From IMG/VR virus record IMGVR_UViG_2690316068_000002: a DNA stretch of 64,000 nt; one strand, given 5' to 3'. Position 1 is the first letter of the stretch. Each line of letters starts with the position of its first letter. Below are positions 1 to 64,000 of the stretch, piece after piece. Both the position numbers and the translations under genes were made by a program. The notes beneath the pieces were generated by a model, which worked only from the letters and a program-made list of their open reading frames with translations, had not been told where the DNA came from and searched no databases. The stretch is from a virus (lineage: Duplodnaviria; Heunggongvirae; Uroviricota; Caudoviricetes).

Positions 1-937
1 TGCCTTCCAGCATGGCAGGCCAGAACAGGCTGTGGAAGTAAACAATATCTTTACCGATGAAGTGGTACAGCTCGGCGGTGGAGTCTTTCTTCCAGTATTC
101 ATCGAAGCTGGTGGTATCGCCGCGCTTGTCGCACAGATTCTTGAAGGAACCCATGTAGCCAATCGGCGCGTCCAGCCAGACGTAGAAATATTTGCCCGGC
201 GCGTTCGGAATTTCAAAACCGAAGTAAGGCGCATCTCGGGAGATATCCCACTGTTGCAGGCCGGATTCAAACCATTCCTGCATTTTGTTCGCCACCTGCT
301 CCTGCAACGCGCCGCTGCGGGTCCATGCCTGCAACATTTCGCTGAAAGAAGGCAGATCAAAGAAGAAGTGTTCGGAATCACGCATTACCGGGGTAGCGCC
401 AGAAACCACCGATTTCGGCTCGATCAATTCAGTCGGGCTATATGTTGCGCCGCAGACTTCACAGTTATCGCCGTATTGATCTGGCGCTTTACATTTCGGG
501 CAGGTGCCTTTTACAAAACGATCCGGCAGGAACATGCCTTTTTCCGGGTCGTACAACTGAGAGATAGTGCGGTTTTTAATAAAACCGTTCTCTTTCAGGC
601 GAGTATAGATAAGCTCAGACAACTGACGGTTCTCTTCGCTGTGCGTCGAGTGATAGTTGTCATAGCTGATGTTAAAGCCTGCGAAATCAGTCTGGTGTTC
701 CTGACTCATTTCGCCAATCATCTGCTCCGGTGTGATACCAAGCTGCTGTGCTTTCAGCATGATCGGCGTACCGTGGGCATCGTCGGCACAGATGAAATTA
801 ACCTCGTGGCCGCGCATTCGCTGGTAACGAACCCAGACATCAGCCTGGATGTGCTCCAGCATATGGCCGAGGTGGATTGAGCCGTTAGCGTACGGCAGCG
901 CGCACGTCACCAGAATTTTCTTCGCGACTTGGGTCAT
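1..937 (-). CDS. metG: Methionyl-tRNA synthetase, N-terminal part (3' end runs off the window start)
   Basis: Reverse-complement translation from ATG at 937 reads [19 protein letters not shown]..., matching the enterobacterial MetG N-terminus as recalled. Plus-strand ORF 32..880 is its antisense shadow. Divergent from mrp as in Enterobacteriaceae. Confidence 0.9.
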
Positions 938-1094
938 AGTAGGCATTACTTCTTTGTAGTGAAAAGGGGCTTGATAGTAACAAAATGGCCTTATGTCTGC
1001 CATGTGATAACAGCATTTCTCATAAATGATTAAATGTCGTAGCTGGAGTACACTACAAGGCGACAATTGCGCAAATTAAAATAAAGGAGACGGG

Positions 1095-2195
1095 ATGAGC
1101 GAGTCCAAATCGCCGGATGCCCTGAGAGCAATGGTAGCCGGTACGCTGGCTAATTTTCAGCACCCAACCCTGAAACACAACCTGACTACGCTTAAAGCGT
1201 TACACCATGTTGCGTTGATGGATGACACACTGCATGTCGAACTAATCATGCCTTTCGTGTGGAATAAGCCTTTTGAAGACCTGAAAGAGCAATGTAATGG
1301 TGATCTGCTCCGTATCACTGGCGCAAAGGCTATTGACTGGAAGCTGTCGTACAACATTGCCACGCTTAAGCGCGTCAAAAACCAACCAGGTATTAATGGC
1401 GTTAAGAACATTATCGCCGTCAGCTCAGGCAAGGGCGGCGTGGGTAAATCCTCCACGGCGGTAAACCTGGCACTGGCGTTGGCTGCTGAAGGTGCGAAAG
1501 TTGGTATTTTGGATGCCGATATCTATGGTCCATCAATTCCAACCATGCTGGGCGCGGAAAACCAACGTCCAACCTCACCTGACGGTACTCACATGGCACC
1601 TATCATGTCTCATGGCCTGGCAACCAACTCTATTGGTTATCTGGTCACCGACGACAATGCAATGGTGTGGCGTGGACCGATGGCCAGCAAGGCGCTGATG
1701 CAGATGTTGCAGGAAACTCTATGGCCTGATCTGGACTATCTCGTTCTCGATATGCCGCCGGGCACTGGTGATATTCAGTTGACGCTGGCGCAGAACATTC
1801 CTGTAACTGGTGCGGTTGTGGTAACTACGCCGCAAGACATCGCGCTGATCGATGCGAAGAAAGGCATTGTGATGTTCGAAAAAGTCGAAGTGCCGGTACT
1901 GGGTATCGTCGAAAACATGAGTGTGCATATTTGCAGTAACTGCGGTCATCACGAGCCAATTTTTGGCACCGGTGGCGCACAGAAACTGGCCGAGAAATAC
2001 AACACGCAGTTGTTAGGCCAAATGCCACTTCATATCTCTCTTCGTGAAGATCTGGATAACGGAACACCAACCGTTATTAGTCGTCCAGATAGCGAATTTA
2101 CGGCTATTTATCGTGACCTCGCAGATCGCGTTGCTGCCCAAATGTATTGGCAAGGTGAAGTAATACCTGGCGAAATCGCATTCCGCGCAGTGTGA
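1095..2195 (+). CDS. mrp: Fe-S cluster carrier ATPase Mrp/ApbC
   Basis: 366 aa; P-loop SSGKGGVGKSS; near-identical over most of its length to E. coli Mrp as recalled, with a different N-terminus. GGAG Shine-Dalgarno upstream. Confidence 0.93.
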   Translation: MSESKSPDALRAMVAGTLANFQHPTLKHNLTTLKALHHVALMDDTLHVELIMPFVWNKPFEDLKEQCNGDLLRITGAKAIDWKLSYNIATLKRVKNQPGINGVKNIIAVSSGKGGVGKSSTAVNLALALAAEGAKVGILDADIYGPSIPTMLGAENQRPTSPDGTHMAPIMSHGLATNSIGYLVTDDNAMVWRGPMASKALMQMLQETLWPDLDYLVLDMPPGTGDIQLTLAQNIPVTGAVVVTTPQDIALIDAKKGIVMFEKVEVPVLGIVENMSVHICSNCGHHEPIFGTGGAQKLAEKYNTQLLGQMPLHISLREDLDNGTPTVISRPDSEFTAIYRDLADRVAAQMYWQGEVIPGEIAFRAV

Positions 2196-2201
2196 TAAAA
2201 A

Positions 2202-2220
2202 GGCGGTGCATTGCACCGCC
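2202..2220. terminator. GC-rich hairpin between convergent mrp and the UmuD'-like gene; bidirectional terminator candidate
   Basis: ggcggtgcattgcaccgcc perfect stem-loop; T-run on the minus-strand side. Confidence 0.5.
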
Positions 2221-2232
2221 TAATCAGTTCTC

Positions 2233-2622
2233 CTACATCACGGGACAATCATCAAACTCGCCACTTCTTGCGTCGTTGATAATGTGAGTGATCACACCAA
2301 ACACGGCATTGCTGCCCGTGCATCCATCGTCATCCTTTGGCAATGCTTCCTTCTTACCGGTTCTTAAATCCTCCAGATGCTGACGTGGATACTTCCGGTA
2401 TCTTTTTACGCGATATTCCCCATCCAGAGCGCATACAAGCAGAGAACCATCAACCGGGGTAAGTGAGGAATCGACCACCAGCAATGCACCCTGTAATATT
2501 CCCTCACGATGATGACTATCAGCTGCCCTCATGAAGTAGGTCGCTGAAGGATGTCTAATTATCTGCTGATCAAGAGAAATACGGCTCTCAGCATAATCCG
2601 CCGCAGGAGAAGGGAAGCCCAT
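2233..2622 (-). CDS. UmuD'-like S24 peptidase (HumD-like, pre-truncated form)
   Basis: 129 aa; begins at GFPSPAADY, the position of the UmuD autocleavage site; Ser-Lys dyad context retained (DSH...VKRY). No umuC partner downstream. Confidence 0.8.
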   Translation of the reverse strand: MGFPSPAADYAESRISLDQQIIRHPSATYFMRAADSHHREGILQGALLVVDSSLTPVDGSLLVCALDGEYRVKRYRKYPRQHLEDLRTGKKEALPKDDDGCTGSNAVFGVITHIINDARSGEFDDCPVM

Positions 2623-2638
2623 AATACTCGCCTCTTAA

Positions 2639-2658
2639 TACTGTATATACATACAGTA
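2639..2658. promoter_or_regulatory. LexA (SOS) box upstream of the UmuD'-like gene
   Basis: TACTGTATATACATACAGTA: CTGT-N8-ACAG with AT-rich spacer, 17-36 nt upstream of the minus-strand ATG at 2622. Confidence 0.8.
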
Positions 2659-2958
2659 TATGTTGAAGCTATATATTTTTGAACTCTATCTCTTAAAAAA
2701 GATGTTAATAAGATGCTAACTATTGAAAGGCATAAATATATACAATTCCAACAAACGTTATTTTTAACAAATTTTTTCTCTCTGTTGACTTTTGCGAAAG
2801 CCTTGTCTGGCCTAAATTGCGCGGAAGCTACTTTTTCCTTCCTGAGTTATCCACAGAGTTATGCACTTGCATGCATAACCTATACACACTATCTTAATTC
2901 GCAAGACACTGATGTTGCGGTATTGAAGGTTCATTGGGTTAAAAATAGACATTAAAAA

Positions 2959-2984
2959 GCCCAGTTGACTAGGCTGGGCTTTTT
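2959..2984 (+). terminator. Rho-independent terminator-like hairpin
   Basis: gcccag-N-ctgggc stem followed by TTTTT; A-run on the other side. Confidence 0.45.
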
Positions 2985-3284
2985 AAAAGGAAACAGAGTT
3001 TGCGGCTCTGTTCCTGAGCCATAAGTATCTGGCGACTGAATTAAGATTAACCGAATGTACTGGATTCATCAAGAAACGTTGAGTGGTCATACCAGGTAAT
3101 AATGACCATTTACTAAACATCGTTGTTCTCAAAGAAGATTTAAGTCCAGGTTTTTGGTGACTCTAAAACCTTACCTTAACTCGAAATCGTGCCGTAAGTA
3201 TCTGGCGACTACAGATATTGCAACTGCAAAGGCAAGCCCAAAGGTATTTGCAGCTAGGCGCGATAAAACTAAGTGAGGCCTGTT

Positions 3285-3368
3285 ATGGTTAACTTACTGT
3301 TCAAAATCGTGCCGCCGATGTTCGCGATTATCAAAGCGATCATTGAGTACGTAAACCAGCGTCCATAA
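3285..3368 (+). CDS. Small hydrophobic peptide (27 aa), candidate membrane peptide
   Basis: ATG preceded by GAGG Shine-Dalgarno at about 6 nt; MVNLLFKIVPPMFAIIKAIIEYVNQRP; followed by a strong terminator hairpin. Below ORF-track size cutoff. Confidence 0.25.
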   Translation: MVNLLFKIVPPMFAIIKAIIEYVNQRP

Positions 3369-3381
3369 CGCTAGTTGCTAC

Positions 3382-3410
3382 AGGCCCCATCAAGAGCATG
3401 GGGCCTCTTT
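3382..3410 (+). terminator. Rho-independent terminator
   Basis: aggcccca/tggggcct 8-bp stem followed by CTTTAT. Confidence 0.5.
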
Positions 3411-3423
3411 ATCGTACTATTGC

Positions 3424-4050
3424 TTATTTTTTACGGACTGAGTTGTTCACTGCTCTGGCAATCTTCTCCCGCAATTGCTGCGTTCCGTGGTACTGAACCG
3501 CAATATCTCTCAACTCGTTCACCAGTTCTCGAATCTGGTGATCTTTAAGCTCATTATTTGGGTGATTGGTAACAACTCTGGTTAATTCACCCTTGTCTTT
3601 TGCTCTTACGTATGCAGCTCTTGTGCATTCGACCCATGTATTACCGCCTACATTAACTTCGTAGATTAGGCTGGACTTATCTGTCAATTCGGAACAAATA
3701 CGGGCCGTGGTCTGGCAACTAGAGCATTCGCAGTTATCGCGGAAACCGTGATCTACCGGTCGAGAAAGAGGTTTAACTTTTTCATCCAACTTCATCACAG
3801 CATCGTGATAAGCGTTCCAGCCGTCATCTTTACCAAGTTGATAAATCTCTGAAGGCTCCATGTAGTCTATATCGCAACCTTCTTCATCCGATCTATCTGG
3901 TCGCTTCCCTGGTAATCGCTCATAAAAACAATTTCTGTCTCGACGTTCGGCTCTCAGTGCTAACGCAAGAAGTTGCTCAAGCGAGGTATTTGCACCAGCA
4001 ATAATTTCATTGAGAATATCTTCTGTGAGATCTTTCGCTACCGTGCTCAT
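3424..4050 (-). CDS. Hypothetical protein (Cys-rich)
   Basis: 208-aa ORF; first of a tightly packed, overlapping minus-strand gene array. Confidence 0.5.
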   Translation of the reverse strand: MSTVAKDLTEDILNEIIAGANTSLEQLLALALRAERRDRNCFYERLPGKRPDRSDEEGCDIDYMEPSEIYQLGKDDGWNAYHDAVMKLDEKVKPLSRPVDHGFRDNCECSSCQTTARICSELTDKSSLIYEVNVGGNTWVECTRAAYVRAKDKGELTRVVTNHPNNELKDHQIRELVNELRDIAVQYHGTQQLREKIARAVNNSVRKK

Positions 4051-4430
4051 TTATCTCTCTCAGTATGTTGCGATGGCGTAAATTTGACGACATCAAATAT
4101 TTTGGATGGCATCAACTTTATCCGCGAGCTTAGTTCGGCTCTTCTCTGTAATGCGGTTAATAATGTTTTCGTTCTGACGCCTTCGTGTATCCTCATCCCT
4201 GGCACAAGAACTACATCGCAGGGGAGATGCTCAGGTGACAAATCATTTTGGGCATCGCTAATCAGTCGTGTAATCTCTCTTTCAAGCCGACCGCCTAGCT
4301 CTGTTTTAGTGCAATGTTCTGACCAATCGCCAGCCTCAAGCAGCGCGAGAATGCTTAAAATATCGTCCAATAGATCAGTGGTATTATCGACTTCCTTCTG
4401 AAACTCACCGGCTACTGATTTATGCATCAT
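4047..4430 (-). CDS. Hypothetical protein
   Basis: 127-aa ORF; 4-nt overlap with the downstream gene. Confidence 0.5.
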   Translation of the reverse strand: MMHKSVAGEFQKEVDNTTDLLDDILSILALLEAGDWSEHCTKTELGGRLEREITRLISDAQNDLSPEHLPCDVVLVPGMRIHEGVRTKTLLTALQRRAELSSRIKLMPSKIFDVVKFTPSQHTERDK

Positions 4431-5080
4431 TCGTCATCCTCATCCGAGTCATCCTCATCAAAGGATGAGAGTAGTGGGTTAGTCATTCGCCCTACTTGAG
4501 TGGCGTAGCCACGCCGACAGAGATTGCGCAGCACACTGTATATTTCGAACATCTCGGTTCGTTCATCGCCAACATCAAGCTCAGATGCTATAGCGTGGCA
4601 TTCAGTCGCGAGAGCCGATATTTTCTGAAATAACTCTGCATTATTCACTGTTCGACTCCTGCGGCGTTCTGGTAGTGGCATCCAGTGTGTGACATTGCTA
4701 ATCAGACCATATTCATTAGTTTGAGGATGGTTGCCGTTATCGTCTCCGTATTTAAGACTCTCCATAAAGCCATAATGCCTATCACCATTAACGCTCACAA
4801 AGCCGTAATAAGCAGGTATAACGCCGATCTCACACGTAACCAGTAAAGGAAAACTAGTTCTCCAATTTAGCTCGCCAATTACAGGCATTCGCTCACTACA
4901 GCTTATCCAACCATCCTTAGATGCGGCTGTATTGGCATAGGCCTTACGGTGCTTCTGTAGCTCTGCTGCAATCGCTCTCACGACTTCAACTGGTGCCCTT
5001 GCAGCAAACTCAATGTTGGTGATCAGCTCATTAAGATATTTCTCGCTTGGGTAGCATTTCTTATTGTTAACGGTGGTCAT
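4427..5080 (-). CDS. Hypothetical phage protein, DUF551-like
   Basis: 217 aa; ...THWMPLPE motif reminiscent of DUF551; acidic C-terminal tail. Confidence 0.45.
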   Translation of the reverse strand: MTTVNNKKCYPSEKYLNELITNIEFAARAPVEVVRAIAAELQKHRKAYANTAASKDGWISCSERMPVIGELNWRTSFPLLVTCEIGVIPAYYGFVSVNGDRHYGFMESLKYGDDNGNHPQTNEYGLISNVTHWMPLPERRRSRTVNNAELFQKISALATECHAIASELDVGDERTEMFEIYSVLRNLCRRGYATQVGRMTNPLLSSFDEDDSDEDDE

Positions 5081-5265
5081 TAGGCAGCTCTCTCAACAAC
5101 AAGCAATTCGTCGTAGTCATAATCAGTTTCGGAACCATCCGTACCGAACAGAGTCACTTTGTCATTTTCCATCCAAAAAGATTTAACCGCACATTGTTGA
5201 CCTTTAGATGTTATGAGCACATCACCAGGGATTACGTCTTCAGCGCGAACCTCTAGTGTTCTCAT
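5080..5265 (-). CDS. Hypothetical small protein
   Basis: 61-aa ORF, coupled to neighbours. Confidence 0.4.
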   Translation of the reverse strand: MRTLEVRAEDVIPGDVLITSKGQQCAVKSFWMENDKVTLFGTDGSETDYDYDELLVVERAA

Positions 5266-5792
5266 CGTGCTGCCCCCTCTTTGGTGAAAATGCCTGCTGC
5301 AATGCTGTTTATGATGCTGTCAGTGCATGGAGTAGAAAGCTGGGCATCTCCAGCAATTTTCATGACCTCAACATCCGCATATCGAATACCGAGGTGTATC
5401 AGACCGGCTATACCTGACTTAAGTCGAACATTTTCCATAAACAGATCTTTTTCCCGCTGTTTAGCGGCTTCCAACTCCATCGACAATTTTTCCAACTGCT
5501 CTTTATGCTTCTTGTATTCCTGATACGCGTGCCAAGACTGACCTTTGCGCACACTATCAGCGATATCAGCAACCTGCTCTGGTGTTAGCGTGGTCAGTGG
5601 CTGTGATGGAAAAATCATCACTTGCCCGGCATCCCAATCAAAACCCGCCTGAATTGACTGAACCTCAACTGATGGTGTTGAACCGATGCGACCAGGCGAA
5701 TGAACAACGATCGTTACATCCATATCGCGACGATGGCTGTGGTTGTTGGACAAAATACGATTCACCAACTCAGAAAATTTGGATAATTTCAT
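5262..5792 (-). CDS. Hypothetical protein
   Basis: ORF-track 5262..5921 trimmed to internal ATG at 5792, which overlaps the upstream stop (ATGA). Confidence 0.45.
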
Positions 5793-6112
5793 GCTGATCT
5801 CTCTTTCTCTCCCCGGATAATTCTGTTGCACACATCCACACACTCGTCGCAGATGAAAACGGCGTCCCCAGCAATTAACTTTTTGACGGCGTACTGGGAT
5901 TTGTTGCAGAAGCTGCAACAAAGTGTTCGCCTGACTGATAAGGATGGAGCGCCAGATGTCAGCCGCTCCATATCGTTCTTGCGACGCAATATCACACGGC
6001 TGAACTCAACCAGTTTCTCCGGGGATATCTCCTCCTCCGTAGCGAGCGTCTCTAGTCGTTCGAGTATGTTGAAGGCTTTTTCTTGGGTAATAGCAGAGTG
6101 CGATGTGGTCAT
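5789..6112 (-). CDS. ClpX-type zinc-finger domain protein
   Basis: 107 aa; C-terminus [35 protein letters not shown] matches the ClpX N-terminal C4 zinc-binding domain pattern. Confidence 0.55.
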
Positions 6113-6510
6113 TTTCTTTCACCTTCAATGTTCGTGGCGCTGGCAAGATTGTCCTTGCGAAGAAGAGCGGCTATGCGCTTACTTCCATCCGAGATAACGC
6201 CCTCGTAATACTCACGCTGCTCGTTGAGTTTTGATTTTGCCAACTCCAGTTGTTTTGTTAGTTCCGCAATACGGCAAACATCGTTGATACGCGTTTCCTC
6301 TAATGCGTTGATCTCATCCAGTAGTGCCAGCACGGTTTCTGGTCCGGCCAGAAATTTGAAGGCGTTGAGGGCATCAATATCAACACCGCTATCTTTAAGT
6401 TCCTGTTCGCATATCAGATCATCATCAACTGGCAACATTAACAGGCGTTCCATTGCCGGAATTGCACGCTCTGCCGCCTCACGCAGTGCCTGATAGTCAA
6501 TCTTGCTCAC
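6109..6510 (-). CDS. Hypothetical protein, Ead/Ea22-like
   Basis: 133 aa; N-terminus [14 protein letters not shown]... resembles lambdoid early-region Ea22-like proteins. Confidence 0.4.
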
Positions 6511-7007
6511 TGGATGACTCCTTTACGAAGCTGTTCAGCAATACTTACGCATATCTCTGCGCCTCTAATCAGCCCCGGAACGTTCTTGTTTGGCCCAACT
6601 TCACCATCAACAAAATCAATCATCGCGTTACGAGCCATATCCACGCCCTGCGCACGTACTTCAGCCAGAAAAGCATCGGTGGCTGGAGTCTCCGTTAATT
6701 CGCTAACCCAATTATCTCCGTGTTCCTCGGCACACATCGCATCGAATGCTCGCTCAGATTCTTTCAGGGCTGCATTCTCCGCCGCTAATGCGTCTCTCTG
6801 CGCTCGCAACTTCTCAATTTCGGCAGCCATGTAGTAACCAACCATAGCGAAAGTGGCGAAAGGGTAGTCAGAATCATCAGGAGATACGGAGGCCATTAGC
6901 AGACCATCGTGCATGTTCTGGCTTCCATCAGTGATGGATACCGCATAAGAATCGCTGGTTTCCCGTTTATACAATACGACGACCGGGTTCTTGATTTTCT
7001 CTCTCAT
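6507..7007 (-). CDS. Hypothetical protein
   Basis: 166-aa ORF, coupled. Confidence 0.45.
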   Translation of the reverse strand: MREKIKNPVVVLYKRETSDSYAVSITDGSQNMHDGLLMASVSPDDSDYPFATFAMVGYYMAAEIEKLRAQRDALAAENAALKESERAFDAMCAEEHGDNWVSELTETPATDAFLAEVRAQGVDMARNAMIDFVDGEVGPNKNVPGLIRGAEICVSIAEQLRKGVIQ

Positions 7008-7561
7008 TACGATGCCTCTAACTTATCTAACTCTTTCAGCCCTTCACGTACCGCGTTCACAATGCGTTCCAGATACTGGTATTTCGGGTTTGGTACCGTT
7101 GGCCAGTCGGCATACCACGGATCATCACCAAAGAGATTCAGCAGTTTGTTACCGACGCCGAAACAACAGCAGCTTTCTTTTACGTCATCGGTGTTTTCCG
7201 CCTCGTCCCACATTTCACGAGCCAGTACGGCGTCGATTTCTCTCTCTCTTCGTAACTTTATGATTTCTGACTTCACGAAAAGCAGATTTGCATCGTTGTC
7301 ATCGTCGACCGTGCTTCGCAGTTGAGAGTCGAAATAGCCGATTAGATACTCGTTGCTGACCCGCTTAATGAACGTCTGCACATCATCACCGCCCATAGCA
7401 AACCAAGCCGCAGTCCACGCTTTTCCGTAGCAGATGATGGTGATTCTTCCCTTACCAGGTTCGTAGTTTTCAATCATCACTCGAACCGGATCGAGGCGTT
7501 CCAGATCCGTCAGCACAAAGGAAAGAACATCTATTTTTTCGACCTTCATGCAGCCTCCCAC
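7007..7561 (-). CDS. Hypothetical protein
   Basis: 184-aa ORF. Confidence 0.45.
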   Translation of the reverse strand: MGGCMKVEKIDVLSFVLTDLERLDPVRVMIENYEPGKGRITIICYGKAWTAAWFAMGGDDVQTFIKRVSNEYLIGYFDSQLRSTVDDDNDANLLFVKSEIIKLRREREIDAVLAREMWDEAENTDDVKESCCCFGVGNKLLNLFGDDPWYADWPTVPNPKYQYLERIVNAVREGLKELDKLEAS

Positions 7562-8187
7562 GCGCTCCAGATCAGCGATTTGTGTTTTTCATAACGTTTG
7601 ATGTGTACCGGTTTCAGAAGCGCAATACCTTCAGTGACTTTCGCCATTGCGCTTAATAGCAACGGGTGTTCTATACCTATCCTCTCCATGTACTCGACAA
7701 CATCAGCGTTGGCACCAATCTCTTTGCCGTGAAAGAGTACGTCCAGCATCAGTTCTTTCTCTGCGAGGTAGACAGCTGAAAACTCGGGATCGCGACTCAC
7801 GATAGAAGAGGTATTGTCGAGCAGGTCAGCCAGCTTGATCATGCGCGTCTGCATGTCGAGATTTTGCTCCAGCTCCCGGACATTGATGATGAAACGCTGT
7901 ATTCGATTGCCGTCTTCTGGCCTTGCAATGTTGGTCAGAGCCTGAACCATTTCAGCTACGCGCTCACCGAAGTGATCACGAACCATCTCTATGGTTACAT
8001 GGGTGTCTTCGACCACATCATGCAGAAGCGCCGCGATTTGCATCTCCACGGTTCCGTCATGCAATGCAACAATCTCTCGGACAGCAACCGGGTGGTTGAT
8101 GTAGTCTTCGCCGGTATATTTTCTTTTCTGACCAACGCCACCATGAGCGCCAGCGGCGAACATATGAGCTTCGGAAATACTAGACAT
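7546..8187 (-). CDS. HD-domain phosphohydrolase, SpoT/Mesh1-like (p)ppGpp hydrolase family
   Basis: 213 aa; HPVAV...AALLHDVVEDT HD motif aligns with the SpoT hydrolase domain. Confidence 0.6.
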   Translation of the reverse strand: MSSISEAHMFAAGAHGGVGQKRKYTGEDYINHPVAVREIVALHDGTVEMQIAALLHDVVEDTHVTIEMVRDHFGERVAEMVQALTNIARPEDGNRIQRFIINVRELEQNLDMQTRMIKLADLLDNTSSIVSRDPEFSAVYLAEKELMLDVLFHGKEIGANADVVEYMERIGIEHPLLLSAMAKVTEGIALLKPVHIKRYEKHKSLIWSAWEAA

Positions 8188-8255
8188 TCTTAACTCCGTT
8201 GTTTTCTAGTTGTGGTTATTTTCACAAATAAGAAAAGGTAGAAAACAATTTATTT

Positions 8256-8280
8256 AAGGCCACAACTTATGGCCTTTATT
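8256..8280. terminator. Terminator-like hairpin
   Basis: aaggcc-N-ggcctt stem with T-rich 3' flank on the plus strand. Confidence 0.3.
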
Positions 8281-8306
8281 TATTCATGCCGAAGGATTTG
8301 TAGCGT

Positions 8307-8687
8307 CTAATTGCCGGATAAAATGGGGTGAGGTGCTTGCCAGTAGGCTCCACCGGTCCATGTGAACCCCATGCGAATAAGAGTGTTTATTGCGGCTTTG
8401 GTAGACTCCGATTCGACACTGGCTTTTCGAAACTCTTGAACCTCTTTCGCCAACTTGTATGTAATTGTGCAGGGGACGATTGCAGCCCAGCCTTTCTCAT
8501 GACTGTTAATGACCATCTGGATGTGACCATCCAGAATAGGTTGATTAGGCATGTTATTGAAAATGTCTGCCTGTTTTTGAATGTGAAGAAAAAGCCTTGC
8601 CAGCTCCATTTGCTCACTACGAGACAAGGGATTATCAAGAGGGCTTTTTGCAAAAGCGGCTATACGCTGTGCGTCAATGCCAAACAT
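8307..8687 (-). CDS. Hypothetical protein
   Basis: 126-aa ORF. Confidence 0.45.
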   Translation of the reverse strand: MFGIDAQRIAAFAKSPLDNPLSRSEQMELARLFLHIQKQADIFNNMPNQPILDGHIQMVINSHEKGWAAIVPCTITYKLAKEVQEFRKASVESESTKAAINTLIRMGFTWTGGAYWQAPHPILSGN

Positions 8688-9391
8688 CAGCGCACCTCAC
8701 CATCTTTATGGCTGGAGTTAACTTCCGCCATTAAATGTCTGACGTAATCGACAAGAGAGCCACCTGGTGGAATCTGGCATTCCTCAACTAACTGGAAGTA
8801 GATATCCGCTGCATTACGTGTATTGCTACCCGCACATATTCTTTCTTCCCGAAGTGCATGAAGCTCGTTGATCAAACGGTCACACTCTCCGTTACGCTGA
8901 TCCACAACGGCCTCAAGCTCTGCGACGCGTTCACCTGGCGTCTTACCTTCTTTGCGTTGGATGGTAACGACGAAATCGCCAATTGCAGGGACGTTGTAAT
9001 CCAGCTCAAGGTAGTTTTTGGCACCGCTGCGGACGAACTCACCCGCGAACATGGTGGCGAACATCGCAGAGGCCACTTCGCCGTTGAAAAGTGACTCCAG
9101 ATCTAACGGAGTCCCGGCATCAAGAGCCTCTTTTGCTGTATCCATTGCATCCATGAACCGATCAAACTCATTGGCGCGCTTTTCCAGGTTTTTCCATTGC
9201 TCGCTCCAACGTTTGGCAACGAAGTCTATGAATGTTTTCGCGGATTCATCAAAATCCCCCTCAAACTTAACGATGCCTTTATCAATAATGATCTGGCCTA
9301 CCGCATCCTCTGCATAACCTTTCAATGTAAACTTGAAAGGAAAATCAGAATGGCCTGTGACGTTAAAATGCTCTAACTGGAGGTTGTTCAT
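8687..9391 (-). CDS. Hypothetical protein
   Basis: 234-aa ORF; stereotyped ribosome-binding context upstream. Confidence 0.5.
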   Translation of the reverse strand: MNNLQLEHFNVTGHSDFPFKFTLKGYAEDAVGQIIIDKGIVKFEGDFDESAKTFIDFVAKRWSEQWKNLEKRANEFDRFMDAMDTAKEALDAGTPLDLESLFNGEVASAMFATMFAGEFVRSGAKNYLELDYNVPAIGDFVVTIQRKEGKTPGERVAELEAVVDQRNGECDRLINELHALREERICAGSNTRNAADIYFQLVEECQIPPGGSLVDYVRHLMAEVNSSHKDGEVR

Positions 9392-9452
9392 GTGTTTTTC
9401 TCTTATCGTTTAGTAACTACATTCTTACACAAATTAGGTAAGTATTTACCTA

Positions 9453-11138
9453 TCATTTAACGCGTTTGAAAACGTATACGCTGACTGTGATCCCTGTGTC
9501 TTCAAACTCGTTGGTAAACGACTTCCCTCTGGCATAAACGTAATTATCCATCGTCATCCAGTCCAGTATTGGCGCAGTGCCCGGCAATACTGCTACAAGA
9601 CGCCCGCCGACTTTCAGATGCCCCAGCGCAGCCAGCGTGTGCTCTCTATGACGACCAAGCGAGTACGGCGGGTTCATAACGATTTTGTCGAACTGATAAC
9701 CTACGTTGTCCTCAGACCACTTTATGAAGTCGCAGCAAATCGTGTTCGTATACCCTTTTCCGCGCAGGATATCAGCGAAGAGAGGTGCGATTTCTATGCA
9801 GGTAACATCTTCCAGATCGGCGTTGATATAGGCCAGAAGATCCCCACGTCCGGCTTGAGGCTCCAGCAGCTTCTCACCAGACTTCAATTCAGTGGCTCTG
9901 GCAACGTACTCAGCAATCAAGCGTGGGGTAGGGTAGAACTGGTGTGATTTTGTATCCGGTATTAATCCGGTAGCCACAATCGTATTTAGCGTATGGCCGA
10001 TCTCATACGGGAACTGCCAGTGCTTTTTCTCCTGCACGCCGCCAATGAAGCTCAGTGTGCGCTCAAGCTCTTCCACCTGCGACTTCTGGAGAGCTGAATC
10101 AGAGAAGTACCATACGCCTTTGTCTTTGCTTAATCGCCCGTCACGAAGCGCAGTGCGAACCGGCACGGAGATCGTCTTCTGGATTAACCCGAACTGCTTT
10201 GGTGCCCGTGTTTTTGGCGCGGTGCGACATGGCGCGGGGATTGCAGCAGGCATACTGTAAGCCAGCACCTCATTCAACTTCCAGGCCACGTCAGGATGTA
10301 TTTCAAAGTGAACGTTGCCGTTCTTGAACATCTTCACGCGCATTAGATTTCCATCGACGTTCATCCAGTCACCGGTCTGGCAGTCGTTTGCCCGATACGC
10401 AGCTGATAGCACCTCAGCAGTGCGGTTGATGGTAATAAATTCTTTGTGCGCGAAGAAATGAAGCAAGACACGCAGATCGTCGATATAGTCCTCTTTGCGA
10501 TAGTTCACACTAACGCTGTCCCGCCAGAAATCAGAAATGCAGTCAGCGATTATCAGACGTTCGCTGAAACCGTTTGTCTTATTTGTCTTGTGCGCAGGAC
10601 TCAGCGCCTTAAACAAGCCATACACGCGCTCAGAGAGATATTTGTGCCTGTCATTCAGCAAATTAAGCATCGTGGGTATGACCGTTTCTGCTTTGAACTC
10701 CGGTACACCAACGAACTCTTTAACCTTCATCTGGTAGCCGGTTCTGTCAGTTTTGATGACTTCCTGTTTGCCCTCTATAAACTGCTCGCGCCACTCATCT
10801 CGACGGGAAGCTGGCATGATCAGCAAAACGTTAGTCATGTCCGTGACCTTCCTCCAGTACTCGGCCCAAATATTCTGTTTCACCCATTCCAGATCGACTT
10901 TATCCAACCAACCTCGATTTAAACGCGAGCGATCTTCATCTGGTCGATGGTTTAGTCTCAGCAGGCGATTAATCATGTTGTGGCGTTCGTCGCCATAAAC
11001 GAAGTCGTGTACCTGATACATGAAGGCGATCTCTTTCTCGCACTCGGCCACAATTTCGTGGATGACGTTCATTTCCTGCCGATAGTCGATAGCAGTGTTT
11101 GAGTTGGCATCGTCGATGATGGAAAGGGCTGTATTCAT
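9453..11138 (-). CDS. DNA methyltransferase (N6A/N4C class) with large N-terminal domain of unknown function
   Basis: 561 aa; C-terminal FYPTP...LEPQAGRG...VMNPPY motifs. Confidence 0.65.
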   Translation of the reverse strand: MNTALSIIDDANSNTAIDYRQEMNVIHEIVAECEKEIAFMYQVHDFVYGDERHNMINRLLRLNHRPDEDRSRLNRGWLDKVDLEWVKQNIWAEYWRKVTDMTNVLLIMPASRRDEWREQFIEGKQEVIKTDRTGYQMKVKEFVGVPEFKAETVIPTMLNLLNDRHKYLSERVYGLFKALSPAHKTNKTNGFSERLIIADCISDFWRDSVSVNYRKEDYIDDLRVLLHFFAHKEFITINRTAEVLSAAYRANDCQTGDWMNVDGNLMRVKMFKNGNVHFEIHPDVAWKLNEVLAYSMPAAIPAPCRTAPKTRAPKQFGLIQKTISVPVRTALRDGRLSKDKGVWYFSDSALQKSQVEELERTLSFIGGVQEKKHWQFPYEIGHTLNTIVATGLIPDTKSHQFYPTPRLIAEYVARATELKSGEKLLEPQAGRGDLLAYINADLEDVTCIEIAPLFADILRGKGYTNTICCDFIKWSEDNVGYQFDKIVMNPPYSLGRHREHTLAALGHLKVGGRLVAVLPGTAPILDWMTMDNYVYARGKSFTNEFEDTGITVSVYVFKRVK

Positions 11139-11179
11139 AATTGCACCATTAAGAAGTGATTTGTTTAATGGTGCAATTA
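11139..11179. promoter_or_regulatory. Perfect 14-bp inverted repeat abutting the methyltransferase start codon
   Basis: aattgcaccattaa-N13-ttaatggtgcaatt. Confidence 0.4.
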
Positions 11180-11241
11180 TTTCAAAAATGAAAAGGTACT
11201 AAATAGAAATAAACAGGCAATCCTTCAAATAAAGGCATTGG

Positions 11242-11856
11242 CTAATCATACTTGGAGGTATTTATCACCAGAATTTTGTTTGTATAAATCTTCTTAATAT
11301 CCCATGTGACATTACCGGAATACCATTGACCGTTATATACTTGGTTTCCAGTTGCACCTGTCATTGTTACATAGACAGGTCTGTCGTAATCGGTTCGTCT
11401 ATAGTTATATACCCCAACCATAGCAGGCATTACCGCACATGGATACCCCATATCTATTGTAAATTGAGGGTCAGAAATAGTGATAAGTTTCGCATCAAGG
11501 GGCATCATCTCACCGTGATACACCATTGCGCCTGCGCTGTTATACATGGCAATGCCATAGCCAGAATGTGGTAACACCATATCAGAAAAAGCATAAACTG
11601 TTATTGTTCCGGGGCTACCATTTACCTGATGCAATCTGAGAGCATTGTATCCGTTACTATGCTCATGAATAAACATCATGTTCGCCTTATTACTGCTTTT
11701 TATGAAGAAAAAGCATGATTTGTTTGATGGGATTGATGTTTGAAAAACAGAACCTTTAGATGTAGACATTGTCCCTTTATTAATCAGATTTTGCGGAGTA
11801 AATTCTGGACTCATCCACAAACTTCCATCTGATTGAGTAATTGACATCCCGAACAT
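11242..11856 (-). CDS. Hypothetical protein (low-GC cassette, gene 2)
   Basis: ORF-track 11242..11913 trimmed to ATG at 11856, 2 nt after the upstream stop; AT-rich. Confidence 0.35.
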   Translation of the reverse strand: MFGMSITQSDGSLWMSPEFTPQNLINKGTMSTSKGSVFQTSIPSNKSCFFFIKSSNKANMMFIHEHSNGYNALRLHQVNGSPGTITVYAFSDMVLPHSGYGIAMYNSAGAMVYHGEMMPLDAKLITISDPQFTIDMGYPCAVMPAMVGVYNYRRTDYDRPVYVTMTGATGNQVYNGQWYSGNVTWDIKKIYTNKILVINTSKYD

Positions 11857-11858
11857 AA

Positions 11859-12140
11859 TTATCCCCAGTATGTGTATATGTAAGAACCAAGCCCCGTATA
11901 TAAATTTGACCAACTAACCGTATTTCCATTAATAGTAACTGTTGGAACAGGTAAATTAATGTAGTTGTCGTTGTTAAGAGGCATCAATGACCACACGGCA
12001 TGTAGCGATTTACCCGGTGGCGGATTGGAGTACGTCTTAGAGCCTGATGACGCAGTAAATCGATCAAGAAAAAAAATAGGAGTAAGGAAGCCAGTAACGT
12101 TAATTCCTTTATTGTTGTAAATCCCTGTACCGTATGCCAT
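11859..12140 (-). CDS. Hypothetical protein (low-GC cassette, gene 1)
   Basis: 93 aa; AAGGA Shine-Dalgarno before ATG at 12140. Confidence 0.35.
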   Translation of the reverse strand: MAYGTGIYNNKGINVTGFLTPIFFLDRFTASSGSKTYSNPPPGKSLHAVWSLMPLNNDNYINLPVPTVTINGNTVSWSNLYTGLGSYIYTYWG

Positions 12141-12195
12141 TTTTCATCCTTGTTTTTTATCAACACAATATGGCCGATCATGCGGCCATATCAGA

Positions 12196-12765
12196 TCAAT
12201 TAGAGCTTTGAAAGGCTTTGTGTGGCTGTGTTGCGAGGTTATGTCGATGGCTTAACTCACGCATCATGTCTTCAAGCCGACTCTTTGTGTCGTCGAGTTG
12301 GTCGGCCATTGCTCCCAAAAGCTGACGAACGGCCATCGGATCATCGCTGTTTAGTGATGGCATTTTATAACCCGCCTGAGAAGACATAAGATTGAACGCA
12401 GACATCAACATCGTTAGAGAGGATGTAAGCCCAGCAATTTCACGATCTTTGCTGGCAATAATCGCCTCACTCTTGTTAGTGTCATCAGTTCGTTGAGTCT
12501 CGCTCACCATATCCAAAGTCGCCTGCAACTTATCAGCGCGCTCTTTTTCAGCAAGATAATGAACACCGAAATGATGTGCTAAAGCTACAACCTGAGTTGG
12601 CTCTTCAAAGGTGGACTCAAAATTAAGTGCTGTAACCACTCTCTCAAATATGGAAACGTCTTCTATTCCTCGAAGAATGGCTAACATTTTGACCAGTTCA
12701 TTAGCATCCATTTCTTCGAATAAGGCGTTTTGTTCATCAGCTATCGCTTTGCATTTCTTGCACAT
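12196..12765 (-). CDS. Hypothetical protein
   Basis: 189-aa ORF; conserved upstream motif and ribosome-binding context. Confidence 0.5.
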   Translation of the reverse strand: MCKKCKAIADEQNALFEEMDANELVKMLAILRGIEDVSIFERVVTALNFESTFEEPTQVVALAHHFGVHYLAEKERADKLQATLDMVSETQRTDDTNKSEAIIASKDREIAGLTSSLTMLMSAFNLMSSQAGYKMPSLNSDDPMAVRQLLGAMADQLDDTKSRLEDMMRELSHRHNLATQPHKAFQSSN

Positions 12766-13062
12766 GTGTTTTTCCTAATGCTTAAACAAGTTGTTTTCTT
12801 ATTGGCTTTATTGTGATGTGGCATAAAAGGGGAGCAAGCTAAACGTAAAGGTGCAAACTCTCTATTTCGGTCAACGAAACACAAGGGCCATTTGGCCCTT
12901 GTCATTAACACGTTGCTTTACGGACTAGCGGATAAGCGAAGTAGATCGCCAGACCAATGAGGACGCCATCAGAAATGACAGACATCATCTTTCCCGTAAA
13001 ATCCACCAACACCGCCATCACCAGAAGAGCAATGACGGTCACAAGCCGGAATCTCTCAAGCA

Positions 13063-13488
13063 TTAGAGATAAGCATCCAGTGACAACTGAAGCGCCTGTG
13101 CGATCTTTTTCAGGGCCAGCTCTTCTTGTTCGCCAATACCGTCTTGGTCGGCAATATCAAGGCACAGACACAGTACATCTACTGCATCATTAGTCCCGGC
13201 CACATCAGCCAGCTCACGTAAAGCCTGGGCATTAGCGCGGCGCGGTGAGGCTTCGTATTGAGCACGGATATTGGCGCTCATTTGGGCAATCTCACCAGCA
13301 AACGGAGAAAACGCAGGCAGAGCTGCAATTGTTTTCTCAAGAATGGAAATTTCCTTTGCGTCGCATGTGCCATCGGCATAGGAGATCATGTACGCGCCCC
13401 ACACGGTGGCTTCAACCGCATCTCGGTTCTCCATTTTTTTGACCTCGATAACAGCTTTACGAGTTTTCTTTTTGAATAAACCTAACAT
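13063..13488 (-). CDS. Hypothetical protein, TerB-like fold suspected
   Basis: 141 aa; weak motif-level resemblance to TerB. Confidence 0.35.
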   Translation of the reverse strand: MLGLFKKKTRKAVIEVKKMENRDAVEATVWGAYMISYADGTCDAKEISILEKTIAALPAFSPFAGEIAQMSANIRAQYEASPRRANAQALRELADVAGTNDAVDVLCLCLDIADQDGIGEQEELALKKIAQALQLSLDAYL

Positions 13489-13581
13489 GTGCTTTCCTTT
13501 TGTTATTTGTTAAAACAAGTTGTTTTCTAGTTACATGAATTGCTTACGAAAAGACGGTCAATGCATATGCACTAACAACCG

Positions 13582-13779
13582 TCAGAAATAACCAAGTACC
13601 GAACCGACTGGAAAAACAAAAATCCCAACAACACGAGCCAAGGTCATACCAGCCTGAAACTGGAGATCACCAGAGCAAACGAGTTTTACAATGTTCGATA
13701 CCCAACCGGCGGCCATGAGAGCTATGAAAGCCAGAATCGCCAGCCAAGTTTTTCCAAAGTGATTTGAAAACCAGTTCAT
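13582..13779 (-). CDS. Small membrane protein (2 predicted TM helices)
   Basis: 65-aa hydrophobic ORF; 4-nt overlap with upstream ORF. Confidence 0.4.
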   Translation of the reverse strand: MNWFSNHFGKTWLAILAFIALMAAGWVSNIVKLVCSGDLQFQAGMTLARVVGIFVFPVGSVLGYF

Positions 13780-14027
13780 ACAACCGCCTTAGTCACAGCA
13801 TGATCCTGAGTAACTGGATGAACTTGAGGTATCGCATCCACCGTCATCCCATCCAGAGTGACAGGACGCTCTACTGGAGTGGTGGTAATTGTCGTCGACG
13901 GAGGTGTGGTGATGGATGAACCCGGCATCAAAAGGCTCTGGCCGGCTGGAACGGCTACCGTCGCCAGTGAAACTATAATGAGAACGTAGGCCATTGGTTT
14001 CAGCCTCTTTCTTTGAAAATTTTCCAT
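13776..14027 (-). CDS. Small Pro/Thr-rich protein with signal-peptide-like N-terminus (alternative frame)
   Basis: 83-aa ORF embedded out of frame in the 3' half of 13789..14283. Confidence 0.3.
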   Translation of the reverse strand: MENFQRKRLKPMAYVLIIVSLATVAVPAGQSLLMPGSSITTPPSTTITTTPVERPVTLDGMTVDAIPQVHPVTQDHAVTKAVV

Positions 14028-14283
14028 TCGAACTGTCCTTGTTGTTTTTCTCCTTCACTAAAGGCCGTGTACTTTTCGCTTCGCGTGAAGAACCAGAGGT
14101 AACAATCGCCCCCACGTTCGCAACAACTGACGCTTGCTTATCTAAACGTTCATTCAGCAACCGAACGGCAGTCTCTAGTTCATCAAGACGTGACAGAACA
14201 CGACCGCTAAATAATTCGGCCAAAATTTGACGTAGTGAACGAGGACGTTTAGTTGCAGAAGTGAAATAGGTTTGACGTGCCAT
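13789..14283 (-). CDS. Hypothetical protein (C-terminal half low-complexity)
   Basis: 164-aa ORF starting at ATG 14283; overlaps an alternative-frame ORF. Confidence 0.35.
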   Translation of the reverse strand: MARQTYFTSATKRPRSLRQILAELFSGRVLSRLDELETAVRLLNERLDKQASVVANVGAIVTSGSSREAKSTRPLVKEKNNKDSSNGKFSKKEAETNGLRSHYSFTGDGSRSSRPEPFDAGFIHHHTSVDDNYHHSSRASCHSGWDDGGCDTSSSSSYSGSCCD

Positions 14284-14428
14284 GTGGACTCCATCCAGTG
14301 TCAGAAAGAGTTGCGGCTGGCGATTGCCAGCCGCCTTTCTCGTTCCATCCTGGAACTGTGTCTTACCGACACATTGTCATCCTGACGCCGATAAGATACA
14401 TGATTTAAAATGATAGGTAAACACTTAC

Positions 14429-15073
14429 TTACTGCTTGTTGTAAACAAAACCAATATCTTTCTTGTGAGGCATATCTGCTGCGGAAAAAGCTGCGATCTT
14501 CGCGAGTCGATCACATATTTCATTTTCACGATGCCCGGCGTGACCTTTAACCCACTTCCAGCGAACATTATGTCGACTTGCAGCCTCATCCAGACGCTTC
14601 CACAGATCAACATTCTTTACCGGTTTTTTATCAGAAGTCATCCATCCATTACGTTTCCACCATTTCATCCACTGTGTCATGCCGTTTTTCAGATACTGGC
14701 TATCAGAGTACAAAATAACGTTGCATGGATATTTCAAACGCTCCAGCCCGATAAGTGCGCCCATCATCTCCATGCGGTTATTGGTGGTGCTATGAAAACC
14801 ATCTGAGAACTCGCGTTCCTCACCACGATACTGGAGAACGATACCGTAACCGCCCGGGCCACCCGGATTTTTAAGGCAAGAGCCATCACTAAAGATTTTC
14901 ACGGTTTTGAGCTGGGGATTGAACTCTACGACAGGCGTTGTGGGATTGGTGCGGGGAGATTTTTTGTTTTTGGCTTTTTTGCGAGTTTTTGCTTGCGATC
15001 GGGCTGGTGTCTTCGTCGTCATATAAACTCCTGAATCAAGCGCCGCGCCGATTTTTTCCTCGCGCGTGCGCAC
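14429..15073 (-). CDS. Ribonuclease HI with N-terminal basic extension
   Basis: [21 protein letters not shown]...[10 protein letters not shown]...[16 protein letters not shown] aligns to E. coli RNase HI catalytic residues. True start may be an internal Met. Confidence 0.8.
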
Positions 15074-15604
15074 ACGCGTGCGTGTTAATAATTATTAAAA
15101 TAAACAAATTACTTCCCAGAACAGGTTTTTATAAACCTGAACTGAACGAACGAAGTGAGTGAAGTTCACCTCGAACGAAGTGAGAGGTTGTCTTTTCAGG
15201 TAATACTCTCCCAGGGAGGTGAGTATAAAATTCCTCACCAACCTGGTCGTTTCATAACCTGAAAAGCTATGGTCTAAGTCTACTGCCAGCTTAGACTTGG
15301 GAAGTTATGGATGACAGCACCCCAGAACCGAGATCTTCCCACACTTTATGAAGGGGAGTACTGGATTCAACCTCTCGAAACACCCCAGACTCGACAATCA
15401 TAAAGTGACCCTTGTCTCTGCTCACTTTGGTTCCCCCTTCCCCGACACCTAAACGGCACCGGTTCTACGCTGGTAGTGAGCTTTTTTAAACCTGACGCCA
15501 GTGACGCTTACCCCCACCCATCAGGTCGAGTCTCCAGTCTACGACTGGAAACTATCAGATCTTAGCACTTACAATTCACTTTATAAATAGTTTGTACTTA
15601 TCTA

Positions 15605-15859
15605 TCATTGTGATTGATTATTTTCTCGACCATGTAGTTGAACATTCAAGGCAAACACCTCATTGATCAACTCACCTAAAAGCTGTTCAACAAGTTCGCG
15701 ATGCTCGCCAAGATGCAAGCACTTAATTGCCCACTCGTACAAGTTGAAAGCCTGCTCACGATCTTTCATCATTTCACGAGCCTGGGCCAGAAAATCGCTC
15801 TCTACGAGCGCAACGACATTAGTCGGGTATGACATGTTGGTTTCCTTAAAGTGGTTCAT
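15605..15859 (-). CDS. Hypothetical protein
   Basis: 84-aa ORF. Confidence 0.4.
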   Translation of the reverse strand: MNHFKETNMSYPTNVVALVESDFLAQAREMMKDREQAFNLYEWAIKCLHLGEHRELVEQLLGELINEVFALNVQLHGRENNQSQ

Positions 15860-15940
15860 AAAATCGATTTTAAAGCGTCTGGGAAGGGGTTCTAGTGGAT
15901 TCTGTAGTGATGTTCAGGTCTGGAGTCTCTGATACAAAAC

Positions 15941-15999
15941 AGCCTGCTTCCGTATATTAATAATTAATATGTAGTTATTTATATATACAGAAGCAGGCT
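15941..15999. repeat. Palindromic element, copy 1 (17-bp arms, AT-rich loop)
   Basis: agcctgcttccgtatat ... atatacagaagcaggct; near-identical arms recur at about 63013-63069. Confidence 0.6.
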
Positions 16000-16020
16000 A
16001 ATTACAGACGCCAGAACAAA

Positions 16021-16614
16021 CTAAGCAGCCTTCTTTGATGGTCTTTTTTTCCTGATCACATTCGCAGGATCATACCCTCCCAGACTTTTCATGACGTCCA
16101 AAGGGATCTTGCTTATAGAGTGCCCAGCGTCCTGACAGAATCCTCGAAAAACAACGAGCATACTGCCACCGGGGTTGATGTTTACTTCTACCTGACCCAA
16201 ATTGACGTCAGGCTCGACAAACGCTACGCGGCCACCAGACAGAATAATCGTCTCATTCGCATACTCTGTTGCACGCTCATACCACTTTGTATCGAGGGAT
16301 TGAGGAATTAGCATCACTGTTGTAACTCCGCGAGCCTGCTCACGTATAGCAGCATCAATCCAGGGGGAGATTTTGGAGTAGGGTGGATTGAGGAAGGCAA
16401 TTGTACCTGGCTGTCCCCATTCAGATTTCAAAGCATCACGCTCAATGCCTATGAAATTAGGCAGCTTTGCGTTGTCCTTGTTGCAGGCAACGTCAACATC
16501 AAATGTCACTCCAAGATAACGTTGAATGGCAGAAAACAGCCAATCAGGTGTTCTCCAGAGGTCACGAAGAGAGTTGTCGCGCTTTCGCTGTTTGATTTTT
16601 TCGGCTGCAATCAT
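16021..16614 (-). CDS. Phage Dam-family N6-adenine DNA methyltransferase
   Basis: 197 aa; NPPYS catalytic motif. Confidence 0.7.
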   Translation of the reverse strand: MIAAEKIKQRKRDNSLRDLWRTPDWLFSAIQRYLGVTFDVDVACNKDNAKLPNFIGIERDALKSEWGQPGTIAFLNPPYSKISPWIDAAIREQARGVTTVMLIPQSLDTKWYERATEYANETIILSGGRVAFVEPDVNLGQVEVNINPGGSMLVVFRGFCQDAGHSISKIPLDVMKSLGGYDPANVIRKKRPSKKAA

Positions 16615-16682
16615 CTTCTTTCTCGATAGGTAAGTGATTACCTATTTTTGCATTTGATTTTATGTCTGGCAATCAAATAAAA

Positions 16683-16723
16683 CGCGCCAGAAATGCAAAC
16701 GAGAAGCTCTCTGGCGCGTTTTT
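16683..16723. terminator. Rho-independent terminator (bidirectional candidate)
   Basis: cgcgccag-N20-ctggcgcg followed by TTTTT. Confidence 0.5.
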
Positions 16724-16797
16724 GTGGTGCTGGATATGTGATTGGCTTACCCAGCACTATAAAGCTCTCTATGGGCTTTATTTTCAGTAGGGGGACG

Positions 16798-17607
16798 TCA
16801 TCCAATAGTGTACTCCGCTACAAACTTCTTAACGATCGGTGATTCTTCGTTCAATGTTAGATTTCCACCGTCTCTAACGGCAACTCCTGTCGCTGGAAAT
16901 ACAGCCATCATTTGCCCAGCCTGAGTTGACGCAGTGTTAAGCGGATACGGTTTTTCTGGATTGCTCATTAAAGCAATCTTAATACTATTACTTGTAGCCT
17001 TCTTTTCTGTGAGAAGGTGTCTCATGGAAATTACCGTGTAAACACTAATATCTGGACCTCCGCTAAACCAATTAAGAAGGTTTAATATCTTATCCTTTGC
17101 TTTGACAGGCGCGTTTTCGTAAGCGTCTAAGAAAATATCTGTTTCTAATCCTGCTTTATTGAAAAACGAATCATCTTTATCACTTAAAGTAAAACGAGGA
17201 CCTCTTGCAGTACGCGCTTTTTTATTTGTGTTGCTATCATTTGACTGTTGAACTTTTAATTCATCATTAACATCAACACACTCTTCAACCTCAATCAATC
17301 CCAATTGTTCTGGCTCGTTTTCGGCAGATTCAACACTTTCAGCGTTAATTACGTTTATAGGCTCATGCGCTAACTCCAACTCATTTAAAGCAGAGCTGAA
17401 ATCACCTGCTTTTTCTTCATTGAACAGTTCTTCGGCAACATCATCAGAACTCATGGCTACGCCAGCATCGAGGCCGAGCAGCAGATCGTCAATATCATCA
17501 GTATTTTCAACCTGTGCGGCTTTTTTTACTGGTTCATCAAGTGATTGCAACATGGCTGTCAGCTCGTCCAGATCATCATTTGTCATTACATTTTCAACCG
17601 AACTCAT
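16798..17607 (-). CDS. Hypothetical acidic protein
   Basis: 269-aa ORF, Asp/Glu-rich. Confidence 0.5.
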   Translation of the reverse strand: MSSVENVMTNDDLDELTAMLQSLDEPVKKAAQVENTDDIDDLLLGLDAGVAMSSDDVAEELFNEEKAGDFSSALNELELAHEPINVINAESVESAENEPEQLGLIEVEECVDVNDELKVQQSNDSNTNKKARTARGPRFTLSDKDDSFFNKAGLETDIFLDAYENAPVKAKDKILNLLNWFSGGPDISVYTVISMRHLLTEKKATSNSIKIALMSNPEKPYPLNTASTQAGQMMAVFPATGVAVRDGGNLTLNEESPIVKKFVAEYTIG

Positions 17608-17767
17608 GTAAGTCTCCTTCTGCTTGGTTACATTTGCGTTTCGATAGCTACATTTTGACTAAACCTATCAGGCGGAAAAGTATTAAATACAGGCAGGAAA
17701 TGATTGAAAGGCGGCTGTTCTTTAAAAGAAAGCCTGCTTTAAACTCTCTTTAAAGCAGGCTTTTGTT

Positions 17768-18322
17768 TTACACAATTTCAGAGGGTAATTTAAAAAATCC
17801 GTACTTATTACGTGCCTTAAAGAAGCATTGCATCATTAAGTTTGTGTCATATAAGGCACTATGTGCTTTAGTATGATCGTACATAAAGCCAAGAGAGAAG
17901 GCCAACTCTTCAAGGCGGGGACGTTTACCGTCTTCTGTGGCCCACAGGGAAAATATAGTGTCAATCAATGGGATGTCTGGAAGCGAAAAACCGTAACTTT
18001 TCAGCTCATGCCTAATAAACGGAATATCGAACGCTTCGCCGTTGTGGGCTATCCAAATATCGGAAGAAGAGAGATACGAAGCGACAGATGAAGCGTGATC
18101 GGCTAGTAACGGCTCGGCGGCTAAATCTTCAAGACTGATGCCGTGTACCGCTTGCGCTTTCGGATCGATACTGCGACGCGGGTTGAACCGCATTACAAAA
18201 CTATCAACCATTGTCTGTGTCTCCAGTTCATAGCGGGTAATTGCGATTTCAATAATTTTATGACCAGCAAGGAAATCCAGTCCCGTAGACTCGATATCGA
18301 TGCCTGCAACAATCGTTGTCAT
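17768..18322 (-). CDS. DnaQ-like 3'-5' exonuclease (Pol III epsilon-like proofreader)
   Basis: 184 aa; GIDIESTG (Exo I), H-x4-D near C-terminus; DEDDh pattern. Confidence 0.75.
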   Translation of the reverse strand: MTTIVAGIDIESTGLDFLAGHKIIEIAITRYELETQTMVDSFVMRFNPRRSIDPKAQAVHGISLEDLAAEPLLADHASSVASYLSSSDIWIAHNGEAFDIPFIRHELKSYGFSLPDIPLIDTIFSLWATEDGKRPRLEELAFSLGFMYDHTKAHSALYDTNLMMQCFFKARNKYGFFKLPSEIV

Positions 18323-18331
18323 CAGAACTCC

Positions 18332-18751
18332 TTACAACTTCTTAGCGCCCTTAAGTAGTGCGCTACGTACAAATTGAGCCGCTTTTTTCAAAGTTTCTTC
18401 ACTGGTTTCACAGACAATCGGATCTTTCCACTTACCTGACGCAGTGTTGAGAATATTGATTTGGTTGCTATCCAGACAAACAGAGATATAAAGCACCGTG
18501 CCACCAGCCAGCATCAAATGCATAGGAAACAGAGGCTTTTTACTGTCTTCACTGAACTGAGACATGGCGATGTTAATGGCTTCACCTACTTGTGCGCCAA
18601 CAAGCCCTTGCGCAATTTCGAATACGGTACGAATAGCCAGACGAGCCTCTCGATCGCTCATAAGCGACCGGGAATGTTCGTCCGCTACACGAATCAAAGC
18701 CTCTGTTGTTTTCCGATCCAGTTCATCTTCAAGTAACATTTCACTAAACAT
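18332..18751 (-). CDS. Hypothetical protein
   Basis: 139-aa ORF. Confidence 0.5.
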   Translation of the reverse strand: MFSEMLLEDELDRKTTEALIRVADEHSRSLMSDREARLAIRTVFEIAQGLVGAQVGEAINIAMSQFSEDSKKPLFPMHLMLAGGTVLYISVCLDSNQINILNTASGKWKDPIVCETSEETLKKAAQFVRSALLKGAKKL

Positions 18752-18812
18752 TTTTTATCCTTAACCCATTTTGAGAGTTTTATTGTCGCAATGTCGAAGA
18801 GGCGAACAATTT

Positions 18813-19457
18813 CTAATGAACGGTTACTCGGCCACAGAACCGGTTTTCTATCTTTTCTACAGCGTTATCTAGCATTCTCATCACTGATCTGGCTCTTGCT
18901 TCAACCGTGCGATATCGGTTGGAAACGACGAAGGTTTGCAGATCTCCCCTTTGCGGATGCAGGTGAATTTTTGTCAGTTCCCCGCACATCAACGCATCAA
19001 TACGAGCGACATACAGACGGTCTAATGATGCTCGTTGTGATCGCAAGTAATCTCGCTCTGAGAGAGCGACCCCCGGGCGTAGGCCAGCAATGGCGTTAAA
19101 GTTTGAAATAGCAGTTTTGTGGCAAAACTTTTCGATATCGAGGGCTAACTCAATACACCGATCTTCATTTGTATGGCCAACCAAATCCAACGTGTAGGCC
19201 ATAACATCAGCAGGTGTGCGATCGATAACAAAGCCTTCAACACCACGTGTAAGTAGCTCTATATGCTTTGCTATTTCCATTTGAATCTGAAGCCGCTCAT
19301 ATAGAGGCATAGACTCACCTACTCGAACACCGAGGCGGCTCATCAAACTTCCGACACCAGCATCCACGTAAGGGATTCCGTAATGTTTGTCGATATATTT
19401 AGCCAGGGTTGTTTTCCCACTGCCCTGAGCACCAGTGATCCCAATCCGGTAATCCAT
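18813..19457 (-). CDS. P-loop nucleotide kinase, dNMP kinase-like
   Basis: 214 aa; Walker A GAQGSGKTT; 1-nt junction with DHFR gene. Confidence 0.5.
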   Translation of the reverse strand: MDYRIGITGAQGSGKTTLAKYIDKHYGIPYVDAGVGSLMSRLGVRVGESMPLYERLQIQMEIAKHIELLTRGVEGFVIDRTPADVMAYTLDLVGHTNEDRCIELALDIEKFCHKTAISNFNAIAGLRPGVALSERDYLRSQRASLDRLYVARIDALMCGELTKIHLHPQRGDLQTFVVSNRYRTVEARARSVMRMLDNAVEKIENRFCGRVTVH

Positions 19458-19933
19458 TACGACCTTCTGTATACGATCTGCGAAAAGCCAGGCTCTTCCT
19501 CGCTGGCTCGTTGGGTATAAGCTGTTTCAACAGGCACAAAGCCTAAGTTACGCATCATGCTTGCCGGGAAGAATGCATCGGCGTTTGGTACATCAACGCC
19601 GATGTGGGAGAGCCAAATCTCTTCAACATGCGGCATGAATAGCGAGTAAATTTGTTCCCCGCCAATCACCCACACAGGCTCTGGTAATCGCAACACATCA
19701 TCCACACCAGCAGGGTAGAATCCATTTGGTACAAAGCCATGAGAGCGCGTCAAAACGAGGTTATGACGCTCTGGAAGAGGGCGTTTGAGACTTTCCATCG
19801 TTTTACGCCCCATAACGACAGTGGCGTTTTTGGTGAGTCTCTTAAATAGCTTCAGATCGGTAGAACAACGCCAGGGCAGTTCGTTCGCTATGCCGATCTC
19901 ATAGTTACGGCCAACAGCAGCGATCATCTTCAT
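19457..19933 (-). CDS. Dihydrofolate reductase
   Basis: 158 aa; MIAAVGRNYEIG...LPW...VVMGRKT DHFR signature. Confidence 0.85.
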   Translation of the reverse strand: MKMIAAVGRNYEIGIANELPWRCSTDLKLFKRLTKNATVVMGRKTMESLKRPLPERHNLVLTRSHGFVPNGFYPAGVDDVLRLPEPVWVIGGEQIYSLFMPHVEEIWLSHIGVDVPNADAFFPASMMRNLGFVPVETAYTQRASEEEPGFSQIVYRRS

Positions 19934-20343
19934 TTGCTCACCTCATAGATGACCGGTCGATGGTGAGAGTCGGCTAAAGCGGCACGGAGTCGAGGATCGT
20001 GCACCAGCGCAGCGATAAGCAGATCGCCTTTATGCTCCGCTAATGTGCGCTTAATATGCTTCTCATAACTGGTGCCATTCGGTACGAGATGAAGCCAGTC
20101 ATAATCAACGCCAAAATCTTTCAGCCATCGTTTAGTTGGCGCTTCAAGAGTTTCAGAGCGGCTACTGATAAGCACCACTTCAGCCCCTGAGCGAGCAAAA
20201 CCACGCAACATACGGCTGGTGGGGAAAATGAGTTCATCACCGGCAATGAGCTGGCCTGCATCCGCGTCAGATACTGATTTACGATGGCTGGCATTTGCCA
20301 GCACACCTTCAATTTCGCATAAGACATACATACCTCTTGCCAT
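19930..20343 (-). CDS. Hypothetical protein
   Basis: ORF-track 19930..20391 trimmed to ATG 20343 to avoid overlap with thyA. Confidence 0.4.
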   Translation of the reverse strand: MARGMYVLCEIEGVLANASHRKSVSDADAGQLIAGDELIFPTSRMLRGFARSGAEVVLISSRSETLEAPTKRWLKDFGVDYDWLHLVPNGTSYEKHIKRTLAEHKGDLLIAALVHDPRLRAALADSHHRPVIYEVSK

Positions 20344-20344
20344 A

Positions 20345-21448
20345 TCACACCGCCACTGGAACCTTGATCCACGGTAGAGGGTCATAGCCAAGAATTAAAA
20401 CCTCGTCCCATTTGAAATCATCCAACTCTGACCATTCATGAGGGAAAATAACGACCGGATCTGAATGCTCTGGAGCCTGTCGTTTCATTAGCTCACACAC
20501 ACCTTCCATGTGGTTGTTGTACAAATGCACGTCAAAGCCAAAATGCACAAATGCACCGGCCATGTGACCCGTAATCTTCGCGAGAAAATGAGTGAGAATG
20601 CCATAGCCAGCAATATTGAATGGCATACCAACAAAAGTGTCTACGCTACGCTGTACGAGGCAGGAGTTGAGGATGCGTTTGGGGATTCCAAGTTCATCCA
20701 GTTCAGCTTCAGTAACACTGCCGTCCATCTCCAGATCGTATAGCATCTTGGTGTAGATAGACTCGTAACCGAGGCGACTGTGTTGAAGACCAATGTCAGT
20801 TGCCATCGTTAAACGGGTTTCAAAATCCAGCTCACGACTCCACAAAGAGAAGACAAAGTGGCAAGGTGGCAGTTTCATATCCTCAAGCTCGCCTACGTTC
20901 CATGCGTTAAGCATGATGCGACGATCGGTAGGGTTCGTGCGCAGTGTATCGACAATACGCTGTAGCTGATCGATTTCACGGGACAGCACTACGCGATCTT
21001 CACTGATACCCAGGTATCCCTCGACTTTGTACCCGCGTTCACGGAAAGTAGCGATCTTGCTCAGATATTCACTATGGCTCACGATGCGGGTATCTTCCCA
21101 TCGACGCCACTGCTTACCGTAAACCGGCCCCAAATCGCCATTCTCATCGGCCCATGCATCCCAAATCTTAACGCCGTTATCCTTGAGAAATTGGATGTTG
21201 CCCGTGCCTTTCAGATACCACTCAAGTTCGACAAGTAGTGGCTTAAGATTTACCGCCTTTCCAGAAATAAGCGGCACAGTCCCACCAGTAAGCATGTAGT
21301 AAGAGGGAACGTAGCAGGTGCTTAAAGTGCCAGTGCCTGTGCGATCATCAGCCTGCACGCCGCTTTTAAGCACCGTCTCAATAACTTTTGCATACGATGC
21401 GTTTGTTACCTGACCGTTCGTATGCTCTCGATTCAAAAGGAGTGACAC
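20345..21448 (-). CDS. thyA: Thymidylate synthase family protein with insertions
   Basis: 367 aa; DRTGTGT, WADENGDLGPVYGKQWR, LPPCH and PFNIAGY motifs. Confidence 0.8.
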   Translation of the reverse strand: MSLLLNREHTNGQVTNASYAKVIETVLKSGVQADDRTGTGTLSTCYVPSYYMLTGGTVPLISGKAVNLKPLLVELEWYLKGTGNIQFLKDNGVKIWDAWADENGDLGPVYGKQWRRWEDTRIVSHSEYLSKIATFRERGYKVEGYLGISEDRVVLSREIDQLQRIVDTLRTNPTDRRIMLNAWNVGELEDMKLPPCHFVFSLWSRELDFETRLTMATDIGLQHSRLGYESIYTKMLYDLEMDGSVTEAELDELGIPKRILNSCLVQRSVDTFVGMPFNIAGYGILTHFLAKITGHMAGAFVHFGFDVHLYNNHMEGVCELMKRQAPEHSDPVVIFPHEWSELDDFKWDEVLILGYDPLPWIKVPVAV

Positions 21449-21618
21449 AAAAACCTCACAAAGATAAGTAATTACTTATTCATCGTGTGAGTTTACATTC
21501 ATTGAGAGAACAAGACCAGACAGATAAAAAAATGGTGGCCATAGGCCACCAAAACGAATAGTCATTCCAGAGTTTTATTACGCATGTTAAATATACACAG
21601 ATAGATAACTACCTACAA

Positions 21619-22488
21619 TTATTTTTTGATCATTCCGTACATTGCTGAGGCTTTAGCTTGCTCAACAAAGGAGGATAAATCGACATCACTATAGGTTGGA
21701 GACTTCAGAATCTTTCCATCGGAAATTCGAAAACCGATCATCTTATCGGTGCCATCAGCATGGCGGAATCCCAGATCTGAAGAGTCGTATTTGCAGTTGG
21801 CCACAGCCTGGCGACGTTCCTCAACATCAGCAGGCCATAATTTTGTCATGTTAGACCGATGAATTTCGCCAACCAGCTCGACGACATTGATACCGAGGAA
21901 ATCAGCCAGTCGATAAGTCATCATGCACGCCACATAGATTTTGTTCATTACACGGCGCAGTTCCTGAATCAGCTCAGAATCCTTAACAGTCTTCTTCTCA
22001 AGTTTATCTGCCAGCTCTTCGAGCATACATGACGCCTCACGAGCTTCCTGAAATGGCATTGCCATATCATCGAAAACAGTGTTACCGGGCACAAAAATTG
22101 TCTGCATAAAGCGATCAATGCTCTGTTCCTGCGTGTAATAGGTCATGCCGGTAGAAATACCACCTTTGATGGAGACCATCGTACCAACACCAACGTATAA
22201 AAAGTCGGCCATTGCATCCAGCAGTTGCTCAATATCCCCATTCATTGCGGCTGGAATACCTTCCACTACAGCTTCTTCATGAATCAGGCTTGCACGGAGA
22301 CGAAGCAGCTCTGGTGTCGGCATAACGCGTCTCGGATGCTGGAAGAGTTCATGAAACTGATCGACCATCTTGTAAATACTTTCAGTGGCTACACCATGGC
22401 CTTCATGCAACTCATATGGTTCTGGCTTAAATCCAATGAGTCGATCGGTGGCAAGTTTCAGGTGGTCAGTCAGTTTGGTAAAGTTCAT
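21619..22488 (-). CDS. Hypothetical protein, possible MazG-like NTP pyrophosphohydrolase
   Basis: ORF trimmed to internal ATG 22488 with AAGGA Shine-Dalgarno; alpha-helical with EE-x-E-x-D-like acidic pattern. Confidence 0.35.
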   Translation of the reverse strand: MNFTKLTDHLKLATDRLIGFKPEPYELHEGHGVATESIYKMVDQFHELFQHPRRVMPTPELLRLRASLIHEEAVVEGIPAAMNGDIEQLLDAMADFLYVGVGTMVSIKGGISTGMTYYTQEQSIDRFMQTIFVPGNTVFDDMAMPFQEAREASCMLEELADKLEKKTVKDSELIQELRRVMNKIYVACMMTYRLADFLGINVVELVGEIHRSNMTKLWPADVEERRQAVANCKYDSSDLGFRHADGTDKMIGFRISDGKILKSPTYSDVDLSSFVEQAKASAMYGMIKK

Positions 22489-22565
22489 GCTAGTTTTGTT
22501 CCTTCTTAATTCTTGTGATCCATTGTGGCCCAGCGTTGCCAGGCCACATAATGCTTTGTATCGGT

Positions 22566-23708
22566 TTACAGGTCTGCAAACTGGCTTAGAGAAGCCTTGT
22601 CCACGGTAGAATCGATCTGACCTACCAGATATGTGCTTTGCTCTGCCTCTTGTGGTGCAATTTGCAGTGTGTCGGTTAACAACCACTTGTTCATCCAGAC
22701 CAGCGGATCAGTGGTAACTTCTGGAAATAAAGCCTTCAGGCCAAGACGATTCATAGCCAGATTGGTTCGGTATTTTACATAGGTCTTCAGAATATCCGCG
22801 TTTAAACCAATCATCGAACCGTCTTTGAAGAGATAGTCTGCCCAGTTCATTTCTTGTTCGGCGACTGATTTCATGGTGTCGTAAATGACGTTTTCTTCAT
22901 CAGCAGCAATCTCTTTCCACAATAAACCTTCGCGACCGGTACGCATGAAGCGGATCATGCGTTCAGTTCCTTCGCAATGCAGAGCTTCATCACGGGCAAT
23001 AAAGCGCATAATTTTGGTGTTACCCTCAAGCAACTTCCGTTCGCCAAAGGCAAACGTACATGCAAAACTTACATAGAAACGGATCGCCTCAAGCGCATTA
23101 ATGGACACTAACGTGCGGAAAAGCTGACGGTGCAAAGGATATGGCTCCCAGCCATATTCATTTACGTACAGACGCTCAAATTCCTTCTCGCCTAACGACT
23201 GGCGATCGCAGGTCATCCCATAAAGCCTGTCATATTCAGCAGAGATACTGATGGCTCGGTTGATGATTTCTTCATCCGTAACAATACCGTCAAAAACAAT
23301 ACTCGGATCGTCCACCATGCCACGAATAATGTGGGTGTAGCTGCGGCTATGGATAGTCTCAGAGAAAGACCACGTTTCAACCCACGTTTCCAGTTCAGGA
23401 ATAGAGATAAGCGGCAGCAGAGTTGCGTTTGGGCTACGTCCCTGAACTGAATCGAGCAACGTTTGATAACGGAGATTACTCAGGAAAATGTGGCGTTCGT
23501 GGTCCCGCAGCTTCGTATTGAAGTCGATGCGATCGCTCGAAATATCAACTTCTTCCGGCCGCCAGAAGAAAGACAATTGACGTTCAATCAACTTTTCAAA
23601 ATCACGGTATTTTTGTTGATCGTAACGAGCCACGTTGACAGATTGTCCGAGGAACATAGGCTCTTTGGTTGCATCATTAGCACCCAAACGGAACGTTGAA
23701 TATGACAT
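22566..23708 (-). CDS. nrdB: Ribonucleotide reductase class Ia beta subunit
   Basis: 380 aa; near-collinear with E. coli NrdB. Confidence 0.92.
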
Positions 23709-23808
23709 GTGTTTTTCCTTTTTTGATGTGTTTAAACAAGTTGTTATCTTATGTGTTTAAACAAGGCTTACAAATCAAAGATAAGGTGGGGATATACCCC
23801 ACCATATG

Positions 23809-26124
23809 TCAGATTTTGCAGGCTCCGTCGCACTCATCTTCTGGCTCGACGGCTACAGCTTGCGTAAGTGGATTCTGCGCTTCGTCGTCATCACGCTTTC
23901 CTGCACCATCTCTGGTGTTGTGGTAGTAAAGCGTTTTAACTCCCATCTTGTAGGCGAGAAGCAAATCTGACAGTAGCGTCATCATTGGGACTTTATCGCC
24001 TTCAAAGCGAGAAGGGTCATAGTTGGTATTAGCTGAAATAGCCTGGTCAAAGAACTTCTGGATGATCGCCACCTTTGTCAGATAGCCGCGGTTGTCCGGC
24101 ATATCCCACAGGTATTCATACTGTTCCTTCAGTTTTTCAAACTCAGGCACGACCATCTTAACGATGCCGTCCTTAGAAGATTTCACCGACACCGGGCCAC
24201 GAGGCGGTTCGATGCCGTTGGTGGAATTAGTGATCTGGCTGGAAGTCTCGCATGGCATTTGTGCCGTCAGAGTGGAGTTGCGAAGGCCGTATTTTGCAAT
24301 ACGTTCACGCAGTTCTTCCCACGGCATCTTTAACTCAAAGTTGGTTTCGCCGCTTTCGTCTAATGAAGAACGGTAATGGTCGATCGGCAACTGACCAATT
24401 GCGTATTTGGTCTGCTCAAACCAGTCACACTCACCTTTTGCTTCAGCAAGTCGGCAGCTGGCGTCAAGAAGGTAATACTGGATAGCTTCGAACGTTTCAT
24501 GCACCAGTTTATTGCCAGCGGTATCAGAATAACGAACGCCATTCTTTGCCAGGTAATAAGCAAAGTTGGTTACACCAATTCCCAGGCTACGACGAGCTTT
24601 GGCAGGCACTTCGGCTGCCTCCATCGGATAGTCTTGATAATCCAGTAACGAATCCAGTGCAGCAACGGCATAGAACGCCACCTCTTTAAGAGACTCCAGT
24701 GAACGGATGGCTCCGAGGTTAAAAGCGGATAAAGTGCATAGCGCGATCTCACCGTTCGGGTCGTCGGTAAATGCCAGTGGACGGGTGGGTAGAGTGATCT
24801 CCATGCACAGGTTTGACTGGCGAACAGGTGCAAGAGCAGGAATGAAAGCGCCATGCTCGTTAATATGATCGACGTTCGCAATATAAATTCGGCCCGTGGA
24901 CGCTCGTTCCTGCATCAGAGATGAGAACAGCTCAATGGCAGGTACTGACTTCTTGCGAATTGAATCATCGGCTTCGTATTTATGGTACAGCTTTTCAAAC
25001 AGATCCTGGTCTGTGAAGAAGGCTTCGTACATATCAGGCACATCATGCGGGCTGAACAGAGTGATGTTCTCGCTTCTGACGAGTCGACGGTACATTAGAC
25101 GGTTACTCATGACGCCGTAATCAAGATGGCGAACGCGGTTTTCATCAATACCACGGTTATTTTTCACCACCAGCAGACTTTCAACCTCAAGATGCCAAAT
25201 CGGGTAAAACGCTGTTGCTGCGCCACCACGAACACCACCTTGCGAACAAGATTTAACAGCCGTCTGGAAATGCTTCAGGAATGGAATAACTCCGGTATGG
25301 GTGGCTTCACCATTGCGGATCTCGCTGCCCAGCGCACGGATACGGCCAAAACCAATACCAATTCCAGCACGACGTGAAACGTAGTCGATAATTGCGGCTG
25401 AAGCTGCACTAATCCCTTTCAGACTATCGCCAGACTCAATCAGCACACAACTGGAGAACTGACGGGTTGGAGTACGGACGCCGGCCATGATTGGTGTGGG
25501 CAGAGACAGTTTGAACGTACTTGTAACGTCATAGAAACCTTTGACCATCTCCATACGTGTTTTGCCAGCGCAGTCGTCTTCCCAATTCTGGAACAGACAC
25601 ATGCCTACCAGCATATAGATATGTTGCGGCCCCTCATGAATCTCACCAGTAACACGGTTTTGAACGAGGTATTTGCTTTGCAACTGCACCGTAGCTGCAT
25701 AGCCAAAAAGATCGTCACGTTTCGGCTTAATGTAATTGCCGAGTTCTTCGATCTCTTCAAACGAATAATGTGTCAGCAAATCCTTGTCATAAACGCCCTT
25801 GTTAACGTTCTTGACAATGTGTTGGTAGAAGTTCGGATAGTCGTAACGACCGAAGGCATCTTTGCGGATTTTAAAAATGTTCAGGCGGGCAGCCACCTGT
25901 GAGTAATTTGGTGCTTCTGGTGAGATCAAATCAGCGGCAGATTTAACCAAAGCCTCATGCAACTGGCTGGTGGTAATCCCATCAAAAATGCTGGCCGCAG
26001 CTCCCATTGCTACAGCGGATGCGCTTACACCACGAATGCCTTCTACGCCATACATTACGACGCGGTTGTATTTTTCTTCGGATAACGGCTCTGTTTGGCC
26101 GTTACGTTTTACGATGCTTATCAT
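23809..26124 (-). CDS. nrdA: Ribonucleotide reductase class Ia alpha subunit
   Basis: 771 aa; collinear with E. coli NrdA including catalytic core. Confidence 0.95.
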   Translation of the reverse strand: MISIVKRNGQTEPLSEEKYNRVVMYGVEGIRGVSASAVAMGAAASIFDGITTSQLHEALVKSAADLISPEAPNYSQVAARLNIFKIRKDAFGRYDYPNFYQHIVKNVNKGVYDKDLLTHYSFEEIEELGNYIKPKRDDLFGYAATVQLQSKYLVQNRVTGEIHEGPQHIYMLVGMCLFQNWEDDCAGKTRMEMVKGFYDVTSTFKLSLPTPIMAGVRTPTRQFSSCVLIESGDSLKGISAASAAIIDYVSRRAGIGIGFGRIRALGSEIRNGEATHTGVIPFLKHFQTAVKSCSQGGVRGGAATAFYPIWHLEVESLLVVKNNRGIDENRVRHLDYGVMSNRLMYRRLVRSENITLFSPHDVPDMYEAFFTDQDLFEKLYHKYEADDSIRKKSVPAIELFSSLMQERASTGRIYIANVDHINEHGAFIPALAPVRQSNLCMEITLPTRPLAFTDDPNGEIALCTLSAFNLGAIRSLESLKEVAFYAVAALDSLLDYQDYPMEAAEVPAKARRSLGIGVTNFAYYLAKNGVRYSDTAGNKLVHETFEAIQYYLLDASCRLAEAKGECDWFEQTKYAIGQLPIDHYRSSLDESGETNFELKMPWEELRERIAKYGLRNSTLTAQMPCETSSQITNSTNGIEPPRGPVSVKSSKDGIVKMVVPEFEKLKEQYEYLWDMPDNRGYLTKVAIIQKFFDQAISANTNYDPSRFEGDKVPMMTLLSDLLLAYKMGVKTLYYHNTRDGAGKRDDDEAQNPLTQAVAVEPEDECDGACKI

Positions 26125-26197
26125 GTATCACCAAATAAAGAGGGCCACTAAATATAGTGGCCCATGTTAATAGATAAGCACTTACCTATCAATGAAA

Positions 26198-26767
26198 TCA
26201 AATGAGAGACTTAAGAACATCGCGCACCTGGCGGAACTGATCTGTTTGCATACCGGTATGGATGGCAGCCACCGCATCAGCCAAATGTTCGTTTTTGTTC
26301 ACGAGAACATCCTGTCCAGATTGCTTACGACGCAGCCACGGTGCTTTAGGGTGTTTTTTCGTAGCCCACTGGATAATCTCTTCTTTCGATGTAGTAAGTT
26401 TATTGCCGACAAAATGCTTGATTTCGTTTGGAGTAACCTGGATCAATGGCTTATCCACACACGCAAGTACACCGATACAAATACCGTAAGACGTCTGCGA
26501 ACGAGAGTTTTGGCTCCCAACCGGTAGCTCACAAAAAACCATATTTGCCTTATCAATGATTGGCTTCGCAACACGCCATATTTCACTGGCGCGGCGCAGA
26601 TCGTCACTGTTCACACGAACGGTCTTTTTGTTACTCCCCGCTTTAGTCTCAACAAGAGTAAGGCCGTGAATCTCAAGTTCGTCCGTCTCAAGGTCTAAAG
26701 TGCCCACAGCAAGCCCAAAGTTGCTCATTGAGGGATCAACACCAACTACGCTGATTTTTTTACTCAT
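26198..26767 (-). CDS. RuvC-like Holliday junction resolvase
   Basis: 189 aa; N-terminal VVGVDPS pattern typical of RuvC-fold resolvases. Confidence 0.5.
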   Translation of the reverse strand: MSKKISVVGVDPSMSNFGLAVGTLDLETDELEIHGLTLVETKAGSNKKTVRVNSDDLRRASEIWRVAKPIIDKANMVFCELPVGSQNSRSQTSYGICIGVLACVDKPLIQVTPNEIKHFVGNKLTTSKEEIIQWATKKHPKAPWLRRKQSGQDVLVNKNEHLADAVAAIHTGMQTDQFRQVRDVLKSLI

Positions 26768-26776
26768 ATAGTCTCC

Positions 26777-27520
26777 TTACCATGTTCCCCATATAGGGTT
26801 TTCCAATAATCTCGCCTCCAACGAATTGGCTACTATTGCCGTTTGCAACGTTGGTTGGGGATAGTTTGCAAAGTCTGAATACTCATTTTCCTGCGTGACA
26901 CGTTTATCTGCGGCATGTTTAACACCACTTGCTATGAAATGACGCATGATGCCCAATAGCCTCCGACTGTCTGCACTATCGTTTGCTAAAACATGAGGGA
27001 GCTGAAGTTCGATTTCTACCATTTCTCCATACTTACCAACAAACTGTAGTTTGTCCGCACTGTACTTTTTATCCCTCCTTTGGATAAGGAAACCAGTAAA
27101 AGCATCACCTGGCGATGCCAAACTATCCACCCGCTTATTGGCAAGTCGAATAAGGTTCGTGAAAGCCATACAGTGATGCGCACCCATTCCCCCAAAGAAC
27201 CCTTCGCTATTAATGTTAAGATCTTCAGTTTCATGGGATGCAATAAACCCAGGCCCGACGTTGGGAAGATATCCCCCCTCAACAAAAGGATTAATCAGGA
27301 TCGGCGCAATACATCCAGGTGGTAGTGATTTCAAACTTTGCATCAATGGCGTCTCGGATATTAGACCAAGCAACGCGGCGAATTGTACTCCGTCAATATT
27401 GTTGCTGCCCCACAGAATACGTGGAGCCGCACCATTGGAAGTATGCCCATTGATCAGTTTTATCGACTGCATCACTGCAAATACCTGCAAAAACTGCGAG
27501 CGGCTTAATTTAAACGACAT
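26777..27520 (-). CDS. Hypothetical protein
   Basis: 247-aa ORF. Confidence 0.5.
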   Translation of the reverse strand: MSFKLSRSQFLQVFAVMQSIKLINGHTSNGAAPRILWGSNNIDGVQFAALLGLISETPLMQSLKSLPPGCIAPILINPFVEGGYLPNVGPGFIASHETEDLNINSEGFFGGMGAHHCMAFTNLIRLANKRVDSLASPGDAFTGFLIQRRDKKYSADKLQFVGKYGEMVEIELQLPHVLANDSADSRRLLGIMRHFIASGVKHAADKRVTQENEYSDFANYPQPTLQTAIVANSLEARLLENPIWGTW

Positions 27521-29426
27521 AGCTGCGCCCCTCTTTAACTTCCAGCGTAATAGTTTCCCGGAACCATGACTTCATCTCTTTATGGGAGATAATCAGCACA
27601 GTACCTCGCTCGCGAGCTTTGGACTCCAGAATACCCATGAGACGTTCAAGACCGGCTGTATCGAGTGCATCGTCAATTTCGTCGCCGATAAACAAATCGA
27701 TGTTTTTACTCGCCCGGTTACTAACCAGATCCTGCAATGCCAAAGAACACGCAATGCGAACCTTCCGCTTCTCACCACCAGAGAGGGTTTGGAACGACTT
27801 ACTTGAACCTTTCTTCTGCACACTAATGTTGAATTTGTCGCGATACTCACCTTTTTTAGTGACATCCATCGTCGACCACTCAGCAGTAATATTCCCGTCA
27901 GACAACGTATTGAGATACTCGGCAGTGCGTGTATTCAGGAAAGGCGTAACAGACGTCAAAATATGAGAACGCACCCCGGCAGGAGAGTAGACCTGACGAG
28001 CTTTTTCCAATAGCAACGTTTGTTCCTGAATAGCCTTTAACTCATCTTTTAAGGACTTGAAGGTAGACTTACTGGATACCAAGTTATCTTCGTGTCTGGC
28101 GATAAGAGCAATAAACGGATTAATCTCTTTTGATATACGATCGACCTCAGTACGAGCACGAGTCACAAGAGACTCAATAGCAACAACCTCCTTCTCACGA
28201 TGACGCAAAGATGAGAGTTGTTTCGTAAGCTCTTCAATCCGGGCAATGATAGCCGTTACATCAGGTGTCGTTTTAACAAGGGCAGACTCAATGCTTAACG
28301 CTTTCTCAAGATTCGTTTTGTGTTTAGCCATTGCCTCTGCAAGTGTCTTCGCCTGACCAATTTCCTGACGTGCTTGTTCAATGAAATTCTCCTTCACCGT
28401 TGATAGATCTTCTTCGCAGTAGGCTTTGCCACAAGTAGGGCATGGTGATCCCACTTTAGTACCAACCTCTTCTGCTTTGGTCTTAAAATTACGCGCGCGG
28501 TTCATTGCATCAGCCTGACTATTTTCTGTAGCTTTGATGCTTGCCCGAATATCAGTTATCGCACCACGAACTTTGAGCAACTTGGCGTCATGTTCTTCTT
28601 TTGAGGCTAACTTTTTGCGCTCACTTTCGATTGCCTTCTCGGTATCACGTATCTGTTCGGGAAGAGTGCGGATCTCAAGTTCAACTTCCGTTAACTCAAC
28701 TTCGGCACTGGCCAGCCCAGCCAGGGCATCGTCATAACGTTTAGAACGCTCTTGCTCCCATGATTCAGAGGAGGCTTTCGCTGACTCAATTTCTGACTGT
28801 GTTGCCTCAATGGTCGAGATTGTCGACTCCAATTTGGTTTTAACCACATCCATACGTGCGGCAGCTGCATTAGCTCGCTCACGAGCAATAGCGTAGGCGC
28901 GTGTCAGTCTGTCAACGCCAGCGGCTTCTTCTACGATGGTTTTGAGGTTTTTGTCGGACATTCCAGGTAAATCTGGCATAGCTTCTTGGCTCGCATAGAT
29001 GGAAGCCATGAAAACCTCTTTAGATGCACCGATCAGACGCTCGACGAACTCCTGCGTCAGCGCATCTTTGCCTTTCGTCATATCGCCATCTTCACCACGA
29101 ACGATAAGACGATTTTTGAACTCTTTGTGTTTACGGTGACGAATGATTGCGTATCTCTTGCCTTCATCCTCGATGGTTACTGCAACACGACAGTTCTTTT
29201 CATGGTCGGTAGACAACACATCGTCACCCTTCACACCATGAGCTGTTTCGCCATAAAGACACCACATCAGGCTATTCATTAGAGTTGACTTTCCAGAGCC
29301 ATTACTTGATGCGGAACTATCATCACTATTAACACCCTGAATGAGCACTAAACCACGCTGATCTAACTCGACCTCCGCGCTGGCGATAGCCATAAAATTC
29401 TCAACCTGGAGTTTTAAAAACTTCAT
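27510..29426 (-). CDS. SbcC/Rad50-like ATPase (T4 gp46 analogue)
   Basis: 638 aa; N-terminal Walker A, long coiled-coil with CPTCG zinc hook, C-terminal signature/Walker B. Confidence 0.8.
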   Translation of the reverse strand: MKFLKLQVENFMAIASAEVELDQRGLVLIQGVNSDDSSASSNGSGKSTLMNSLMWCLYGETAHGVKGDDVLSTDHEKNCRVAVTIEDEGKRYAIIRHRKHKEFKNRLIVRGEDGDMTKGKDALTQEFVERLIGASKEVFMASIYASQEAMPDLPGMSDKNLKTIVEEAAGVDRLTRAYAIARERANAAAARMDVVKTKLESTISTIEATQSEIESAKASSESWEQERSKRYDDALAGLASAEVELTEVELEIRTLPEQIRDTEKAIESERKKLASKEEHDAKLLKVRGAITDIRASIKATENSQADAMNRARNFKTKAEEVGTKVGSPCPTCGKAYCEEDLSTVKENFIEQARQEIGQAKTLAEAMAKHKTNLEKALSIESALVKTTPDVTAIIARIEELTKQLSSLRHREKEVVAIESLVTRARTEVDRISKEINPFIALIARHEDNLVSSKSTFKSLKDELKAIQEQTLLLEKARQVYSPAGVRSHILTSVTPFLNTRTAEYLNTLSDGNITAEWSTMDVTKKGEYRDKFNISVQKKGSSKSFQTLSGGEKRKVRIACSLALQDLVSNRASKNIDLFIGDEIDDALDTAGLERLMGILESKARERGTVLIISHKEMKSWFRETITLEVKEGRSYVV

Positions 29427-29655
29427 ATAACACCTCTGATACCGTGTGTTAGTTTTTGGCCTTCTTTCAATCTGAACTCCGTATGCGCCGGGAAGGATCT
29501 GCGCCTCAATACGCCTTTTCTGGTTAACCTTCCAAGATAAAACGCTACGGGATTTCCTTGTGGCGGGTAGGGCTTGTGAAACATCACCGTCTGGCCTCGT
29601 TCAAGTCTTTTCATCGTGATGGCAAAGTCTCGAAAGCTCCCATAACGACTTTGCC

Positions 29656-30741
29656 TCACACAGCCTCCGAACTCTCCGCTTCGGTGAGGATTTCCTGACA
29701 CAAAATATCCAACTTGCTCAGATCAAATCCGCCGTCAGTATCGTGGACAATCTTGCAATAAGCAGATACCGACTCTCCCAGGCTATCGATTTTGCTGGTT
29801 TCCGTTGTGCTTGCTGTCCCTTCCATCATTGATGACTTACGGATGAAGTTGCACACAACACCTTTTGCACCCATTGTTTTGAGGATGTTCTGGTACTTAA
29901 TGCCTTCTTCGTCGTTCTCGATTACGGCGCGGAAACGCACGTAGTTGCCGCGAATTTGGTCATCAGCAACATAATCTTCCAGGTTAATGAATTTAGGCGC
30001 ACTAGTTTCGTAGTGACTAAAACTGCCGTCCGGGTTTACGATCATGTAACCAGCCAGAGAGCCAACATCCCCCCAATTTTGATGGGTCAGTGCACCGACA
30101 CTGATAACTCCAGGAATGACCTCTTTGTGGTTGTGGTAATGCCCACTAAGCACGAGACGAAAGCCGATATCCTTTAACTCCTGCGCATCAATACCGACGT
30201 CAGGCATTGTTGGAATGGCTTTGTTGATGGATGTATGGATAACAACGTCATGGTTATCACCTTCTACGCTCTTACGTAACGTTTTCAGATCGCTGATAAG
30301 CTCCGCATGATTGTTACGCCAGCTAATCAGGTGGACAGTGACATCACCAATTTTTATTGAGTGTGGGCGTTTTCCACATACGATTACCACGCCGATAGAA
30401 CTCAGCGATGCTGCTGCGTTGGCGCTATATACTGAATCGTTGGTTTCAAGATCGTGATTACCGGCCAGCATTACTACTGTCAGATCAAGCTCGTTGATAA
30501 TCCACTTGTACGTTTCAGTTACGTAATGCAGAACAGAAGGGGACACAGTTCCTCGGACGTGAAATGTATCACCGGCAACCAACATGTACTTACAACCAGC
30601 CTTCTTCATGGCGATGGCGGCTTCTTTCGTTGCTTCCAACTGTATTTCAAGTCTGGAGTTAAGCCCCTCAGCGTTCGTCGTGGAGAACGCATCCCATTTG
30701 TGGTAGTGGCAGTCAGAAATGACGCCGTATGGCAAAGTCAT
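29656..30741 (-). CDS. SbcD/Mre11-like nuclease (T4 gp47 analogue)
   Basis: Start moved to internal ATG 30741 with conserved ribosome-binding context; calcineurin-like phosphoesterase motifs. Confidence 0.8.
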   Translation of the reverse strand: MTLPYGVISDCHYHKWDAFSTTNAEGLNSRLEIQLEATKEAAIAMKKAGCKYMLVAGDTFHVRGTVSPSVLHYVTETYKWIINELDLTVVMLAGNHDLETNDSVYSANAAASLSSIGVVIVCGKRPHSIKIGDVTVHLISWRNNHAELISDLKTLRKSVEGDNHDVVIHTSINKAIPTMPDVGIDAQELKDIGFRLVLSGHYHNHKEVIPGVISVGALTHQNWGDVGSLAGYMIVNPDGSFSHYETSAPKFINLEDYVADDQIRGNYVRFRAVIENDEEGIKYQNILKTMGAKGVVCNFIRKSSMMEGTASTTETSKIDSLGESVSAYCKIVHDTDGGFDLSKLDILCQEILTEAESSEAV

Positions 30742-30967
30742 GTGTTTTTCCTTTGTGGTTATTTTGATACAGATATTAAGTGTGTTTGAGAGGCGAACAA
30801 TCCAGATAACACGGCCATTAAGAATGTTCACAGACACATGATTATGGCAAATTCATAGGTAAGTGAATACCTATTTTTATGGGCAGCAAAGATTTCTAGA
30901 TGTTACAAGCCACTCTATAATCGCAGTCACTTAATGATGACAACCAAACGAAAAAGGAGAACTGACG

Positions 30968-31471
30968 GTGAAACGCGTAATTATAGGGACGATGGCCATT
31001 GCTCTGATCGGATGCGTACCAAAACCACCTCAAGATGAAAAGTCAGCTGGCGGGTACGTTGATATTTACTCCACTTCAAGCGTAGCAATTGCCCAAGACA
31101 GAGCCGACAAATTGTGTGGAAGCCATGCCTATTATGTCTCTAACGACAATGATTTAACCAAAGTCATGGGTAGATACGCGCCTTCATTCCCAAAAATCAG
31201 GTTCAACTGTGATCTTGAAATGGCCGCTTATCTGGGCAGCAAAGAGGCAAAGGAGATCAAAATGAAACGCATAGAGGAAGCCTACAAGGAGATGTACAAG
31301 GCCCAATATGAGCTGAAAGAAGTGCGCCGTAAGAACGCTGATCCGAAGAAGCTGGAGTCTTACACAGAACGCGATCCGGACGGTACTATTCGCAGCTACA
31401 GCTTCTTGAATGGCAAGTCGTGCGAATCAATCGTGTACCCAGACGGCACGGGCAAAACGACTTGTGATTAA
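30968..31471 (+). CDS. Lipoprotein (plus-strand moron)
   Basis: 167 aa; GTG start after AGGAG; signal peptide with lipobox LIGC; terminator follows. Confidence 0.6.
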   Translation: MKRVIIGTMAIALIGCVPKPPQDEKSAGGYVDIYSTSSVAIAQDRADKLCGSHAYYVSNDNDLTKVMGRYAPSFPKIRFNCDLEMAAYLGSKEAKEIKMKRIEEAYKEMYKAQYELKEVRRKNADPKKLESYTERDPDGTIRSYSFLNGKSCESIVYPDGTGKTTCD

Positions 31472-31480
31472 TTCTTCAGG

Positions 31481-31509
31481 AGCACCTCGTATGGGGTGCT
31501 TTTTATTTT
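31481..31509 (+). terminator. Rho-independent terminator
   Basis: agcacc-N-ggtgct stem followed by TTTTATTTT. Confidence 0.6.
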
Positions 31510-31942
31510 GGGTCGCGAAACAGCATGTCGGCCATTTGCGAGGATTTGACGTAGCACTTTGCCATCATCGGCTGACTAGGGTTTGATGCGATCATGTCGG
31601 ACACCAGCATTGACCCATAGCCTTTTCCGCGAAGCTCTTTGACAATACTGACGGCACGGAGTTCAAGTCAAGGTGCGCCAGTCGGATCGAGTGCGGCACA
31701 GAACCAGATTAGTCCTACTTTTTGTCATCAGAACGATGCAGCAGGATGTAGATAAAATGCCCGGAGTATTGGCCCCGCTCGTTCGTCTTGATTGCCAGTC
31801 TGGTCTGCTGCTCAAAGGTTTTACCCCCCCTTTGATGTGAGGATCTCTTCGTAGAAGTGACCTTTGCGTGCGCCGTCCTCGAACTCAGCCATGATAAAAG
31901 GCATGTCTGTCACAGTTGCTGCCCTTGAATAAAATTCACTCA
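31505..31942 (-). pseudogene. Disrupted GNAT-like acetyltransferase remnant with poly-C tract
   Basis: ATG at about 31942; frame breaks at a C7 homopolymer (about 31824-31830); downstream fragment carries LRGKGYG motif in another frame. Confidence 0.35.
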
Positions 31943-32018
31943 TGTATTAATCCTAAAAGCCCTCAGTGTCTTTCTAATGCACCATATTTTATGCCTCGGT
32001 TAAACCCTGAGATTACGT

Positions 32019-32663
32019 TTAAAACGTCTCAGTGGGCTTTTTACGCGCTGCGTTTATGCTTATGACGCCAGCTTTTGGACGTGGGTCAACAAGGTTAAGC
32101 TCTTCTTCACTGTGGTATTCGAGGTCGAACTCACGTTTTACATGTCTGATGTAGATTGCGGTGAGCAGGCTATCTTTGGTCAGAAAGTGTCCGTAGGATT
32201 TGCGGATCACTTCTTCTACCTTCTCGATTTTCTCACCACCCATACAGAGATGATTAAACCGGCTGTGTTTCCGCAACATTTCGTCTACTGGGCCTGAGTA
32301 AACCTTGTCTACTTTCCCAAAACGGATGATTTTCCCTGTGTCTGCGGATACGAGGCAAATCAGCTTGTCTGGTGATAAACGATCTCGCCACGTCACACCT
32401 GAACGGAGTGTGTTGAAGTAGGGAGCATCCAATCCGATGATCGGTTTACGAAATGCGAGTAATGGAACGTACCTGATGCAACTGTTTAAATGAAAATTCA
32501 CACCAGCCTTATCAAGTTTAATTCTGGTTTCGTAGATCGGGCACTTCGCCGCTATACCGCAGATGTCACAAAGCAACTTCTGCTTATTCAGGTTGGAATT
32601 CGATTCGATAGTGTAGGAGCCGTCTTCAAGACGACGAACCCAGCGCGTGCGTTTTAGATCCAT
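32019..32663 (-). CDS. Hypothetical protein
   Basis: 214-aa ORF divergent from the rep gene. Confidence 0.5.
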   Translation of the reverse strand: MDLKRTRWVRRLEDGSYTIESNSNLNKQKLLCDICGIAAKCPIYETRIKLDKAGVNFHLNSCIRYVPLLAFRKPIIGLDAPYFNTLRSGVTWRDRLSPDKLICLVSADTGKIIRFGKVDKVYSGPVDEMLRKHSRFNHLCMGGEKIEKVEEVIRKSYGHFLTKDSLLTAIYIRHVKREFDLEYHSEEELNLVDPRPKAGVISINAARKKPTETF

Positions 32664-32750
32664 ATGTCATTTTTCTGTGATTGTTAGCCGAGGCAACGAT
32701 AACCCACCAGGTGCGCCGAAGGTAGTAAATGCCTGTTTTAATTATTCACA

Positions 32751-32759
32751 TTATCCACA
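32751..32759. promoter_or_regulatory. DnaA box (consensus 9-mer)
   Basis: TTATCCACA perfect match, just upstream of GATC cluster and iterons. Confidence 0.6.
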
Positions 32760-32764
32760 GGATA

Positions 32765-32823
32765 GATCCTAATAAAGAGATCCATAGATAGATCCTTGTA
32801 TAGATCAAATAAGATCCCCGATC
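32765..32823. promoter_or_regulatory. GATC (Dam-site) cluster in AT-rich origin region
   Basis: Six GATC sites within about 59 bp, several within AGATCC heptamers. Confidence 0.65.
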
Positions 32824-32864
32824 GCTGTAAGCCGCGCCACGACTGGTCTGAAGCCATGTTCATG

Positions 32865-32965
32865 TATGCTGTCAGCGGTAATTGATAGTCTGTCAGCGGT
32901 TCACCGTATGCTGCCAACTGTTTTTGGTATTCTGTCAGCGGCAAATCAAGTATGCTGTCAGCGGT
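32865..32965. repeat. Origin iterons, upstream set (5 direct repeats, about 21-bp periodicity)
   Basis: TATGCTGTCAGCGGT and variants starting at about 32865, 32886, 32907, 32928, 32951. Confidence 0.85.
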
Positions 32966-32985
32966 TGAATGACAAAGGTGTCCAC

Positions 32986-34080
32986 ATGTCCACAAAAAAT
33001 AAAAAAGGTAAAAATAACAAAGAAGTAGAAGATAACATCGACAACTTTGAAGAAGGTTCCCTTGAATTGTACACAGGGGAACTTGTCCCTAATAGCAACA
33101 ATACAGTCCAACCAATTGCGTTGATGCGACTGGGGTTGTTCGTCCCCACGCTTAAGGGAACAAAATACAGTAAACGTAACAAGCCAAATGAGATCGATGC
33201 TTCAAAGGAGCTTGTCCAGCTCGAAGTAGCCCGTTCTGAAGGCTATTCCGATATCAAGATAACCGGCCCTCGCCTGGACATGGATCATGATTTCAAAACG
33301 TGGGTGGGCGTTGTGCGTTCGCTGGCAGAATACGGCGAACCTAATGGTCGTGTCGAGTTAAGCATCACGAAATTTGCGAAGTTTTGTGGCTATCCATCGT
33401 CACAGATCCGCAAAACACTCCGCGACCGGCTTACAAACAGTCTTTTGAAGATCATGCGTACAACTCTGTCTTTCCAGAGAACGTATGAAGAAAAGAACGT
33501 CGACGGCTCTAACAAGATCTCGCTTCTGATGGTGCACCTCATCAATAGCGTGGACTACAACGAGCAGAAAGATACGGTGGTGTTCTATGCAGAACCGAAG
33601 CTGGCCGAACTATATCGCTTTGACCATAAGGTTCTTTTGCAGTTAAAGGTTATCAATAAGCTACCACGCAAAGAAACAGCACAGGCTCTGTACACCTTCA
33701 TCGAAAGTCTTCCAACCAAGCCTGCGCCGGTATCGCTTGCTCGATTGCGTGCGCGACTCAATTTGAGTAGCAGGAATGTCAGCTCGCAGAATCAGACTAT
33801 ACGTAACGGCTTAAAAGCTCTCCAAGATTTGGGCTATCTCGAATACAGCGAGATTAAGCGTGGGCGGTCGATCTATATCCAGATTCACAGCCGCAATCCA
33901 AAACTCAAAGTCGCACCGCCAAAACCTGAAGACATCGAACCCAAAAAACCAGATGAGAAAGCTGGGGAAATTGATGCCAAACAGAACATTATCAACAAGA
34001 TAACCGAACTTTCGCAGAATTTGACGCCTGAAAATATCAAGATGATTGAGATCCTTTCCAATAGTCTCAAACTGCTTTGA
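32986..34080 (+). CDS. repA: Plasmid-type replication initiator (iteron-binding Rep)
   Basis: 364 aa from internal ATG 32986; flanked by iteron sets, DnaA box and GATC cluster. Family assignment by architecture and recalled similarity. Confidence 0.75.
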   Translation: MSTKNKKGKNNKEVEDNIDNFEEGSLELYTGELVPNSNNTVQPIALMRLGLFVPTLKGTKYSKRNKPNEIDASKELVQLEVARSEGYSDIKITGPRLDMDHDFKTWVGVVRSLAEYGEPNGRVELSITKFAKFCGYPSSQIRKTLRDRLTNSLLKIMRTTLSFQRTYEEKNVDGSNKISLLMVHLINSVDYNEQKDTVVFYAEPKLAELYRFDHKVLLQLKVINKLPRKETAQALYTFIESLPTKPAPVSLARLRARLNLSSRNVSSQNQTIRNGLKALQDLGYLEYSEIKRGRSIYIQIHSRNPKLKVAPPKPEDIEPKKPDEKAGEIDAKQNIINKITELSQNLTPENIKMIEILSNSLKLL

Positions 34081-34197
34081 TATGCTGTCAGCGGTGAAAT
34101 GTATGCTATCAGCGGCTATTTTTCTGAAAAGTATGCTGTGAACGGTTAAAGATATGCTACCAGCGGTATAGTGAGATAAACGTATGCTGTGAGCGGT
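34081..34197. repeat. Iterons, downstream set A (5 copies)
   Basis: TATGCT(G/A)(T/C)(C/G)A(G/A)CGG(T/C) at about 34081, 34102, 34132, 34154, 34183. Confidence 0.85.
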
Positions 34198-34358
34198 AAA
34201 TCATCTATCACCACTCAATGCTCTGGCATACCTCCCCAGTGGTTACTAACCTCGAAGAGTGCATTCCATATAGGTTTGCGCTCACTAACATTCTATTGCC
34301 GTTGCGCTGATTGCTTGTAGTGAAAGGCATTTATTGCCTGCTGCTCCCTGATAGAACG

Positions 34359-34612
34359 TATGCTGTCAGCGGTGTTTTATTGAGGAATTTTTGTTTGGAT
34401 ATGCTATCAGCGGTAATTAATGGTATATGTCAGACCTTCGTATGCTGCCAGCGGTAATTTTGTTCTGGTTATACCCATACCGGTACACATTATTCATGCA
34501 ATGTCTTAAGTATGCTGTCAGCGGTAAAAAATCGAGTAAAGTATGCTGTGAGCGGTGAGATAAACTCTCGATATGCTATCAGCGGTAATTGATTGTGTAT
34601 GCTGTCAGCGGT
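34359..34612. repeat. Iterons, downstream set B (7-8 copies)
   Basis: Copies at about 34359, 34400, 34441, 34511, 34542, 34572, 34598 plus a degenerate copy near 34425. Confidence 0.85.
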
Positions 34613-34628
34613 GACGACTATGAAATAT

Positions 34629-34650
34629 GACTGCGGCACGTGCCGCAGTC
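34629..34650. promoter_or_regulatory. Perfect 22-bp palindrome bordering the iteron array
   Basis: gactgcggcac|gtgccgcagtc. Confidence 0.4.
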
Positions 34651-34659
34651 AGTTTGCAT

Positions 34660-34872
34660 TTAGTGTATTTTCTTTAACAGACCCCAAAGTGTTCCGGCTT
34701 TTGTAGTCAGTTTTCCTGTTTCTGGATCGTACATACGCCATTCACGCCGCTGGTGGACGATATACCCATCTTCACGTTCCAGACGCTCAAGAATGCCAGG
34801 CTGCTTGAAACCCTTAGCACGCCAGTAGCCGCTTGTTTTCTCGATTTCCAGACCTGCCAGTGTTAATGCCAT
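34660..34872 (-). CDS. Hypothetical protein
   Basis: 70-aa ORF. Confidence 0.4.
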   Translation of the reverse strand: MALTLAGLEIEKTSGYWRAKGFKQPGILERLEREDGYIVHQRREWRMYDPETGKLTTKAGTLWGLLKKIH

Positions 34873-35207
34873 TATCCAACCTCCTTGCAGTCATCGAAAA
34901 GGTAGCTTTGCTGAGAAGCGTGAACGCCATAGAAGCCCTTGTATTTGTTGTATACGAAGTGGTCTTCTCCTACGCCGGTTAATTTGCCATTACGGTTTGT
35001 GAGATATGGGGATGACAATACTCGATCGTCACGCACTACATAGAACTGGTCGCCGCTGTCTACGACCATCGCGCCATATGGTGCTTTTATGACGTCGGTA
35101 AAAGCGCCATTCTTAATGTCGGCTACAGACATTTCACACTGATAAACAGTGGTGTCGGCCACAACGATCGAAGAAAGGAACAACAGAGCGAATGGGATGG
35201 CCTTCAT
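34872..35207 (-). CDS. Secreted or periplasmic protein
   Basis: 111 aa; N-terminal signal peptide. Confidence 0.5.
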   Translation of the reverse strand: MKAIPFALLFLSSIVVADTTVYQCEMSVADIKNGAFTDVIKAPYGAMVVDSGDQFYVVRDDRVLSSPYLTNRNGKLTGVGEDHFVYNKYKGFYGVHASQQSYLFDDCKEVG

Positions 35208-35383
35208 GCTGCCACCTCTTTGATTACATCAAATGCTGAATTAAATACGAGCACGATAGCCAAAGCGTTTATGACTACTTCGTTCACCGGGGAAAAGACT
35301 TTACGAATGACACCAGTGAAAATGCAGTCGATGACAAAAGCTATTGACACGATGAGTAACAAGTATTCAATAAAAATCTTCAT
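35204..35383 (-). CDS. Small membrane protein (59 aa)
   Basis: Hand-translated; ATGA overlap with downstream gene; two hydrophobic segments. Below ORF-track cutoff. Confidence 0.3.
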   Translation of the reverse strand: MKIFIEYLLLIVSIAFVIDCIFTGVIRKVFSPVNEVVINALAIVLVFNSAFDVIKEVAA

Positions 35384-35422
35384 GATAGGTAGATACTAAC
35401 TTATATAAATTTTACTGTAAAC

Positions 35423-35698
35423 TCACTCAAAAGTGCTGATGCTTAAAATACGCTCAAGATGTGCGGCATCTTCATCACTGATTTGTTGAGTCTCTTCTAC
35501 GTACCAACAGTTGCCGTTATGCCAACAAACACCATCATCATCAACCATCACTGAATCAGCGTCATGACCTGTATATTCAACGAGAATGCGCTGGATCAGC
35601 GCGTCAGTTTCTTCGTCGTTAAGGCCATCGGCTTTGACCATAAAAAGCGGAAACACGTCATAGACAGTGCTGGTAACGATTCGAACTAAAACTCTCAT
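35423..35698 (-). CDS. Hypothetical protein
   Basis: 91-aa ORF with conserved ribosome-binding context. Confidence 0.45.
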   Translation of the reverse strand: MRVLVRIVTSTVYDVFPLFMVKADGLNDEETDALIQRILVEYTGHDADSVMVDDDGVCWHNGNCWYVEETQQISDEDAAHLERILSISTFE

Positions 35699-35753
35699 GT
35701 GTTTTTCCTTTTGTGGTTAGTGTTTACTTATTTTGTTAGTTATGAATAGGCGA

Positions 35754-36179
35754 TCAATCTTCTTGTTTAGGGAAAAACTGTTCAATAACTCTGTCAACGG
35801 CTGTGTCTATATGGAGTAGATGCCACACAACCATATCTTTGCTTCCCATGCCTTGTGTGAATATCACGTCATACTTACGCCATGCGCAGTGGAACCAATA
35901 TGCTGAGTCATCAATTGGTAAATCCTCTCCCGCCTCTTTGAAGTATTTCAGCAGCATTGCCTGCTCTGCCGTTGGCGTTGGACCTATTTCCTGAGCGTAC
36001 ATACGGATGAATCGCTGCCAGTCTGTCTCGTCGGGGGTTGGATCTGGTGGGGTCATTTCTGCGATAGCGTTTCGTAGCTGATGCGCCCAATCAGGTTCAG
36101 GAAAGCCTTTTGCTACTTCATCATCAATAACATCCAGAGCCACGTTTGCGGCATCGTAGAGTTTCTTAATAGCTGTCAT
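35754..36179 (-). CDS. Hypothetical protein
   Basis: 141-aa ORF with conserved upstream motif. Confidence 0.5.
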   Translation of the reverse strand: MTAIKKLYDAANVALDVIDDEVAKGFPEPDWAHQLRNAIAEMTPPDPTPDETDWQRFIRMYAQEIGPTPTAEQAMLLKYFKEAGEDLPIDDSAYWFHCAWRKYDVIFTQGMGSKDMVVWHLLHIDTAVDRVIEQFFPKQED

Positions 36180-36270
36180 GTTTTCTTATCCTTTTAAACA
36201 AATTGTTTTCTTAATAAGATAATTGCGATAAAAAAGGCGTCCAACTGGACGCCTGAACTTTTTAGGGGAG

Positions 36271-37101
36271 TTATTTCACTGTAATGAAAGGAGTGTTAGC
36301 CCCTTGAGTCATGTACTGCGGTAACTGGCCATTCCATTTATTGATGGCTTCCAGTTCCATAACGTTCGGGTTTTGACGCAGAGCTTCACCGCGCAGACGA
36401 ATGGCGTCTGCTTCTGCTTGCGCACGAGCACGGATAGCATCAGCTTCACCATTAGCCTGTTCACGTAGCATATTCGCCTCAGCTTTACGCTGTTCAACTT
36501 CCTGCTGACGTTGCAGAGTACGCTGGTTAGCCGTTACTTTGGCGTTAATAGATTCAATGACGGTTTTTGGGTAATCAGGCTTTCCAACCCATGACAGGCT
36601 CAGTACCTCAATACCAACCGGAGACATCTCTTTCTGAATATCTTTCAGTGCGTTGTCCAGCAATTGTGCCTTACCACCGTCGATAAATGAGTCAGTGGTC
36701 ATACGGCTGGCCAAACGGTTTAGAGAGTCGGCAATTTTCTGACGCAGATCTGATTCGGTGATATCGTCTACGCCTTTGCGATAGGTCTGGAACACCGTCG
36801 TTACCTTGTCACGATTAACCAGATACGCAACGCCAATTTTGTGACCAATAGCAGTACCGTCACTCATCTGGAATGTGAACGGCTCGTCGTAGGTCTTCAT
36901 TTGTTTGAAGGTCGGGAATACGTAAAGTTCGGTGTTAAGACCTGTCCATTGGCGACCAACGCCAACCACTTCACCAATCCCTTTGTCTTCACCTAATTTG
37001 TTTACTTTGATGCCAACGTATCCAGGCTCCACGCGATCACAGCCAGTAAGACCCATTGTGCAAATAGCCGCCAGAGCAACTGCAAGTAAACCTTTCTTCA
37101 T
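36271..37101 (-). CDS. SPFH/band-7 domain lipoprotein
   Basis: 276 aa; lipobox LTGC; Ala/Glu-rich coiled-coil C-terminus. Confidence 0.65.
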   Translation of the reverse strand: MKKGLLAVALAAICTMGLTGCDRVEPGYVGIKVNKLGEDKGIGEVVGVGRQWTGLNTELYVFPTFKQMKTYDEPFTFQMSDGTAIGHKIGVAYLVNRDKVTTVFQTYRKGVDDITESDLRQKIADSLNRLASRMTTDSFIDGGKAQLLDNALKDIQKEMSPVGIEVLSLSWVGKPDYPKTVIESINAKVTANQRTLQRQQEVEQRKAEANMLREQANGEADAIRARAQAEADAIRLRGEALRQNPNVMELEAINKWNGQLPQYMTQGANTPFITVK

Positions 37102-37104
37102 TAC

Positions 37105-37305
37105 TTATTTCCCCTTTGCTTTGATTAATGAGTTGATAAACTTACGACCAGCAATAAGACCGATTACAGGAGCACCAAAACCAACGATAACTCCAAACAT
37201 GACGGCTAAATCACTCTTGGTAGAAATCAGCGACGGAACCAGTAAACCGTAGATGAGAGCCACTGAAAGGCCTGTGGCTACTGCCAATAGATAGATTTTG
37301 ATCAT
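37105..37305 (-). CDS. Small membrane protein (2 TM)
   Basis: 66 aa, hydrophobic; 3-nt gap to SPFH gene. Confidence 0.5.
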   Translation of the reverse strand: MIKIYLLAVATGLSVALIYGLLVPSLISTKSDLAVMFGVIVGFGAPVIGLIAGRKFINSLIKAKGK

Positions 37306-37397
37306 GTGTTTTCCTATGTGGTTGTTATGCGAAAATAATAAGTAAGTGCTTATATATTTTCAAGAGATAAAAAAGGCGTCCTGTGGACGCCTTGTGT

Positions 37398-38471
37398 TTA
37401 CTCTTCTACTGACTCGGTGGGGTTGTCTTTTGCTCTTCGGTCGTCGATTGCCTGCAAAGCCGCAATGATTTCAGCCAGTGGCTTCTCCCGATACATCTCG
37501 ACGATCTGCGATTTGGTGTATTTCTTGTCACCAATTTCAACTCGCCCGCTGGCGTTCTTTGGCAGGTATCCTTCTTCCAGCATGTACTCGACGAGCGATT
37601 CGATAACGTCGAGGCCACGAGTAGGATCGAAGTAGAATTTCCAGGTGCATTTGCCATACGGTGGTGCAACTTTGTTTTTGATGCATTCTGCGCCTACGTC
37701 CTGGCCGATCTTCTCTTTACCATCCTTCATCACCGATGCACCAAGACGGATACGTACAGAAGCGTAGAACTTCGGTGAATCTCCACCTGGCGACGTAGTA
37801 GGGTCGCCAAACATTACACCGATTTTTGTGCGAACCTGATTCAAGAAGATGATGCAGGCGTTGTATTTGCGTGCCCACAAAGCCAGAGTAGGGAAGTTCG
37901 CACTCGTCGCACGAGCCAGTGCCGTATTGTCGTTCATGTTTAGCTGATCTTTGTCTTTGGCAGTGCCTTCAGCCATCTTTTCGAACTTCTCGGCTTTGGA
38001 GTTCGGAACCATAGACGCAAGAGAGTCAGCCACGATACAGATTGGTGCTGATTCGGGGATAAGCTCTTCATCACGAACCAATTTAAGTATTGTGCCGATC
38101 AACTCTACAGAGTCTTCGAAGGTATCTGGCTGCTTGTATACCCACTGACCGTCATCCTCATCTGCGTTCAGGCCATTGGCGACAGCCAGGCCAACGTCAA
38201 AACTGTTTTCATGATCGAGGAATACCGCCAGACCATCTTGTTTTTGAGCGGAGATCATCGCTGCTGTTGCAAGGAACGTTTTCCCTGCACTTGGAGGACC
38301 GAATACTTCGACGATACGACCACATGGGAAGCCGCCATCGTAACGACCAGAAATAGCTTTGTTTAACGGTGGAAAGCCTGTATCAATCCAATGAGTTACT
38401 TTCTGAATTTCGTCGTTGCTACCGATTTTCTTTTTCAGAGCAAGTGCCAGTGCGGATTTTCCTTTTGCCAT
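37398..38471 (-). CDS. RecA-family recombinase
   Basis: 357 aa; Walker A GPPSAGKT; FLNQVRTKIGVMFGDP...KFYASVRI aligns to the RecA core. Confidence 0.85.
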   Translation of the reverse strand: MAKGKSALALALKKKIGSNDEIQKVTHWIDTGFPPLNKAISGRYDGGFPCGRIVEVFGPPSAGKTFLATAAMISAQKQDGLAVFLDHENSFDVGLAVANGLNADEDDGQWVYKQPDTFEDSVELIGTILKLVRDEELIPESAPICIVADSLASMVPNSKAEKFEKMAEGTAKDKDQLNMNDNTALARATSANFPTLALWARKYNACIIFLNQVRTKIGVMFGDPTTSPGGDSPKFYASVRIRLGASVMKDGKEKIGQDVGAECIKNKVAPPYGKCTWKFYFDPTRGLDVIESLVEYMLEEGYLPKNASGRVEIGDKKYTKSQIVEMYREKPLAEIIAALQAIDDRRAKDNPTESVEE

Positions 38472-38473
38472 GA

Positions 38474-38746
38474 TCAGGCTCCTTTTGTTTCGTTGATTCG
38501 TTTTAAAGCGGCGGATTCATCGAATACAATCGCATCGTGGTTAAGGAGTCTGGATACACGAGCGAGGATTTTTACGACCTGCTCGCTGACTAATCCAAAC
38601 TCGCGATCTGTCGCTTTCATTCCGGCAGCGCCTAGAATTGACGGCAGTGCGATGACAGCGTACTCACCGTGATAAAAGACAATCTCTTTTGCCAGTTGGG
38701 CAGGGGTGGTTGTAGCGCCATTGATAATCGATTTAAGCATTAGCAA
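38474..38746 (-). CDS. Hypothetical protein
   Basis: 90-aa ORF. Confidence 0.45.
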   Translation of the reverse strand: MLMLKSIINGATTTPAQLAKEIVFYHGEYAVIALPSILGAAGMKATDREFGLVSEQVVKILARVSRLLNHDAIVFDESAALKRINETKGA

Positions 38747-39735
38747 TACCTTTCGAATGGAAGAACAAACACTTCAAGGTCTTCAAGGAACGAACGGAAA
38801 TTCAGCTCGTAGCACAGTTGCTCGAATGCTTTCACGTCACGATTGCCTTTGATTGTTTCGATTTCGGTAGGCGGAAACTTCGTCTCAATCAGGTTCATTA
38901 GCGTGATGTTTCTCTTGAACGCTTCGAGCATTCGACAGCCTGTTTTCTCGTTGAAGGCATTCTTCGCTAGTTTGTTGAAGGCGGTCTTATGACGCCCTTT
39001 ATTAACCACGATTGAGCCGTCGTTGATGCCGCGTACCATCGTTGCGACACTTCCCCATTCATGCAGCAGCTCTTTCGCACCGCCAGCACCAATGCCACCA
39101 ACACCGCTAATGTTGTCCGAGTTATCGCCTTGTAATGCTTTTGCTTCCAAAAATGCGCGAGGCGTGGCGAATCCTGTCAGCTCCGCAAATTGCTCAAAAT
39201 TAACCTGCTTGTTTTTGGCGTCTTCACGCAGGCTTACCCAGCTTACGTTTTCACGAACTAACTGAAGCCAGTCGCTATCGCCTGTTAACAGATAGATGTG
39301 TTCAACGGTTGGCTGCGGTGCCATGCGGGATACCAGCAGCCCGGCCAGATCATCCGCTTCTGCATCTTTTGCAATGAGTTGGGTAACTCCAAGCGCGGTC
39401 ATCATTTTGAGGATGTATGGCTTCTGGATAGCAAAGCCTTCCTTCATCTTTTTCATATCAGGATCGTCGTCGCGATTTGCTTTGTAGTCCGGGTAAAAGT
39501 CGCGACGCTTGTCACTAAATCCATCCCAAAGAATCATAGGTCGGGCATGGAGGATGGAGGCATAACGACGGACGTTCTTAACAAAGCCGAAAGCAGCCTG
39601 TACTTCCATTTCGCCGTTGTGCAATTTGTCAGATTGTTGATGGTAATAACCCAGGCTATTGCCATCTACGAAGAGATAATTCACCGGTACATTCCTTCCA
39701 AAAAGTAAGGCGTCCGTAGACGCCTTACTGGTCAC
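38740..39735 (-). CDS. 5'-3' exonuclease / flap endonuclease (T4 RNase H-like)
   Basis: 331 aa; N-terminal YLFVDGNSLGY motif and acidic clusters. Confidence 0.75.
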   Translation of the reverse strand: MTSKASTDALLFGRNVPVNYLFVDGNSLGYYHQQSDKLHNGEMEVQAAFGFVKNVRRYASILHARPMILWDGFSDKRRDFYPDYKANRDDDPDMKKMKEGFAIQKPYILKMMTALGVTQLIAKDAEADDLAGLLVSRMAPQPTVEHIYLLTGDSDWLQLVRENVSWVSLREDAKNKQVNFEQFAELTGFATPRAFLEAKALQGDNSDNISGVGGIGAGGAKELLHEWGSVATMVRGINDGSIVVNKGRHKTAFNKLAKNAFNEKTGCRMLEAFKRNITLMNLIETKFPPTEIETIKGNRDVKAFEQLCYELNFRSFLEDLEVFVLPFERYC

Positions 39736-39744
39736 GTAATGGGA

Positions 39745-40773
39745 TTACAGAGAGTCCAGCTCTCTCAGTAGGTCATCCAGACCTTCATCTTCCGTCGCAG
39801 ATGCGGTTGCTACAGATGTCGCTGCGACTGCTTCAGACTCTTTGACTGATACGGCAACGGCAGCGGAACTTGCCTCTGGTTTAAATTCAGTTTCAACGGC
39901 ACGGAGGATTTCTTCATCAACCAGACTGGTTGGTTCAGAAGCCGGTGTGTGCGCGGTTGCTACAGCCGTCGCTCCTTCTGTATGACCAGTGACAGAGCCA
40001 AATCCAGGTAGTGCCGCAGCCGATGTTTTCGCGGTTGAGGAAATTGCTGGTGCAGATGCTGCGGCAGTTGGTGCAGCGATGCCAATCAGACGACCCATAG
40101 TGCGAACTGTCGACAGAAGACGAGTTTCATCAGCCTGATTTGCGTATGCGATCAGATCATGCTGGGTGTTCCAGAATTTATCTTCGATATCGCCTTTGTA
40201 GACTTTACGCTTAGGCGAGACGTCATATTTGGTATCGCGACCAGAGCCAGTACGTTTAATCAGGAATGCGTAGCCTTCCTCTTTGCTCAGTGGATTGCCG
40301 ATATCATCAGCGATGTCTTCGGTGATTGCTTTGCAGATATCATCGAATACAGTAGACGGCAGCTCGATTAACTGGCATTTCTCAGCATCTGCGAAATCCT
40401 CACGAGCAGAAAGAATGCCGTTGACCAGGTAGCGAGGAGTGGCACGCATTTGACCGATGCGTTCTTCCATTGCTTTGTTACCCTTGTGACGAGCGCGACC
40501 TTCCATAACCATTTCGCATAGCTGACAAGCGCGACCGTGAGTATGTTGCTCACAAATATAAGCGTTGGTTGCTTCTTTACCTTCCTCGTTCTGATACTTA
40601 ACGTAGTGCATACCGAAAGTCTGGAAGAACTTACCGTTTGGGTCGTCTTTATTCGGGAAGATGCGGATATAGTTGACGCCGTCTTTTAAGCGAGTCAGAT
40701 CAACGTTGTTGCCACGTTTGGCGGCAATGTCTTCACGAGTTTTGTTAAGCAAATCAAGTAATGTCTTAGACAT
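39745..40773 (-). CDS. Single-stranded DNA-binding protein, gp32-like
   Basis: 342 aa; H-x-C-x-C-x2-C zinc site (HTHGRACQLCE), Ala/Ser-rich linker, acidic C-terminal tail DDLLRELDSL. Confidence 0.7.
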   Translation of the reverse strand: MSKTLLDLLNKTREDIAAKRGNNVDLTRLKDGVNYIRIFPNKDDPNGKFFQTFGMHYVKYQNEEGKEATNAYICEQHTHGRACQLCEMVMEGRARHKGNKAMEERIGQMRATPRYLVNGILSAREDFADAEKCQLIELPSTVFDDICKAITEDIADDIGNPLSKEEGYAFLIKRTGSGRDTKYDVSPKRKVYKGDIEDKFWNTQHDLIAYANQADETRLLSTVRTMGRLIGIAAPTAAASAPAISSTAKTSAAALPGFGSVTGHTEGATAVATAHTPASEPTSLVDEEILRAVETEFKPEASSAAVAVSVKESEAVAATSVATASATEDEGLDDLLRELDSL

Positions 40774-40890
40774 GTGTTTCTCCTTGTTGTGATTTGGCCG
40801 ATGGCGCTATGCGCGTTGGGCTTTCGTTCATTCGTGGCTCTTTCGAGCTGTTAAATGATAGATCAGTACTTACTTATTATCTATCAAAAA

Positions 40891-41322
40891 TCAACGGGGA
40901 GTAATAAAGCGTTCAGAGCCTAATCGCTCTAATTCAACGATGGCCATCTTTGACGCCTGAACGATCATGTCTCGGCGATGCGAAAAGGCGGCGACAGCAT
41001 GTTTGTATATGTCTGCGATGTGCCGTGCTTCATCCAACTTCTGCCGTTTAGACAGATACTGTGGGTTTGTTTTAACCTTAGCGTCCAGTACAGACTCGTT
41101 GAACTTAATGCCGTTCATACTCAAGTTCTTACGCTCTGTGTCGTATAGCTTTGCTTCAACAGCTTCAAGGTTAAGTTTTGCCTCTGCGACATCTCGATCT
41201 GCCTGCGCTAGTTTTGACCCATACTCCATTAAAAGCCGTGGCTGTTTACGCCATACTTCCTCAAGGTTGTCGCGGTCGAACTCCAGATCGGCCATGATTT
41301 TAGAAAAAATATCAGTGTTCAC
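40891..41322 (-). CDS. Hypothetical coiled-coil protein (UvsY-like mediator possible)
   Basis: 143 aa; adjacent to SSB and RecA-like genes. Confidence 0.35.
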   Translation of the reverse strand: MNTDIFSKIMADLEFDRDNLEEVWRKQPRLLMEYGSKLAQADRDVAEAKLNLEAVEAKLYDTERKNLSMNGIKFNESVLDAKVKTNPQYLSKRQKLDEARHIADIYKHAVAAFSHRRDMIVQASKMAIVELERLGSERFITPR

Positions 41323-41529
41323 TCTAATAGGTTCCTACTTATAAAATCTGTATCAATTATATCAAACAGAGAACGGGTTTATGGCGTCATGTCAACTTTG
41401 TTCAGGGGAAAATATTGAGATCACCGAAGATAATTAGTTGTCTTATTTTGGTAAGCTGTGCTGACCATCTTTAGGTCACATACATGAGATGGATGGGGGT
41501 GTGGCATGAACGGATGAAATTCAGTCGCC

Positions 41530-41559
41530 GTTGACAGATGTCAACACTGTGAATAGAAT
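41530..41559 (+). promoter_or_regulatory. Sigma70-type promoter with overlapping palindromic operator
   Basis: TTGACA-N17-TAGAAT; -35 lies inside palindrome GTTGACAGATGTCAAC; AGGCG Shine-Dalgarno and ATG at 41577 follow. Confidence 0.6.
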
Positions 41560-41576
41560 ACTATTATCGGAGGCGA

Positions 41577-41801
41577 ATGAAGCAACATCCGAATAAGCAT
41601 ATTCAAGCAGCCATTGACTATGCATTAAGTAAAGGCTGGATCTGGGTAGCTGCTGGTGGTGCTGCACATTGTTTTTGCAGACTGCGATGCGGTAATCCAG
41701 AAGGTGAACACAAAACTCACCAAATGAGCGTATGGTCGACTCCGGGTAATCCCGAAAACCATGCCAAACAGATCAAACGAATGGTTGATCGTTGTAAATG
41801 A
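41577..41801 (+). CDS. Small protein, possible HicA-like toxin
   Basis: 74 aa; GW...G-AH...IKRMV pattern loosely HicA-like; Cys-rich. Confidence 0.3.
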   Translation: MKQHPNKHIQAAIDYALSKGWIWVAAGGAAHCFCRLRCGNPEGEHKTHQMSVWSTPGNPENHAKQIKRMVDRCK

Positions 41802-41861
41802 TTTCAAGGCGGCATTAGCCGCCTTTTGCAGAAACTGTCCAACTATCTTCAAAGGAAAACT

Positions 41862-42425
41862 ATGGCGCTTTATAACTTCACTCTGACGCTCTCAGGCGTA
41901 TCGTATGAGACGGAAGGACTGGAAGACGCGCTGTACCAAAACGGCTGTGACGATGCGCTAATTTGCGCATATGGAAACTCCGTCTATGTAGAATTTGACC
42001 GCGAAGCACAATCACTTGATGCAGCTATCGCATCTGCGGTCGACAATATTGAATCAGCCGGTATCGGTGCAATTGTTGAATCCGTCGACTCGGCTCTTGT
42101 GGGCTTAAGCGATATCGCGGAACTGACAGACCTGTCTCGCCAGGCAGTGGCGTTGCTCAAAGACGGTAAGCGCGGAAGCGGCGACTTCCCTTGCCCTGTA
42201 CAACGCATAAAAGGCCAGTCTCCTCTCTGGGATTGGGCTGATGTGGCTGAATGGCTCATGAATAACGGACGACTTAAAGAGGGCGATCAAATTGTCCAAA
42301 ATGCCCGAACTTTGAGTAAATGGAATCTGGCGCTTCGAAACAGCGTCTCGAAAGATTTCAACGAAATAGAGCAAATTGCGGAGAAACTGATTAAACGCCG
42401 CAAAGATATTGCGAAATGCGCATAA
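41862..42425 (+). CDS. HTH-containing protein, possible antitoxin or regulator
   Basis: ATG at 41862 with AAGGA Shine-Dalgarno; C-terminal LSDIAELTDLSRQAVALL HTH-like segment. Confidence 0.4.
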   Translation: MALYNFTLTLSGVSYETEGLEDALYQNGCDDALICAYGNSVYVEFDREAQSLDAAIASAVDNIESAGIGAIVESVDSALVGLSDIAELTDLSRQAVALLKDGKRGSGDFPCPVQRIKGQSPLWDWADVAEWLMNNGRLKEGDQIVQNARTLSKWNLALRNSVSKDFNEIEQIAEKLIKRRKDIAKCA

Positions 42426-42428
42426 TGA

Positions 42429-42448
42429 TGCCCGCCAATTGGCGGGCA
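42429..42448 (+). terminator. Terminator-like hairpin
   Basis: gcccgcc-aatt-ggcgggc. Confidence 0.4.
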
Positions 42449-42754
42449 TCTGTTCTCTGTAAAGGTGTCTGGCATCGTCTGGTTCGTTAACGTTTACTAA
42501 ACCAATGGTGACAAAAATTAGTTATCTTTGAAAAATAAAGGTTGCATGAAAAGAAGGGGTATGCGTTAATAGCATCGTTGGTTTGCAAGACAGACCTTAT
42601 GTAAGCAGTTTTAGTAAAGCAGTCTCAGTTCAGTGTTATCTTCTGATTTCCCTTCTTCGTGAGTCTCCTCCTTAAGTGCCTAAGTAAGTCCCAATCTATA
42701 CAGATCAAATTCTCGCCGCACTATGTGGCTCACAAAATTAAGAAGGTAATATCT

Positions 42755-42970
42755 ATGTCTAATAAAATGACTGGTTTAGTAAAATGGTTTAACTCTGATA
42801 AAGGCTTTGGCTTTATTTCTCCTGCTGATGGCAGTAAAGATGTTTTTGTACATTTTTCGGCAATTCAGAGTAATAATTTCCGCACTTTGGAAGAAGGCCA
42901 GCAGGTCGAATTCTCTATCGAGAATGGGGCTAAAGGCCCAGCAGCAGCAAATGTCGTTGCTCTAAGTTGA
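42755..42970 (+). CDS. Cold-shock protein, CspA family
   Basis: 71 aa from ATG 42755; [13 protein letters not shown]...[13 protein letters not shown]-track start 42659 lies in the long leader. Confidence 0.9.
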
Positions 42971-43245
42971 TTCAACGCTGATGATCCTCATTTCTACAAT
43001 AACGAAGACGGTGTAAGCCTGAGTGGATAGATTTGTAGGATTGTACAAGTTGAATAAATTAGCATGGTAAGGCCATGCTAATTAAATCGACACAACGGCC
43101 AGTTTATTCCATAAAAGTGAATTGCCCATTGTGGCGAAATGCGGGGTTGCCGCATGAATAGTCAAAGGCAGAAGCTAACTGCCGGCATGGCAAAACAAAG
43201 TGCGTAAGAGGAGTGACTTCCTCAACAAGCGCCATAATTCTTTAT

Positions 43246-43272
43246 AAACCCGCCAACAGGCGGGTTTTCTTT
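43246..43272. terminator. Rho-independent terminator (bidirectional)
   Basis: aaacccgcc-aacag-gcgggtttt. Confidence 0.6.
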
Positions 43273-43273
43273 A

Positions 43274-46200
43274 TTACTTATTTATTGTCTCCGCGATATC
43301 AGCCAGAATGGCCTCCAGTCGCTCTCCTTCTTCCGGTCGGAAGTACAGGATATTCGGGTTAAATCCGTAGAAGACGGTTGCATCAAGCTCTGGGAAGTAC
43401 TCCTTACGACCAATCAGATCTGATGGTTTACTCTTATTGTTAAATAGTGCGGTTGAACGACTACCACACGTCAAAATGTAGGTCGGACGCACCAGATTGA
43501 TCTCTTCACGCATAAAGTCGGTGAACTGGCCGATCTCGTCTTTGGTGTAGTCTTTTTCTTTGTCTTTAACCTTCTTGCAAACGCCTGTGACATAGAGATC
43601 GCCCATGCGTAAATCTCCAGCCGTCAATAGCTTGGCCTTAAAGTCGTCGTATCCGTTCTCCATGAAGTAACCGGTTCGAGCATCATTGCCGTTCGCATTG
43701 TCCAGAATGATCATGATTTTCGGCTTAATACCAATGTTGGGGCGGATTAGTTCATCACCTAAGCCCATTTCAGCCGCCATCCGTGTCATGAGCACGTTAA
43801 TCTCAGCCGAACGTTTGGGGTTCATCTCAAACGGACGTGAGGCTTTAACTGCGTCTATGACAAGGTTTCCCATCAATTCAGCCTGGTCGCGTAGGCGCTC
43901 TGGATCAGTTGCTGGCAGACTACCTGGCTCGATGGATGCAAACGCCCCTACTTTTTGCAGCGATTCGCGCACTCGACTATTACAGGCACGTTTCTCGACA
44001 GCTTCTTCGAATTGCGCCAGTGACTCGAATTTGCCGCCAACTTTTTCTCGCGCTCTCATGATGGCTTGGCAGCCATTCTCAGAACACCCCTTCACAGCAG
44101 AGAAGGGCGCATACAGCACCTGGCTGCCATCTTCAAGCGTGCGGATCTCGATTCGGTTAGATGACACGTTAACGTCTGGTGGCAATACGCGAATACCATA
44201 GGTCAGCGCATCTTTAACCAGCCCCTGGTGTTTATCTTCGCCAAGAATAGTGAGAGCAGCAGCGAAAAACTCTGCGGGATAATGAGTTTTCAACCACATA
44301 GATTGATAACTGATTAAGGAGTAGGCAACAGAGTGTGATTTATTGAACTGGTAGGCACCATTTTTTTCGAATGCGGTCCAGATCTCCTTCGCTTTCATCT
44401 CTGATAGCCCTGGATGTGACGCTGTAACGCGTACTGCGTTTATAGGTAGTTTTGCGCCGTGCTCAAGTGCCTCTTCGACAGTTTTCAGAGTTCCGTCTTC
44501 GCATTTAAAATGTTCCGCACGGTGAATGCGCTGTGTAGTGCCATCTTCCAGCTCAACGTCTATCCAGCCAGCTTGAGCCTGAACGATGAACTTCTCGCCC
44601 ATGCTCTTCATTTTTTCCATGTTCTTCTTACCGATTGCGGAACGCACACCGTCAGCTTCAGCCATTGTGAAGCCGGCAAGCAATCGAGTCGCGTTCATCG
44701 TCTGTTCCTGATAGAGAATCACGCCATTTGTTTCCGCGGTAAGTTCATCAAGAACGGGGTGTAATGATTCCGGCGTCATAAAGCCTTTGGCGACAGAAAC
44801 ATAGTCGTCCAACATGCCGGATTGGATCGGGCCAGGTCGGAAGAGTGCGGTCGTGGCGACAACGGTTTTAAAGCTCATTGGCTCAATGCCACCGCCTAGA
44901 TCTTTAAGCAGCTTGCGCATGGGGCCGGACTCCAGCTGGAATACGCCCTGTGTATACCCTGCAGCAAAACCATCCAGCACCTTGCGATCTTCAAGAGAAA
45001 TGGCATCAAGATTGATATCTTCACCTGTGTTCTCTTTTATGTAGCGTTTTGCACTATCGAGCAAATCGAGAGTTGCCAGGCCAAGCACGTCCAGCTTAAT
45101 TAGGCCCATAGCCTCGCAGTAACGCTTGTCAAATGCGATACAACGCGCGTCACCACGGCGCTCAACCGGTGTACGTTCTGTCAGAGGAACACCTGCTACA
45201 ATCATCCCTGCCGCATGTCTACCAAAGCCACGCATAAGGCTTTGTAACTTGCAGGCTGCATTGAATGCATCAGGATATTTTGTTGCGTATTTGTCGAGAC
45301 TTGCCAGTTGTTCGCGCAGCTCTTCCAATGGAAGGCTATCATCCTCGACGTTCTTCAGTTCTTTTGATACCGCCATATCTGCGGACTCCACACCATAAAT
45401 ACGAGCGGTGTCACGTAGTGCAGAGGCTGCGCCCAGGTAGGTGAAGTTCGGAATGCCTGCAACGTAATCTTCGCCGTAGCGTTCATTCAGATACTCGATC
45501 ACCTCATGGCGACGTGCCTGGCTGAAGTCCAAGTCCGCATCCGGCAAGTCGAGACGCTCAGGGTTGATGAAACGCTCAAACAGAAGACCGTGACGGATTG
45601 GGTCGACGTTGGTTATGCCTATGCACCACGCCACCAGAGAACCGGCAGAGGAACCACGACCAGGCCCGACAGGAATGCCAGTTTCACGGCTGTGATTCAT
45701 CAGATCGCGTACCATCAGGAAGTAACCACAAAATCCCAGGCGAGTCAGCGTGTTCATTTCGTACTTTAGCCGCTCAACATAAACCCTGTTCTCAGAAGCA
45801 GGTGGTGTGTATCCAAACTCTTTTGTGGTAAGACGTTTACGCAGCCCTGCAACAGCCAGTTTCATCAGCGTTGCAGGTTCGTCGTCTGCCATCTTGGGCA
45901 GTGCTGGTGGCAATTCATGCCAGCGCCATGTGCAGGCATCGATAATGGAGTCCTGCGTTGTTGAGGCCATTGCAGCTGTTACCGGCACATCCATGCGAAC
46001 GGAGAAGGCTTTAAGCGCCTCAAGGAGATGGCGACGACCATTGATGGCGTTATCTCGCTGGTGGGGGATACGCAGACGATGCGGCTGGTCGATTTTTATG
46101 TTGTTCGTAACCATGTGCGCAATGTCTTTAATGTCTGCATCGTCGATCGATTCGTAATAAGCGGGATAGAACGCTACTGGCTCTATTTTCAGTGCGCTGG

Positions 46201-46792
46201 CTACTTTCATCGCTCGGACGTTAATCTGGTCGTAGAATGGGGTAGGGTGCGGATAAACCACGCTATAGAAGTTGTCTTTCCCGCCCGCTGTAATCAGTGA
46301 GCTTATGATTTTTGCAAAATCGTTGCGTTGGAACACGCTACCGATGTCGGAAGTGAGCAGGATGATGTTGCCTTTGGCATATGTAGAAACCAACTGTTCG
46401 AGCGAGAGACGCGGTACAAAGTAGAACTGTTCTCGTGTGTTGGCCACCGTCATTAGTTCGCAGATGTCGCGATATCCTTGCTCATTTTTAATTAGAGCGG
46501 TAAACGAGTAGTTACGTCCCCGCTCTAATGATTCCATACATCTCATAGATTCTTTAGCAAGTTTAGCCCGGTGCTCGTATGTGGGATCATCAACGATATT
46601 TAGTTTCACACCACAAATAACCGCCATGTCGTCACCAGCGGCACGTTGTAGTGGAATAACGCTCGCAATATTCATGCTATCTGCTGAAATTACAGCGGTG
46701 TAGCCAGCTTCTCTGGCAATCTTCACCGCGTTTTCTGCTTTTAGAGCCGACTCCCCAAGTGAGAAGTCAGTTCGAACCATCAGTGCCTTCAT
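43274..46792 (-). CDS. DNA polymerase III alpha-type (DnaE family) replicative polymerase
   Basis: 1172 aa; N-terminal PHP domain; GPGRGSSAGSLVAWCIGITNVDP motif; conserved ribosome-binding context. Confidence 0.9.
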   Translation of the reverse strand: MKALMVRTDFSLGESALKAENAVKIAREAGYTAVISADSMNIASVIPLQRAAGDDMAVICGVKLNIVDDPTYEHRAKLAKESMRCMESLERGRNYSFTALIKNEQGYRDICELMTVANTREQFYFVPRLSLEQLVSTYAKGNIILLTSDIGSVFQRNDFAKIISSLITAGGKDNFYSVVYPHPTPFYDQINVRAMKVASALKIEPVAFYPAYYESIDDADIKDIAHMVTNNIKIDQPHRLRIPHQRDNAINGRRHLLEALKAFSVRMDVPVTAAMASTTQDSIIDACTWRWHELPPALPKMADDEPATLMKLAVAGLRKRLTTKEFGYTPPASENRVYVERLKYEMNTLTRLGFCGYFLMVRDLMNHSRETGIPVGPGRGSSAGSLVAWCIGITNVDPIRHGLLFERFINPERLDLPDADLDFSQARRHEVIEYLNERYGEDYVAGIPNFTYLGAASALRDTARIYGVESADMAVSKELKNVEDDSLPLEELREQLASLDKYATKYPDAFNAACKLQSLMRGFGRHAAGMIVAGVPLTERTPVERRGDARCIAFDKRYCEAMGLIKLDVLGLATLDLLDSAKRYIKENTGEDINLDAISLEDRKVLDGFAAGYTQGVFQLESGPMRKLLKDLGGGIEPMSFKTVVATTALFRPGPIQSGMLDDYVSVAKGFMTPESLHPVLDELTAETNGVILYQEQTMNATRLLAGFTMAEADGVRSAIGKKNMEKMKSMGEKFIVQAQAGWIDVELEDGTTQRIHRAEHFKCEDGTLKTVEEALEHGAKLPINAVRVTASHPGLSEMKAKEIWTAFEKNGAYQFNKSHSVAYSLISYQSMWLKTHYPAEFFAAALTILGEDKHQGLVKDALTYGIRVLPPDVNVSSNRIEIRTLEDGSQVLYAPFSAVKGCSENGCQAIMRAREKVGGKFESLAQFEEAVEKRACNSRVRESLQKVGAFASIEPGSLPATDPERLRDQAELMGNLVIDAVKASRPFEMNPKRSAEINVLMTRMAAEMGLGDELIRPNIGIKPKIMIILDNANGNDARTGYFMENGYDDFKAKLLTAGDLRMGDLYVTGVCKKVKDKEKDYTKDEIGQFTDFMREEINLVRPTYILTCGSRSTALFNNKSKPSDLIGRKEYFPELDATVFYGFNPNILYFRPEEGERLEAILADIAETINK

Positions 46793-46976
46793 GTGTTTTT
46801 ACCTTTCTGGTTTTTTTGATTTTGTCATTTGGGAAGCCTACGAACTTCCCATGCATCGAAATCGCAACTTCTTTTGCTGATTGGTGACAATCGGGCTTGT
46901 CTGGACACACCAGACAAGCCTTACCAGTTTCAGAAGCAGCGATAAGAGAGCCGAAACATCCTTTACGCACGATCAA
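46767..46976 (-). CDS. Small Cys-containing protein (possible zinc ribbon)
   Basis: 69-aa ORF between CobS-like and DnaE genes; overlaps DnaE start by 26 nt. Confidence 0.25.
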   Translation of the reverse strand: MIVRKGCFGSLIAASETGKACLVCPDKPDCHQSAKEVAISMHGKFVGFPNDKIKKTRKVKTHEGTDGSN

Positions 46977-48208
46977 CCAAATATTTTTTGAACAACTTCA
47001 CGAGCCGCTTGTGCAGAAGCTGAAGGGAGTTTGTTAATGAAAGAACGCTCAATACCTGTCACAAAGTCGCCTCGCATCATTCCAATCTTGGCCGACAACA
47101 AAAGTTCACGAGGGCCAATTGGCTGACTGATAAGGTGTTCTTCGTATCCATCGCGAACGATACCGGCAAACTTAACCATCTTTTCTGCGTATTCATCCAC
47201 GATACCGGCATTTATCAACATGTTGATCTCTGCCTCTTTGCTCATGTATTTCACATTCGAAACGATGCCAAAACGCGAAAAGTTCGCGGCGTTCTGGATG
47301 TTTGTACCCTGGTACAAGCCGGTTTCATCACCAGATCCGTTCGTGTTGCCAGTGCCAATGAAAGCAAACCGTTCATGCGGAGTAATGCGACGCCATTCTG
47401 GAGTCGCCTCTTTGATGACCAACGCTTCACCTTCCAGCACTGGCTGATACACGCCAAGAATCTGTGGAAACGCAAAGTCGTATTCATCCGCGAGGTAAAC
47501 CCAGCCATGCTTCATTGCGAGCGCAAGCAAGCCAGGCTCGAAATACGTAGAGCCATCACGCGCCAGAATTTGTCCCGTAACATGAGCCTCTTCCATTGAT
47601 GCTGTATGTTGGGCACGGATTAACGGACGATTGAGCAAAGCACATAGTTGTGTAGGCAATGAAGATTTGCCTGTTCCTGCATGACCCCACAAATAGCCAG
47701 GTATGCCAAGTTCAAGCATCATGAAAATGTCTTTGATCAGTTCGAAGTCGCCATATACGTATCCCTTCTTCACTTCTGGAACGAACTCTGGAAACGGCGT
47801 ATTGACGTTGACGCTAACCATGAGCGGCGTCCCACGTTTTGTTCCGAGTTCTTTCACCGTTACATTTAGCAGTTCGTGAGCTGCGACCAGATCTGTCTTG
47901 TACTCAACTGTGCCTGTGTAGCCTGGGCTACTGGTCACGCCAGATGATTTGGCCATTTCGCTTTTTTGCTCGGCACGTTTAGCTTGAATTGCATCAAGTG
48001 CCTTTTTCGATAGCGTTGGCTCATCTGGAAACTGTGTTGTGTACATTTTCAGTACGGTGTCAGGATCGGCATCTTTTACTGACTCAGGAATGCCCTCGCA
48101 ATTACCATTGGCAACATGGGACTTAAAATAGTGAAATGATTTTCCGCACCACTTGCAAACAAGGTAATCAGAAGGATTTTTTTCATTTTGCAGTGCAGTA
48201 GTAGTCAT
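46973..48208 (-). CDS. AAA+ ATPase, CobS/MoxR-like
   Basis: 411 aa; Walker A GHAGTGKSS; FAFIGTGNTNGSGDETGLYQGT CobS-like motif. Confidence 0.6.
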   Translation of the reverse strand: MTTTALQNEKNPSDYLVCKWCGKSFHYFKSHVANGNCEGIPESVKDADPDTVLKMYTTQFPDEPTLSKKALDAIQAKRAEQKSEMAKSSGVTSSPGYTGTVEYKTDLVAAHELLNVTVKELGTKRGTPLMVSVNVNTPFPEFVPEVKKGYVYGDFELIKDIFMMLELGIPGYLWGHAGTGKSSLPTQLCALLNRPLIRAQHTASMEEAHVTGQILARDGSTYFEPGLLALAMKHGWVYLADEYDFAFPQILGVYQPVLEGEALVIKEATPEWRRITPHERFAFIGTGNTNGSGDETGLYQGTNIQNAANFSRFGIVSNVKYMSKEAEINMLINAGIVDEYAEKMVKFAGIVRDGYEEHLISQPIGPRELLLSAKIGMMRGDFVTGIERSFINKLPSASAQAAREVVQKIFG

Positions 48209-48303
48209 GCGTTTTTCCTTTGTTTTCTAATGAGCGTTCAACTTCTTATATAAATATATCATTATCTATCGTAAGTGGTTACTTATCATTAAGGCTGTTT
48301 TAT

Positions 48304-50412
48304 TCACTTCAAAATGATACGAGATAGTTCAGTAACTACAGATGAACCAAGACTATCAACGCTCGTTACCAGGGCATGATTTGAGTAAAATCTCTCCGGT
48401 GCGTCAGTCATGATGCCAATTGCCATCAAATCAATGTCAGTCTGCGTTTCAATTTGCTTCGCAACCGAACGCAAATGAGCGTCAAAACCTCTCCCAACAG
48501 CCCACGGCTCGCCATCGCTCAGAACAAGCATGATCTTCCTGTCCTCCATGCGACCGGAAAATAACGATGCAAGGCTGGCTATGCTTTCACCATCCACGTT
48601 ATTAAGAAGTGGGAATGTGTAGCCTACGCACCCCATACGTGAGCGAACTTCGCGAGAATTTACCTTTTCATTCCAATTTTTGATGATAGGTAGCATTAAA
48701 GATTCAAAGCGAGAGAACTCATACTTGACAGCCTTAAGTTCTCCTGCCGCCATATGACTACCAAATGTAGTGAAGCCGGTGATAATGTTGGGAACATTTA
48801 TTCGATCAAGGGCATCGGCGATGGTATATGCACTTGCAAGAGCCAATTGTATCGTTATACCCCTCATTGAACCTGATAAATCAATCACTTGTTGAACACA
48901 GGCGTTAACGGCTTTAGATTCTTCTTTTTTACGAAACACGCGATCATCATTCATTGCTAATCTGTAGATACTAGAACCATGAATGCGCCCCCGACGCTGG
49001 CCCGGTATAAACTGAACTCTGTTTCTGCTTGCTATTGCTCGCTCCAGGTCTTTTGCCAGCGTCGACGAAACACCTGACGAAAGATGCTTTTCAATATATT
49101 TGTCGAAGAGCTGGTTGCCTTCAGGAACGATGCGATAGCGGCTGATTGGACATCCTCCTAAATCAATATCGGAGAATGTTTTAATAAGCCGTTTGATATG
49201 GGCTTCTGCCTGATCAATCGAGCCGATGAAGTCGTATGAGCGATTGTATGGCCTGTATTCGCTTTTCGAGCTTTCTGTTAACTCGCTTTTAATCGTTTCG
49301 GATAGAGCATCTTCTGTCATGCCTCCGACTTCATCTTCTATGCTATCCAGCTCCTCTAAAGCCTCTTCCAGACTCATTTTTGACGGAGTTGGAATATCTG
49401 AAGAGCCGTCTTCTGTCGTTTTTCTTTTTTCGTGGTCAGCGGTTAATGATTCTGACGCCGCGTTATCAGAAGCATCAGAATCTGATACCTCTTTATCATT
49501 TTCTGTATCATCGAATATTGTTTCTGATGATTCAGAATTATCTGAATCATCACTGTCGTTATTATCATGTTTGTGCTTACTGTGTGATTCTGATTTGATA
49601 GATTTGTGATTATCTAACGATGAGGGTGTCTCATGATCTTCGTTGTCTTCATTGTTTTCTCCAGAGGCATCCGTCTGGTCAGCGTCTGAAGGATCGGAAG
49701 TTTTTCCCGGAGCTGACTCCTTACCTTTGCTTTCACTTTCAGTGTCTTTGAGGATCTTAGCTATGGTCGCAGCCACCTTTACACAATCCTCGGTGCAAGA
49801 CATGTTACGCACGGCCACATCGATACCATGTTCTTTTAATAATGAAATTGGTTTCTCAATGACAGGCCAGTATTCATCCATGAAATCTACGAACGGTGCT
49901 TGGCCATCCCAGGCTCTTACAACCGGACAGAGAAAGAAGTTTAGAAAAAGCGCGCGCTGATCTTTGCCACAATAAGCAATAGCCTCTGAAGCCTTTGGTT
50001 TAAAGACTTTTTCGATTATAAGGCGCTGAGTTGCCATCAGATTACGTCTTGTTCCGTTAAAGACCTGACCCATTTTTCGCTCGATGAACACGTCTTCTAA
50101 GGCATTCCATAGCGACCAGGAAGGAACGCGTCCTTTTTCTCTCATTTTGTTGGACACACGAATATCGGTAAACAAAATGTGAGCAACCTCATGATCGAGA
50201 AATCCGCGCACAGCATTCATCAATGCCGGTGTTGCGTTATCCGGGATTGATGGGATGTTTACGAGAATTGGCTCTCCATCATCGTTATAGCGTACATAAG
50301 CGTCGTCCCCTCGTTCTGCAACAGGGATGTTTTTACCTGAAAGGAGAGCGACTACTCGTTTTACACTGTCACGGAAGTCCTGAACCTCTTTGATGGAACG
50401 TTTTTTAGACAT
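48304..50412 (-). CDS. von Willebrand factor A domain protein, CobT-like
   Basis: 702 aa; MIDAS motif DLSGSM; long Asp/Ser/Glu-rich region. Confidence 0.6.
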   Translation of the reverse strand: MSKKRSIKEVQDFRDSVKRVVALLSGKNIPVAERGDDAYVRYNDDGEPILVNIPSIPDNATPALMNAVRGFLDHEVAHILFTDIRVSNKMREKGRVPSWSLWNALEDVFIERKMGQVFNGTRRNLMATQRLIIEKVFKPKASEAIAYCGKDQRALFLNFFLCPVVRAWDGQAPFVDFMDEYWPVIEKPISLLKEHGIDVAVRNMSCTEDCVKVAATIAKILKDTESESKGKESAPGKTSDPSDADQTDASGENNEDNEDHETPSSLDNHKSIKSESHSKHKHDNNDSDDSDNSESSETIFDDTENDKEVSDSDASDNAASESLTADHEKRKTTEDGSSDIPTPSKMSLEEALEELDSIEDEVGGMTEDALSETIKSELTESSKSEYRPYNRSYDFIGSIDQAEAHIKRLIKTFSDIDLGGCPISRYRIVPEGNQLFDKYIEKHLSSGVSSTLAKDLERAIASRNRVQFIPGQRRGRIHGSSIYRLAMNDDRVFRKKEESKAVNACVQQVIDLSGSMRGITIQLALASAYTIADALDRINVPNIITGFTTFGSHMAAGELKAVKYEFSRFESLMLPIIKNWNEKVNSREVRSRMGCVGYTFPLLNNVDGESIASLASLFSGRMEDRKIMLVLSDGEPWAVGRGFDAHLRSVAKQIETQTDIDLMAIGIMTDAPERFYSNHALVTSVDSLGSSVVTELSRIILK

Positions 50413-50510
50413 GGCTAATCCTTTGTTATGAAAACAAATTATTTACTAGTGTGTTTAATGTAGCACTGCGCGAACAGGGAACTAAGCCATTCGCGCAGGG
50501 AGAAGAGGGG

Positions 50511-50723
50511 TTAACAGATTCTGACGGCTAAAGACCAGGAGCCGGTATTGAGAAGCGTGAAGCGTTTGTTGTTAAGTTCGAATATAAAGCCAGTTGTGTC
50601 ATTCACACCAACCTGAATCTGCTCATTCGGTAGATCGGTGAGGATGTCAGCTACACACTCATCAGCTAATTTCTGTACGTGTCCGATCTCAAGAGCGATT
50701 AGGCTGGAAATAGTGGTGTTCAT
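50511..50723 (-). CDS. Hypothetical protein
   Basis: 70-aa ORF. Confidence 0.4.
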   Translation of the reverse strand: MNTTISSLIALEIGHVQKLADECVADILTDLPNEQIQVGVNDTTGFIFELNNKRFTLLNTGSWSLAVRIC

Positions 50724-50974
50724 TCAATCAATCCATTCTAACTTATACTATGGTAAGGAATACTACTAAAATTTGTATCAATACTGAATACATTCATATC
50801 ATATGCAAGTTGATTTTCTTACCTGTTTTGGGCTAATTTTTCTCCGTGCAATGGCCTTTAACCGGTCTTTTAAGTGCCTATCGAAAAAAATGATAATAGC
50901 TTTACAACCCTAACCTTTGATGTAATATCGGTAAGCACTTACCAGAGAGAATTGAACGCGCAAAGGTTGTAACC

Positions 50975-51361
50975 ATGTCTGATAACAAGATTGAATTTAT
51001 AGAAAGTCGCTACGCTGCTTTTATCGCAGGGTTGATTGAATCCTCACCTATGAGCCAGGCCCAGATAGCCAAAACAATTGGGTATAAAAACGCCAACAAC
51101 CTTTCTTTAATTAAAAGCGGCAAAATTCCTTTGCCTATCGATAAGGTTCGTCCGCTGGCGCTGGCACTGGGCATTGAGCCAAGTCGTCTTATGATGATGG
51201 TGCTGGAAGAACGCCAACCCGAACTCGCAGCATTTTTATACAAAGAAGGCACTGCTCCTCTTAACGAGGACGAAAAACAGGTTCTTGCTGCATATAACGA
51301 GCGATTCGGTAAAGAGAAAGGCGCATCACAAAAGGTTGTTGAGGCCATAAAGTCTCTATGA
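50975..51361 (+). CDS. HTH (XRE/Cro-CI family) transcriptional regulator
   Basis: 128 aa; SQAQIAKTIGYKNANNLSLIKSGK HTH; convergent with integrase. Confidence 0.6.
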   Translation: MSDNKIEFIESRYAAFIAGLIESSPMSQAQIAKTIGYKNANNLSLIKSGKIPLPIDKVRPLALALGIEPSRLMMMVLEERQPELAAFLYKEGTAPLNEDEKQVLAAYNERFGKEKGASQKVVEAIKSL

Positions 51362-52459
51362 AAAATTTACACGAATAAGCTCTGTTGATAGACGATCTCC
51401 CTTAAATTTGTGGTCAATTTCGTCTAAATCCGGTTGCTCTACGATTGATGCGATGTACGTCGAGAAACTTTCTAAGGCGTCTCGCATCTCGTCCATATAA
51501 TCGTGCCGGTCGTAGACCCGATCTATCCCCTCAAGACTGTGGTTCATGATTTTACGTGATACCTCCTGGCTTATGCCTAATGCTGGGAAGTAACTACGCG
51601 CAGTACGGCGCAAATCTCGGGGTGTAAATGGCTCAAGCTCCATCAGTTCTGGTCGTTCCAGAATACGACGTAATGCCTGGGCTATTGCCACTTTAGACAT
51701 AGGAAGGTCTTTCCCGATTTTTTTATTCGAAGGCACGAGCCACTGGCTGTCTTTACCATATTCGAACAACTCTTCAATACAAGTGCGCATTAATGAGCTT
51801 AAAGGCAGAGAATGCTCACGGGCAGATTTGTTCCTCTTGCCTTGATTCCAAACCCCACGCTTAAGATTGAACTCACTTTTTTTAGCCCGCAGTACTTCGT
51901 CAGGTCGTCTTGCGGATACAAGACATAGCCTGGCCGCCCATTTTGTACCAGCACACACATTGAAGTAGTCCCATATATTCCAGAACACCCATACCTCTGC
52001 GTCGGTCAGCTTCCGCTCGCGAGGTGTGGGCTTTGCGCCACCGGCAACTTTGTTAAGTGACATATCGTTTAACGGTGACACGTCTATCATCCCCTGGAAG
52101 GCGCACCAGCTAAGGAACTGCTTCATCAGAGAGAAAACGCGGCGGCCCATAACAATTTTGCCATCCAGTATTAGTGGGTTGACCAGTTGGTTCACCATGA
52201 ACCTATTAATGTCACTTACTTTTACATCGGCAATGTGCGGCAAAACATGTATCAAAATACAATGAACAGCGATCTCTGGCCGACGTCTGGTTATCAGCAG
52301 AGATAAGCGAGTGAATAACATGAATGCGTCCGAGAATCTCATGTCATTGCTGACCTGGGAGATCATAACGGCCTGCATTTGAGATGCTCTTTCGAGATAC
52401 TCTATCGCCTCTTTTGAGGTGTTCTCCGCAGCGCGTGCTCTGTCAAAGCTATTTTTCAT
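51356..52459 (-). CDS. Tyrosine recombinase / phage integrase family
   Basis: 367 aa; C-terminal RDLRRTARSY...NHS...VYDRHDY catalytic motifs. Confidence 0.8.
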   Translation of the reverse strand: MKNSFDRARAAENTSKEAIEYLERASQMQAVMISQVSNDMRFSDAFMLFTRLSLLITRRRPEIAVHCILIHVLPHIADVKVSDINRFMVNQLVNPLILDGKIVMGRRVFSLMKQFLSWCAFQGMIDVSPLNDMSLNKVAGGAKPTPRERKLTDAEVWVFWNIWDYFNVCAGTKWAARLCLVSARRPDEVLRAKKSEFNLKRGVWNQGKRNKSAREHSLPLSSLMRTCIEELFEYGKDSQWLVPSNKKIGKDLPMSKVAIAQALRRILERPELMELEPFTPRDLRRTARSYFPALGISQEVSRKIMNHSLEGIDRVYDRHDYMDEMRDALESFSTYIASIVEQPDLDEIDHKFKGDRLSTELIRVNFS

Positions 52460-52557
52460 ATGACAATCACCGAGTTACGCCGATGCACTGTATAAGTAAA
52501 CAGTATATTAGGCATAGATTCTTATAGGATCAAGAGTAAAAGTAACTCATTTTCAGC

Positions 52558-52590
52558 AATGATTCCATACATAGTAGGTATGGAATCATT
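52558..52590. promoter_or_regulatory. Palindrome upstream of integrase: inverted GTATGGAATCATT
   Basis: aatgattccatac-N7-gtatggaatcatt; single copies of the 13-mer recur near 55402 and 56414. Confidence 0.5.
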
Positions 52591-52671
52591 TAGACGTCGT
52601 TTTTTAAATTTTAAGGTAAACAGGAGTGAGTTTGGTGGGGAATAAAAAACGGCTCCTGTGAGCCGTTAAAA

Positions 52672-52920
52672 TCAGAGGGTGCTGACGTATGCAGCCAGTT
52701 CTGTGTATCCGCCAATCGGCTGGCCATCGATCAGCACCTGGGGGATAGTCTCTACCGGTTTATCAACAATTTCACTTAGTTTTTCCTTGTCGATACCGGC
52801 AGTGGTGATGTCGATGTACTCATAATCACCGTAGCCATGTCCCTTTAGTTGCTTCGCCAGCTCAACCGCACGTTTGCAGTATGAGCAGTTATCTCGTCCG
52901 TAGATAACGACTTTCATCAC
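52672..52920 (-). CDS. Glutaredoxin (Grx1-like)
   Basis: 82 aa; VVIYGRDNCSYCKRA CxxC site; aligns with E. coli GrxA. Confidence 0.85.
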   Translation of the reverse strand: MMKVVIYGRDNCSYCKRAVELAKQLKGHGYGDYEYIDITTAGIDKEKLSEIVDKPVETIPQVLIDGQPIGGYTELAAYVSTL

Positions 52921-53102
52921 TTCACCTCGTGCAACTGCTGTTCATTAACGATGATTGTGTCAATTTCGTAGCCGTGGATGCGTGGCTTTGGCTTCACTGC
53001 CTGACGAGCTGCGCGACGCGCCTGTTTACGTTTGTTTCCCATATAGAGTCCTTTCAAGTGAGTAAGTGTCGTGACTATAGCTAAAATGAATAGGTGAGTC
53101 AT
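52917..53102 (-). CDS. Hypothetical small basic protein
   Basis: 61-aa ORF, 4-nt overlap with grx. Confidence 0.3.
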   Translation of the reverse strand: MTHLFILAIVTTLTHLKGLYMGNKRKQARRAARQAVKPKPRIHGYEIDTIIVNEQQLHEVK

Positions 53103-53191
53103 TACCTATTTAATGTGTTTGGTTACTAAGCAGAAATGGCTTTGTGAGGTTGACACATTAGAAACGGCAAGACAGCTTTAAACTAGCTGAA

Positions 53192-54481
53192 ATGGTATGG
53201 TCGATTAGGTATCATTCAGTTTCAAAATTAACCAAAGACACTGATAAAATGCCTGTTTTGTTAATCCTCATACTTGGGACAGTGATGATTATTTTCTGGG
53301 ATACCGTCAAGGAAAACGTAGAGGTCATAGGTACACTTGCCACTTCACTTGCATTTTTCGCCACAGCATGGGCCGCTTACGAGGCAAGGCATAGTGCAAA
53401 GGCAGCAATGAGGGCCACTAGGCTGACGGCAGCTTCACTCCTTGAAATGAAAAAAGCCTCTTTTAAGGAATGGTACGGCATATTACTTGAACAGCATAAT
53501 AGATTACTTGAGGATGTTAACAAGACCTTGCAGGATGATAGGGAACTTAATGCAAAACTGGGAACGAATCTCATCAAGGCTATTTATTACCATGTAACCA
53601 AAAACTCCGTTTACATTAAATATATTAACCACATAGTTTTAATTCTTGATTATTTAGATAAAGACTTCTATTCGCCGTCATCAGCCGATTATGAAAAGAG
53701 AGCTTACATAGAACAGCTGCGCAACAGCATTAGTCCTAATGTAAGCCTGCTGATAGCTACATTCGGCCTTAATATTGACACTAATAAAACCTATGACGCA
53801 AAGAGGCTTTACAGCCTGCTAAGCAAGTATAACTTCTTCGAAGGCCAACTTTTTTTTGAAGAAGCAATATCGAAAGTTCATTATTTGGACTCTTATGCTG
53901 CTGTGATATTTGATAACGAATACCGAAAAGATGTAGAGTTTTATGTTGAAGAAATGGTTCGAGGTCGTGAGACCCCTAAAATCGATTCAAGATATCGTCA
54001 TTTAAGGGCTACGTTCGCAATTCTGTGGTCTTACAACAACCCCTGCCGACAACATTTGCTTCAAAGATTTAATGACCTACCTATGCATATGCGAAACAGC
54101 ATTGAGCTGAGGATGGAAAATGCAGCCGATAAAGTAGCTGAGTTCAACTCTTTGTTACTTGGTTTTATAGGCTGGGAGCTTAGAATCGCAGGTAATAAAG
54201 TGAGGGTGATCAAGGATGAAAAACATTTAAAGAGGCTAATAAAACTCAACGATAAGTATCCAATTCCCCCCCGAGAGAAAGGTATTCTGTTAACCAATGG
54301 TTTCACCAATAGATTCGCTGATGAGATTAAAAATAGTCTGTCTATGTATAAGTTAGAAAATGCCTATTTAGCACTCAACTCTAATCAACACAAAGAAAAG
54401 GTGATTGATGAAATTGTTGTTGAAGTTGAGAAAATTGTCGATAAATTTAAAGCAGAACTTGATTCTTTGGATTTCAACTAA
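53192..54481 (+). CDS. Hypothetical membrane-anchored protein (AT-rich, plus strand)
   Basis: 429 aa; N-terminal hydrophobic helix; lower GC than neighbours; own terminator. Confidence 0.5.
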   Translation: MVWSIRYHSVSKLTKDTDKMPVLLILILGTVMIIFWDTVKENVEVIGTLATSLAFFATAWAAYEARHSAKAAMRATRLTAASLLEMKKASFKEWYGILLEQHNRLLEDVNKTLQDDRELNAKLGTNLIKAIYYHVTKNSVYIKYINHIVLILDYLDKDFYSPSSADYEKRAYIEQLRNSISPNVSLLIATFGLNIDTNKTYDAKRLYSLLSKYNFFEGQLFFEEAISKVHYLDSYAAVIFDNEYRKDVEFYVEEMVRGRETPKIDSRYRHLRATFAILWSYNNPCRQHLLQRFNDLPMHMRNSIELRMENAADKVAEFNSLLLGFIGWELRIAGNKVRVIKDEKHLKRLIKLNDKYPIPPREKGILLTNGFTNRFADEIKNSLSMYKLENAYLALNSNQHKEKVIDEIVVEVEKIVDKFKAELDSLDFN

Positions 54482-54485
54482 GCAA

Positions 54486-54510
54486 AAAGGGGCCGAAGCC
54501 CCTTTAATTA
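54486..54510 (+). terminator. Rho-independent terminator
   Basis: aaaggggc-cgaa-gcccctt followed by T-rich tract. Confidence 0.6.
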
Positions 54511-54580
54511 TTTGCGCTGAAAAAAGTGTTGCTAGGATGTTAGCAAGCTATGGTTAAGAACGTCTGCCGCAATTGTCTAT

Positions 54581-54658
54581 CACAGCGTTGAGCGGTCTGG
54601 TTTATGTTAGCGGAGTCTTAATCTGGGTGATTAAAAGGCCAAACCGCTCAACGCTGTG
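54581..54658. repeat. Long inverted repeat (20-bp arms, 1 mismatch) abutting the 3' end of tRNA-Ser
   Basis: cacagcgttgagcggtctgg ... ccaaaccgctcaacgctgtg. Confidence 0.6.
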
Positions 54659-54660
54659 TC

Positions 54661-54747
54661 TGGCGGAGAGTAATGGAATCGAACCATCATCGCTTGCGCA
54701 ATGGGACGGTTTTCAAGACCGCTTGAGCACCATGCTCCCTACTCTCC
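54661..54747 (-). tRNA. tRNA-Ser (anticodon UGA), type II
   Basis: Hand-folded: GGAGAGT/ACTCTCC acceptor, G discriminator, encoded CCA, anticodon loop CUUGAAA, long variable arm, TTCGATT T-loop. Confidence 0.75.
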
Positions 54748-54960
54748 AGTTGTTGTGGTGCCGGGGGCTTCCCGGTGTCCTTTGGCTGGTTATCCACCGT
54801 GGACGGAGCCAATAGTCATCACAAAGGATCAATATAACCATTTCCCCGCGTGCGCTTAGCCGCATTCACCACAACGAAAAGAGCACTGTATGACGTTTGC
54901 ACGGACTTACGCTTAAAACAGGGCAGTCTCGGCGGTTCTCAATGCTCTTTCCTGTTGTGT

Positions 54961-55036
54961 TGGTGCCGGTTAACGGATTCGAACCGCCGACCATTCGCTT
55001 ACAAGGCGACTGCTCTACCAACTGAGCTAAACCGGC
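54961..55036 (-). tRNA. tRNA-Thr (anticodon UGU)
   Basis: GCCGGTT/AACCGGC acceptor, encoded CCA, anticodon loop CUUGUAA, TTCGAAT T-loop. Confidence 0.75.
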
Positions 55037-55040
55037 AATT

Positions 55041-55127
55041 TGGTGGGGAGTGATGGAGTCGAACCACCCGAGTCGCAATGACAGTAGATTTACAGTCTAC
55101 ACCGCTACCTCTACGGACTAACTCCCC
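55041..55127 (-). tRNA. tRNA-Tyr (anticodon GUA), type II
   Basis: GGGGAGT/ACTCCCC acceptor, encoded CCA, anticodon stem-loop GACUGUAAAUC, long variable arm. Confidence 0.75.
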
Positions 55128-55132
55128 TAAAT

Positions 55133-55207
55133 TGGCGATGGTGGGTGGATTCGAACCACCGACCAGTTGGTTAACAGCCAACTGCTCTACCGCTGAGCTA
55201 CACCATC
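55133..55207 (-). tRNA. tRNA-Asn (anticodon GUU)
   Basis: GATGGTG/CACCATC acceptor, encoded CCA, anticodon loop CUGUUAA, TTCGAAT T-loop. Confidence 0.75.
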
Positions 55208-55473
55208 AATTCGGCACTGCCAGTATTTATTACTCAACAGTGCCAATCGCGACGGTTTAGTTTCTGCCAGGAAACGCACCGCTACTTGCACTTTTCGTTA
55301 GTGCCAGACGCTTTCGACTTCGCTCAATAGTAGAAGGCAAAATCTTTAAGTAGATGATGTTTCTGAGGACAGCACCTACTTTGTAATTTATACAATGTGA
55401 TGTATGGAATCATTTGTTGTGAAAACAGGCACCAATGGCAACAGTGGTTAAACCTACACAACAATCCTGTCTT

Positions 55474-55595
55474 CACAACGTTGAGGCCACTACTCCGATT
55501 GAATGTTTGCCCAACATGTTACATATCAACGCTCGCCGGTATCTCTGTGAATAGAACCTTAGAATTGATAAAAATGTAATGGCCTCAACGTTGTG
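55474..55595. repeat. Long inverted repeat (15-bp perfect arms, about 92-bp loop) upstream of the tRNA cluster
   Basis: cacaacgttgaggcc ... ggcctcaacgttgtg; arm related to the 54581 repeat. Confidence 0.55.
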
Positions 55596-55985
55596 TGCTG
55601 GCTAACCATACCAGCCGGGCTACGTCGCCGCTTTTTAACCCAGTATAAACGACATAATTGAACAAAATGACGTAACAGGATGGGCGGTCAGTGGCTAAGA
55701 ATCCGGGAGTCATATGGAGTTGAAAATATACCAACCGCCCATTCTGTTACTTCATCGGAGGGAACATGAATGTTCCCTCCTGCGTTCTGCAATCACACTC
55801 GCTCAGTGTGTCCCATTTCGGTAACGAGGCTGGAAACTGACCTCGCTGGTGTTTGGCTTATTAGGCTACTGCCAGATAGACTTCTTCGTTTGCACTTGTA
55901 TTTAAGTTCAAACAGTCGCGTCTCAACGAAAACAAAGTCATCTTATACATAAAAGATAAGTAAGTAAATACTTATTATTGTATTT

Positions 55986-56276
55986 TTATTCGGTTGTGAC
56001 TTTTTTGATCAAGGCCACTCTACGACTAGGTGTTCTTGTGATGGTGGCAGTGAATCGTTTCGCTTGGATAGTAATGGTTTCGTTCTCCTTAAGTTGCCCG
56101 TAGCGAGTTTCCACCAGGGTGCCAAGACGCCACAGACCATCATCGATACGTTTATGACTAGCAAATTTAATCAGCAACAGTTTTACGACTAACTGACCTA
56201 CGTAAAAGGCGAATGCGACTCCGGCCGCTAAGCAATAGGTGGCCAACCACCAGTCCCAAGAAGTTAAATTGCTCAT
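55986..56276 (-). CDS. Hypothetical membrane protein
   Basis: 96 aa; N-terminal TM segment. Confidence 0.4.
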   Translation of the reverse strand: MSNLTSWDWWLATYCLAAGVAFAFYVGQLVVKLLLIKFASHKRIDDGLWRLGTLVETRYGQLKENETITIQAKRFTATITRTPSRRVALIKKVTTE

Positions 56277-56421
56277 TTTCTAACCTTTGTTTCATGAACT
56301 ACCCGATACACACGCTTTCCGATGCACAGTGTTTTGGTTTTAAGTTCCTGCTTAATTAAATCACGACAGATGCCGAAGCCGATAAGGAAGCCACTCATAA
56401 AAGCTAATGAGATGTATGGAA

Positions 56422-56637
56422 TCATTTTAACACTCCTGATTCTACTAATTGCTGTAGCAATACTTTCCCTTTATCAGTTAACTGGTAGTTGGCCGAACAC
56501 TTCGTTTCAGAAACGTTTGCAACCAACCCTAACCGCTCTAACTTAGCCCGCGTTTTAGGCTTCCAGTACTCAGGGAACTCTGACCACTTACTGATTTCAT
56601 GAAGCGTTTCCTTCTCCCGCTTACTTAATACGATCAT
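56422..56637 (-). CDS. Hypothetical protein
   Basis: 71-aa ORF overlapping the stop of the upstream small ORF. Confidence 0.4.
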   Translation of the reverse strand: MIVLSKREKETLHEISKWSEFPEYWKPKTRAKLERLGLVANVSETKCSANYQLTDKGKVLLQQLVESGVLK

Positions 56638-56800
56638 CCTTAATCTCCTTCACTGTGTGGGTTATTTCTACAATGCGATAAATACGACCGCGTCGTTCTA
56701 TAACACCGCTTTTAATGTAGTCATTGATGCAACTGGACATCACCACAATACCGATTAAAAAACCAACCGCTAAAAATGCAATCATCCAGCCGAGCATCAT
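56621..56800 (-). CDS. Small membrane peptide (59 aa)
   Basis: Hand-translated; ATGA overlap with ligase stop; single TM. Below ORF-track cutoff. Confidence 0.3.
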   Translation of the reverse strand: MMLGWMIAFLAVGFLIGIVVMSSCINDYIKSGVIERRGRIYRIVEITHTVKEIKDDRIK

Positions 56801-58119
56801 TCTTTATCTCCGATTCGATCTTCTGTATCGCGTAAGCAACGCGGCCATTTCAGTCGTGGGTGGCGTAAGCTGCCGTCCGGTGTTTTCTCGTGACAATGAA
56901 CCTCGACAATACGACCACGGTACTTCTCTTTGTTGTTCCAGATCTCGTCCAGATATTTATGCTTAATGCCGCTCGCACGAACGATGACGCCGTTTTCAAG
57001 ACGAATAACAATTTTTCCAAGTGTGTTGGCAAAACCAGAGTCCGGGTCGCCCGGCTCAAAGTCGATAATTTCACCATCTTCTGAATCTTCGTCTTTTAAC
57101 TTCCACCAGCTGCGGGTACGTTTAAACTCGTAAACAGAGTTCGGATCTTTGCCCATCTCCCCTTCTTCGTTATCGTCCAGGCGTTTCATGAAGCGTTCGA
57201 TGAAGTCTTCGTGGCTATGGATGATGTAGAACGGATGTAGGTGAATGTCTTGCGCGTAGTCTTCACTGCGATCGTTTTTGAACAACGCCACGAGAATAGC
57301 CAGGCGCTCTTTCAGCTTCATACCTGTCTTTGCATACTCTTTGGATTTAGCCTGTGCCCGCCATTCCGGTAGGAAGAAGTCGAAAACATGATAAATAGCG
57401 CCAATTGCCTGCACGTTCTTTTTGCGCAATGCAGATACGGACTGGTTAAATGAACCGGCTGTTCCTTCACCATCGAAGAAGATGTGTTTGTGGCCTGAAA
57501 GTTTGCCTAATTCGAGCATGGCTGGCTTTAGGTGATCGAGAGACGTGATTGGATTACCAGTACGAGAAAGGAAGTTCACCTCTTCCTCGTCAACAATAAC
57601 CTCACAAATTACTCGCAAACCATCGAGCTTAAGGCTGCCAATCATCGGCCATTTGGCTTTAGGATTTGGCTTGAAGGGGTATTTGTCGCCTTTTTCTTTA
57701 TACGGTGACGCCAGCTGCACCTCAAATTTCGGAATGGGATTTTCAAAAACCTTGTTGCATAGGCTAATCCCAACGCCAGCTTTCGGATCTTTTAAGAGGA
57801 AACGACGGAACACGTCCTGCCCATCGGCGCACATTGACGCCACGATAGACTCAACAGCAGCTATTGCTGCGTTCCCCGTCAGCTCGCGAGAGGCCAGCTT
57901 ATTCAGTATATCAATGGCTTTTTCGTCACTTGGGACGGACTCACTAAGCGGCTCTGCCACTTTGTATTTCTTTACCCCAAAACGGATGAAAGGGTTGAGC
58001 ATCAATGAAACCATGCTTTGCTCGAAGTCATCCATGTTGGCCAATGCCTCTTTTTTTGCATTGGTTCCCATAGCTTTCATTTCGTCCAGCTTATGCTTAA
58101 GTGCGATCAACTTTTTCAT
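56797..58119 (-). CDS. ATP-dependent DNA ligase
   Basis: 440 aa; adenylation motif I KLDGLR. Confidence 0.8.
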   Translation of the reverse strand: MKKLIALKHKLDEMKAMGTNAKKEALANMDDFEQSMVSLMLNPFIRFGVKKYKVAEPLSESVPSDEKAIDILNKLASRELTGNAAIAAVESIVASMCADGQDVFRRFLLKDPKAGVGISLCNKVFENPIPKFEVQLASPYKEKGDKYPFKPNPKAKWPMIGSLKLDGLRVICEVIVDEEEVNFLSRTGNPITSLDHLKPAMLELGKLSGHKHIFFDGEGTAGSFNQSVSALRKKNVQAIGAIYHVFDFFLPEWRAQAKSKEYAKTGMKLKERLAILVALFKNDRSEDYAQDIHLHPFYIIHSHEDFIERFMKRLDDNEEGEMGKDPNSVYEFKRTRSWWKLKDEDSEDGEIIDFEPGDPDSGFANTLGKIVIRLENGVIVRASGIKHKYLDEIWNNKEKYRGRIVEVHCHEKTPDGSLRHPRLKWPRCLRDTEDRIGDKE

Positions 58120-58598
58120 TGTTGTTTTGCCTCCATATGTTGATCGATTTGCTCATGTGTTTCTTTTGTTGTTTCTTCAAGCAACGCCGCATACACGTCA
58201 GTGATCGCTGTTTGTGATGTGGTGCTCTTCTTAACCATGCCATTAATCGTTACACTGTCACGTTTTCGTTTTATAGTTCTGGCTTGTTTATTCCGTTCTT
58301 CAACCTCCTTAATGAGCGCGGTCATATCTTCGAAATACAGAGATTCTCCTTTACGAATCTCTTCAACCATCATTTTTAACGCCTTGCATTTGCCTGCTTT
58401 GATAGCGGTTGCGCACGACTGGAATGAAGTTCGAGGAAGACGGTTTTCTTTGAAGGCAAGAATGGTGTGCTGGCAAACGGAGTAGCTGCAATATGCCGAC
58501 TCACCGTTTATCTTTACTTCCTCACAACGAAGTGAATAACCATTATTTCCTGAAATAGAGGGGATTTTTGACAAATCAGCTTTCACAACTACCGCCAT
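58116..58598 (-). CDS. Hypothetical protein
   Basis: 160-aa ORF, 4-nt overlap with ligase. Confidence 0.5.
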   Translation of the reverse strand: MAVVVKADLSKIPSISGNNGYSLRCEEVKINGESAYCSYSVCQHTILAFKENRLPRTSFQSCATAIKAGKCKALKMMVEEIRKGESLYFEDMTALIKEVEERNKQARTIKRKRDSVTINGMVKKSTTSQTAITDVYAALLEETTKETHEQIDQHMEAKQQ

Positions 58599-58652
58599 AA
58601 ATAATCTTGTACTTACCTATCGTTATTTGCGTAAAAACGACGCACGGAGAGA

Positions 58653-59435
58653 TTACCAACTTCCCCAGCTAACCATCTTGCGCTGATTGCTTTCTAAGCG
58701 ATAGGGGACAAGAAGCTCTGTGACATGATTGGTGGCGTATGATTTAGCCTCTTGCTCTATCATCGGTAATTCGTTAGCAATCCTGACCATCTTCCCAGCA
58801 AATTCCGCCATTACGCCATCACATGCCTTCCCAGCATCAATAACGATATGCACCAGATCCAACTGGCTTTTGCACATGTCGCAAAGAGACGCATACTCAC
58901 TCTCTCTGATTACATTTACGGCATCATTAGCCCCTTTATTAAGCAAGACTTCCAACAGGTTTGTCGGGGTAACGAAATCGGCTTTAAGTGACAATGTTCT
59001 CTCACCTTTTATCGACCGTAAGTACTCTTCGTAGTTTTGCTTGTCTTCCAGCAAAACTAAGCTATGCATAGTTAGAAGTGATTCCTGAATAGCCTCTTCA
59101 ATAATACTGTCGTTTGGCGCACAAAAAACGGTATTTGTGTAGATCACTTTGCCATCCATCCATGCACCAACCTGCACTTTAAGACTGAGCGGGTTTTCTT
59201 TGCTAATAAAAACAACTAATGCAGAACGCCGTGCACAAGAAGGTTCACCCCATACGTGTAACTCAACTTTCAGATAAGGTAGCCCTGGTAGCGGGATCTC
59301 AACCAAACGAGTGGCGATATGATCCATTGCTGTTTTTACCGCTTTTTCAATGATGTCTAGTCGATTGCTCTCGCTGATTTCTAAACCAGTTTTATCAATG
59401 ATGTCGCAGGCTAATTTCTGAATTTCGTCTTTCAT
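58653..59435 (-). CDS. Hypothetical protein
   Basis: 260-aa ORF. Confidence 0.5.
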   Translation of the reverse strand: MKDEIQKLACDIIDKTGLEISESNRLDIIEKAVKTAMDHIATRLVEIPLPGLPYLKVELHVWGEPSCARRSALVVFISKENPLSLKVQVGAWMDGKVIYTNTVFCAPNDSIIEEAIQESLLTMHSLVLLEDKQNYEEYLRSIKGERTLSLKADFVTPTNLLEVLLNKGANDAVNVIRESEYASLCDMCKSQLDLVHIVIDAGKACDGVMAEFAGKMVRIANELPMIEQEAKSYATNHVTELLVPYRLESNQRKMVSWGSW

Positions 59436-59510
59436 ACCAACTCCTAGCTAACAGATGAAAGTATTCTCACAGAAAGATAAGTAATCATCTACTTATTTTA
59501 AAGGTGATTG

Positions 59511-60692
59511 TTATGATAGAGCCTTAATGCCCAAAACCTTGCTTTGCAACTCCAACTGTTTGGTATACGGTTTTGCCCGATAATAGGCTTTGATAATTTG
59601 TTCTGGCGTTGCACCGCCCGGGTCGAGTCCTTCCTCACCCAAACACGCAACTTTGACATTAAGACCGATACTGGTCAGTCGCCTGGCTGCGGCCATAGTG
59701 TTGCGTATAGCTTGCTTTTCACTATCCCACATCATGATCACATTACGTAACCCACGCGCCTTGAGCGTCAGGAACGCGCCTAACTGATCTTCTGCATCCT
59801 GAGTGGTGTTACCAGATAGATGCATCCCGAACGTTCCTATTGGTTCCACGTAATCACGTAATGTTTCTTCGTCAAAAATAGCTCGTTTAACCCCCATAAC
59901 ATCGAACGCCCCCTCACAGACAACTACAGTCTGTTTGCCGACTGCATTATGGCCGTTGTAGAGAAACTTACCTGAAGCTGGAAGTTGCATAGGAAAGAGG
60001 TAGCGGCGTTCTGCTGTACCGGTAATGTCTCGTCCCTGAAATGTCTTCATTACCCCATCCAGATCGTAAACCGGTATCAGTATTCGCATATCGAATATCT
60101 GTCCTTTAACCTGATCTGTATACGGATCTACATAAGCGTGCTTGCCTTCGACGCAGTATCGTAGGTCAAAATACTTTGCCATTTCAGGTGATATGTTTCG
60201 TTCAACCAGATAGTCTGGAAGACGGCCATCTATAGGAAGTTCGTAATGACGAGGGAGTGCAAGTGGTCCCTCTAACTCGACTGTGCTTGCAAGCACTATC
60301 TCTTCTTTCTTTGGTGCCCACCCCTGGGAAAGAAGGGCGTTCTGCACATATTCCTCGAACTGTCGTCGTGATTTGCCGCTGTAGTGCTTGAGGAAGACCA
60401 GCTTATTGAACTGAATCTCTTCGGGATGATCACCAGCAAAGCATTTGCCGACGCCACTGGTCAGATTGAAATATACCTTCCAGTTGGAGCTGCCGCATAC
60501 CGGACATTCCTTGATATTCACTTCACGACCGCGAGCACTCACGCCTCCACGTCGATAAACGATACCTTCAGTATCCAACCATTGTTCAAAATCTAATTCG
60601 GCAATTAGCTCTTTCAGCTCGCTCACGATAATTCCACTTTTAACAGGCAATATTGTGACCAACCTAAATGTTGATATAACATAAAGGCTCAT
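59511..60692 (-). CDS. DNA primase (zinc ribbon + TOPRIM)
   Basis: Start moved to ATG 60692 with conserved ribosome-binding context; CPVCGSS...C zinc ribbon; VVVCEGAFDVMG TOPRIM. Confidence 0.8.
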   Translation of the reverse strand: MSLYVISTFRLVTILPVKSGIIVSELKELIAELDFEQWLDTEGIVYRRGGVSARGREVNIKECPVCGSSNWKVYFNLTSGVGKCFAGDHPEEIQFNKLVFLKHYSGKSRRQFEEYVQNALLSQGWAPKKEEIVLASTVELEGPLALPRHYELPIDGRLPDYLVERNISPEMAKYFDLRYCVEGKHAYVDPYTDQVKGQIFDMRILIPVYDLDGVMKTFQGRDITGTAERRYLFPMQLPASGKFLYNGHNAVGKQTVVVCEGAFDVMGVKRAIFDEETLRDYVEPIGTFGMHLSGNTTQDAEDQLGAFLTLKARGLRNVIMMWDSEKQAIRNTMAAARRLTSIGLNVKVACLGEEGLDPGGATPEQIIKAYYRAKPYTKQLELQSKVLGIKALS

Positions 60693-60773
60693 GTGTTTTT
60701 CTTTTGTGGTTTGGCAAAAGAAAAGTTGTTTCACAAATGAATCAAGCGTGGAGGTGTTCTCCACGCTTATTTT

Positions 60774-62114
60774 TTAGGTAACGTCTAAGATTCGCTCAAT
60801 GAAACGCATTTGTTCGAGGTTTTGTTTAACGCGAATGCTGATCCCACCCTGCTGGTTACGTGAACCAGCAAAGTAGAGACGAGCCTCTCCTTTCGCTTCT
60901 TCTTCTTCGGTTTTGTTGATCGTTATTACCAGGTCAGCAATACGTACTTTTTCGATGTTATCGGCGGCGTGCATCATTGTGGCAACTTCTGACGCGCCAC
61001 CTTCACGGTTTGTCTGCGATGCCGTGATCCCAGCAACGTTATGCTTGTCATAAAGAGCACGTAAATCGGTGTAGATACTACGAATGTTGGCGCGATCATC
61101 ACGAAGGTCATAACTGGCACGCATCAAATCTGCGTAGTCGACAACAACCATGTCAGGCACCATGCCGTTGGCTTTCATGCTGTTAAGCATACGGTCCAGA
61201 TCTGCCGGTGACATACTTCCTGACGGACGCTCAACAACCCACAAACTACCAATCCCCTTAGAGGCTCCCAACTCTGCCAACTTACGATGAACTTCATCGC
61301 GCCGTTCCACCAACTTGGACATTTCCGTCTCCGACAATCTTGCATCAAAACGGTCGGACAAAATGTTGGTGTGAACCTCCAGCGAGAGATACAGAACATT
61401 GTAGCCAGCAAGCGTTGCGTTTATGGAAAACTCACCCATTGCGGTCGATTTACCGGATTTAGCGAACCCCATGAAGAGCACCATTTCACGCTTCGCCCAG
61501 CCTTTTTGGTACAGCAACCTATCGAGCAGAGGGAGTCCAGTTGTAATGCTGTTTGGCACATACTCCTCTGAGGCCTCATATTCACGCGCTTTCAGTCGCT
61601 CACTTGCTGAGGTGTAGTAGTCATAGATTCCGGTTGCTTCGTTCGAGCCTATCTGCTGAACCTTGGCCATGATTGCCATCGCCCCCTGAAAGTCGCCCTT
61701 CTCTTTCAGTTCAGCAGCCTTAATCAGAGCATCATCAAACGCTACGCTTTTTGCGAAGGTTGATACCTGGTCAACCATGTACGAGGTATCGGACAATTTT
61801 TCTGCAAGGATGCGCTTAAACGCAGCAACAACATCGGCGAATAGTTCCTCACGGATAGTCTTATCGCGTTTCGCACGCTTAAGCATATCCAGAATTGCAG
61901 ATGAAGAGGGCGCGCTCTTGTACATACGGTAATAGCCCGAAACCATATTAACCAATATGGCATTGGCCGCATTGGCAAATTGGTTAGGCACAACCAGATC
62001 TCCCGCACGAGTAAGAAACTCGTGATCACGACAAAAATATGCCGTCAGTCTGTTCTGGAAATCTTCATCAAACTCTTCGGACAGCCCGCGTCCTGTATGG
62101 CAAAGTTCGGTCAT
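60774..62114 (-). CDS. DnaB-like replicative helicase
   Basis: 446 aa; Walker A GFAKSGKS, Walker B VVVDY, ASQTNREG H3 motif. Confidence 0.85.
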   Translation of the reverse strand: MTELCHTGRGLSEEFDEDFQNRLTAYFCRDHEFLTRAGDLVVPNQFANAANAILVNMVSGYYRMYKSAPSSSAILDMLKRAKRDKTIREELFADVVAAFKRILAEKLSDTSYMVDQVSTFAKSVAFDDALIKAAELKEKGDFQGAMAIMAKVQQIGSNEATGIYDYYTSASERLKAREYEASEEYVPNSITTGLPLLDRLLYQKGWAKREMVLFMGFAKSGKSTAMGEFSINATLAGYNVLYLSLEVHTNILSDRFDARLSETEMSKLVERRDEVHRKLAELGASKGIGSLWVVERPSGSMSPADLDRMLNSMKANGMVPDMVVVDYADLMRASYDLRDDRANIRSIYTDLRALYDKHNVAGITASQTNREGGASEVATMMHAADNIEKVRIADLVITINKTEEEEAKGEARLYFAGSRNQQGGISIRVKQNLEQMRFIERILDVT

Positions 62115-62157
62115 GTGCTTTCCTTTGTTTTTTAAACAAATTGTTTTCTAGTATTAG

Positions 62158-62907
62158 TTAATTAGATAGGGGATCAATAAACCGCCGTGCTTCTTCCAGT
62201 TCTTCTGGAAAGTGGGCGGAAATAAGGCGTTCTGGAACGATTTCCATTAGCCAGATAGCGGAGAAAATTGCGCGTATGCGCTTGCTGCGAGGGATGGTGC
62301 GCAAACGCTCCAGAATCCACTCAAAATAGCTTTCCTGAATCGGGTTGAACTGCATGTCTCCCATATGCTTAAAGCTAACCAGAGAGTCATCCAGACGGGT
62401 TGTTGCGCGTCTGGCTAATTTCTCTTCAAATATCTCAATCAGTTCTGGCTGCCACAAATGCTGTGGGCGCGGCAGCTTGTCCCACAGCCGTCGTGCAGCT
62501 GCGGAAAGAACGGTGGAGATAAAGTAGTCGTATGAGCAGCAATAGCGATCCGCAAACTGGCGTGCTTTCCATAGCGACGTTTTATTGGCAGTCGACAACT
62601 CCTGATAAGGCAGGCGTTTTAACCCGGTGGTGAACGGAGCTGTTTCAAAGTGTTCGCGACCGTGCGTCAGCATGATATTTGAGTACTGACGTTTGTATGC
62701 CTCCGTAAAAAGACAGGTGGCCATGAGAGGATGCATGTCGCGGTAATCAAACCACTTCGTCTCGAAGAGTTCAGCCTCGTCTTTACAGCGCGACAAACCA
62801 ATGTTTTCAGCGACCCACTTGTCCATAACAGCGGTATTCCACTCTGTCATGAAGTCGTACTGGTCGTTGTCGATGGTATCGAAAAAGATTTGGCTCATGT
62901 GGCTCAC
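62158..62907 (-). CDS. Hypothetical protein
   Basis: 249-aa ORF with GTG start. Confidence 0.5.
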   Translation of the reverse strand: MSHMSQIFFDTIDNDQYDFMTEWNTAVMDKWVAENIGLSRCKDEAELFETKWFDYRDMHPLMATCLFTEAYKRQYSNIMLTHGREHFETAPFTTGLKRLPYQELSTANKTSLWKARQFADRYCCSYDYFISTVLSAAARRLWDKLPRPQHLWQPELIEIFEEKLARRATTRLDDSLVSFKHMGDMQFNPIQESYFEWILERLRTIPRSKRIRAIFSAIWLMEIVPERLISAHFPEELEEARRFIDPLSN

Positions 62908-63012
62908 CTGGTAGGTAGTTACTTACTTATCACAATGAGCGGATGATAGCGACTGGTGGCAGTTTTTGGAAGTGGAAACGGAAGGGACTTGTTCTGGTGG
63001 GTGTCTTTAAAA

Positions 63013-63069
63013 GACCTGCTTCTGTATATATATAAATACTAATTTACTTATTATATACAGAAGCAGGTC
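63013..63069. repeat. Palindromic element, copy 2 (18-bp perfect arms)
   Basis: gacctgcttctgtatata ... tatatacagaagcaggtc; related to copy at about 15941-15999. Confidence 0.6.
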
Positions 63070-63091
63070 ATAATTGTTGATACTACCAATA

Positions 63092-63847
63092 CTAGTATCC
63101 AAGAAAATCAGTATCTTTCTCTAATCTTATTTTTTCCAGCTTATACGATCCTGGAGGGCACTTCATTTTGTAGATTTCGATACCTGAATCAAATAGTTGA
63201 TGAACATAATTTTGAAGTTGACTGCTAGCCTTACAACCTATTGTTATTTCCTTAATTAAGGATTTATCAAATAATTTCACGCCACAATTCTCGGTTACGA
63301 TTCTAACCTCCTCTTCATATTCCCAGACATCGCTTTTATTTAGGCAAAGAGCCGCTGCAATCTCTTTATCTGAGTCGGTAAAAAAATTTACAACCGGAAC
63401 ATCAGAGGAATATTTGACCTCACCGCGAACAAAAAAACCATCATCAAACGCATTTATAAAACCATCATCAAATCCGATGCAAAAACCAGAGTGAGAATGC
63501 GCATAATGCGACCACATAAGATAATTATCTGGTCTTTTTGTCAAACAAATAACTCCCCGACACTGCAGAAAAGTTGTTCTAATCATATAGTTATCAAAAC
63601 TGCGACTATGTTCTGTTTGACTCAATAACCAGCGTTCAAATTCATCATTGTGATGATTAGGCCAAAGCTCAAAAAATCTTTTCTTAATGGCGTCTATATC
63701 AGCATCATAATCAAAATTAACTTTAAACTCGGCAGGATCGTTGAAATCATTCGGACGAGTTGCTCGAATTTTCCCATCTTCTAAGTAATACTTTAAATAC
63801 TTTATTGTGTCTTCCGGGACGCTACTTCCAACATATTTGTAAAGCAT
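63092..63847 (-). CDS. DUF2971-like protein (AT-rich accessory gene)
   Basis: Start moved to ATG 63847 (MLYKYVGS...); LYKY...FNDP.EF N-terminal pattern and MWSHYA..HSGFCIGF core resemble DUF2971 as recalled. Confidence 0.45.
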   Translation of the reverse strand: MLYKYVGSSVPEDTIKYLKYYLEDGKIRATRPNDFNDPAEFKVNFDYDADIDAIKKRFFELWPNHHNDEFERWLLSQTEHSRSFDNYMIRTTFLQCRGVICLTKRPDNYLMWSHYAHSHSGFCIGFDDGFINAFDDGFFVRGEVKYSSDVPVVNFFTDSDKEIAAALCLNKSDVWEYEEEVRIVTENCGVKLFDKSLIKEITIGCKASSQLQNYVHQLFDSGIEIYKMKCPPGSYKLEKIRLEKDTDFLGY

Positions 63848-63891
63848 AAATATACCTTTTAAGAGAAGGCGTCTAATCACGCCTTCTCTTA

Positions 63892-64000
63892 TCAACCTTT
63901 CTTCATCAACTCGCGTTTGATTTCATCGGTACGCATCGTTACGTCGGCAGCTGTGATCGCCTCGTTAAGTTTCACGATGTCCTCGATTTCCTGCGGTGAC
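63892..64000 (-). CDS. Hypothetical protein, C-terminal fragment (5' end beyond window)
   Basis: Open frame to window edge ending ...IKRELMKKG-stop. Confidence 0.35.
   Translation of the reverse strand, partial: SPQEIEDIVKLNEAITAADVTMRTDEIKRELMKKG

Follow-up and report, generated by a model that had tools for sequence, protein, structure and literature searches.

A phage-encoded protein with a ClpX-type zinc-binding domain behind a conserved predicted helical hairpin: a possible decoy for ClpXP partners

The window analysed here, a stretch of 64,000 nucleotides, contains at 5789-6112 on the minus strand a gene for a small protein of two parts. Its residues 64-103 are confirmed as a genuine ClpX-type zinc-binding domain (ZBD), beyond any chance expectation, and a flexible linker joins this domain to a conserved N-terminal region predicted to form a helical hairpin. 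We propose, by analogy with laboratory work on the free domain and with a probability of roughly two in five, that the protein acts in trans as a mimic of the ClpX N-domain and would compete for the adaptors and substrates that dock on the ZBD. Published work lends partial support to this reading, which is a reasonable one. The domain is a known one, and the phage family is uncharacterised. The features to which the text refers are the following.

5789..6112, minus strand: complete ZBD-protein gene (phrog_6797), 107 aa, with ATG at 6110-6112 and TGA at 5789-5791
5954..6112, minus strand: N-terminal domain, residues 1-53 (AlphaFold2 model, alignments, word-index and HMM searches, dN/dS)
5924..5953, minus strand: flexible linker, residues 54-63 (pLDDT, indel, high dN/dS)
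5804..5923, minus strand: ClpX-type C4 zinc-binding domain, residues 64-103 (Pfam, NCBIfam, PDB, AlphaFold2, Foldseek)
6121..6126, minus strand: Shine-Dalgarno-like AAGGTG, 8 nt 5' of the ATG (read from the sequence)
6109..6112, minus strand: ATGA overlap in which the Ead/Ea22-like gene upstream (6109-6510) stops and the ZBD gene starts
5789..5792, minus strand: ATGA overlap in which the ZBD gene stops and the 176-aa gene downstream (5262-5792, phrog_6026) starts

A two-domain protein and its family

An earlier, sequence-only reading of this DNA had described a protein at 5789-6112, had quoted its C-terminal sequence and had assigned this C-terminus to the ClpX N-terminal C4 zinc-binding domain. 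The open reading frame has exactly these ends (minus strand, ATG start, 107 aa), and quoted sequence and assignment are correct. The profile search against the ClpX zinc-binding family that it proposed gave a significant match to PF06689 (zf-C4_ClpX) in the Pfam scan, with E=1.2e-15. The score is 57.5 bits, where the gathering score is 27, and the alignment runs from residue 65 to residue 100, on profile positions 2-38 of 39. In a phmmer search of the PDB, residues 62-103 matched the E. coli ClpX ZBD structures 1ovx and 2ds5 with E~1e-14, and the identity to the E. coli domain is 28/40 residues (70%). The zinc ligands C66, C69, C88 and C91 align with those of ClpX in a CxxC-(18)-CxxC arrangement, without variation across 28 sequences. 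The fold modelled by AlphaFold2 (mean pLDDT 76, with 83-90 in the ZBD blocks) has a zinc knuckle, a β-hairpin of strands 79-81 and 86-88 with the sequence KKLIAG/VFIC, and a C-terminal helix at 89-106. Foldseek superposed this predicted domain onto 2ds5, 2ds6, 2ds7, 2ds8 and 1ovx with an rmsd of 1.3-1.8 Å and 68-72% identity, the runners-up being LIM domains with E above 0.3.

Family-wide, the identity of the domain to the host ClpX ZBD ranges from 48 to 80%, the P2-type members being the closest (78-80%), and a likeness of 70% in this protein and of up to 80% in the family exceeds what the zinc ligands and the core alone would need. F68, the equivalent of ClpX F16, is invariant in the family, and I98, the equivalent of ClpX I46, varies between I, V, L and G.

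The protein is not ClpX itself. The NCBIfam ClpX models (NF003745 / TIGR00382) score 41.9 and 39.1 bits, far under their cutoffs of 359 and 370.75, the match is confined to model positions 4-48, and the 107 residues hold neither an AAA+ module nor the IGF loop that docks to ClpP; identity as ClpX was rejected on these scores and on the absence of the ATPase. Since the AAA+ module is missing, the protein would be unable to unfold anything itself. It had been called standalone, which is right in so far as the domain is detached from the ClpX ATPase and wrong in so far as the protein is not a bare ZBD, the domain being fused to the conserved hairpin of residues 1-53.

The gene is already catalogued, without an assigned function, both as phrog_6797 and under a PGAP name. 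The match to phrog_6797 is full-length, with E=6.2e-58 and residues 1-106 aligned to positions 1-106 of the 107 in the profile; the N-domain by itself still gives E=8.8e-27. In RefSeq, PGAP calls such proteins 'ClpX C4-type zinc finger protein', as in WP_053882148.1 and WP_024187529.1. The name 'carboxylate--amine ligase', carried by many GenBank entries, was rejected because Pfam and NCBIfam give no ligase match and the protein is too small; it is a propagated annotation error. This catalogue entry, the N-terminal helical domain and the mobility of the gene among four temperate phage types were absent from the sequence-only reading.

In the AlphaFold2 model residues 1-53 form a helical hairpin with helices at 10-26 and 31-52. 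E11, K12, E18, R19, E21, A24, E26, E27, R43, D47, L51 and S53 are invariant there, even across subfamilies that share only ~40% identity in this region. The hairpin shows an a/d-like hydrophobic pattern, which suggests that it packs and probably dimerises, and dimerisation would add avidity. The linker has a pLDDT below 50 at residues 54-60 and differs in sequence and length among subfamilies, with a 3-residue indel and a high dN/dS.

A profile of the hairpin alone was run against a word-indexed set of 5.8 billion proteins, and every match either carried PF06689 or was a frameshifted or truncated fragment of a protein that does. An exhaustive HMMER pass with the hairpin HMM over 1.84 billion representatives gave 14 matches, all of them from this family except two long, repetitive proteins that match in several short stretches and look like coiled-coil noise. 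The hairpin has no match in Pfam, NCBIfam or PADLOC, and PHROGs returns only phrog_6797. The notion of a shared cargo-binding module was ruled out, as the domain was found only fused to this ZBD; since the hairpin occurs only with PF06689, the fusion is a fixed and narrow family, whose named members come from Escherichia or Salmonella only.

Selection on the two domains was compared by Nei-Gojobori estimates of dN/dS on nine coding sequences. Among close lambdoid, SSU5-type and D6-type genes the hairpin gives 0.15-0.27 and the ZBD 0.65-2.0, the latter on only 9-18 substitutions, so that among such near relations the hairpin is the half under the stronger constraint. Measured against the P2-type genes the ZBD falls to ~0.2 and the whole gene gives ~0.23-0.26. 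By these estimates purifying selection clearly acts on the gene as a whole, with dN/dS of about 0.2-0.27. Within the ZBD, amino-acid changes are concentrated in the C-terminal helix, at the equivalents of ClpX L42, D45 and I46, and at a few positions flanking the β-hairpin; KLIAG is kept in most members, and in one subclade (P0021-P0026) it has become LIITG or LMLTG and VFIC has become VCIC. On these thin data the variation could come from a relaxation of constraint, from a change of specificity or from an arms race, and the values of 0.65-2.0 on few sites may mean that the specificity has drifted away from ClpX ligands.

Such a pattern of constraint, with a conserved hairpin and a ZBD surface that drifts in one subclade, would also be expected if the ZBD had been co-opted as a generic zinc-stabilised module for dimerisation or peptide binding, so that the protein would engage a phage or host target through the hairpin, the ZBD or both and would leave ClpXP proteolysis unaffected. 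PF06689 is indeed present in many small non-ClpX proteins and in other architectures, including sigma factors (PMC11119718). However, the identity to the host ZBD is much above what a scaffold would need, F68 in the ligand patch is invariant, and the family is limited to hosts whose ClpX resembles the phage ZBD. We consider such a co-option unlikely, if worth keeping in view.

Genome setting and distribution of the gene

E. coli plasmids of ~110 kb, among them pRHB31-C19_2, share the 5.5 kb around the gene at 100% identity, and pECOH89 does so at 99.4%. This region is also related to the Escherichia phages CMS-2020a, PhiR41_1 and Cyrano; Salmonella phage SSU5 is a more distant relation. By these similarities the window is assigned to an SSU5-like E. 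coli phage-plasmid. The gene content of its mosaic accessory region differs between otherwise similar plasmids, and SSU5 and Cyrano are without the ZBD gene. Phages D6 (P1-like; orf93) and P88 (P2-like; gp19) carry copies of the family; in the UTI89 and O111 prophages the copy lies directly after gpA-ParM-ParR, and a lambdoid prophage has it downstream of its replication genes, within the nin-type region. The gene is carried by 220 of 5426 complete E. coli genomes (~4%), at 127 chromosomal and 106 plasmid places. Read from these occurrences, the gene is best described as a mobile accessory gene common to SSU5-like, P1-like, P2-like and lambdoid elements.

In the window the neighbours of the ZBD gene are Ead/Ea22-like, DUF551, HD-domain and DUF4942-methylase genes, together with PHROGs without known function. 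The ATGA overlaps at both ends mark the gene as a translationally coupled member of a dense minus-strand block. A scan of 2000-13000 found no convincing promoter or terminator that breaks this block between ~12.5 kb and 3.4 kb; promoter-like sites in the scanned interval are rarer than in shuffles and none lies inside the gene block. The scan by itself supports a long polycistronic unit and nothing beyond it.

No neighbour is conserved across the phage types, D6 and the P2-like phages having other neighbours, from which it follows that the ZBD protein works alone or with host factors. The 176-aa gene co-occurs with the ZBD gene in SSU5-like plasmids and in one lambdoid prophage, in a block that is 96-97% identical. 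A two-gene system was rejected, the pairing being a recently exchanged block that is absent as a pair in D6 and the P2-like phages. A link to the UmuD'-like S24 peptidase (2233-2622) was rejected as well: that gene is 3 kb off and non-adjacent, and it is not in the P1-like, P2-like or lambdoid neighbourhoods retrieved.

The highly mosaic character of the accessory region, the existence of frameshifted or truncated family copies and the absence of the gene from SSU5 and Cyrano are what would be seen if a phage had once captured a clpX 5' end and the gene were its functionless leftover, hitch-hiking in a recombination hotspot. We find this scarcely credible, for the two-domain architecture is kept in four phage types with in-frame indels only, the overall dN/dS is 0.2-0.27 with invariant ligands, a good Shine-Dalgarno sequence and ATGA coupling at both ends accompany the gene, and the family has a PHROG of its own.

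Possible action on ClpXP

ClpXP controls how stable a number of proteins are: the replication initiators of phages and plasmids, RpoS, proteins of SOS mutagenesis and some antitoxins. Its selectivity is imposed at the N-domain of ClpX. It is on the ZBD that the adaptors SspB, RssB and UmuD, trigger factor, and substrates such as lambda O and MuA dock; ssrA-type degrons are recognised by the ClpX pore, and the ZBD is not needed for them. Going by the titles of Wojtyra 2003 and Donaldson 2003, the domain reportedly dimerises.

RssB, SspB and trigger factor bind one shared hydrophobic region of the ZBD that takes in F16 and I46, this region overlaps the lambda O site, and lambda O is not degraded when the ZBD is missing (PMC7804408). 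Deletion of the ZBD abolishes the breakdown of sigma-S that RssB mediates and leaves ssrA degradation unaffected (PMC7226468). The purified free ZBD, added in trans, inhibits the turnover of sigma-S by ClpXP that RssB mediates (PMC7226468 Fig. 1d) and cross-links to the RssB C-domain; the site proposed for docking of the ZBD on RssB overlaps the IraD site (PMC7226468). Such a recombinant competitor (Micevski et al. 2020, PMC7226468; work by the Houry lab that PMC7804408 cites) resembles the phage protein in being a free ZBD with no ATPase, and by this analogy it is the direct laboratory precedent for the natural mechanism that we propose. It differs in being an engineered fragment of the host protein, whereas the phage gene is naturally evolved and carries an extra domain.

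From the domain identity, predicted fold, conservation, architecture, distribution and operon setting of the phage gene we infer partner binding, an effect on proteolysis and a role of the hairpin, as follows. A polycistronic operon, early or accessory, would produce the free ZBD, which would bind ClpX docking motifs in trans, and adaptors and ZBD-dependent substrates would be titrated away from ClpXP. The outcome would be a selective stabilisation of O-type replication initiators or of sigma-S, with ClpXP overall not being shut down. The conserved hairpin would most likely dimerise or oligomerise the protein, which would give avidity for dimeric adaptors; otherwise it would make a second specific contact. 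Since no neighbour of the gene is conserved, the protein should act on something supplied by the host.

The decoy half of the earlier suggestion that the protein could act as a decoy or adaptor to redirect ClpXP is the half that we develop here; decoy or adaptor action on ClpXP is plausible by analogy. The phage domain and the ZBD of E. coli ClpX have in common the domain type, the four Cys ligands, the predicted fold, the F16/F68 position and the KLIAG / V-F/Y-IC hairpin. What speaks for the decoy is that the ZBD is close to that of the host itself (70% here, up to 80% in P2/Salmonella-type members), that the invariant F68 would lie in the patch bound by lambda O, trigger factor, SspB and RssB (PMC7804408), and that the gene is real and maintained across four phage types. 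The phage copy is unlike the E. coli domain in lacking the AAA+ unfoldase, in standing at the C-terminus behind a novel helical hairpin, and in a helix surface (the equivalents of L42, D45 and I46) that is variable within the family. Against the decoy stand this variation of I98 and the helix surface, the one subclade with an altered KLIAG hairpin, and the strong conservation of an N-terminal hairpin that a pure decoy does not obviously need. Inhibition in vitro needed 5-20 µM free ZBD against 0.6 µM ClpXP (PMC7226468), and a decoy therefore has to make up for this by abundance or by avidity.

A rationale in the evasion of defence or of toxin-antitoxin systems was down-weighted. CmdTAC, a ClpXP-dependent phage-defence toxin-antitoxin, uses an ssrA-like AA C-terminal degron, which bypasses the ZBD and makes this rationale weak, and the defence models of PADLOC-DB gave 0 families at E<=1.

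The same identity to the host domain that would preserve the ligand surface of a decoy would also keep its dimer interface, and this opens a second route to ClpX. The phage ZBD could pair with the ZBD of ClpX, break the trimer-of-dimers and hang the hairpin on ClpX, and ClpXP would then be blind to N-domain-dependent clients or would recruit new cargo bound by the hairpin. A constitutive dimerisation of the ZBD has been demonstrated by cross-linking (PMC7226468). The P2-type members are nearest to E. coli ClpX (78-80%), and the conserved extra domain would fit a payload or cargo-binding module; the variable helix surface argues against this pairing. The ClpX ZBD dimer is moreover intramolecular in the hexamer and described as stable, and exchange with a free domain may be slow. 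Such heterodimers seem to us distinctly unlikely.

It could further be argued that the protein is a true adaptor, in which the hairpin binds a cargo (a host defence protein or a phage regulator) and hands it over to ClpXP. Two modules and a flexible linker resemble SspB with its cargo domain, linker and docking element, and engineered bait-anchor peptides can drive ClpXP degradation (PMC12373786). However, docking to the ZBD uses an XB/LKxh-type motif, and by the definition of this motif taken from PMC7226468 (LRVVK / LKxh) none is conserved in the family: a search with the XB-like regular expression L[KR]x[small hydrophobic] found nothing in 20 lambdoid/SSU5-type members or in the Salmonella P0141 type, and the sole match, a non-conserved LKQL, was in the one P2-type member scanned. 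The absence of a conserved XB/LKxh motif speaks against a classical adaptor and leaves competition. No conserved C-terminal degron was seen in the family members scanned either, and the ZBD is the receptor in this interaction and not the ligand, so that delivery would need the pairing of one ZBD with another considered above. We judge a true adaptor to be very improbable.

Competition by a decoy is thus the reading that we prefer. A wider formulation would be that enterobacterial temperate phages and, independently, a lytic Caulobacter phage captured the docking domain of ClpX and deploy it as a selective reprogrammer of ClpXP, either by blinding it to clients (O-type initiators, RssB/sigma-S, SspB, UmuD/D') or by grafting a recognition module onto it through ZBD-ZBD pairing; this we put forward as a possibility, and a rather doubtful one. 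Should it hold, it would be to our knowledge the first viral modulator directed at ClpX, and a decoy copy of the protease's own receptor domain would be a new principle.

Comparable systems and significance

By analogy, the protein would belong in kind with the phage modulators of host proteases and with the logic of the ClpXP anti-adaptors. IraD, IraM and IraP, of the order of 100 aa, are small proteins that stabilise a ClpXP client by blocking the docking of an adaptor. The phage protein has no sequence or domain kinship with them, and the Ira proteins are not copies of a domain of the protease. Membership in these families was rejected, as Pfam and NCBIfam at E<=1 give only the ClpX ZBD and one noise match; a functional analogy to the Ira anti-adaptors is possible. 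Phage inhibitors of host AAA+ proteases include T4 PinA and T7 Gp4.5, which act on Lon, and lambda CIII, which acts on FtsH and whose gene lies in an early operon of a temperate phage. They too are small phage accessory proteins that modulate a host ATP-dependent protease, but their target proteases are others, their folds are unrelated and none of them is known to mimic the substrate-docking domain of the protease.

If the decoy mechanism is true, it would show temperate phages and phage-plasmids tuning host proteolysis without killing ClpXP. It would also explain the presence of the gene in ~4% of sequenced E. coli, including phage-plasmids that carry ESBL such as pECOH89, and would offer a genetically encoded means of telling apart, in vivo, the ClpXP degradation that depends on the N-domain and that which depends on the pore. 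If the protein is unrelated to ClpXP, this would be an ordinary small accessory gene, the practical gain being only the correction of the 'carboxylate--amine ligase' name. Full-text literature searches gave no study of a phage-encoded free ZBD, nor of a ClpX-directed phage protein of this kind; they turned up only a contig that had been dropped from a virome, and phage genes for full-length ClpX.

An unrelated phage, the lytic T4-like Cr30 of Caulobacter, has a short standalone ZBD open reading frame of its own, under-annotated in its record, which suggests that phages captured the domain independently and more than once. Bacillus phage G, by contrast, encodes a full ClpX (gp258) beside a ClpP-like protease.

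Naming and variation of the zinc-binding family

Many GenBank/PGAP records give the family of the ClpX-type zinc-binding domain (ZBD) gene the name "carboxylate--amine ligase" (window 5789-6112; loci L002, L003 and L004; database proteins P0002-P0026). This label is a propagated annotation error, because in both Pfam and NCBIfam the ClpX zinc finger is the sole domain match of the family. Within it, five proteins from E. coli prophages (P0021, P0022, P0023, P0024 and P0026) form a subclade in which the β-hairpin of the ZBD is altered from KLIAG / VFIC to LIITG or LMLTG / VCIC, with the N-terminal helical hairpin almost unchanged; the ligand specificity of the domain may have changed in this subclade. 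The comparison of close relatives gave dN/dS values of 0.65-2.0 for the ZBD half (window 5804-5923), on 9-18 substitutions only, against 0.15-0.27 for the N-terminal hairpin half (window 5954-6112), also on small counts, and since the substitutions are so few the higher ratio of the ZBD half is suggestive only. Among the P2-type members, the copies P0126, P0143, P0146 and P0148 are frameshifted or carry an internal deletion; the gene is decaying in some prophages.

Exchange and variation in the accessory region

The ZBD gene and the downstream gene encoding a 176-aa protein (phrog_6026) show 96-97% identity between window 5262-6112 and positions 7001-7842 of the E. coli DETEC-S792 chromosome (L006), where the counterpart sits in a lambdoid prophage. 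Such identity across the two genes indicates that genes have recently passed between phage-plasmids and lambdoid phages integrated in chromosomes. Near-identical plasmids also differ in the accessory block (window 6507-9391 versus 13840-15563 of pAVS0223-B, L007): pAVS0223-B lacks two of its genes, one for an HD-domain protein (window 7546-8187) and the one beside it. The ZBD gene is missing entirely from phages SSU5 and Cyrano.

Other standalone zinc-binding domains

A further example was located in Caulobacter phage Cr30 (L012):

NC_025422.1, 1522-1761 (+), standalone ClpX-type ZBD, 79-aa ORF (shorter if an internal start is used)

Annotation in the record is limited to 41 aa of this ORF (gp170). 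The ORF differs from the enterobacterial proteins in having no N-terminal hairpin, and Cr30, a lytic T4-like phage, seems to have captured the domain independently. In metagenomes, the small non-ClpX proteins P0031, P0035, P0046 and P0061 carry a ClpX-type ZBD at the N-terminus and, at the C-terminus, a second CxxC…CxxC motif, which makes them a further uncharacterised architecture with a standalone ZBD.

Neighbouring genes of the phage-plasmid

Host-like housekeeping genes adjoin the accessory block (window 1-2195; loci L001 and L007), and the ZBD gene has a peptidase gene at a distance of 3 kb:

cut by window start, metG, host-like housekeeping gene
1095-2195 (+), apbC, host-like housekeeping gene
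2233-2622 (-), S24-family peptidase, 129 aa, "DNA repair protein", UmuD'-like

UmuD' is among the substrates of ClpXP and is tethered by UmuD, which binds the N-domain of ClpX. Linkage of the S24 peptidase and ZBD genes was not seen in the P1-like, P2-like and lambdoid neighbourhoods compared. Farther along the phage-plasmid are nrdAB, thyA, a DfrA51-type DHFR, RNase HI, dnaE, a DnaB-like helicase, a ligase and four tRNAs.

Follow-up and report, generated by a model that had tools for sequence, protein, structure and literature searches.

The window analyzed here, a 64,000-nucleotide stretch of viral DNA, carries on its minus strand a gene for a predicted stand-alone small alarmone hydrolase (SAH) of 213 residues, coupled to a gene of 180 codons (Table 1). 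The SAH protein contains AALLHDVVEDTHV (translation of 7546..8187, minus strand). A spacing of 6 nt separates the GGAG of its ribosome-binding site from the ATG (8187..8185), and at its other end the TGA stop shares four nucleotides with the ATG of the next gene. This ATGA overlap, which also occurs at the same place in Salmonella phage SSU5, indicates that the downstream gene is translationally coupled to the SAH gene. A promoter scan of positions 4500-12500 detected no minus-strand sigma-70-like site near the SAH gene, which is probably transcribed from a long leftward operon. The intergenic stretch between an upstream 126-aa gene and the SAH gene holds a terminator-like inverted repeat, and SSU5 has a comparable hairpin.

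Positions 5000-12000 of the window are 100% identical to the circular E. coli plasmid CP099286.1 (110,387 bp), and the whole window aligns to this plasmid at 93-99.6% identity, in six blocks separated by short gaps. CP099286.1 encodes a terminase, portal, capsid, and tail, and is related to SSU5. On sequence grounds, the window belongs to an SSU5-like phage-plasmid of E. coli, some 110 kb in size, in agreement with an earlier sequence-only reading that had placed the gene on a phage-like element. Elements of the SSU5 type occur frequently among clinical E. coli, Shigella, Salmonella Typhi (pHCM2), and Klebsiella. Genes of nucleotide metabolism and replication abound in the window, among them nrdAB, thymidylate synthase, DHFR, and DnaE. 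The whole-plasmid annotation of CP099286.1 lists no RelA_SpoT synthetase, and the Pfam RelA_SpoT profile matched none of the 28 window proteins scanned (eight neighbors of the SAH and 20 further unannotated proteins).

Table 1. Features of the SAH locus, in coordinates of the window
Feature	Position	Strand	Basis
SAH coding sequence, 213 aa, ortholog of SSU5_099 / PaSpo	7546..8187	-	ATG-to-TGA open reading frame
GGAG ribosome-binding site (Shine-Dalgarno) of the SAH gene	8194..8197	-	Sequence reading
Codons R22 to H32 (RKYTGEDYINH): substrate-binding Arg and first metal-binding His	8092..8124	-	Invariance; Rel alignment
HDxxED catalytic motif codons (H56-D57-V-V-E60-D61)	8005..8022	-	Sequence; invariance; Rel alignment
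Codons D121 to N125 (DLLDN): fourth metal ligand and conserved Asn	7813..7827	-	Invariance; Rel alignment
C-terminal helical region, about residues 141-213	7546..7767	-	Homolog lengths; AF2 model
ATGA overlap of the SAH TGA stop with the ATG of the next gene	7546..7549	-	Sequence; annotated CDS start in CP099286.1
Downstream coupled gene, 180 aa, 'phiTE_072 family'	7007..7549	-	phrog_3451 2.7e-90; RefSeq product name
Two-gene cassette: SAH gene, 180-aa gene, and 28 nt leader	7008..8215	-	Comparison with pAVS0223-B
Inverted repeat AAGGCCACAACTTATGGCCTT, intergenic, outside the cassette	8256..8276	.	Terminator-like match

Domain Composition, Fold, and Catalytic Residues

The sequence-only reading had described a 213-aa open reading frame with the motif LLHDVVEDT, a SpoT/Mesh1-type hydrolase domain, and no synthetase domain. 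Translation of the minus-strand frame returns the protein and its motif, and profile searches recover the domain. The Pfam HD_4 profile matches residues 8-135 with 67.8 bits (cut-off 27.2; E=1.2e-18), the Pfam HD profile matches with E=6.2e-06, and the NCBIfam spoT_relA model matches with E=1.4e-24 over its positions 1-123 of 687, which comprise the hydrolase part only. Sequence matches in the PDB, down to E=1.7e-13, include SpoT, Rel, MESH1, and SAHs, and the resemblance to RSH hydrolase domains greatly exceeds what chance would give. The same profile search found no synthetase, TGS, or ACT domain within the 213 residues. Because HD_4 and HD are the only domains present and the spoT_relA match ends at position 123 of 687, we assign the protein to the single-domain RSH class; judged by its domains and modeled fold, it is a stand-alone RelA/SpoT-type hydrolase.

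The residues expected of such an enzyme are retained. H56, D57, E60, and D61 of the HDxxED motif are invariant across 80 homologs, as are R22, Y24, Y29, H32, and P33 toward the N-terminus and K118, D121, and N125 further downstream. Counted by eye along an alignment to B. subtilis Rel, the motif residues correspond to Rel H77, D78, E81, and D82, R22 and H32 to R44 and H53, and K118, D121, and N125 to K141, D144, and N148. The metal tetrad of RSH hydrolases, which we take from the RelSeq structure to be Rel H53, H77, D78, and D144, with the roles of the other residues presumed from the same structure, is complete in the SAH (H32, H56, D57, and D121), and so are the catalytic Glu-Asp dyad (E60 and D61) and the conserved Arg and Asn (R22 and N125).

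Structure prediction yields the HD fold as an all-helical AF2 model (pLDDT 97, pTM 0.92), and each of its 42 Foldseek matches in the PDB with E<=0.001 is an RSH hydrolase domain (MESH1, Rel/SpoT) or an SAH. The C-terminal region extends past the ends of 165-180-aa relatives; the short homologs stop near 170-180 aa, without the final ~35 residues. In the AF2 model this region includes helices at residues 161-170, 175-189, and 193-212. The SAH is matched by 249 phage records, and BFVD models of phage SAHs of comparable length (202-232 aa) reach TM-scores of up to 0.76.

Cassette Linkage, Distribution, and Decay

In the plasmid pAVS0223-B (NZ_CP124417.1), 47 unrelated bases replace exactly the segment 7008..8215, between flanks that are 97-99.5% identical to those of the window. 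This one comparison suggests that the SAH gene and the 180-aa gene are gained or lost as a unit. The 180-aa protein has homologs on which Pfam PF26211 is recorded, and its AF2 model is confident (pLDDT 91); no PDB structure matches that model significantly, and the protein matched nothing in the Pfam/NCBIfam profile sets scanned or in PADLOC. Homologs of the gene also lie on Mb-size contigs from several enterobacterial genera. At 59 of its 80 viral loci the gene occurs without an SAH, and Klebsiella SSU5-like elements carry the SAH gene at a different position without the 180-aa gene. We therefore reject the 180-aa gene as an obligate partner of the SAH or as a toxin, and a loose functional link between the two genes is possible. 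In Vibrio phage 1.170.O, a homolog of the 180-aa gene is flanked by the gene of a Thg1-like enzyme and that of a CCA-adding-type enzyme.

The SAH gene was found in 36 E. coli genomes, as against 187 that have the neighboring methyltransferase, and is thus an accessory gene, kept by roughly one in five of the SSU5-like elements in E. coli. Since so few elements retain it and several relatives carry inactivated alleles, we regard it as dispensable. At >=99% identity, the SAH occurs on at least 26 E. coli plasmids, and the 5,426 complete E. coli genomes hold no chromosomal copy, which leads us to reject an E. coli chromosomal origin. Measured against the SSU5 ortholog, dN/dS is 0.19 for the gene, 0.10 for the catalytic core, and 0.30 for the C-terminal region; the SAH is under purifying selection.

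Relatives of the gene include an allele in which HD has become HG and more has been lost (P0009), chimeras with a replaced N-terminus (P0010 and P0012), and truncated forms (P0011, and forms of 114 aa in Enterobacter), and it has also been removed by deletion of the whole cassette and by an IS1-associated deletion. As these alleles show, the SAH has decayed repeatedly among its relatives. A pseudogene or inactive enzyme, as holds for some of these relatives, is rejected for the window allele, which is full-length and under the constraint given above with all invariant residues in place. Being accessory, patchily distributed, and repeatedly lost to decay, the SAH is consistent with a gene caught in an arms race, and its patchy presence could mark lineages that face competitors bearing toxic alarmone synthetases (toxSAS).

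Proposed Function

The evidence on function comes chiefly by way of SSU5. The SSU5 protein SSU5_099 (YP_006906731) is likewise 213 aa long and 87% identical to the window SAH over 213/213 residues, ungapped. Besides the 4-nt overlap, the two loci share the downstream gene, the side of the DUF4942 methyltransferase on which the SAH lies, and the element type. The orthology of the window SAH to SSU5_099 follows from this identity, the colinearity over 213 aa, and the conserved flanking genes. Differences comprise 27 substitutions, 20 of them beyond residue 140, and an extra Eaa-like gene between methyltransferase and SAH in SSU5, where the intervening gene of the window is a different one. As SSU5 possesses a single SAH locus, we infer that SSU5_099 is the PaSpo of the literature; by its 87% identity to an SAH that the authors class as PaSpo, the window protein would belong to the PaSpo subfamily.

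In plasmid co-expression in E. coli, as distinct from phage infection or phage-plasmid carriage, SSU5 PaSpo neutralized all five toxSAS tested, namely CapRel, PhRel, PhRel2, FaRel, and FaRel2, and the authors proposed in their Discussion that phage SAHs bypass toxSAS immunity (Jimmy et al. 2020; PMC7229694). Leaky expression of PaSpo suffices against FaRel2, where the authors describe removal of the tRNA modification (bioRxiv 2024.07.05.602228). PaSpo has further been used for the expression of CapRel-SJ46 (PMC9712102) and of PhRel2. For MESH1 and ATfaRel, though not for PaSpo, restored aminoacylation of pyrophosphorylated tRNA was shown in vitro. The idea that the gene encodes an alarmone hydrolase that could counter alarmone-based immunity, put forward from the sequence, thus gains support from its SSU5 ortholog; it was also already known, that ortholog having been characterized before.

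Toxic alarmone synthetases such as CapRel form a recognized branch of anti-phage immunity, from which a hydrolase that erases their product is an obvious viral escape. We consider it probable that the window protein is an active, metal-dependent SAH working as a diffusible counter-defense against these synthetases. Such an enzyme would strip the 3'-pyrophosphate added by RSH synthetases, with (p)ppGpp, (p)ppApp, and tRNA pyrophosphorylated at its 3'-CCA end as likely substrates. Without a synthetase partner on its element, it would most likely act diffusibly, undoing the product of toxSAS encoded by the host or by a rival element, as in CapRel-type abortive infection, and translation and propagation of the element could then continue. 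For the window protein, both this chemistry and the role in natural infection or lysogeny are inferred.

It is possible, and we propose it tentatively, that the SAH is mainly a tRNA 3'-end repair enzyme and not an alarmone hydrolase, letting SSU5-like phage-plasmids survive the CapRel-type, tRNA-pyrophosphorylating immunity of rival P1-like phage-plasmids. Three observations hint at such a role: the presence of CapRel on P1-like phage-plasmids of E. coli, where it is common (bioRxiv 2025.09.12.675607), the neutralization of CapRel by PaSpo, and the gene context in Vibrio phage 1.170.O. Possible helpers of the SAH in this role would be the phiTE_072-family protein and tRNA genes carried by the element itself. 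If true, this would reveal a conflict between two families of phage-plasmids within Enterobacteriaceae.

A role in manipulating the stringent response, which the sequence-only reading had raised as well, is, in our assessment, rather unlikely. With host (p)ppGpp as its main natural substrate, the SAH would here lower alarmone levels and so sustain rRNA and protein synthesis and ample nucleotide pools while the element grows lytically or replicates as a plasmid, independently of toxSAS immunity. Its catalytic set is the one used by Rel, SpoT, and MESH1 for (p)ppGpp hydrolysis, and the nucleotide-metabolism and replication genes of the window are consistent with an element that reprograms metabolism. 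Moreover, on an unrelated viral contig of lambdoid type (L075), a 37%-identical SAH lies directly 3' of a TraR/DksA-type zinc-finger gene, a class that targets RNA polymerase as part of the ppGpp pathway. However, E. coli already possesses SpoT, and the sole published phenotype of PaSpo is the neutralization of toxSAS, some of which act by modifying tRNA and not by producing alarmones. The stringent-response and counter-defense roles are not mutually exclusive and may coexist.

We think it improbable that the main substrate is some other nucleotide phosphorylated at the 3' or 2' position (NADPH or PAPS, for example), with alarmone or tRNA hydrolysis as a side activity. The best Foldseek matches in the PDB are human MESH1 with PAPS (9chy) and with NADPH (5vxa), both at E about 1e-06, MESH1 is reported to be an NADPH phosphatase, and promiscuity of SAHs is reported (PMC9765508). 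Against this, identity to MESH1 is only 26%, the PaSpo phenotype is toxSAS neutralization, and nothing in the phage-plasmid context suggests NADPH or sulfur metabolism.

The ATGA overlap and the joint gain or loss of both genes in one comparison recall the architecture of toxin-antitoxin operons. In an element-borne toxSAS module of this kind, the 180-aa gene would be the toxin and the SAH its type IV antitoxin, much as ATfaRel serves FaRel. This is very improbable: the 180-aa protein shows no RelA_SpoT, other Pfam, PADLOC, or significant PDB fold match, its gene is widespread at viral loci without SAH, the Klebsiella SSU5-like SAH does without it, and no E. coli chromosome carries the SAH. 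With no synthetase found on the element, by plasmid annotation and Pfam scan of the 28 window proteins, we reject an antitoxin role in an element-borne toxSAS module. That the SAH is a decaying passenger gene without current function can scarcely be credited either, for although inactivated, chimeric, truncated, and deleted alleles occur among its relatives, the window allele is intact at every invariant residue, evolves under constraint, and recurs nearly unchanged on the plasmids counted above.

The stand-alone alarmone hydrolase is therefore a real finding and an already known one: the SSU5 enzyme is the field's standard reagent for taming toxSAS (in the expression of CapRel, FaRel2, and PhRel2), so its E. 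coli ortholog adds no new principle. What is new is the accessory distribution, the purifying selection, the cassette linkage, the repeated decay, and the lack of a synthetase on the element. A DefenseFinder-based survey of phage-plasmids reported that the SSU5 group has few anti-defense genes and that the S. enterica members of this group have none (bioRxiv 2025.09.12.675607), and the SAH thus goes uncounted in such surveys; current anti-defense catalogues omit the gene.

Comparison with Other Alarmone Hydrolases

ATfaRel is, like the window SAH, a single-domain RSH hydrolase; it neutralizes all toxSAS tested and requires its active-site Asp to do so. It belongs to another SAH subfamily according to the authors, and it adjoins its own toxSAS, whereas the window SAH has no synthetase neighbor. 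MESH1 of human and Drosophila has the fold and catalytic residues of the window SAH and provides its best structural matches, and it also neutralizes toxSAS and repairs pyrophosphorylated tRNA in vitro. It differs in being a eukaryotic protein of ~180 aa that lacks the last C-terminal helices, and in its NADPH-phosphatase role.

Among viruses, stand-alone HD_4 proteins are encoded by lytic and jumbo phages, including phiKZ (PHIKZ246), Erwinia and Dickeya jumbo phages, and the E. coli phages PDP46 and PJ16. These SAHs are <=50% identical to that of the window, mostly shorter, and embedded in unrelated genomes. The bacterial SAH of Pseudomonas aeruginosa (6yvc/6z3n), RelH of Corynebacterium glutamicum (7qod), and the (p)ppApp hydrolase of Bacteroides caccae (7smg) are likewise stand-alone proteins of the same fold, with target-normalized TM-scores of 0.63-0.77 and 21-32% identity to the window SAH, and are more distant from it in sequence than are the hydrolase domains of long Rel/SpoT proteins. 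Unlike the SAH of the phage-plasmid, these three are chromosomal enzymes of housekeeping or self-protection.

An SSU5-like phage-plasmid

Positions 5000-12000 of the window are 100% identical to the circular E. coli plasmid CP099286.1 (110,387 bp), and over its full length the window aligns to this plasmid in six blocks of 93-99.6% identity, separated by short gaps. The annotation of CP099286.1 includes terminase, portal, major capsid, tape-measure and tail genes alongside ParB-type, replication and nucleotide-metabolism genes, and the plasmid is kin to Salmonella phage SSU5. A plasmid with phage structural genes and SSU5 kinship is an SSU5-like phage-plasmid, and the sequence-only reading was thus correct to call the element phage-like.

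Two stretches of the window (30772..32028 and 59497..59564) are without counterpart in CP099286.1, with 97-99.6% identity elsewhere: near 31 kb the window holds extra sequence, including a 159-aa ORF with no Pfam match, and near 59.5 kb the sel1-repeat gene region of CP099286.1 is replaced. The metG-apbC pair is of chromosomal type; it shares only ~88% identity with its counterpart on the E. coli chromosome, but is at least 95% identical in ~218 records. With 236 plasmid locations across 5,426 E. coli genomes, it is present on almost every E. coli SSU5-like element; the phage-plasmid pair probably originated in another enterobacterium. The element also carries a four-tRNA array; reported targets of FaRel2, one of the toxic small alarmone synthetases (toxSAS), include tRNA-Gly and tRNA-Thr. 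The cspA thermoregulator RNA is matched over its full length, presumably by the 5' UTR of a CspG-like cold-shock gene that the CP099286.1 annotation lists.

Features of the window, and residues of the small alarmone hydrolase (SAH) paired with B. subtilis Rel
Feature	Position	Strand	Remarks
metG (methionine-tRNA ligase)	1..937	-	cut by window start
apbC	1095..2195	+	
Partner gene, 180 aa	7007..7549	-	phrog_3451
SAH gene, 213 aa	7546..8187	-	ATG to TGA; read from sequence
SAH ribosome-binding site, GGAG	6 nt 5' of start codon	-	read from sequence
234-aa protein	8687..9391	-	N-terminal ~100 residues match N-terminal part of phrog_3451
561-aa protein	9453..11138	-	DUF4942 + C-terminal SAM-dependent DNA methyltransferase; phrog_6263; PADLOC mad2 and type II MTase matches
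cspA thermoregulator RNA	42577..42994	+	Rfam RF01766, 187 bits
Four-tRNA array	54661..55207	-	Ser(tga), Thr(tgt), Tyr(gta), Asn(gtt)
SAH R22; H32			Rel R44; H53 (profile alignment)
SAH H56, D57			Rel H77, D78 (profile alignment)
SAH E60, D61			Rel E81, D82 (profile alignment)
SAH K118, D121, N125			Rel K141, D144, N148 (profile alignment)

The hydrolase gene and its product

The SAH ORF is present exactly as the sequence-only reading described it, and its product contains AALLHDVVEDTHV. The protein matches Pfam HD_4 at E=1.2e-18 (67.8 bits; gathering score 27.2) and NCBIfam spoT_relA at 1.4e-24. The latter match is confined to model positions 1-123 of 687, so the protein comprises the hydrolase part alone, as expected of the SpoT/Mesh1-type hydrolase without a synthetase domain that had been proposed. 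A PDB sequence search returned SpoT, Rel, MESH1 and several small alarmone hydrolases (best E 1.7e-13). At the level of sequence, the likeness to RelA/SpoT-type hydrolase domains is far above chance.

Across 80 homologues, 25 alignment positions never vary; these include H15, Q20, R22, Y24, Y29, H32, P33, H56, D57, E60, D61 and T62, and further along R95, R98, K118, D121 and N125. Pairs with B. subtilis Rel were counted along the printed profile alignment. The paired residues make up the full metal-binding and catalytic set of RelA/SpoT-homologue (RSH) hydrolases, in which the roles of these residues are established from the RelSeq structure. An AlphaFold2 model built from the 80-homologue alignment is all-helical (pLDDT 97, pTM 0.92) and retains the HD fold; all 42 of its Foldseek matches in the PDB at E<=0.001 are MESH1, Rel/SpoT hydrolase domains or bacterial SAHs. 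The same fold was found by structure search in many phage proteins, several of them near SAH in length. The last ~35 residues extend past the 165-180-aa relatives, are predicted to be helical, and evolve faster than the core. Between the window and SSU5, dN/dS is 0.19 (0.10 for residues 1-140, 0.30 for the C-terminal part), which indicates purifying selection on the gene.

The partner gene and its neighbourhood

Small accessory genes form a long block that runs leftward here, with SAH among them. The SAH stop codon and the start codon of the partner gene share the ATGA at 7546-7549, an arrangement also present in SSU5. The partner family is named 'phiTE_072 family' in RefSeq, with Pfam PF26211 on homologues, and a fold search of the PDB with the confident protein model (pLDDT 91) gave nothing significant. 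In plasmid pAVS0223-B, window positions 7008-8215, comprising SAH, the partner gene and a 28 nt leader, are exactly swapped for 47 unrelated bases between flanks of 97-99.5% identity; in this comparison, then, SAH and the partner gene form a single cassette. They are not obligate partners, however. SAH is absent at 59 of 80 viral loci encoding the partner; partner homologues lie on Mb-size contigs of several enterobacterial genera and this SAH on no E. coli chromosome; and in Klebsiella SSU5-like elements a 52%-identical SAH lies directly upstream of the DUF4942 methyltransferase gene, without the partner. The methyltransferase itself appears to be an orphan methylase conserved beside the SAH region, and its relatives at ~30% identity are on plasmids of 240-310 kb. 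The partner protein corresponds to the C-terminal part of the phrog_3451 profile and the 234-aa protein shares the N-terminal part; an N-terminal module has thus been shuffled between genes here.

Partner homologues of ~30-40% identity are found in lytic phages. In Vibrio phage 1.170.O (L014 1780-5083), the gene for a Thg1-like tRNA-His guanylyltransferase (Pfam Thg1, 8.9e-28) overlaps the homologue with its end, and a CCA-adding-type enzyme with PolyA_pol-head and HD matches is encoded two genes downstream of the homologue; in Vibrio phage 1.121.O (L015 347-2540) tRNA-Thr and tRNA-Gly genes lie within ~1.6 kb of the homologue. Neighbours in four other phages are mostly hypothetical and uninformative, with the exception of an ATP-dependent ligase in PH357. 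The partner family may be linked to tRNA repair, a lead too thin for assigning function.

On a lambdoid-type viral contig (L075 5001-6586), the gene order is partner, DUF1382, TraR/DksA-type zinc finger and SAH. This SAH is a different protein (184 aa, 37% identical to the window SAH, HD_4 2.3e-11), and the contig supplies a second and independent case of an SAH lying together with a member of the partner family. We take the zinc-finger gene to be of the ppGpp/DksA pathway class. Its position directly before an SAH is one hint towards the main rival explanation, that SAH would manipulate the host's own (p)ppGpp pool, which we regard as a tentative and rather unlikely alternative.

Distribution, role and the published orthologue

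The full SAH gene is found in 36 of 5,426 complete E. coli genomes, exclusively on plasmids with no chromosomal copy, and a 43-bp 5' stub alone in eight more, as counted by megablast, which divergent alleles would escape. The neighbouring methyltransferase gene occurs in 187 of the same genomes; judged by this marker, only about one fifth of E. coli SSU5-like elements keep SAH. Within PLSDB, the protein is carried on ~104-117 kb plasmids of Klebsiella, Escherichia, Enterobacter, Salmonella and Citrobacter; among these are Salmonella plasmids of 106.7 kb whose copy is 87% identical.

Relatives include an allele with HG for HD together with H15Y, Q20K and R95S (P0009), and two chimeras that have exchanged their N-terminal catalytic half, either for a P-loop (AAA_28) N-terminus joined to SAH residues ~60 onward (P0010) or for the N-terminus of the upstream 234-aa gene joined to residues ~75 onward (P0012). 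Truncations occur at residue 139 (P0011, on 139 contigs) and, in Enterobacter, at ~residue 114, and an IS1-associated deletion places metG-apbC against the 5' stub. This deletion is seen in plasmid pM160133_p3 (L006, NZ_CP022167.1, 4871-5043 against window 8145-8187), where an IS1 remnant and metG-apbC abut the 43-bp stub, and SAH is deleted with ~6 kb of downstream accessory genes. This repeated inactivation fits a conditionally useful accessory gene.

Three minor alternatives concern what SAH does. A MESH1-like NADPH or PAPS phosphatase is improbable. No RelA_SpoT synthetase domain was detected by Pfam in eight neighbouring proteins or 20 further unannotated window proteins, nor in the annotation of the whole of CP099286.1; SAH thus does not serve as antitoxin to a toxSAS encoded on the element, and a toxin-antitoxin role is very improbable. 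We give similarly little credence to a functionless passenger.

The best-supported reading, and one we consider probable, has SAH as an active 3'-pyrophosphohydrolase that depends on metal and works in trans on what RSH synthetases produce; the element would carry it to counter toxSAS abortive-infection systems. That the enzyme is an active SAH is predicted with high confidence; on counter-defence as its main natural role our judgement is evenly divided. A recent survey reports CapRel as common on E. coli P1-like phage-plasmids; its DefenseFinder run detected anti-defence genes only rarely in the SSU5 group, and in no S. enterica member of that group (bioRxiv 2025.09.12.675607). The P1-like and SSU5-like families may plausibly be in conflict.

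The SSU5 orthologue, SSU5_099 (YP_006906731), is colinear with the window SAH and 87% identical, with 213 of 213 positions aligned without gaps. Because SSU5 has a single SAH-matching locus, we infer that SSU5_099 is the 'Salmonella phage SSU5 SAH (PaSpo)' of the literature. PaSpo neutralises the toxicity of all five validated toxSAS (CapRel, PhRel, PhRel2, FaRel and FaRel2; Jimmy et al. 2020, PMC7229694), and has since served as a tool for expressing FaRel2, PhRel2 and CapRel-SJ46 (the last in PMC9712102). According to the authors leaky expression is enough, and PaSpo is described as removing the tRNA modification (bioRxiv 2024.07.05.602228); in-vitro repair of pyrophosphorylated tRNA was directly demonstrated with MESH1 and ATfaRel, not with PaSpo. 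The Discussion of Jimmy et al. (2020) already proposed that alarmone hydrolases encoded by incoming phages could let them bypass toxSAS defence. This work supports the suggestion, made from the sequence alone, of an alarmone hydrolase that could blunt the stringent response or counter alarmone-based immunity, and the window SAH is in this respect already known: it is the orthologue of an enzyme in experimental use, and its hypothesised role is already published.

Follow-up and report, generated by a model that had tools for sequence, protein, structure and literature searches.

A dispersed 20-bp palindrome in SSU5/pHCM2-like phage-plasmids as a candidate operator set for one phage repressor

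The 64-kb stretch of DNA analysed here, referred to as the window, belongs to an SSU5/pHCM2-like phage-plasmid and is about 98% identical to the E. coli phage Cyrano. Phage-plasmids of this type are widespread: the terminase was found at 80% identity or more on about 800 PLSDB plasmids, including pHCM2 of Salmonella Typhi, pMT1 of Yersinia pestis and Klebsiella elements, and gene order is kept from E. coli to Acinetobacter relatives. A palindromic motif recurs between the genes of the window, and one degenerate copy lies at a small regulatory locus that harbors an XRE-type helix-turn-helix (HTH) gene, a divergent short open reading frame and a convergent integrase gene (Table 1).

A search of the window with ATAGGTAAGTNNTTACCTAT, allowing up to three mismatches, returned 12 distinct sites (18 strand matches) compared to 0.02 expected from shuffles. 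A symmetric position weight matrix (PWM) made from these distinct sites then gave 22 window sites at ≥12 bits and 15 at ≥15 bits, where 0.77 and 0.13 were expected. This enrichment, together with conservation at orthologous positions in relatives, establishes that the dispersed motif described in the initial annotation is real. Twelve of the 15 positions listed there are strong sites (the palindromic sites of Table 1 other than that at 40858, which had been overlooked), whereas 48267, 58601 and 50927 are weak or partial. Every strong site lies within an intergenic gap. Since only 17 of the 49 gaps in the window hold one, the motif is selective for some gaps and does not mark every AT-rich spacer.

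The sequence logo is symmetric and displays a palindrome over all 20 bp, in which two 10-bp arms meet without a true centre (consensus ATARGTAAGT-ACTTACYTAT), instead of the 8-bp arms and 4-bp centre read initially. Weaker symmetric flanks (A-W-R ... Y-A-T) lengthen it to 26 bp, the flanks of the SSU5 group being almost symmetric. The two halves vary independently: Watson-Crick pairs numbered 397 compared to 393±6 with the halves shuffled, G·U (39) and A·C (40) were about equally frequent in the sense strand, and pair 4-17 was independent. As the halves show no covariation, a symmetric dimer would recognize the palindrome as double-stranded DNA. The LexA-box pattern CTGT-N8-ACAG was looked for in the motif and is absent.

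Among complete genomes, Cyrano carries 28 sites, SSU5 25 and pJN2-26 23, at orthologous positions within diverged flanks. They precede early (replication, nucleotide-metabolism) as well as late lytic gene blocks and include gaps of the late operon. Two Acinetobacter relatives, p5768 and NZ_CP156934, bear the variants TTAGTAAGC/GCTTACTAA and ATCAGTCAGT/ACTGACTGAT, and many of these sites occupy gaps orthologous to those of the SSU5 group. All three are co-evolved variants of one frame, AT..GT.AGY-RCT.AC..AT. No member of the palindrome family was found in the syntenic Pseudomonas phage ZY21, a relative that has neither the HTH gene nor the integrase gene.

As the initial annotation stated, a sigma70 consensus is not matched by the motif alone, but sigma70-type promoters overlap with it and its ends form part of -10-like hexamers. 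Four promoter geometries at five loci are kept in three to five lineages with diverged spacers. At two loci, the motif serves as the 17-bp spacer between TTGAAA and TATNAT; in TTGCYA-N17-AAAAAT and TTTACA-N16-TAATAT, motif positions 1-2 double as the final two bases of the -10; and class (d) has the conserved arrangement TTCCAA-N17-TATSAT-N10-12-motif-SD. Judged from sequence, these placements (in the 17-bp spacer, at about -8..+12 or just past the inferred start) are geometries of repression and not of activation. An element-specific promoter, which had been suggested for the motif, is weakened as a reading by the position of the palindrome at or downstream of the inferred sigma70-type start at several conserved loci. 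A recognizable -35 is missing at most sites, and TAnnnT stands at motif positions 18-23 in 7 of 15 window sites (about 64% of 64 sites overall), so many sites are not assignable to a promoter by sequence.

Table 1 Features of the window discussed in the text (scores from the symmetric PWM).
Feature	Position	Strand	Score (bits)	Context
LexA box	2639-2658			Further box
Palindromic site	9434..9453	-	25.9	Between DUF4942/methylase-like and Ead/Ea22-like genes; orthologues cy84620, ss84178, kp20935
Palindromic site	14413..14432	-	24.2	Just past RNase H-like gene stop, then TATCAT; orthologues cy79651, ss79904, kp16842
Weak site	15586..15605	-	12.1	Good upstream half only; orthologues cy78477, ss78709
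Palindromic site	16626..16645	-	29.1	12 nt 5' of adenine methyltransferase start; about -8..+12 of promoter (b)
Sigma70-type promoter (b)	16644..16672	-		TTGCCA-N17-AAAAAT; final AT of -10 is motif positions 1-2; conserved in Cyrano, SSU5, pJN2-26, spacers diverged
Palindromic site	21460..21479	-	23.1	12 nt 5' of thyX start; intrinsic terminator about 45 nt upstream
Palindromic site	26170..26189	-	28.2	Between RuvC-like gene and nrdA
Palindromic site	30855..30874	-	26.1	Upstream of sbcD-like gene
Palindromic site	35385..35404	-	22.0	Then TATCAT; promoter-like in promoter scan (TTTATA-16-TATCAT)
Sigma70-type promoter (a)	37335..37363	-		TTGAAA-N17-TATTAT; site 37338 fills spacer; conserved in Cyrano, SSU5, pHCM2, pMT1
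Palindromic site	37338-37357	-	23.5	Spacer of promoter (a)
Intrinsic terminator	37373-37393			Precedes promoter (a)
Palindromic site	40858..40877	-	25.0	Between uvsY-like and gp32-like SSB genes
Weak site	48267..48286	-		Between cobT-like and cobS-like genes; orthologue is Acinetobacter p5768 site 16716
70-aa ORF	50511..50723	-		In 'cro position', divergent from HTH gene; first gene in lytic direction
Sigma70-type promoter (c)	50901..50928	+		Of HTH gene; TTTACA-N16-TAATAT
Degenerate variant ATCGGTAAGCACTTACCAGA	50927..50946	+	10.4	About -8..+12 of HTH gene promoter
XRE-type HTH protein, 128 aa	50975..51361	+		Identical to CYRAN_45; candidate master repressor
Tyrosine integrase gene	51356..52459	-		Convergent with HTH gene, overlaps its 3' end
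LexA box	52486..52505			Upstream of integrase gene; conserved in five relatives
Palindromic site	53090..53109	-	23.6	Upstream of glutaredoxin gene; pHCM2 orthologue stands before phoH-gp49-grx
Palindromic site	55956..55975	-	25.4	Head of 1.2-kb gap; tRNA genes at same gap in Cyrano
Half-conserved site	58601..58620	-	13.2	Downstream half replaced by sequence abutting next start codon
Palindromic site	59477..59496	-	21.7	Between primase gene and next gene
Palindromic site	62911..62930	-	23.8	About +4..+25 of promoter (d); then directly Shine-Dalgarno and ATG of first helicase-primase block gene
Sigma70-type promoter (d)	62943..62971	-		TTCCAA-N17-TATCAT; 12 nt upstream of site 62911; conserved in Cyrano, SSU5, pJN2-26, pHCM2

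Two HTH proteins had been put forward as regulators. The product of 41862..42425 matches CYRAN_50, a putative HicB antitoxin according to the Cyrano record, and has no homologue in the motif-bearing pJN2-26 and Acinetobacter relatives. The leading candidate for the binder is the XRE-type protein of 50975..51361, the sole recognizable regulator that co-occurs with the motif: all motif-bearing lineages and 865 plasmids have it together with its integrase, and the motif-free ZY21 lacks it. It matches PHROG 8 ('transcriptional regulator') at 1.3e-11 and Pfam HTH_19 at E=7.8e-4 (19.7 bits, below the gathering cut-off of 30.2), and finds no match among PDB sequences. In Foldseek, an AF2 model (pLDDT 75) resembled the lambda cI N-terminal domain, C.AhdI and HigA at a probability of 0.97-1.0 with E-values of at least 0.04, weak values that reflect a model built on one sequence only; it also resembles Stl. 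Motif-type sites occur in the control region of the HTH gene in every lineage: NZ_CP156934 has three, p5768 has two that are weak, and the SSU5 group shares a single conserved one. The degenerate site of the window is conserved in Cyrano, pJN2-26, pHCM2, pMT1 and about 75 IMG/VR loci. The HTH gene is expressed in the LF82 (Cyrano) lysogen, and genotoxic stress induces Cyrano (PMC9928086).

From the computed reality, symmetry, distribution, conservation and co-evolution of the motif and from the promoter geometries, we infer the binder, its repressing action and the SOS link. With a probability of roughly 0.6, the palindromes would be operators of one phage repressor that silences most lytic units, early and late, during the plasmid prophage state. 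Each 20-26 bp palindrome would be occupied by a dimer of the XRE-type protein, with each subunit contacting one half-site. The sites would cover the core of sigma70-type promoters, that is, the -35/-10 spacer with the -10, the -10 with the start, or the first 25 transcribed bases, and a repressor bound there would exclude or block RNA polymerase. The repressor may be subject to negative autoregulation via the weaker site over the start of its own gene. The conserved LexA box may provide an entry for SOS induction: it would control an integrase gene transcribed convergently into the repressor gene. The 128-aa protein contains no S24 peptidase domain; induction probably relies on an antirepressor or on a convergent promoter under LexA control, and not on self-cleavage.

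Among the functions initially considered for the motif, the evidence favors a dispersed operator set comparable to that of P1 C1, and the best reading is a regulon of this type run by an unrelated repressor. Like P1, the element is a plasmid prophage with many dispersed operators before separate lytic operons, including the putative repressor's own gene, and the P1 record annotates C1 operators that overlap sigma70 promoters. By contrast, the operator here is a 20-26 bp palindrome paired with a small XRE-type candidate, and sites also occur inside the late structural operon, while late genes in P1 are under Lpa. P1 C1 gave no tblastn match at E≤0.8 in the window, Cyrano, SSU5, pJN2-26 or p5768, and its asymmetric 17-bp operator ATTGCTCTAATAAATTT was matched in the 64 kb just once, by chance and with 4 mismatches. 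Lambdoid CI/Cro systems share the predicted cI-N-terminal-like fold, a palindromic operator over the -10 or -35, an autoregulatory site and operators between divergent repressor and lytic genes; they differ in having two operator clusters instead of about 25 genome-wide operators, and the candidate here lacks their S24 peptidase domain. Neither the palindromic motif nor a study of immunity control in SSU5/pHCM2-type elements was found in the searchable literature.

Several observations speak against the repressor reading, including the many sites that sequence does not assign to a promoter, the sub-threshold Pfam hit and weak Foldseek E-values of the candidate, and the equally good phyletic match of ParA. 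SSU5 has neither the HTH module nor the integrase, yet keeps 25 good palindromic sites, and the Klebsiella HTH protein has diverged (56% identity, with two differences in and next to the predicted recognition helix) while the Klebsiella motif is unchanged. SSU5 and pHCM2 are 94-97% identical and differ by 7.5 kb, a difference that would account for the missing HTH module if SSU5 is a repressor-less derivative; this explains the case rather than proves it. If the repressor reading is right, SSU5 should be blocked by the repressor in trans, homo-immune elements should be predictable from the motif, and the sites amount to a complete, testable map of an immunity regulon with a named candidate repressor and a probable SOS input. 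More tentatively, a single small repressor could gate essentially every lytic unit of the ~110-kb phage-plasmid through about 25 core-promoter operators, a flat architecture without temporal cascade, in which operators and repressor might have changed specificity together at least three times (Enterobacterales and two Acinetobacter lineages) with the sites staying orthologous. This would represent regulon-wide co-evolution of operators and repressor in nature and yield a set of orthogonal repressor/operator pairs; the three related operator specificities would also be material for studying the joint change of a large regulon and its regulator.

The missing -35 hexamers and the frequent TAnnnT would also suit lytic promoters that depend on a phage activator, whose palindromic site replaces the -35 and whose -10 is the downstream TATYAT. 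Lpa, which acts at 11 late promoters of P1, provides a precedent: it uses a dispersed short inverted repeat beside a -10 without a -35, and the P1 -22 box AAGTTACTT is like the core AAGTACTT. In Acinetobacter, downstream ends stray from the palindrome to TATAAT/TATACT oftener than upstream ends. Nevertheless, we regard activation as unlikely. At promoters (b), (c) and (d) the palindrome occupies positions where an activator cannot work, and class (a) promoters already possess near-consensus hexamers. The repeat centre and the -10-like hexamer are 7.5 bp apart, compared to 14 bp in P1 LPhot, early genes are served as well as late ones, and the SSU5-group flanks are nearly symmetric. A tblastn search with Lpa revealed no homologue (best E=0.29, in a gene missing from SSU5 and pJN2-26), and the SSU5 group and both Acinetobacter lineages do not share any candidate activator that ZY21 lacks.

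It is improbable that the palindromes belong to a different binder, such as a ParB_N-domain protein or the small partner of ParA, with the HTH gene merely one of the regulated genes. On plasmid RK2, the ParB-family protein KorB likewise governs a global regulon of dispersed palindromes, its 12 OB sites lying at variable distances from promoters. Two ParB_N proteins are conserved across the phage family, and their operon is closely preceded by a motif site (cy105107, kp34775, Acinetobacter 72687). ParA matches the motif phyletically as well as the HTH protein does and accompanies it in every lineage, SSU5 included. However, ParB-like (33-42% identity) and Zn-ribbon proteins are also encoded by the motif-free ZY21, parA has no motif site in front in Cyrano, p5768 and NZ_CP156934, and FljA-like, Cra and other small regulators are missing from the Acinetobacter relatives. 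Unlike in RK2, the sites here sit on core promoters.

A hairpin for termination, processing or mRNA stabilization, as the initial annotation had also proposed, might be expected from a perfect-palindrome consensus at intergenic sites, several of which adjoin GC-rich terminator hairpins. The lack of pair covariation between the arms refutes it and leaves it a very remote prospect; the stem would be AT-rich and lack a consistent U-tract, the T-runs cited as a hint are plus-strand runs and not terminator tails in gene orientation, and canonical terminators are separate elements up- or downstream of the motif. Recombination sites of the adjacent tyrosine integrase, which co-occurs with the motif and whose core sites typically have inverted arms, are hardly conceivable, since the 6-8 bp asymmetric spacer is absent, about 25 orientation-less sites would scramble a genome whose gene order is instead conserved, and SSU5 bears the sites without an integrase.

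The 20-bp palindrome dispersed through the window is a real, conserved regulatory element. With up to three mismatches allowed, the pattern proposed in the initial annotation held up, yielding 12 distinct sites in the window compared to 0.02 expected. A symmetric position weight matrix (PWM) detected 22 sites of at least 12 bits (0.77 expected) and 15 of at least 15 bits (0.13 expected); a fixed symmetric seed matrix was used, because iteration had let the PWM drift onto the motif's own 4-bp periodicity. The strong sites are all intergenic. Only 17 of the 49 intergenic gaps in the window are occupied, and among the 60-270 bp gaps that separate lytic genes many are site-free. The motif thus marks about one gap for every two to four genes and cannot be put down to AT-rich spacers in general. 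The palindrome is complete over its 20 bp (ATARGTAAGT/ACTTACYTAT). In a logo built on 64 sites of three genomes, it continues into weaker flanks of near symmetry (A-W-R and Y-A-T), for a total of 26 bp.

By megablast, the window belongs to the phage-plasmids of the SSU5/pHCM2 group: identity is about 98% with Escherichia phage Cyrano (pLF82) and with CMS-2020a, and about 78-80% with Salmonella phage SSU5. In the whole genomes, sites of at least 12 bits numbered 28 in Cyrano (1.0 expected), 25 in SSU5 and 23 in Klebsiella pJN2-26, and pHCM2 and pMT1 also carry the motif. The sites occupy orthologous gaps across the group, and the flanking sequence has diverged. The motif extends beyond the early genes: sites also lie in the terL-portal gap, close to where the portal gene ends, behind the major capsid gene, and ahead of genes for tail, tail fibre and lysis. 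No strong sites were found in the small-gene region or before repA and parA. A scan of IMG/VR returned SSU5-group loci only and no new specificity variants, and literature searches (motif sequence, SSU5 regulation, pHCM2 transcription) retrieved nothing on the motif or on regulation in this phage family.

We then asked in which form the motif is read, using 67 distinct 20-mers from four genomes for a covariation test. Watson-Crick pairs between the arms numbered 397, compared to 393 ± 6 when the right halves were shuffled among sites. On the sense strand, G·U (39) and A·C (40) were equally frequent, and at the one strongly variable pair (4-17) all four combinations were near-equal in number. 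The absence of covariation means that the halves drift independently around one half-site consensus, the hallmark of a duplex-DNA site that a symmetric dimer recognises. This rules out an RNA hairpin and thereby removes the role in termination or processing that had been considered initially; the actual intrinsic terminators are separate GC-rich hairpins, located variously upstream or downstream of the motif.

An element-specific promoter had been another option. At about 64% of all sites, though at only 7 of the 15 in the window, the palindrome ends (TAT and YAT) form -10-like hexamers; a recognisable -35 is missing at most sites. At five loci, sigma70-type hexamers are kept in three to five lineages with diverged spacers, and promoters of four classes were assigned there (see table). 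A protein sitting here would keep RNA polymerase out or stop it just past the start, and in classes (b), (c) and (d) it could not, judging by its position, act as an activator. Such a repressive geometry would also account for several sites lying only 12-13 nt from a start codon. A near-consensus sigma70 promoter upstream of hicA carries no palindrome, which fits constitutive expression of the toxin-antitoxin module.

Coordinates of the features; positions refer to the window unless another genome is named
Feature	Position	Strand	Details
XRE-type HTH gene	50975..51361	+	128 aa; identical to CYRAN_45
Integrase gene	51356..52459	-	convergent with the HTH gene, overlapping its 3' end
LexA box CACTGTATAAGTAAACAGTA	52486-52505		about 27 nt upstream of the integrase gene
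LexA box TACTGTATATACATACAGTA	2639-2658		perfect; just upstream of the umuD-like gene
umuD-like S24 peptidase gene	2233..2622
Promoter class (a)	37335-37363; portal gene 3' end		TTGAAA / palindrome as 17-bp spacer / TATNAT; two loci, the former the second-best match of the promoter scan
Promoter class (b)	upstream of adenine methyltransferase gene		TTGCYA-N17-AAAAAT; motif positions 1-2 are the last two bases of the -10; palindrome at about -8 to +12
Promoter class (c)	upstream of HTH gene		TTTACA-N16-TAATAT; geometry as in (b)
Promoter class (d)	before first gene of helicase-primase block		TTCCAA-N17-TATSAT, 10-12 nt, palindrome, then directly the Shine-Dalgarno sequence
hicA promoter	41531-41559		TTGACA-17-TAGAAT (11/12)
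Small-gene block	1-9400		Cyrano 85-105 kb
Block missing from SSU5	SSU5 42639-42673; pHCM2 19505-27044		7.5 kb
TAAACGCTTGCA copies	ZY21, e.g. 9249, 103204, 103430, 108274		resembles an extended -35
Regions differing from Cyrano	32866-34080; 53192-54481; 37398-38471
Large hairpins	15941-15999; 63013-63069		arms of 17-18 nt, nearly identical (RRCCTGCTTCYGTATAT); AT-rich loops of 21-25 nt
Zn-ribbon ORF	46767-46976	-	69 aa, Cys-rich (GCFG-X13-C-X2-C-X5-C); between cobS-like gene and dnaE; no Cyrano annotation
FljA-family gene CYRAN_114	Cyrano 780-1301		outside the window

Acinetobacter phage-plasmids with the gene order of the SSU5 group (TerL 59% identical) possess their own dispersed palindromes: TTAGTAAGC/GCTTACTAA in p5768 (33 sites, 0.5 expected) and ATCAGTCAGT/ACTGACTGAT in NZ_CP156934 (12 sites in 40 kb, 0.05 expected). 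All three versions share the frame AT..GT.AGY/RCT.AC..AT, and many Acinetobacter sites lie in gaps that also carry a site in the SSU5 group (terL-portal, after the capsid gene, cobT-cobS, before nrdA and before ParB-like genes). By sequence comparison, the motif family is old and co-evolving. Pseudomonas phage ZY21 (genus Nickievirus; TerL 55% identical) is also syntenic, but its annotation lists no integrase, repressor or RepA. De novo searches for k-mers and palindromes revealed no recurrent palindrome of any kind in it; only the -35-like TAAACGCTTGCA recurs. One copy of the latter lies within the terL-portal gap, the position of the palindrome in the temperate relatives.

As a candidate for the binding protein, we sought a regulator with the same distribution, comparing every Cyrano protein with the window, SSU5, pJN2-26, ZY21 and both Acinetobacter elements. 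The XRE-type HTH protein is the sole recognisable DNA-binding regulator that accompanies the motif in every lineage (SSU5 itself being the exception within its group) and is absent from ZY21; together with the neighbouring integrase it occurs in 865 plasmids. Every lineage has motif-type sites in the protein's own control region: a conserved weak one covering the start in the SSU5 group, three in NZ_CP156934 and two weak ones in p5768. The modelled structure has a predicted lambda cI/C.AhdI/HigA-type fold; a PDB sequence search gave no match. The Cyrano lysogen expresses the gene (PMC9928086). Two caveats apply: the Klebsiella protein has two substitutions within and beside the predicted recognition helix with the motif unchanged, and ParA matches the phyletic profile equally well, although no site is present at the parA promoter. 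The model of a 70-aa protein in the 'cro position' was too poor for use (pLDDT 46). The FljA-family protein of Cyrano and SSU5 (Pfam Flag1_repress) was rejected as a binder at the RNA or DNA level: the hairpin result speaks against it, and the Acinetobacter relatives lack it, as they do Cra and other small regulators. Two ParB_N proteins and the Zn-ribbon ORF were rejected as they also occur in the motif-free ZY21, where a TerS-like protein is present as well. A sigma70-like gene of p5768 has no homologue in the SSU5 group or ZY21 and therefore cannot account for the shared motif.

SSU5 has the sites and lacks the HTH protein. It differs from pHCM2, in a background of 94-97% identity, by one missing block that in pHCM2 encodes a small ORF, the HTH protein, integrase, grx, a gp49-like protein, phoH and others. 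A recent loss is thus a sufficient explanation, which weakens SSU5 as an argument against the HTH protein; SSU5 may be a repressor-less, obligately lytic derivative. Five relatives, among them Cyrano, pJN2-26, pHCM2 and pMT1, share the LexA box ahead of the integrase gene. This arrangement suggests that SOS could drive convergent transcription from the integrase gene into the repressor gene. Cyrano is induced by genotoxic stress (PMC9928086).

In the full model, to which we assign a probability of roughly 0.6, the motif most probably provides the operators, scattered over the genome, of a master repressor of the element, with the HTH protein as putative binder; that it is a double-stranded repressor-type site is more secure. 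By function, P1 is closest, with C1 operators scattered over a plasmid prophage, but neither a C1 homologue nor a C1-type operator was found here. The Lpa-dependent late promoters of P1 likewise have an inverted repeat beside the -10 and a similar core (AAGTTACTT compared to AAGTACTT); however, there is no Lpa homologue, the spacing differs and the geometry is unsuited to activation. By protein type the candidate belongs to the Cro/CI-like XRE repressors, unlike which it would serve about 25 sites, including some in the late operon.

According to the Cyrano annotation, the window contains replication, recombination and nucleotide-metabolism genes on the minus strand, the small-gene block, RepA, the HicAB module and the integrase/HTH module; the structural genes fall outside. 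RepA is only 50% identical to that of Cyrano in an otherwise about 98% identical backbone, which suggests a replicon swap. A 429-aa ORF replaces CYRAN_43, the top-expressed gene of the Cyrano lysogen, and RecA has 357 aa compared to 779 aa in Cyrano, suggesting an insertion or intein in the latter. CYRAN_114 encodes an FljA-family protein over its full length ('repressor of phase-1 flagellin', Pfam E=1e-80). It is kept in Cyrano, SSU5 and pJN2-26, and may act in lysogenic conversion with host flagellin as its target. Two large hairpins make up another family of repeats, with counterparts at the matching places in Cyrano. The Zn-ribbon ORF has its homologues in the N-terminal part of proteins of 180-226 aa encoded by ZY21 and p5768; in p5768 the gene adjoins a sigma70-like gene that the SSU5 group lacks.

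Follow-up and report, generated by a model that had tools for sequence, protein, structure and literature searches.

Two probable orphan adenine methylases and a P1-type, GATC-rich origin in an SSU5-like phage-plasmid of Escherichia coli

The 64,000-nucleotide stretch analysed here (the window; IMG/VR record IMGVR_UViG_2690316068_000002) belongs to an SSU5/pHCM2-like phage-plasmid of E. coli of 110 kb (110,652 bp), which carries two methylases, of 197 and 561 amino acids, both very probably DNA adenine methylases judging by their motifs and profile matches, together with a plasmid origin of the P1 type that contains six closely spaced GATC sites. The presence of orphan methylases and a P1-type origin in one phage-plasmid is an expected arrangement, of which the N-terminal module of the larger methylase is the sole uncharacterised part. 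The explanation that best accommodates the evidence as a whole, and which we consider moderately probable, is that the methylases modify the DNA of lytic progeny, while the Dam enzyme of the host serves the origin in the plasmid state.

Two methylases in a phage DNA-metabolism array

The window is nearly identical to the E. coli plasmid CP057251.1, an SSU5/pHCM2-like phage-plasmid (100% identity over the query), and is 95.6-98% identical over the query to the Escherichia phages CMS-2020a, Cyrano and PhiR41_1; identity to SSU5 itself is ~80% across 70% of the query. Capsid, portal, terminase and tail genes are present on the full 110,652-bp element. Both methylase genes, which are syntenic in SSU5 and in Klebsiella pJN2-26, lie in a minus-strand array with genes for RNase H, a 3'-5' exonuclease, dihydrofolate reductase, thymidylate synthase and nrdAB. 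This array is a long leftward phage DNA-replication and nucleotide-metabolism block, and the window continues into the DNA polymerase III alpha, primase and ligase genes of the record. The plasmid replicon is found 16 kb from the methylase genes, rather than beside them. A PADLOC search with the eight proteins that flank the methylases gave zero matches, no restriction endonuclease is annotated in the element record, and neither a cognate endonuclease nor any other component of a type II, type IIG or MADS system was found next to either methylase. Both are orphans, with no restriction endonuclease or other defence partner nearby.

The smaller gene (16021..16614, minus strand), noted in the preliminary description as a Dam-family reading frame with an NPPYS motif, is identified as a phage N6-adenine DNA methylase gene by matches above the cut-offs of Pfam PF05869 'Dam' (130.8 bits against a cut-off of 28.1, covering residues 13-173 of 197) and TIGR01712 phage_N6A_met (113.6 bits against 97.05), in addition to matches to the orphan-methylase models of PADLOC (1.3e-12). 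The NPPYS motif occupies residues 76-80 (NPPY 76-79), and D18, W20, T22, P23, D41, N48, N76, P77, P78, Y79 and S80 are invariant between this protein and the enzymes of Haemophilus phage HP2, Stx-phage 24B and a T1-like phage (alignment A4). By these features it fits the phage PF05869 family as a regular member, and this family is what 'Dam family' denotes here; the E. coli Dam enzyme presumably belongs to a different family (PF02086). It resembles the HP1/HP2, VT-2/Stx-phage and T1-type Dam enzymes in family, in size and in its invariant motifs (DxWxTP, NPPYS and others), and these enzymes are likewise orphans encoded in phage early or replication regions; in contrast, the copy described here resides on a plasmid-prophage and is only 27-39% identical to them (39% to a Stx-phage Dam by tblastn, and in alignment A4 34% to Stx-phage 24B, 29% to the HP2 dam product and 27% to that of the T1-like phage). 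GATC is the probable target of the enzyme, given relatives in HP1, VT-2 and T1 that we take to be GATC-specific, although at this level of identity the target is not fixed. Dam-like genes have been described in P1, VT-2, T-even phages and HP1, and the Dam enzymes encoded by phages have a function that is 'still not well understood' (PMC7556043).

The larger protein, of 561 residues (9453-11138, minus strand), has the C-terminal NPPY motif and the large N-terminus that had been attributed to it, with NPPYS at residues 489-493 behind a 395-residue module containing DUF4942. The catalytic domain (residues 396-561; 9453..9953, minus strand) presents the motifs in gamma-type order: X (QFYPTP), I (LEPQAGRGD), II (E449), III (DF470-471) and IV (NPPY489-492). 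In an alignment with homologues of identity down to 33% (alignment A1, n = 20), residues QFYPTP 400-405, P427, A429, G430, G432, E449, D470, F471, N489, P490 and P491 are invariant in all 20. Profile searches against solved structures returned modest matches for the C-terminus, the best being the type I subunit EcoR124II HsdM (1.2e-4) and M.TaqI (1e-3), and Foldseek identified a Rossmann-type fold with class I SAM methylases, including TaqI and StySJI HsdM, among its neighbours. The protein also matches methylase models of PHROG and PADLOC (mad2, 5e-15; MTase_II, 2.8e-10), with the mad2 and type IIG matches of the latter confined to the methylase domain. Pfam reports DUF4942 only, with no match to N6_Mtase or any other methylase family, while PF02384 or PF05175 is precomputed for some homologues.

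The likeness to M.TaqI and the type I HsdM subunits extends to the X-I-II-III-IV motif order, the NPPY loop and the Rossmann fold. However, M.TaqI carries a C-terminal recognition domain, whereas the 561-residue protein ends ~70 residues past motif IV; HsdM works with HsdS, whereas no HsdS-like gene neighbours the gene described here; the present protein has instead its N-terminal DUF4942 module (9954..11138, minus strand). For want of both a TaqI-type C-terminal domain and an HsdS-like neighbour, this module is presumed to provide target recognition, and it is the part of the protein that probably reads the target DNA. The DUF4942 match (PF13708, 74 bits against a cut-off of 25) spans residues 140-295, corresponding to profile positions 35-187 of 190. 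The module is an obligate partner of the gamma-type catalytic domain; in the homologues aligned, it contains the invariant residues E170, R171, H183, N186, D221, R223, D262, H277 and H281 and a nearly invariant D283. No solved structural relative was found for it. These invariant polar residues and the lack of a solved relative would also suit a protein that is not a plain DNA methylase, in which the N-terminal module has an enzymatic activity of its own (such as that of a nuclease in a type IIG-like, single-chain restriction-modification or exclusion protein) or the substrate is RNA or protein; tRNA and rRNA methylases are among the structural neighbours of the catalytic domain, and PF05175 is found in some homologues. 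We consider this highly improbable.

About 2,250 sequenced plasmids, IncHI2 resistance plasmids among them, carry members of the DUF4942-methylase family, which is also found in prophages; distant members occupy early regions of lambdoid prophages, next to further orphan methylases and with no endonucleases. A literature search found no functional study of the family. One IncHI2 conjugative plasmid combines a Dam-type methylase, a DUF4942-methylase and GATC-rich iteron origins, a co-occurrence that could mean a closer tie to replication than is assumed here. It is conceivable, but quite unlikely, that DUF4942 is a new target-recognition (or second catalytic) domain of a large methylase family on mobile elements, and that the recurrence of this domain alongside a GATC-type methylase and GATC-rich iteron origins, in the present element and in IncHI2, reflects a functional coupling by which origin methylation is pre-set for establishment after transfer.

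Upstream of the larger gene, a perfect 16-nt inverted repeat with a 12-nt loop (11137..11180, minus strand) extends over the ribosome-binding region and into the start codon, where it takes in the AT of the ATG, and its RNA fold has a dG of -20.6 kcal/mol (z -4.26). The repeat is a possible translational or operator control element, although its role is uncertain because conservation of the left arm does not extend to SSU5 or Klebsiella pJN2-26.

A P1-type replicon with clustered GATC sites

The replicon is of the P1 oriR/RepA iteron type, as indicated by the sequence of its initiator and origin. The repA gene (32986..34080, plus strand, from the ATG at 32986) encodes a Rep3-type initiator of 364 residues (Pfam Rep3_N; PHROG 775) that is 46% identical to P1 RepA over 278 residues (E 3e-86). 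It is preceded by two tandem DnaA boxes (TTATTCACA and TTATCCACA; 32742..32759, plus strand), which align with the annotated DnaA site of P1/P7 oriR, by six GATC sites in AGATCC-type repeats (32765..32823) and by five iterons (consensus GTATGCTGTCAGCGG; 32864..32969, plus strand), which form the equivalent of incC at the position of P1 incC iterons 10-14. Downstream of repA, at least 10 further iterons, in families D1-D3, form an incA-like copy-control array (34080..34616, plus strand).

The six GATC sites noted in the preliminary description are real, though they lie 16 kb outside the segment (9453-16614) under which they had been noted. They begin at 32765, 32779, 32791, 32803, 32813 and 32820 (59 bp, at spacings of 14, 12, 12, 10 and 7 bp) and form the only strong GATC cluster across the full 110,652-bp element, the runner-up being four sites in 100 bp within the portal gene. 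Six or more sites within 60 bp were obtained in 34 of 20,000 random placements of the 276 GATC sites of the window, a total that is neither enriched nor depleted (263.5 +/- 15.8 in shuffles). The core formed by the DnaA boxes and the GATC sites is 78-83% identical in DNA sequence to P1/P7 oriR, in which the matching sites carry a Dam-methylation annotation. These observations support the cluster as a functional part of the plasmid origin, and by analogy the block would represent the Dam/SeqA-responsive core of a P1-type oriR. Replication from the P1 origin needs Dam-methylated DNA, and the origin is sequestered by SeqA (titles cited in PMC2865523).

The element has in common with the P1/P7 replicon the tandem DnaA boxes, 5-6 GATC repeats whose spacing is almost the same in both and a GC-rich spacer, followed by five iterons, repA and a downstream iteron array, which in P1 (incA) likewise begins directly after repA. 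It differs in the sequence of the iterons (GTATGCTGTCAGCGG versus the TGTGCTGGAGGG type of P1), in the number of origin GATC sites (six versus five) and in RepA, which has 364 residues with a C-terminal extension versus 286 in P1. The origin result is mostly textbook P1 biology, confirmed in a second phage-plasmid lineage.

Origin control, gene regulation and protection of packaged DNA

The homology of the origin core to P1 oriR, which requires methylated DNA, invites a direct reading, also offered in the preliminary description, in which the element makes a GATC methylase of its own in the plasmid state and thereby sets the methylation of the six origin sites, freeing replication from host Dam or tuning copy number. 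It is in keeping with this that two unrelated phage-plasmid lineages with the core (P1, with dmt, and the SSU5-like elements) each encode a GATC-type methylase, and that an IncHI2 plasmid pairs a Dam-family gene with GATC-rich iteron origins. However, the distribution of the two features argues otherwise. Of the 1,621 plasmids that have the P1-type origin core, 63 are from Yersinia, whereas the 740 plasmids with a Dam-like gene of the 197-residue type include at most one from this genus; the core is hence present without the gene in at least 62 Yersinia plasmids, which makes control of the origin by the element's enzyme unlikely as its main role. Many phages that lack a plasmid origin also encode this methylase family (1,981 phage records). 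The 197-residue gene also lies within the phage DNA-metabolism array, at its 16-kb distance from the replicon, and the usual hosts (Escherichia, Klebsiella and Salmonella) are Dam+. P1 plasmids, moreover, reportedly fail in dam- hosts despite carrying dmt, a result attributed to Abeles & Austin 1987. Of the preliminary interpretation, the two proteins, as very probable DNA adenine methylases, and the origin cluster stand, the latter now as a homologue of the P1/P7 core, whereas direct control by the element of its own origin methylation is very unlikely.

A second alternative holds that the methylases mainly govern gene expression, the lysis-lysogeny decision or packaging, as at the pac site of P1, rather than protection. 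According to reviews, many of the orphan methylases of phages may have a regulatory part in viral replication cycles, and GATC methylation at pac is needed by P1 (PMC12707154); Dam sites are also annotated in the P1 cre regulatory region. Against this, no GATC cluster like that of P1 pac is present outside the origin in the 110,652-bp element, where the four portal-gene sites are the next-densest group, and no conserved GATC-bearing promoter was found. This alternative is judged unlikely.

A close precedent is P1 Dmt, a GATC-type methylase likewise carried by a phage-plasmid, whose oriR is GATC-rich and depends on methylation and whose host is Dam+. By analogy, the GATC-type methylase of the present element may act as a lytic-phase supplement to host Dam, although Dmt is much the larger of the two proteins and comes from a different family of methylases. 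The role documented for Dmt is methylation of the pac site, of which the element has no GATC-clustered counterpart; dmt is required for pac-site methylation and packaging in Dam- hosts (PMC12707154). A further parallel is provided by anti-restriction methylases of the prophage M.EcoGII type, which are also orphans on a temperate element, often one of several there, though M.EcoGII belongs to a different methylase family. In lysogens, M.EcoGII and similar orphan phage methylases are silent, and semi-specific orphan methylases protect exported DNA (PMC12707154).

In the explanation preferred here, the six origin GATC sites would be kept methylated by host Dam in the plasmid (lysogenic) state, leaving the origin competent until SeqA sequesters it after firing, as described for P1. 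Both phage methylases would act chiefly in lytic growth, when synthesis of element DNA may outpace host Dam, with the small enzyme probably methylating GATC and the large one a second motif read through its DUF4942 module. Fully modified in this way, packaged DNA would on entering the next cell resist restriction enzymes that are blocked by those marks, and the incoming oriR would already be methylated and replication-competent, such that the methylases aid establishment after infection rather than steady-state origin control. Any link between the element's methylases and its origin would accordingly be indirect. The division between lytic and plasmid-state activity is taken solely from gene position and from the P1 and M.EcoGII precedents; a promoter scan was uninformative (11 sites versus 16.1 +/- 3.7 expected). 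Protection from restriction is a plausible role of the methylases and the one we favour. To our knowledge, restriction enzymes that cut unmethylated GATC are uncommon in enterobacteria, and the selective value of additional GATC methylation is for this reason unclear.

In clinical Escherichia, Shigella, Salmonella and Klebsiella, phage-plasmids of the SSU5 type are common, and a 2025 survey recorded few systems of recognised anti-defence function in this group (bioRxiv 10.1101/2025.09.12.675607). For such elements, a pair of conserved orphan methylases would be the simplest route past restriction barriers, and the motif of the DUF4942-methylase, once known, would aid the methylome-based linking of plasmids to their hosts.

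The phage-plasmid and its other cargo

The part of the window that contains both methylase genes (9000-17000) is 100% identical to the non-mobilizable E. coli plasmid pRHB31-C19_2 (CP057251.1, 110,652 bp), and is matched over its entire length by the Escherichia phages CMS-2020a, Cyrano and PhiR41_1 (95.6-98% identity) and over 70% of its length by Salmonella phage SSU5 (~80% identity). The remainder of the plasmid record carries terminase, portal, capsid, tape-measure and tail-fibre genes, as well as genes for DNA polymerase III alpha, primase and ligase together with nrdAB, thyA and dhfr. These identities, in combination with the phage structural and replication genes, identify the element by homology as an SSU5/pHCM2-like phage-plasmid. 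Record positions convert to window positions by subtraction of 77,667, with record position 1 (the repA ATG) falling at window position 32986, and the two sequences differ at 6 of 31,015 compared bases.

Several further features of the window were recorded. Positions 1-2200 (GC 0.51) hold apbC/mrp in full and a 3' fragment of metG, both typical chromosomal housekeeping genes, within a phage-plasmid. Because this block recurs in ~203 plasmid records, almost all from Escherichia and almost all non-mobilizable (listed examples, 110-115 kb), it looks like a captured chromosomal segment that is stably inherited, rather than an assembly error. At 42577-42994 (plus strand), upstream of the element's cspG-like cold-shock gene, the sequence matches the cspA thermoregulator RNA over its full length (Rfam RF01766, 187 bits), and four tRNA genes (Ser-TGA, Thr-TGT, Tyr-GTA and Asn-GTT) are clustered at 54661-55207 (minus strand).

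Two orphan methylases

The Dam-family reading frame with an NPPYS motif that was noted in the preliminary description is confirmed at 16021-16614 (minus strand), and its 197-aa product scores above the cut-offs of both Pfam PF05869 (130.8 bits; cut-off 28.1) and TIGR01712, 'phage N-6-adenine-methyltransferase' (113.6 bits; cut-off 97.05). The protein is 39% identical to Stx-phage Dam (tblastn), and in alignment its identity to the enzymes of Stx-phage 24B, Haemophilus HP2 (dam) and a T1-like phage is 34%, 29% and 27%, respectively, with the invariant residues of PF05869, NPPYS among them, kept throughout. At 27-39% identity to these relatives, the enzyme probably methylates GATC. A sequence search of the PDB returned no relative of this protein, and the literature on PF05869 yielded nothing informative about specificity.

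The second enzyme, described from the outset as a 561-aa protein with a C-terminal NPPY motif, is likewise present (9453-11138, minus strand), and its assignment as a probable DNA methylase is supported by invariant gamma-type motifs and by profile and structure matches to methylases. Pfam recognizes only DUF4942 (aa 140-295) in this protein. Within its last 165 residues, QFYPTP, LEPxAGxG, E449, DF and NPP(Y/F) follow the gamma-type order X-I-II-III-IV and do not vary among 20 homologues, the most distant of which is 33% identical. A single-sequence search of the PDB found TaqI alone, at a marginal E value of 0.1, so that a profile was needed; the best solved relatives of the alignment profile were EcoR124II HsdM (1.2e-4), M.TaqI (1e-3) and one more adenine-specific DNA methylase. 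Furthermore, class I SAM methylases match the AlphaFold model (pLDDT 83) in the C-terminal methylase domain only, and both PADLOC and PHROG place the protein in DNA methylase models. Kinship with P1 DarB, suggested by PHROG matches to giant methylase-containing proteins, was rejected after BLASTP gave motif fragments only.

When residues 1-395 were compared with 1.84 billion cluster representatives, 611 relatives were retrieved. Among the best 150 of these, 132 of the 135 full-length proteins carry NPP(Y/F/W) or SPPF at the end (median length 536 aa), which marks the DUF4942 module, as far as these sequences go, as an obligate partner of a gamma-type methylase domain. The simplest inference is that the module reads the target sequence, because the 561-aa protein has no C-terminal recognition domain. 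Distant DUF4942-methylases occur in lambdoid prophages, where they lie in early regions beside further orphan methylases (PF01555, C5) and no endonuclease accompanies them, and full-length homologues at ~30% identity occur in more than 1,600 large plasmid records, mostly typed as conjugative. A literature search for functional work on DUF4942 found none.

Both methylase genes belong to a single long minus-strand array, together with genes for RNase H, a 3'-5' exonuclease, a TerB/TciA-like protein, dhfr, thyA and nrdAB, and synteny of the two is kept in both SSU5 and the Klebsiella phage-plasmid pJN2-26. Since none of the eight proteins flanking the methylases matched a defence-system model (PADLOC), and no endonuclease appears in the annotation of the whole element, both enzymes are orphans. 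Membership of a defence system was rejected, with the PADLOC matches confined to the methylase domain and no partners present. A promoter and terminator scan of 9-19 kb was uninformative, as promoter-like sites were fewer than in shuffled sequences, and nothing was found in the literature on the methylases of SSU5 or pHCM2.

Three other features of the array are recorded here. A perfect 16-nt inverted repeat with a 12-nt loop (11137-11180) covers the ribosome-binding region and the start-codon AT of the 561-aa gene, with a predicted RNA folding energy of -20.6 kcal/mol (z -4.26). Its left arm lacks conservation in both SSU5 and the Klebsiella relatives; the hairpin was therefore dropped as evidence of regulation, and any putative regulatory role would be lineage-specific. 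The interval between the methylase genes includes a moron for a 'membrane associated protein' (11242-11913, minus strand; PHROG 425, 2e-72), the DNA of which is ~76% identical to JenP1/JenP2-type phage genes and, more weakly (~65%), to Stx-phage genes. No counterpart is annotated at the same position in SSU5 or pJN2-26, so the moron looks like a recent insertion. Finally, the 530 bp that separate the RNase H gene from its neighbour (15074-15604) lack any ORF of at least 50 aa in an otherwise tightly packed array, and matched no Rfam family at the gathering threshold.

A P1-type origin

The six GATC sites attributed to the plasmid origin are real, but they are located at 32765-32823, 16 kb outside the interval originally described. 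At least six GATCs within 60 bp were encountered in 34 of 20,000 random placements, and this is the sole strong GATC cluster of the entire element. In the window overall, GATC occurs at the expected frequency, neither avoided nor enriched. A second, pac-like cluster, as in P1-style packaging, was sought across the whole element and not found, the best candidate being 4 sites in 100 bp in the portal gene.

The segment 32731-32853 shares 78-83% DNA identity with the oriR core of P1 and P7, in whose records the corresponding features are labelled as a DnaA site and Dam methylation sites. Two tandem DnaA boxes are common to the aligned origins of P1, P7, the window, SSU5 and Cyrano, as are a GC-rich spacer and five iterons each, although iteron sequence varies by lineage. 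P1 and P7 have five GATC sites, whereas the window, SSU5 and Cyrano each have six, and the spacing is nearly the same in all of them (13-14, 12, 12, 10 and 7 bp). The element's RepA is 46% identical to that of P1 (E 3e-86), and at least 10 further iterons follow repA in the position of the P1 incA array. By these homologies the element has a full P1-type replicon. For P1, papers cited in PMC2865523 report that replication requires methylated DNA and that adenine methylation exerts control at two levels.

The iterons at 32864-32969 differ between close relatives that have the DnaA-box/GATC core in common: Cyrano carries SSU5-type iterons despite 97.7% identity to the window across the methylase region, while those of the window match a Klebsiella phage-plasmid. 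The same core with different iterons suggests that initiator/iteron cassettes are swapped on a constant origin core. A preprint on a heteroresistance phage-plasmid was set aside as a parallel, since the replicon type differs.

Methylation and the origin

The preliminary interpretation, in which the element might control the methylation of its own origin or protect its DNA from restriction, is partly supported. Both proteins are very probably DNA methylases, and the GATC-bearing origin core is homologous to that of P1, but it is unlikely that the element's own methylases control this origin directly. Of the 1,621 plasmids that carry the origin core, 63 come from Yersinia, whereas the Dam-like gene occurs in 740 plasmids with at most one Yersinia record, and Yersinia lies outside the ten commonest genera for the DUF4942-methylase, which limits it to at most 11 records. 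The origin therefore works in many elements without either gene. Conversely, the PF05869 methylase is present in 1,981 phage records, mostly from phage groups for which plasmid replication is not known.

In the mechanism proposed here, host Dam would methylate the origin GATCs in the plasmid state, as in P1, and during lytic growth both phage methylases would mark progeny DNA ahead of packaging, the small enzyme probably at GATC and the large enzyme at another motif. Incoming DNA would then be shielded from restriction enzymes blocked by such marks, and would also bring a fully methylated, replication-competent oriR. Two statements in the review literature fit this mechanism: lysogens can keep orphan phage methylases silent, and the role of P1's own Dam is a lytic one (pac cleavage), of importance in Dam- hosts only (PMC12707154). 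What phage Dam enzymes in general are for is described as still poorly understood (PMC7556043).

The arrangement thus described joins known kinds, a P1-type replicon and orphan phage methylases, and its sole uncharacterised item is the DUF4942-methylase family. The same three-part combination is found in an unrelated conjugative plasmid, the IncHI2 plasmid NZ_CP019443.1 (1900-10700 and 17200-17500), in which 1.8 kb separates a full-length homologue of the DUF4942-methylase (30% identity) from a Dam-family methylase. The homologue is placed between two iteron replicons, and the regions upstream of these replicons contain GATC clusters (6 sites in 160 bp and 7 sites in 250 bp). This parallel raises the prospect that element-encoded methylation and iteron origins may be tied more closely than has been assumed.
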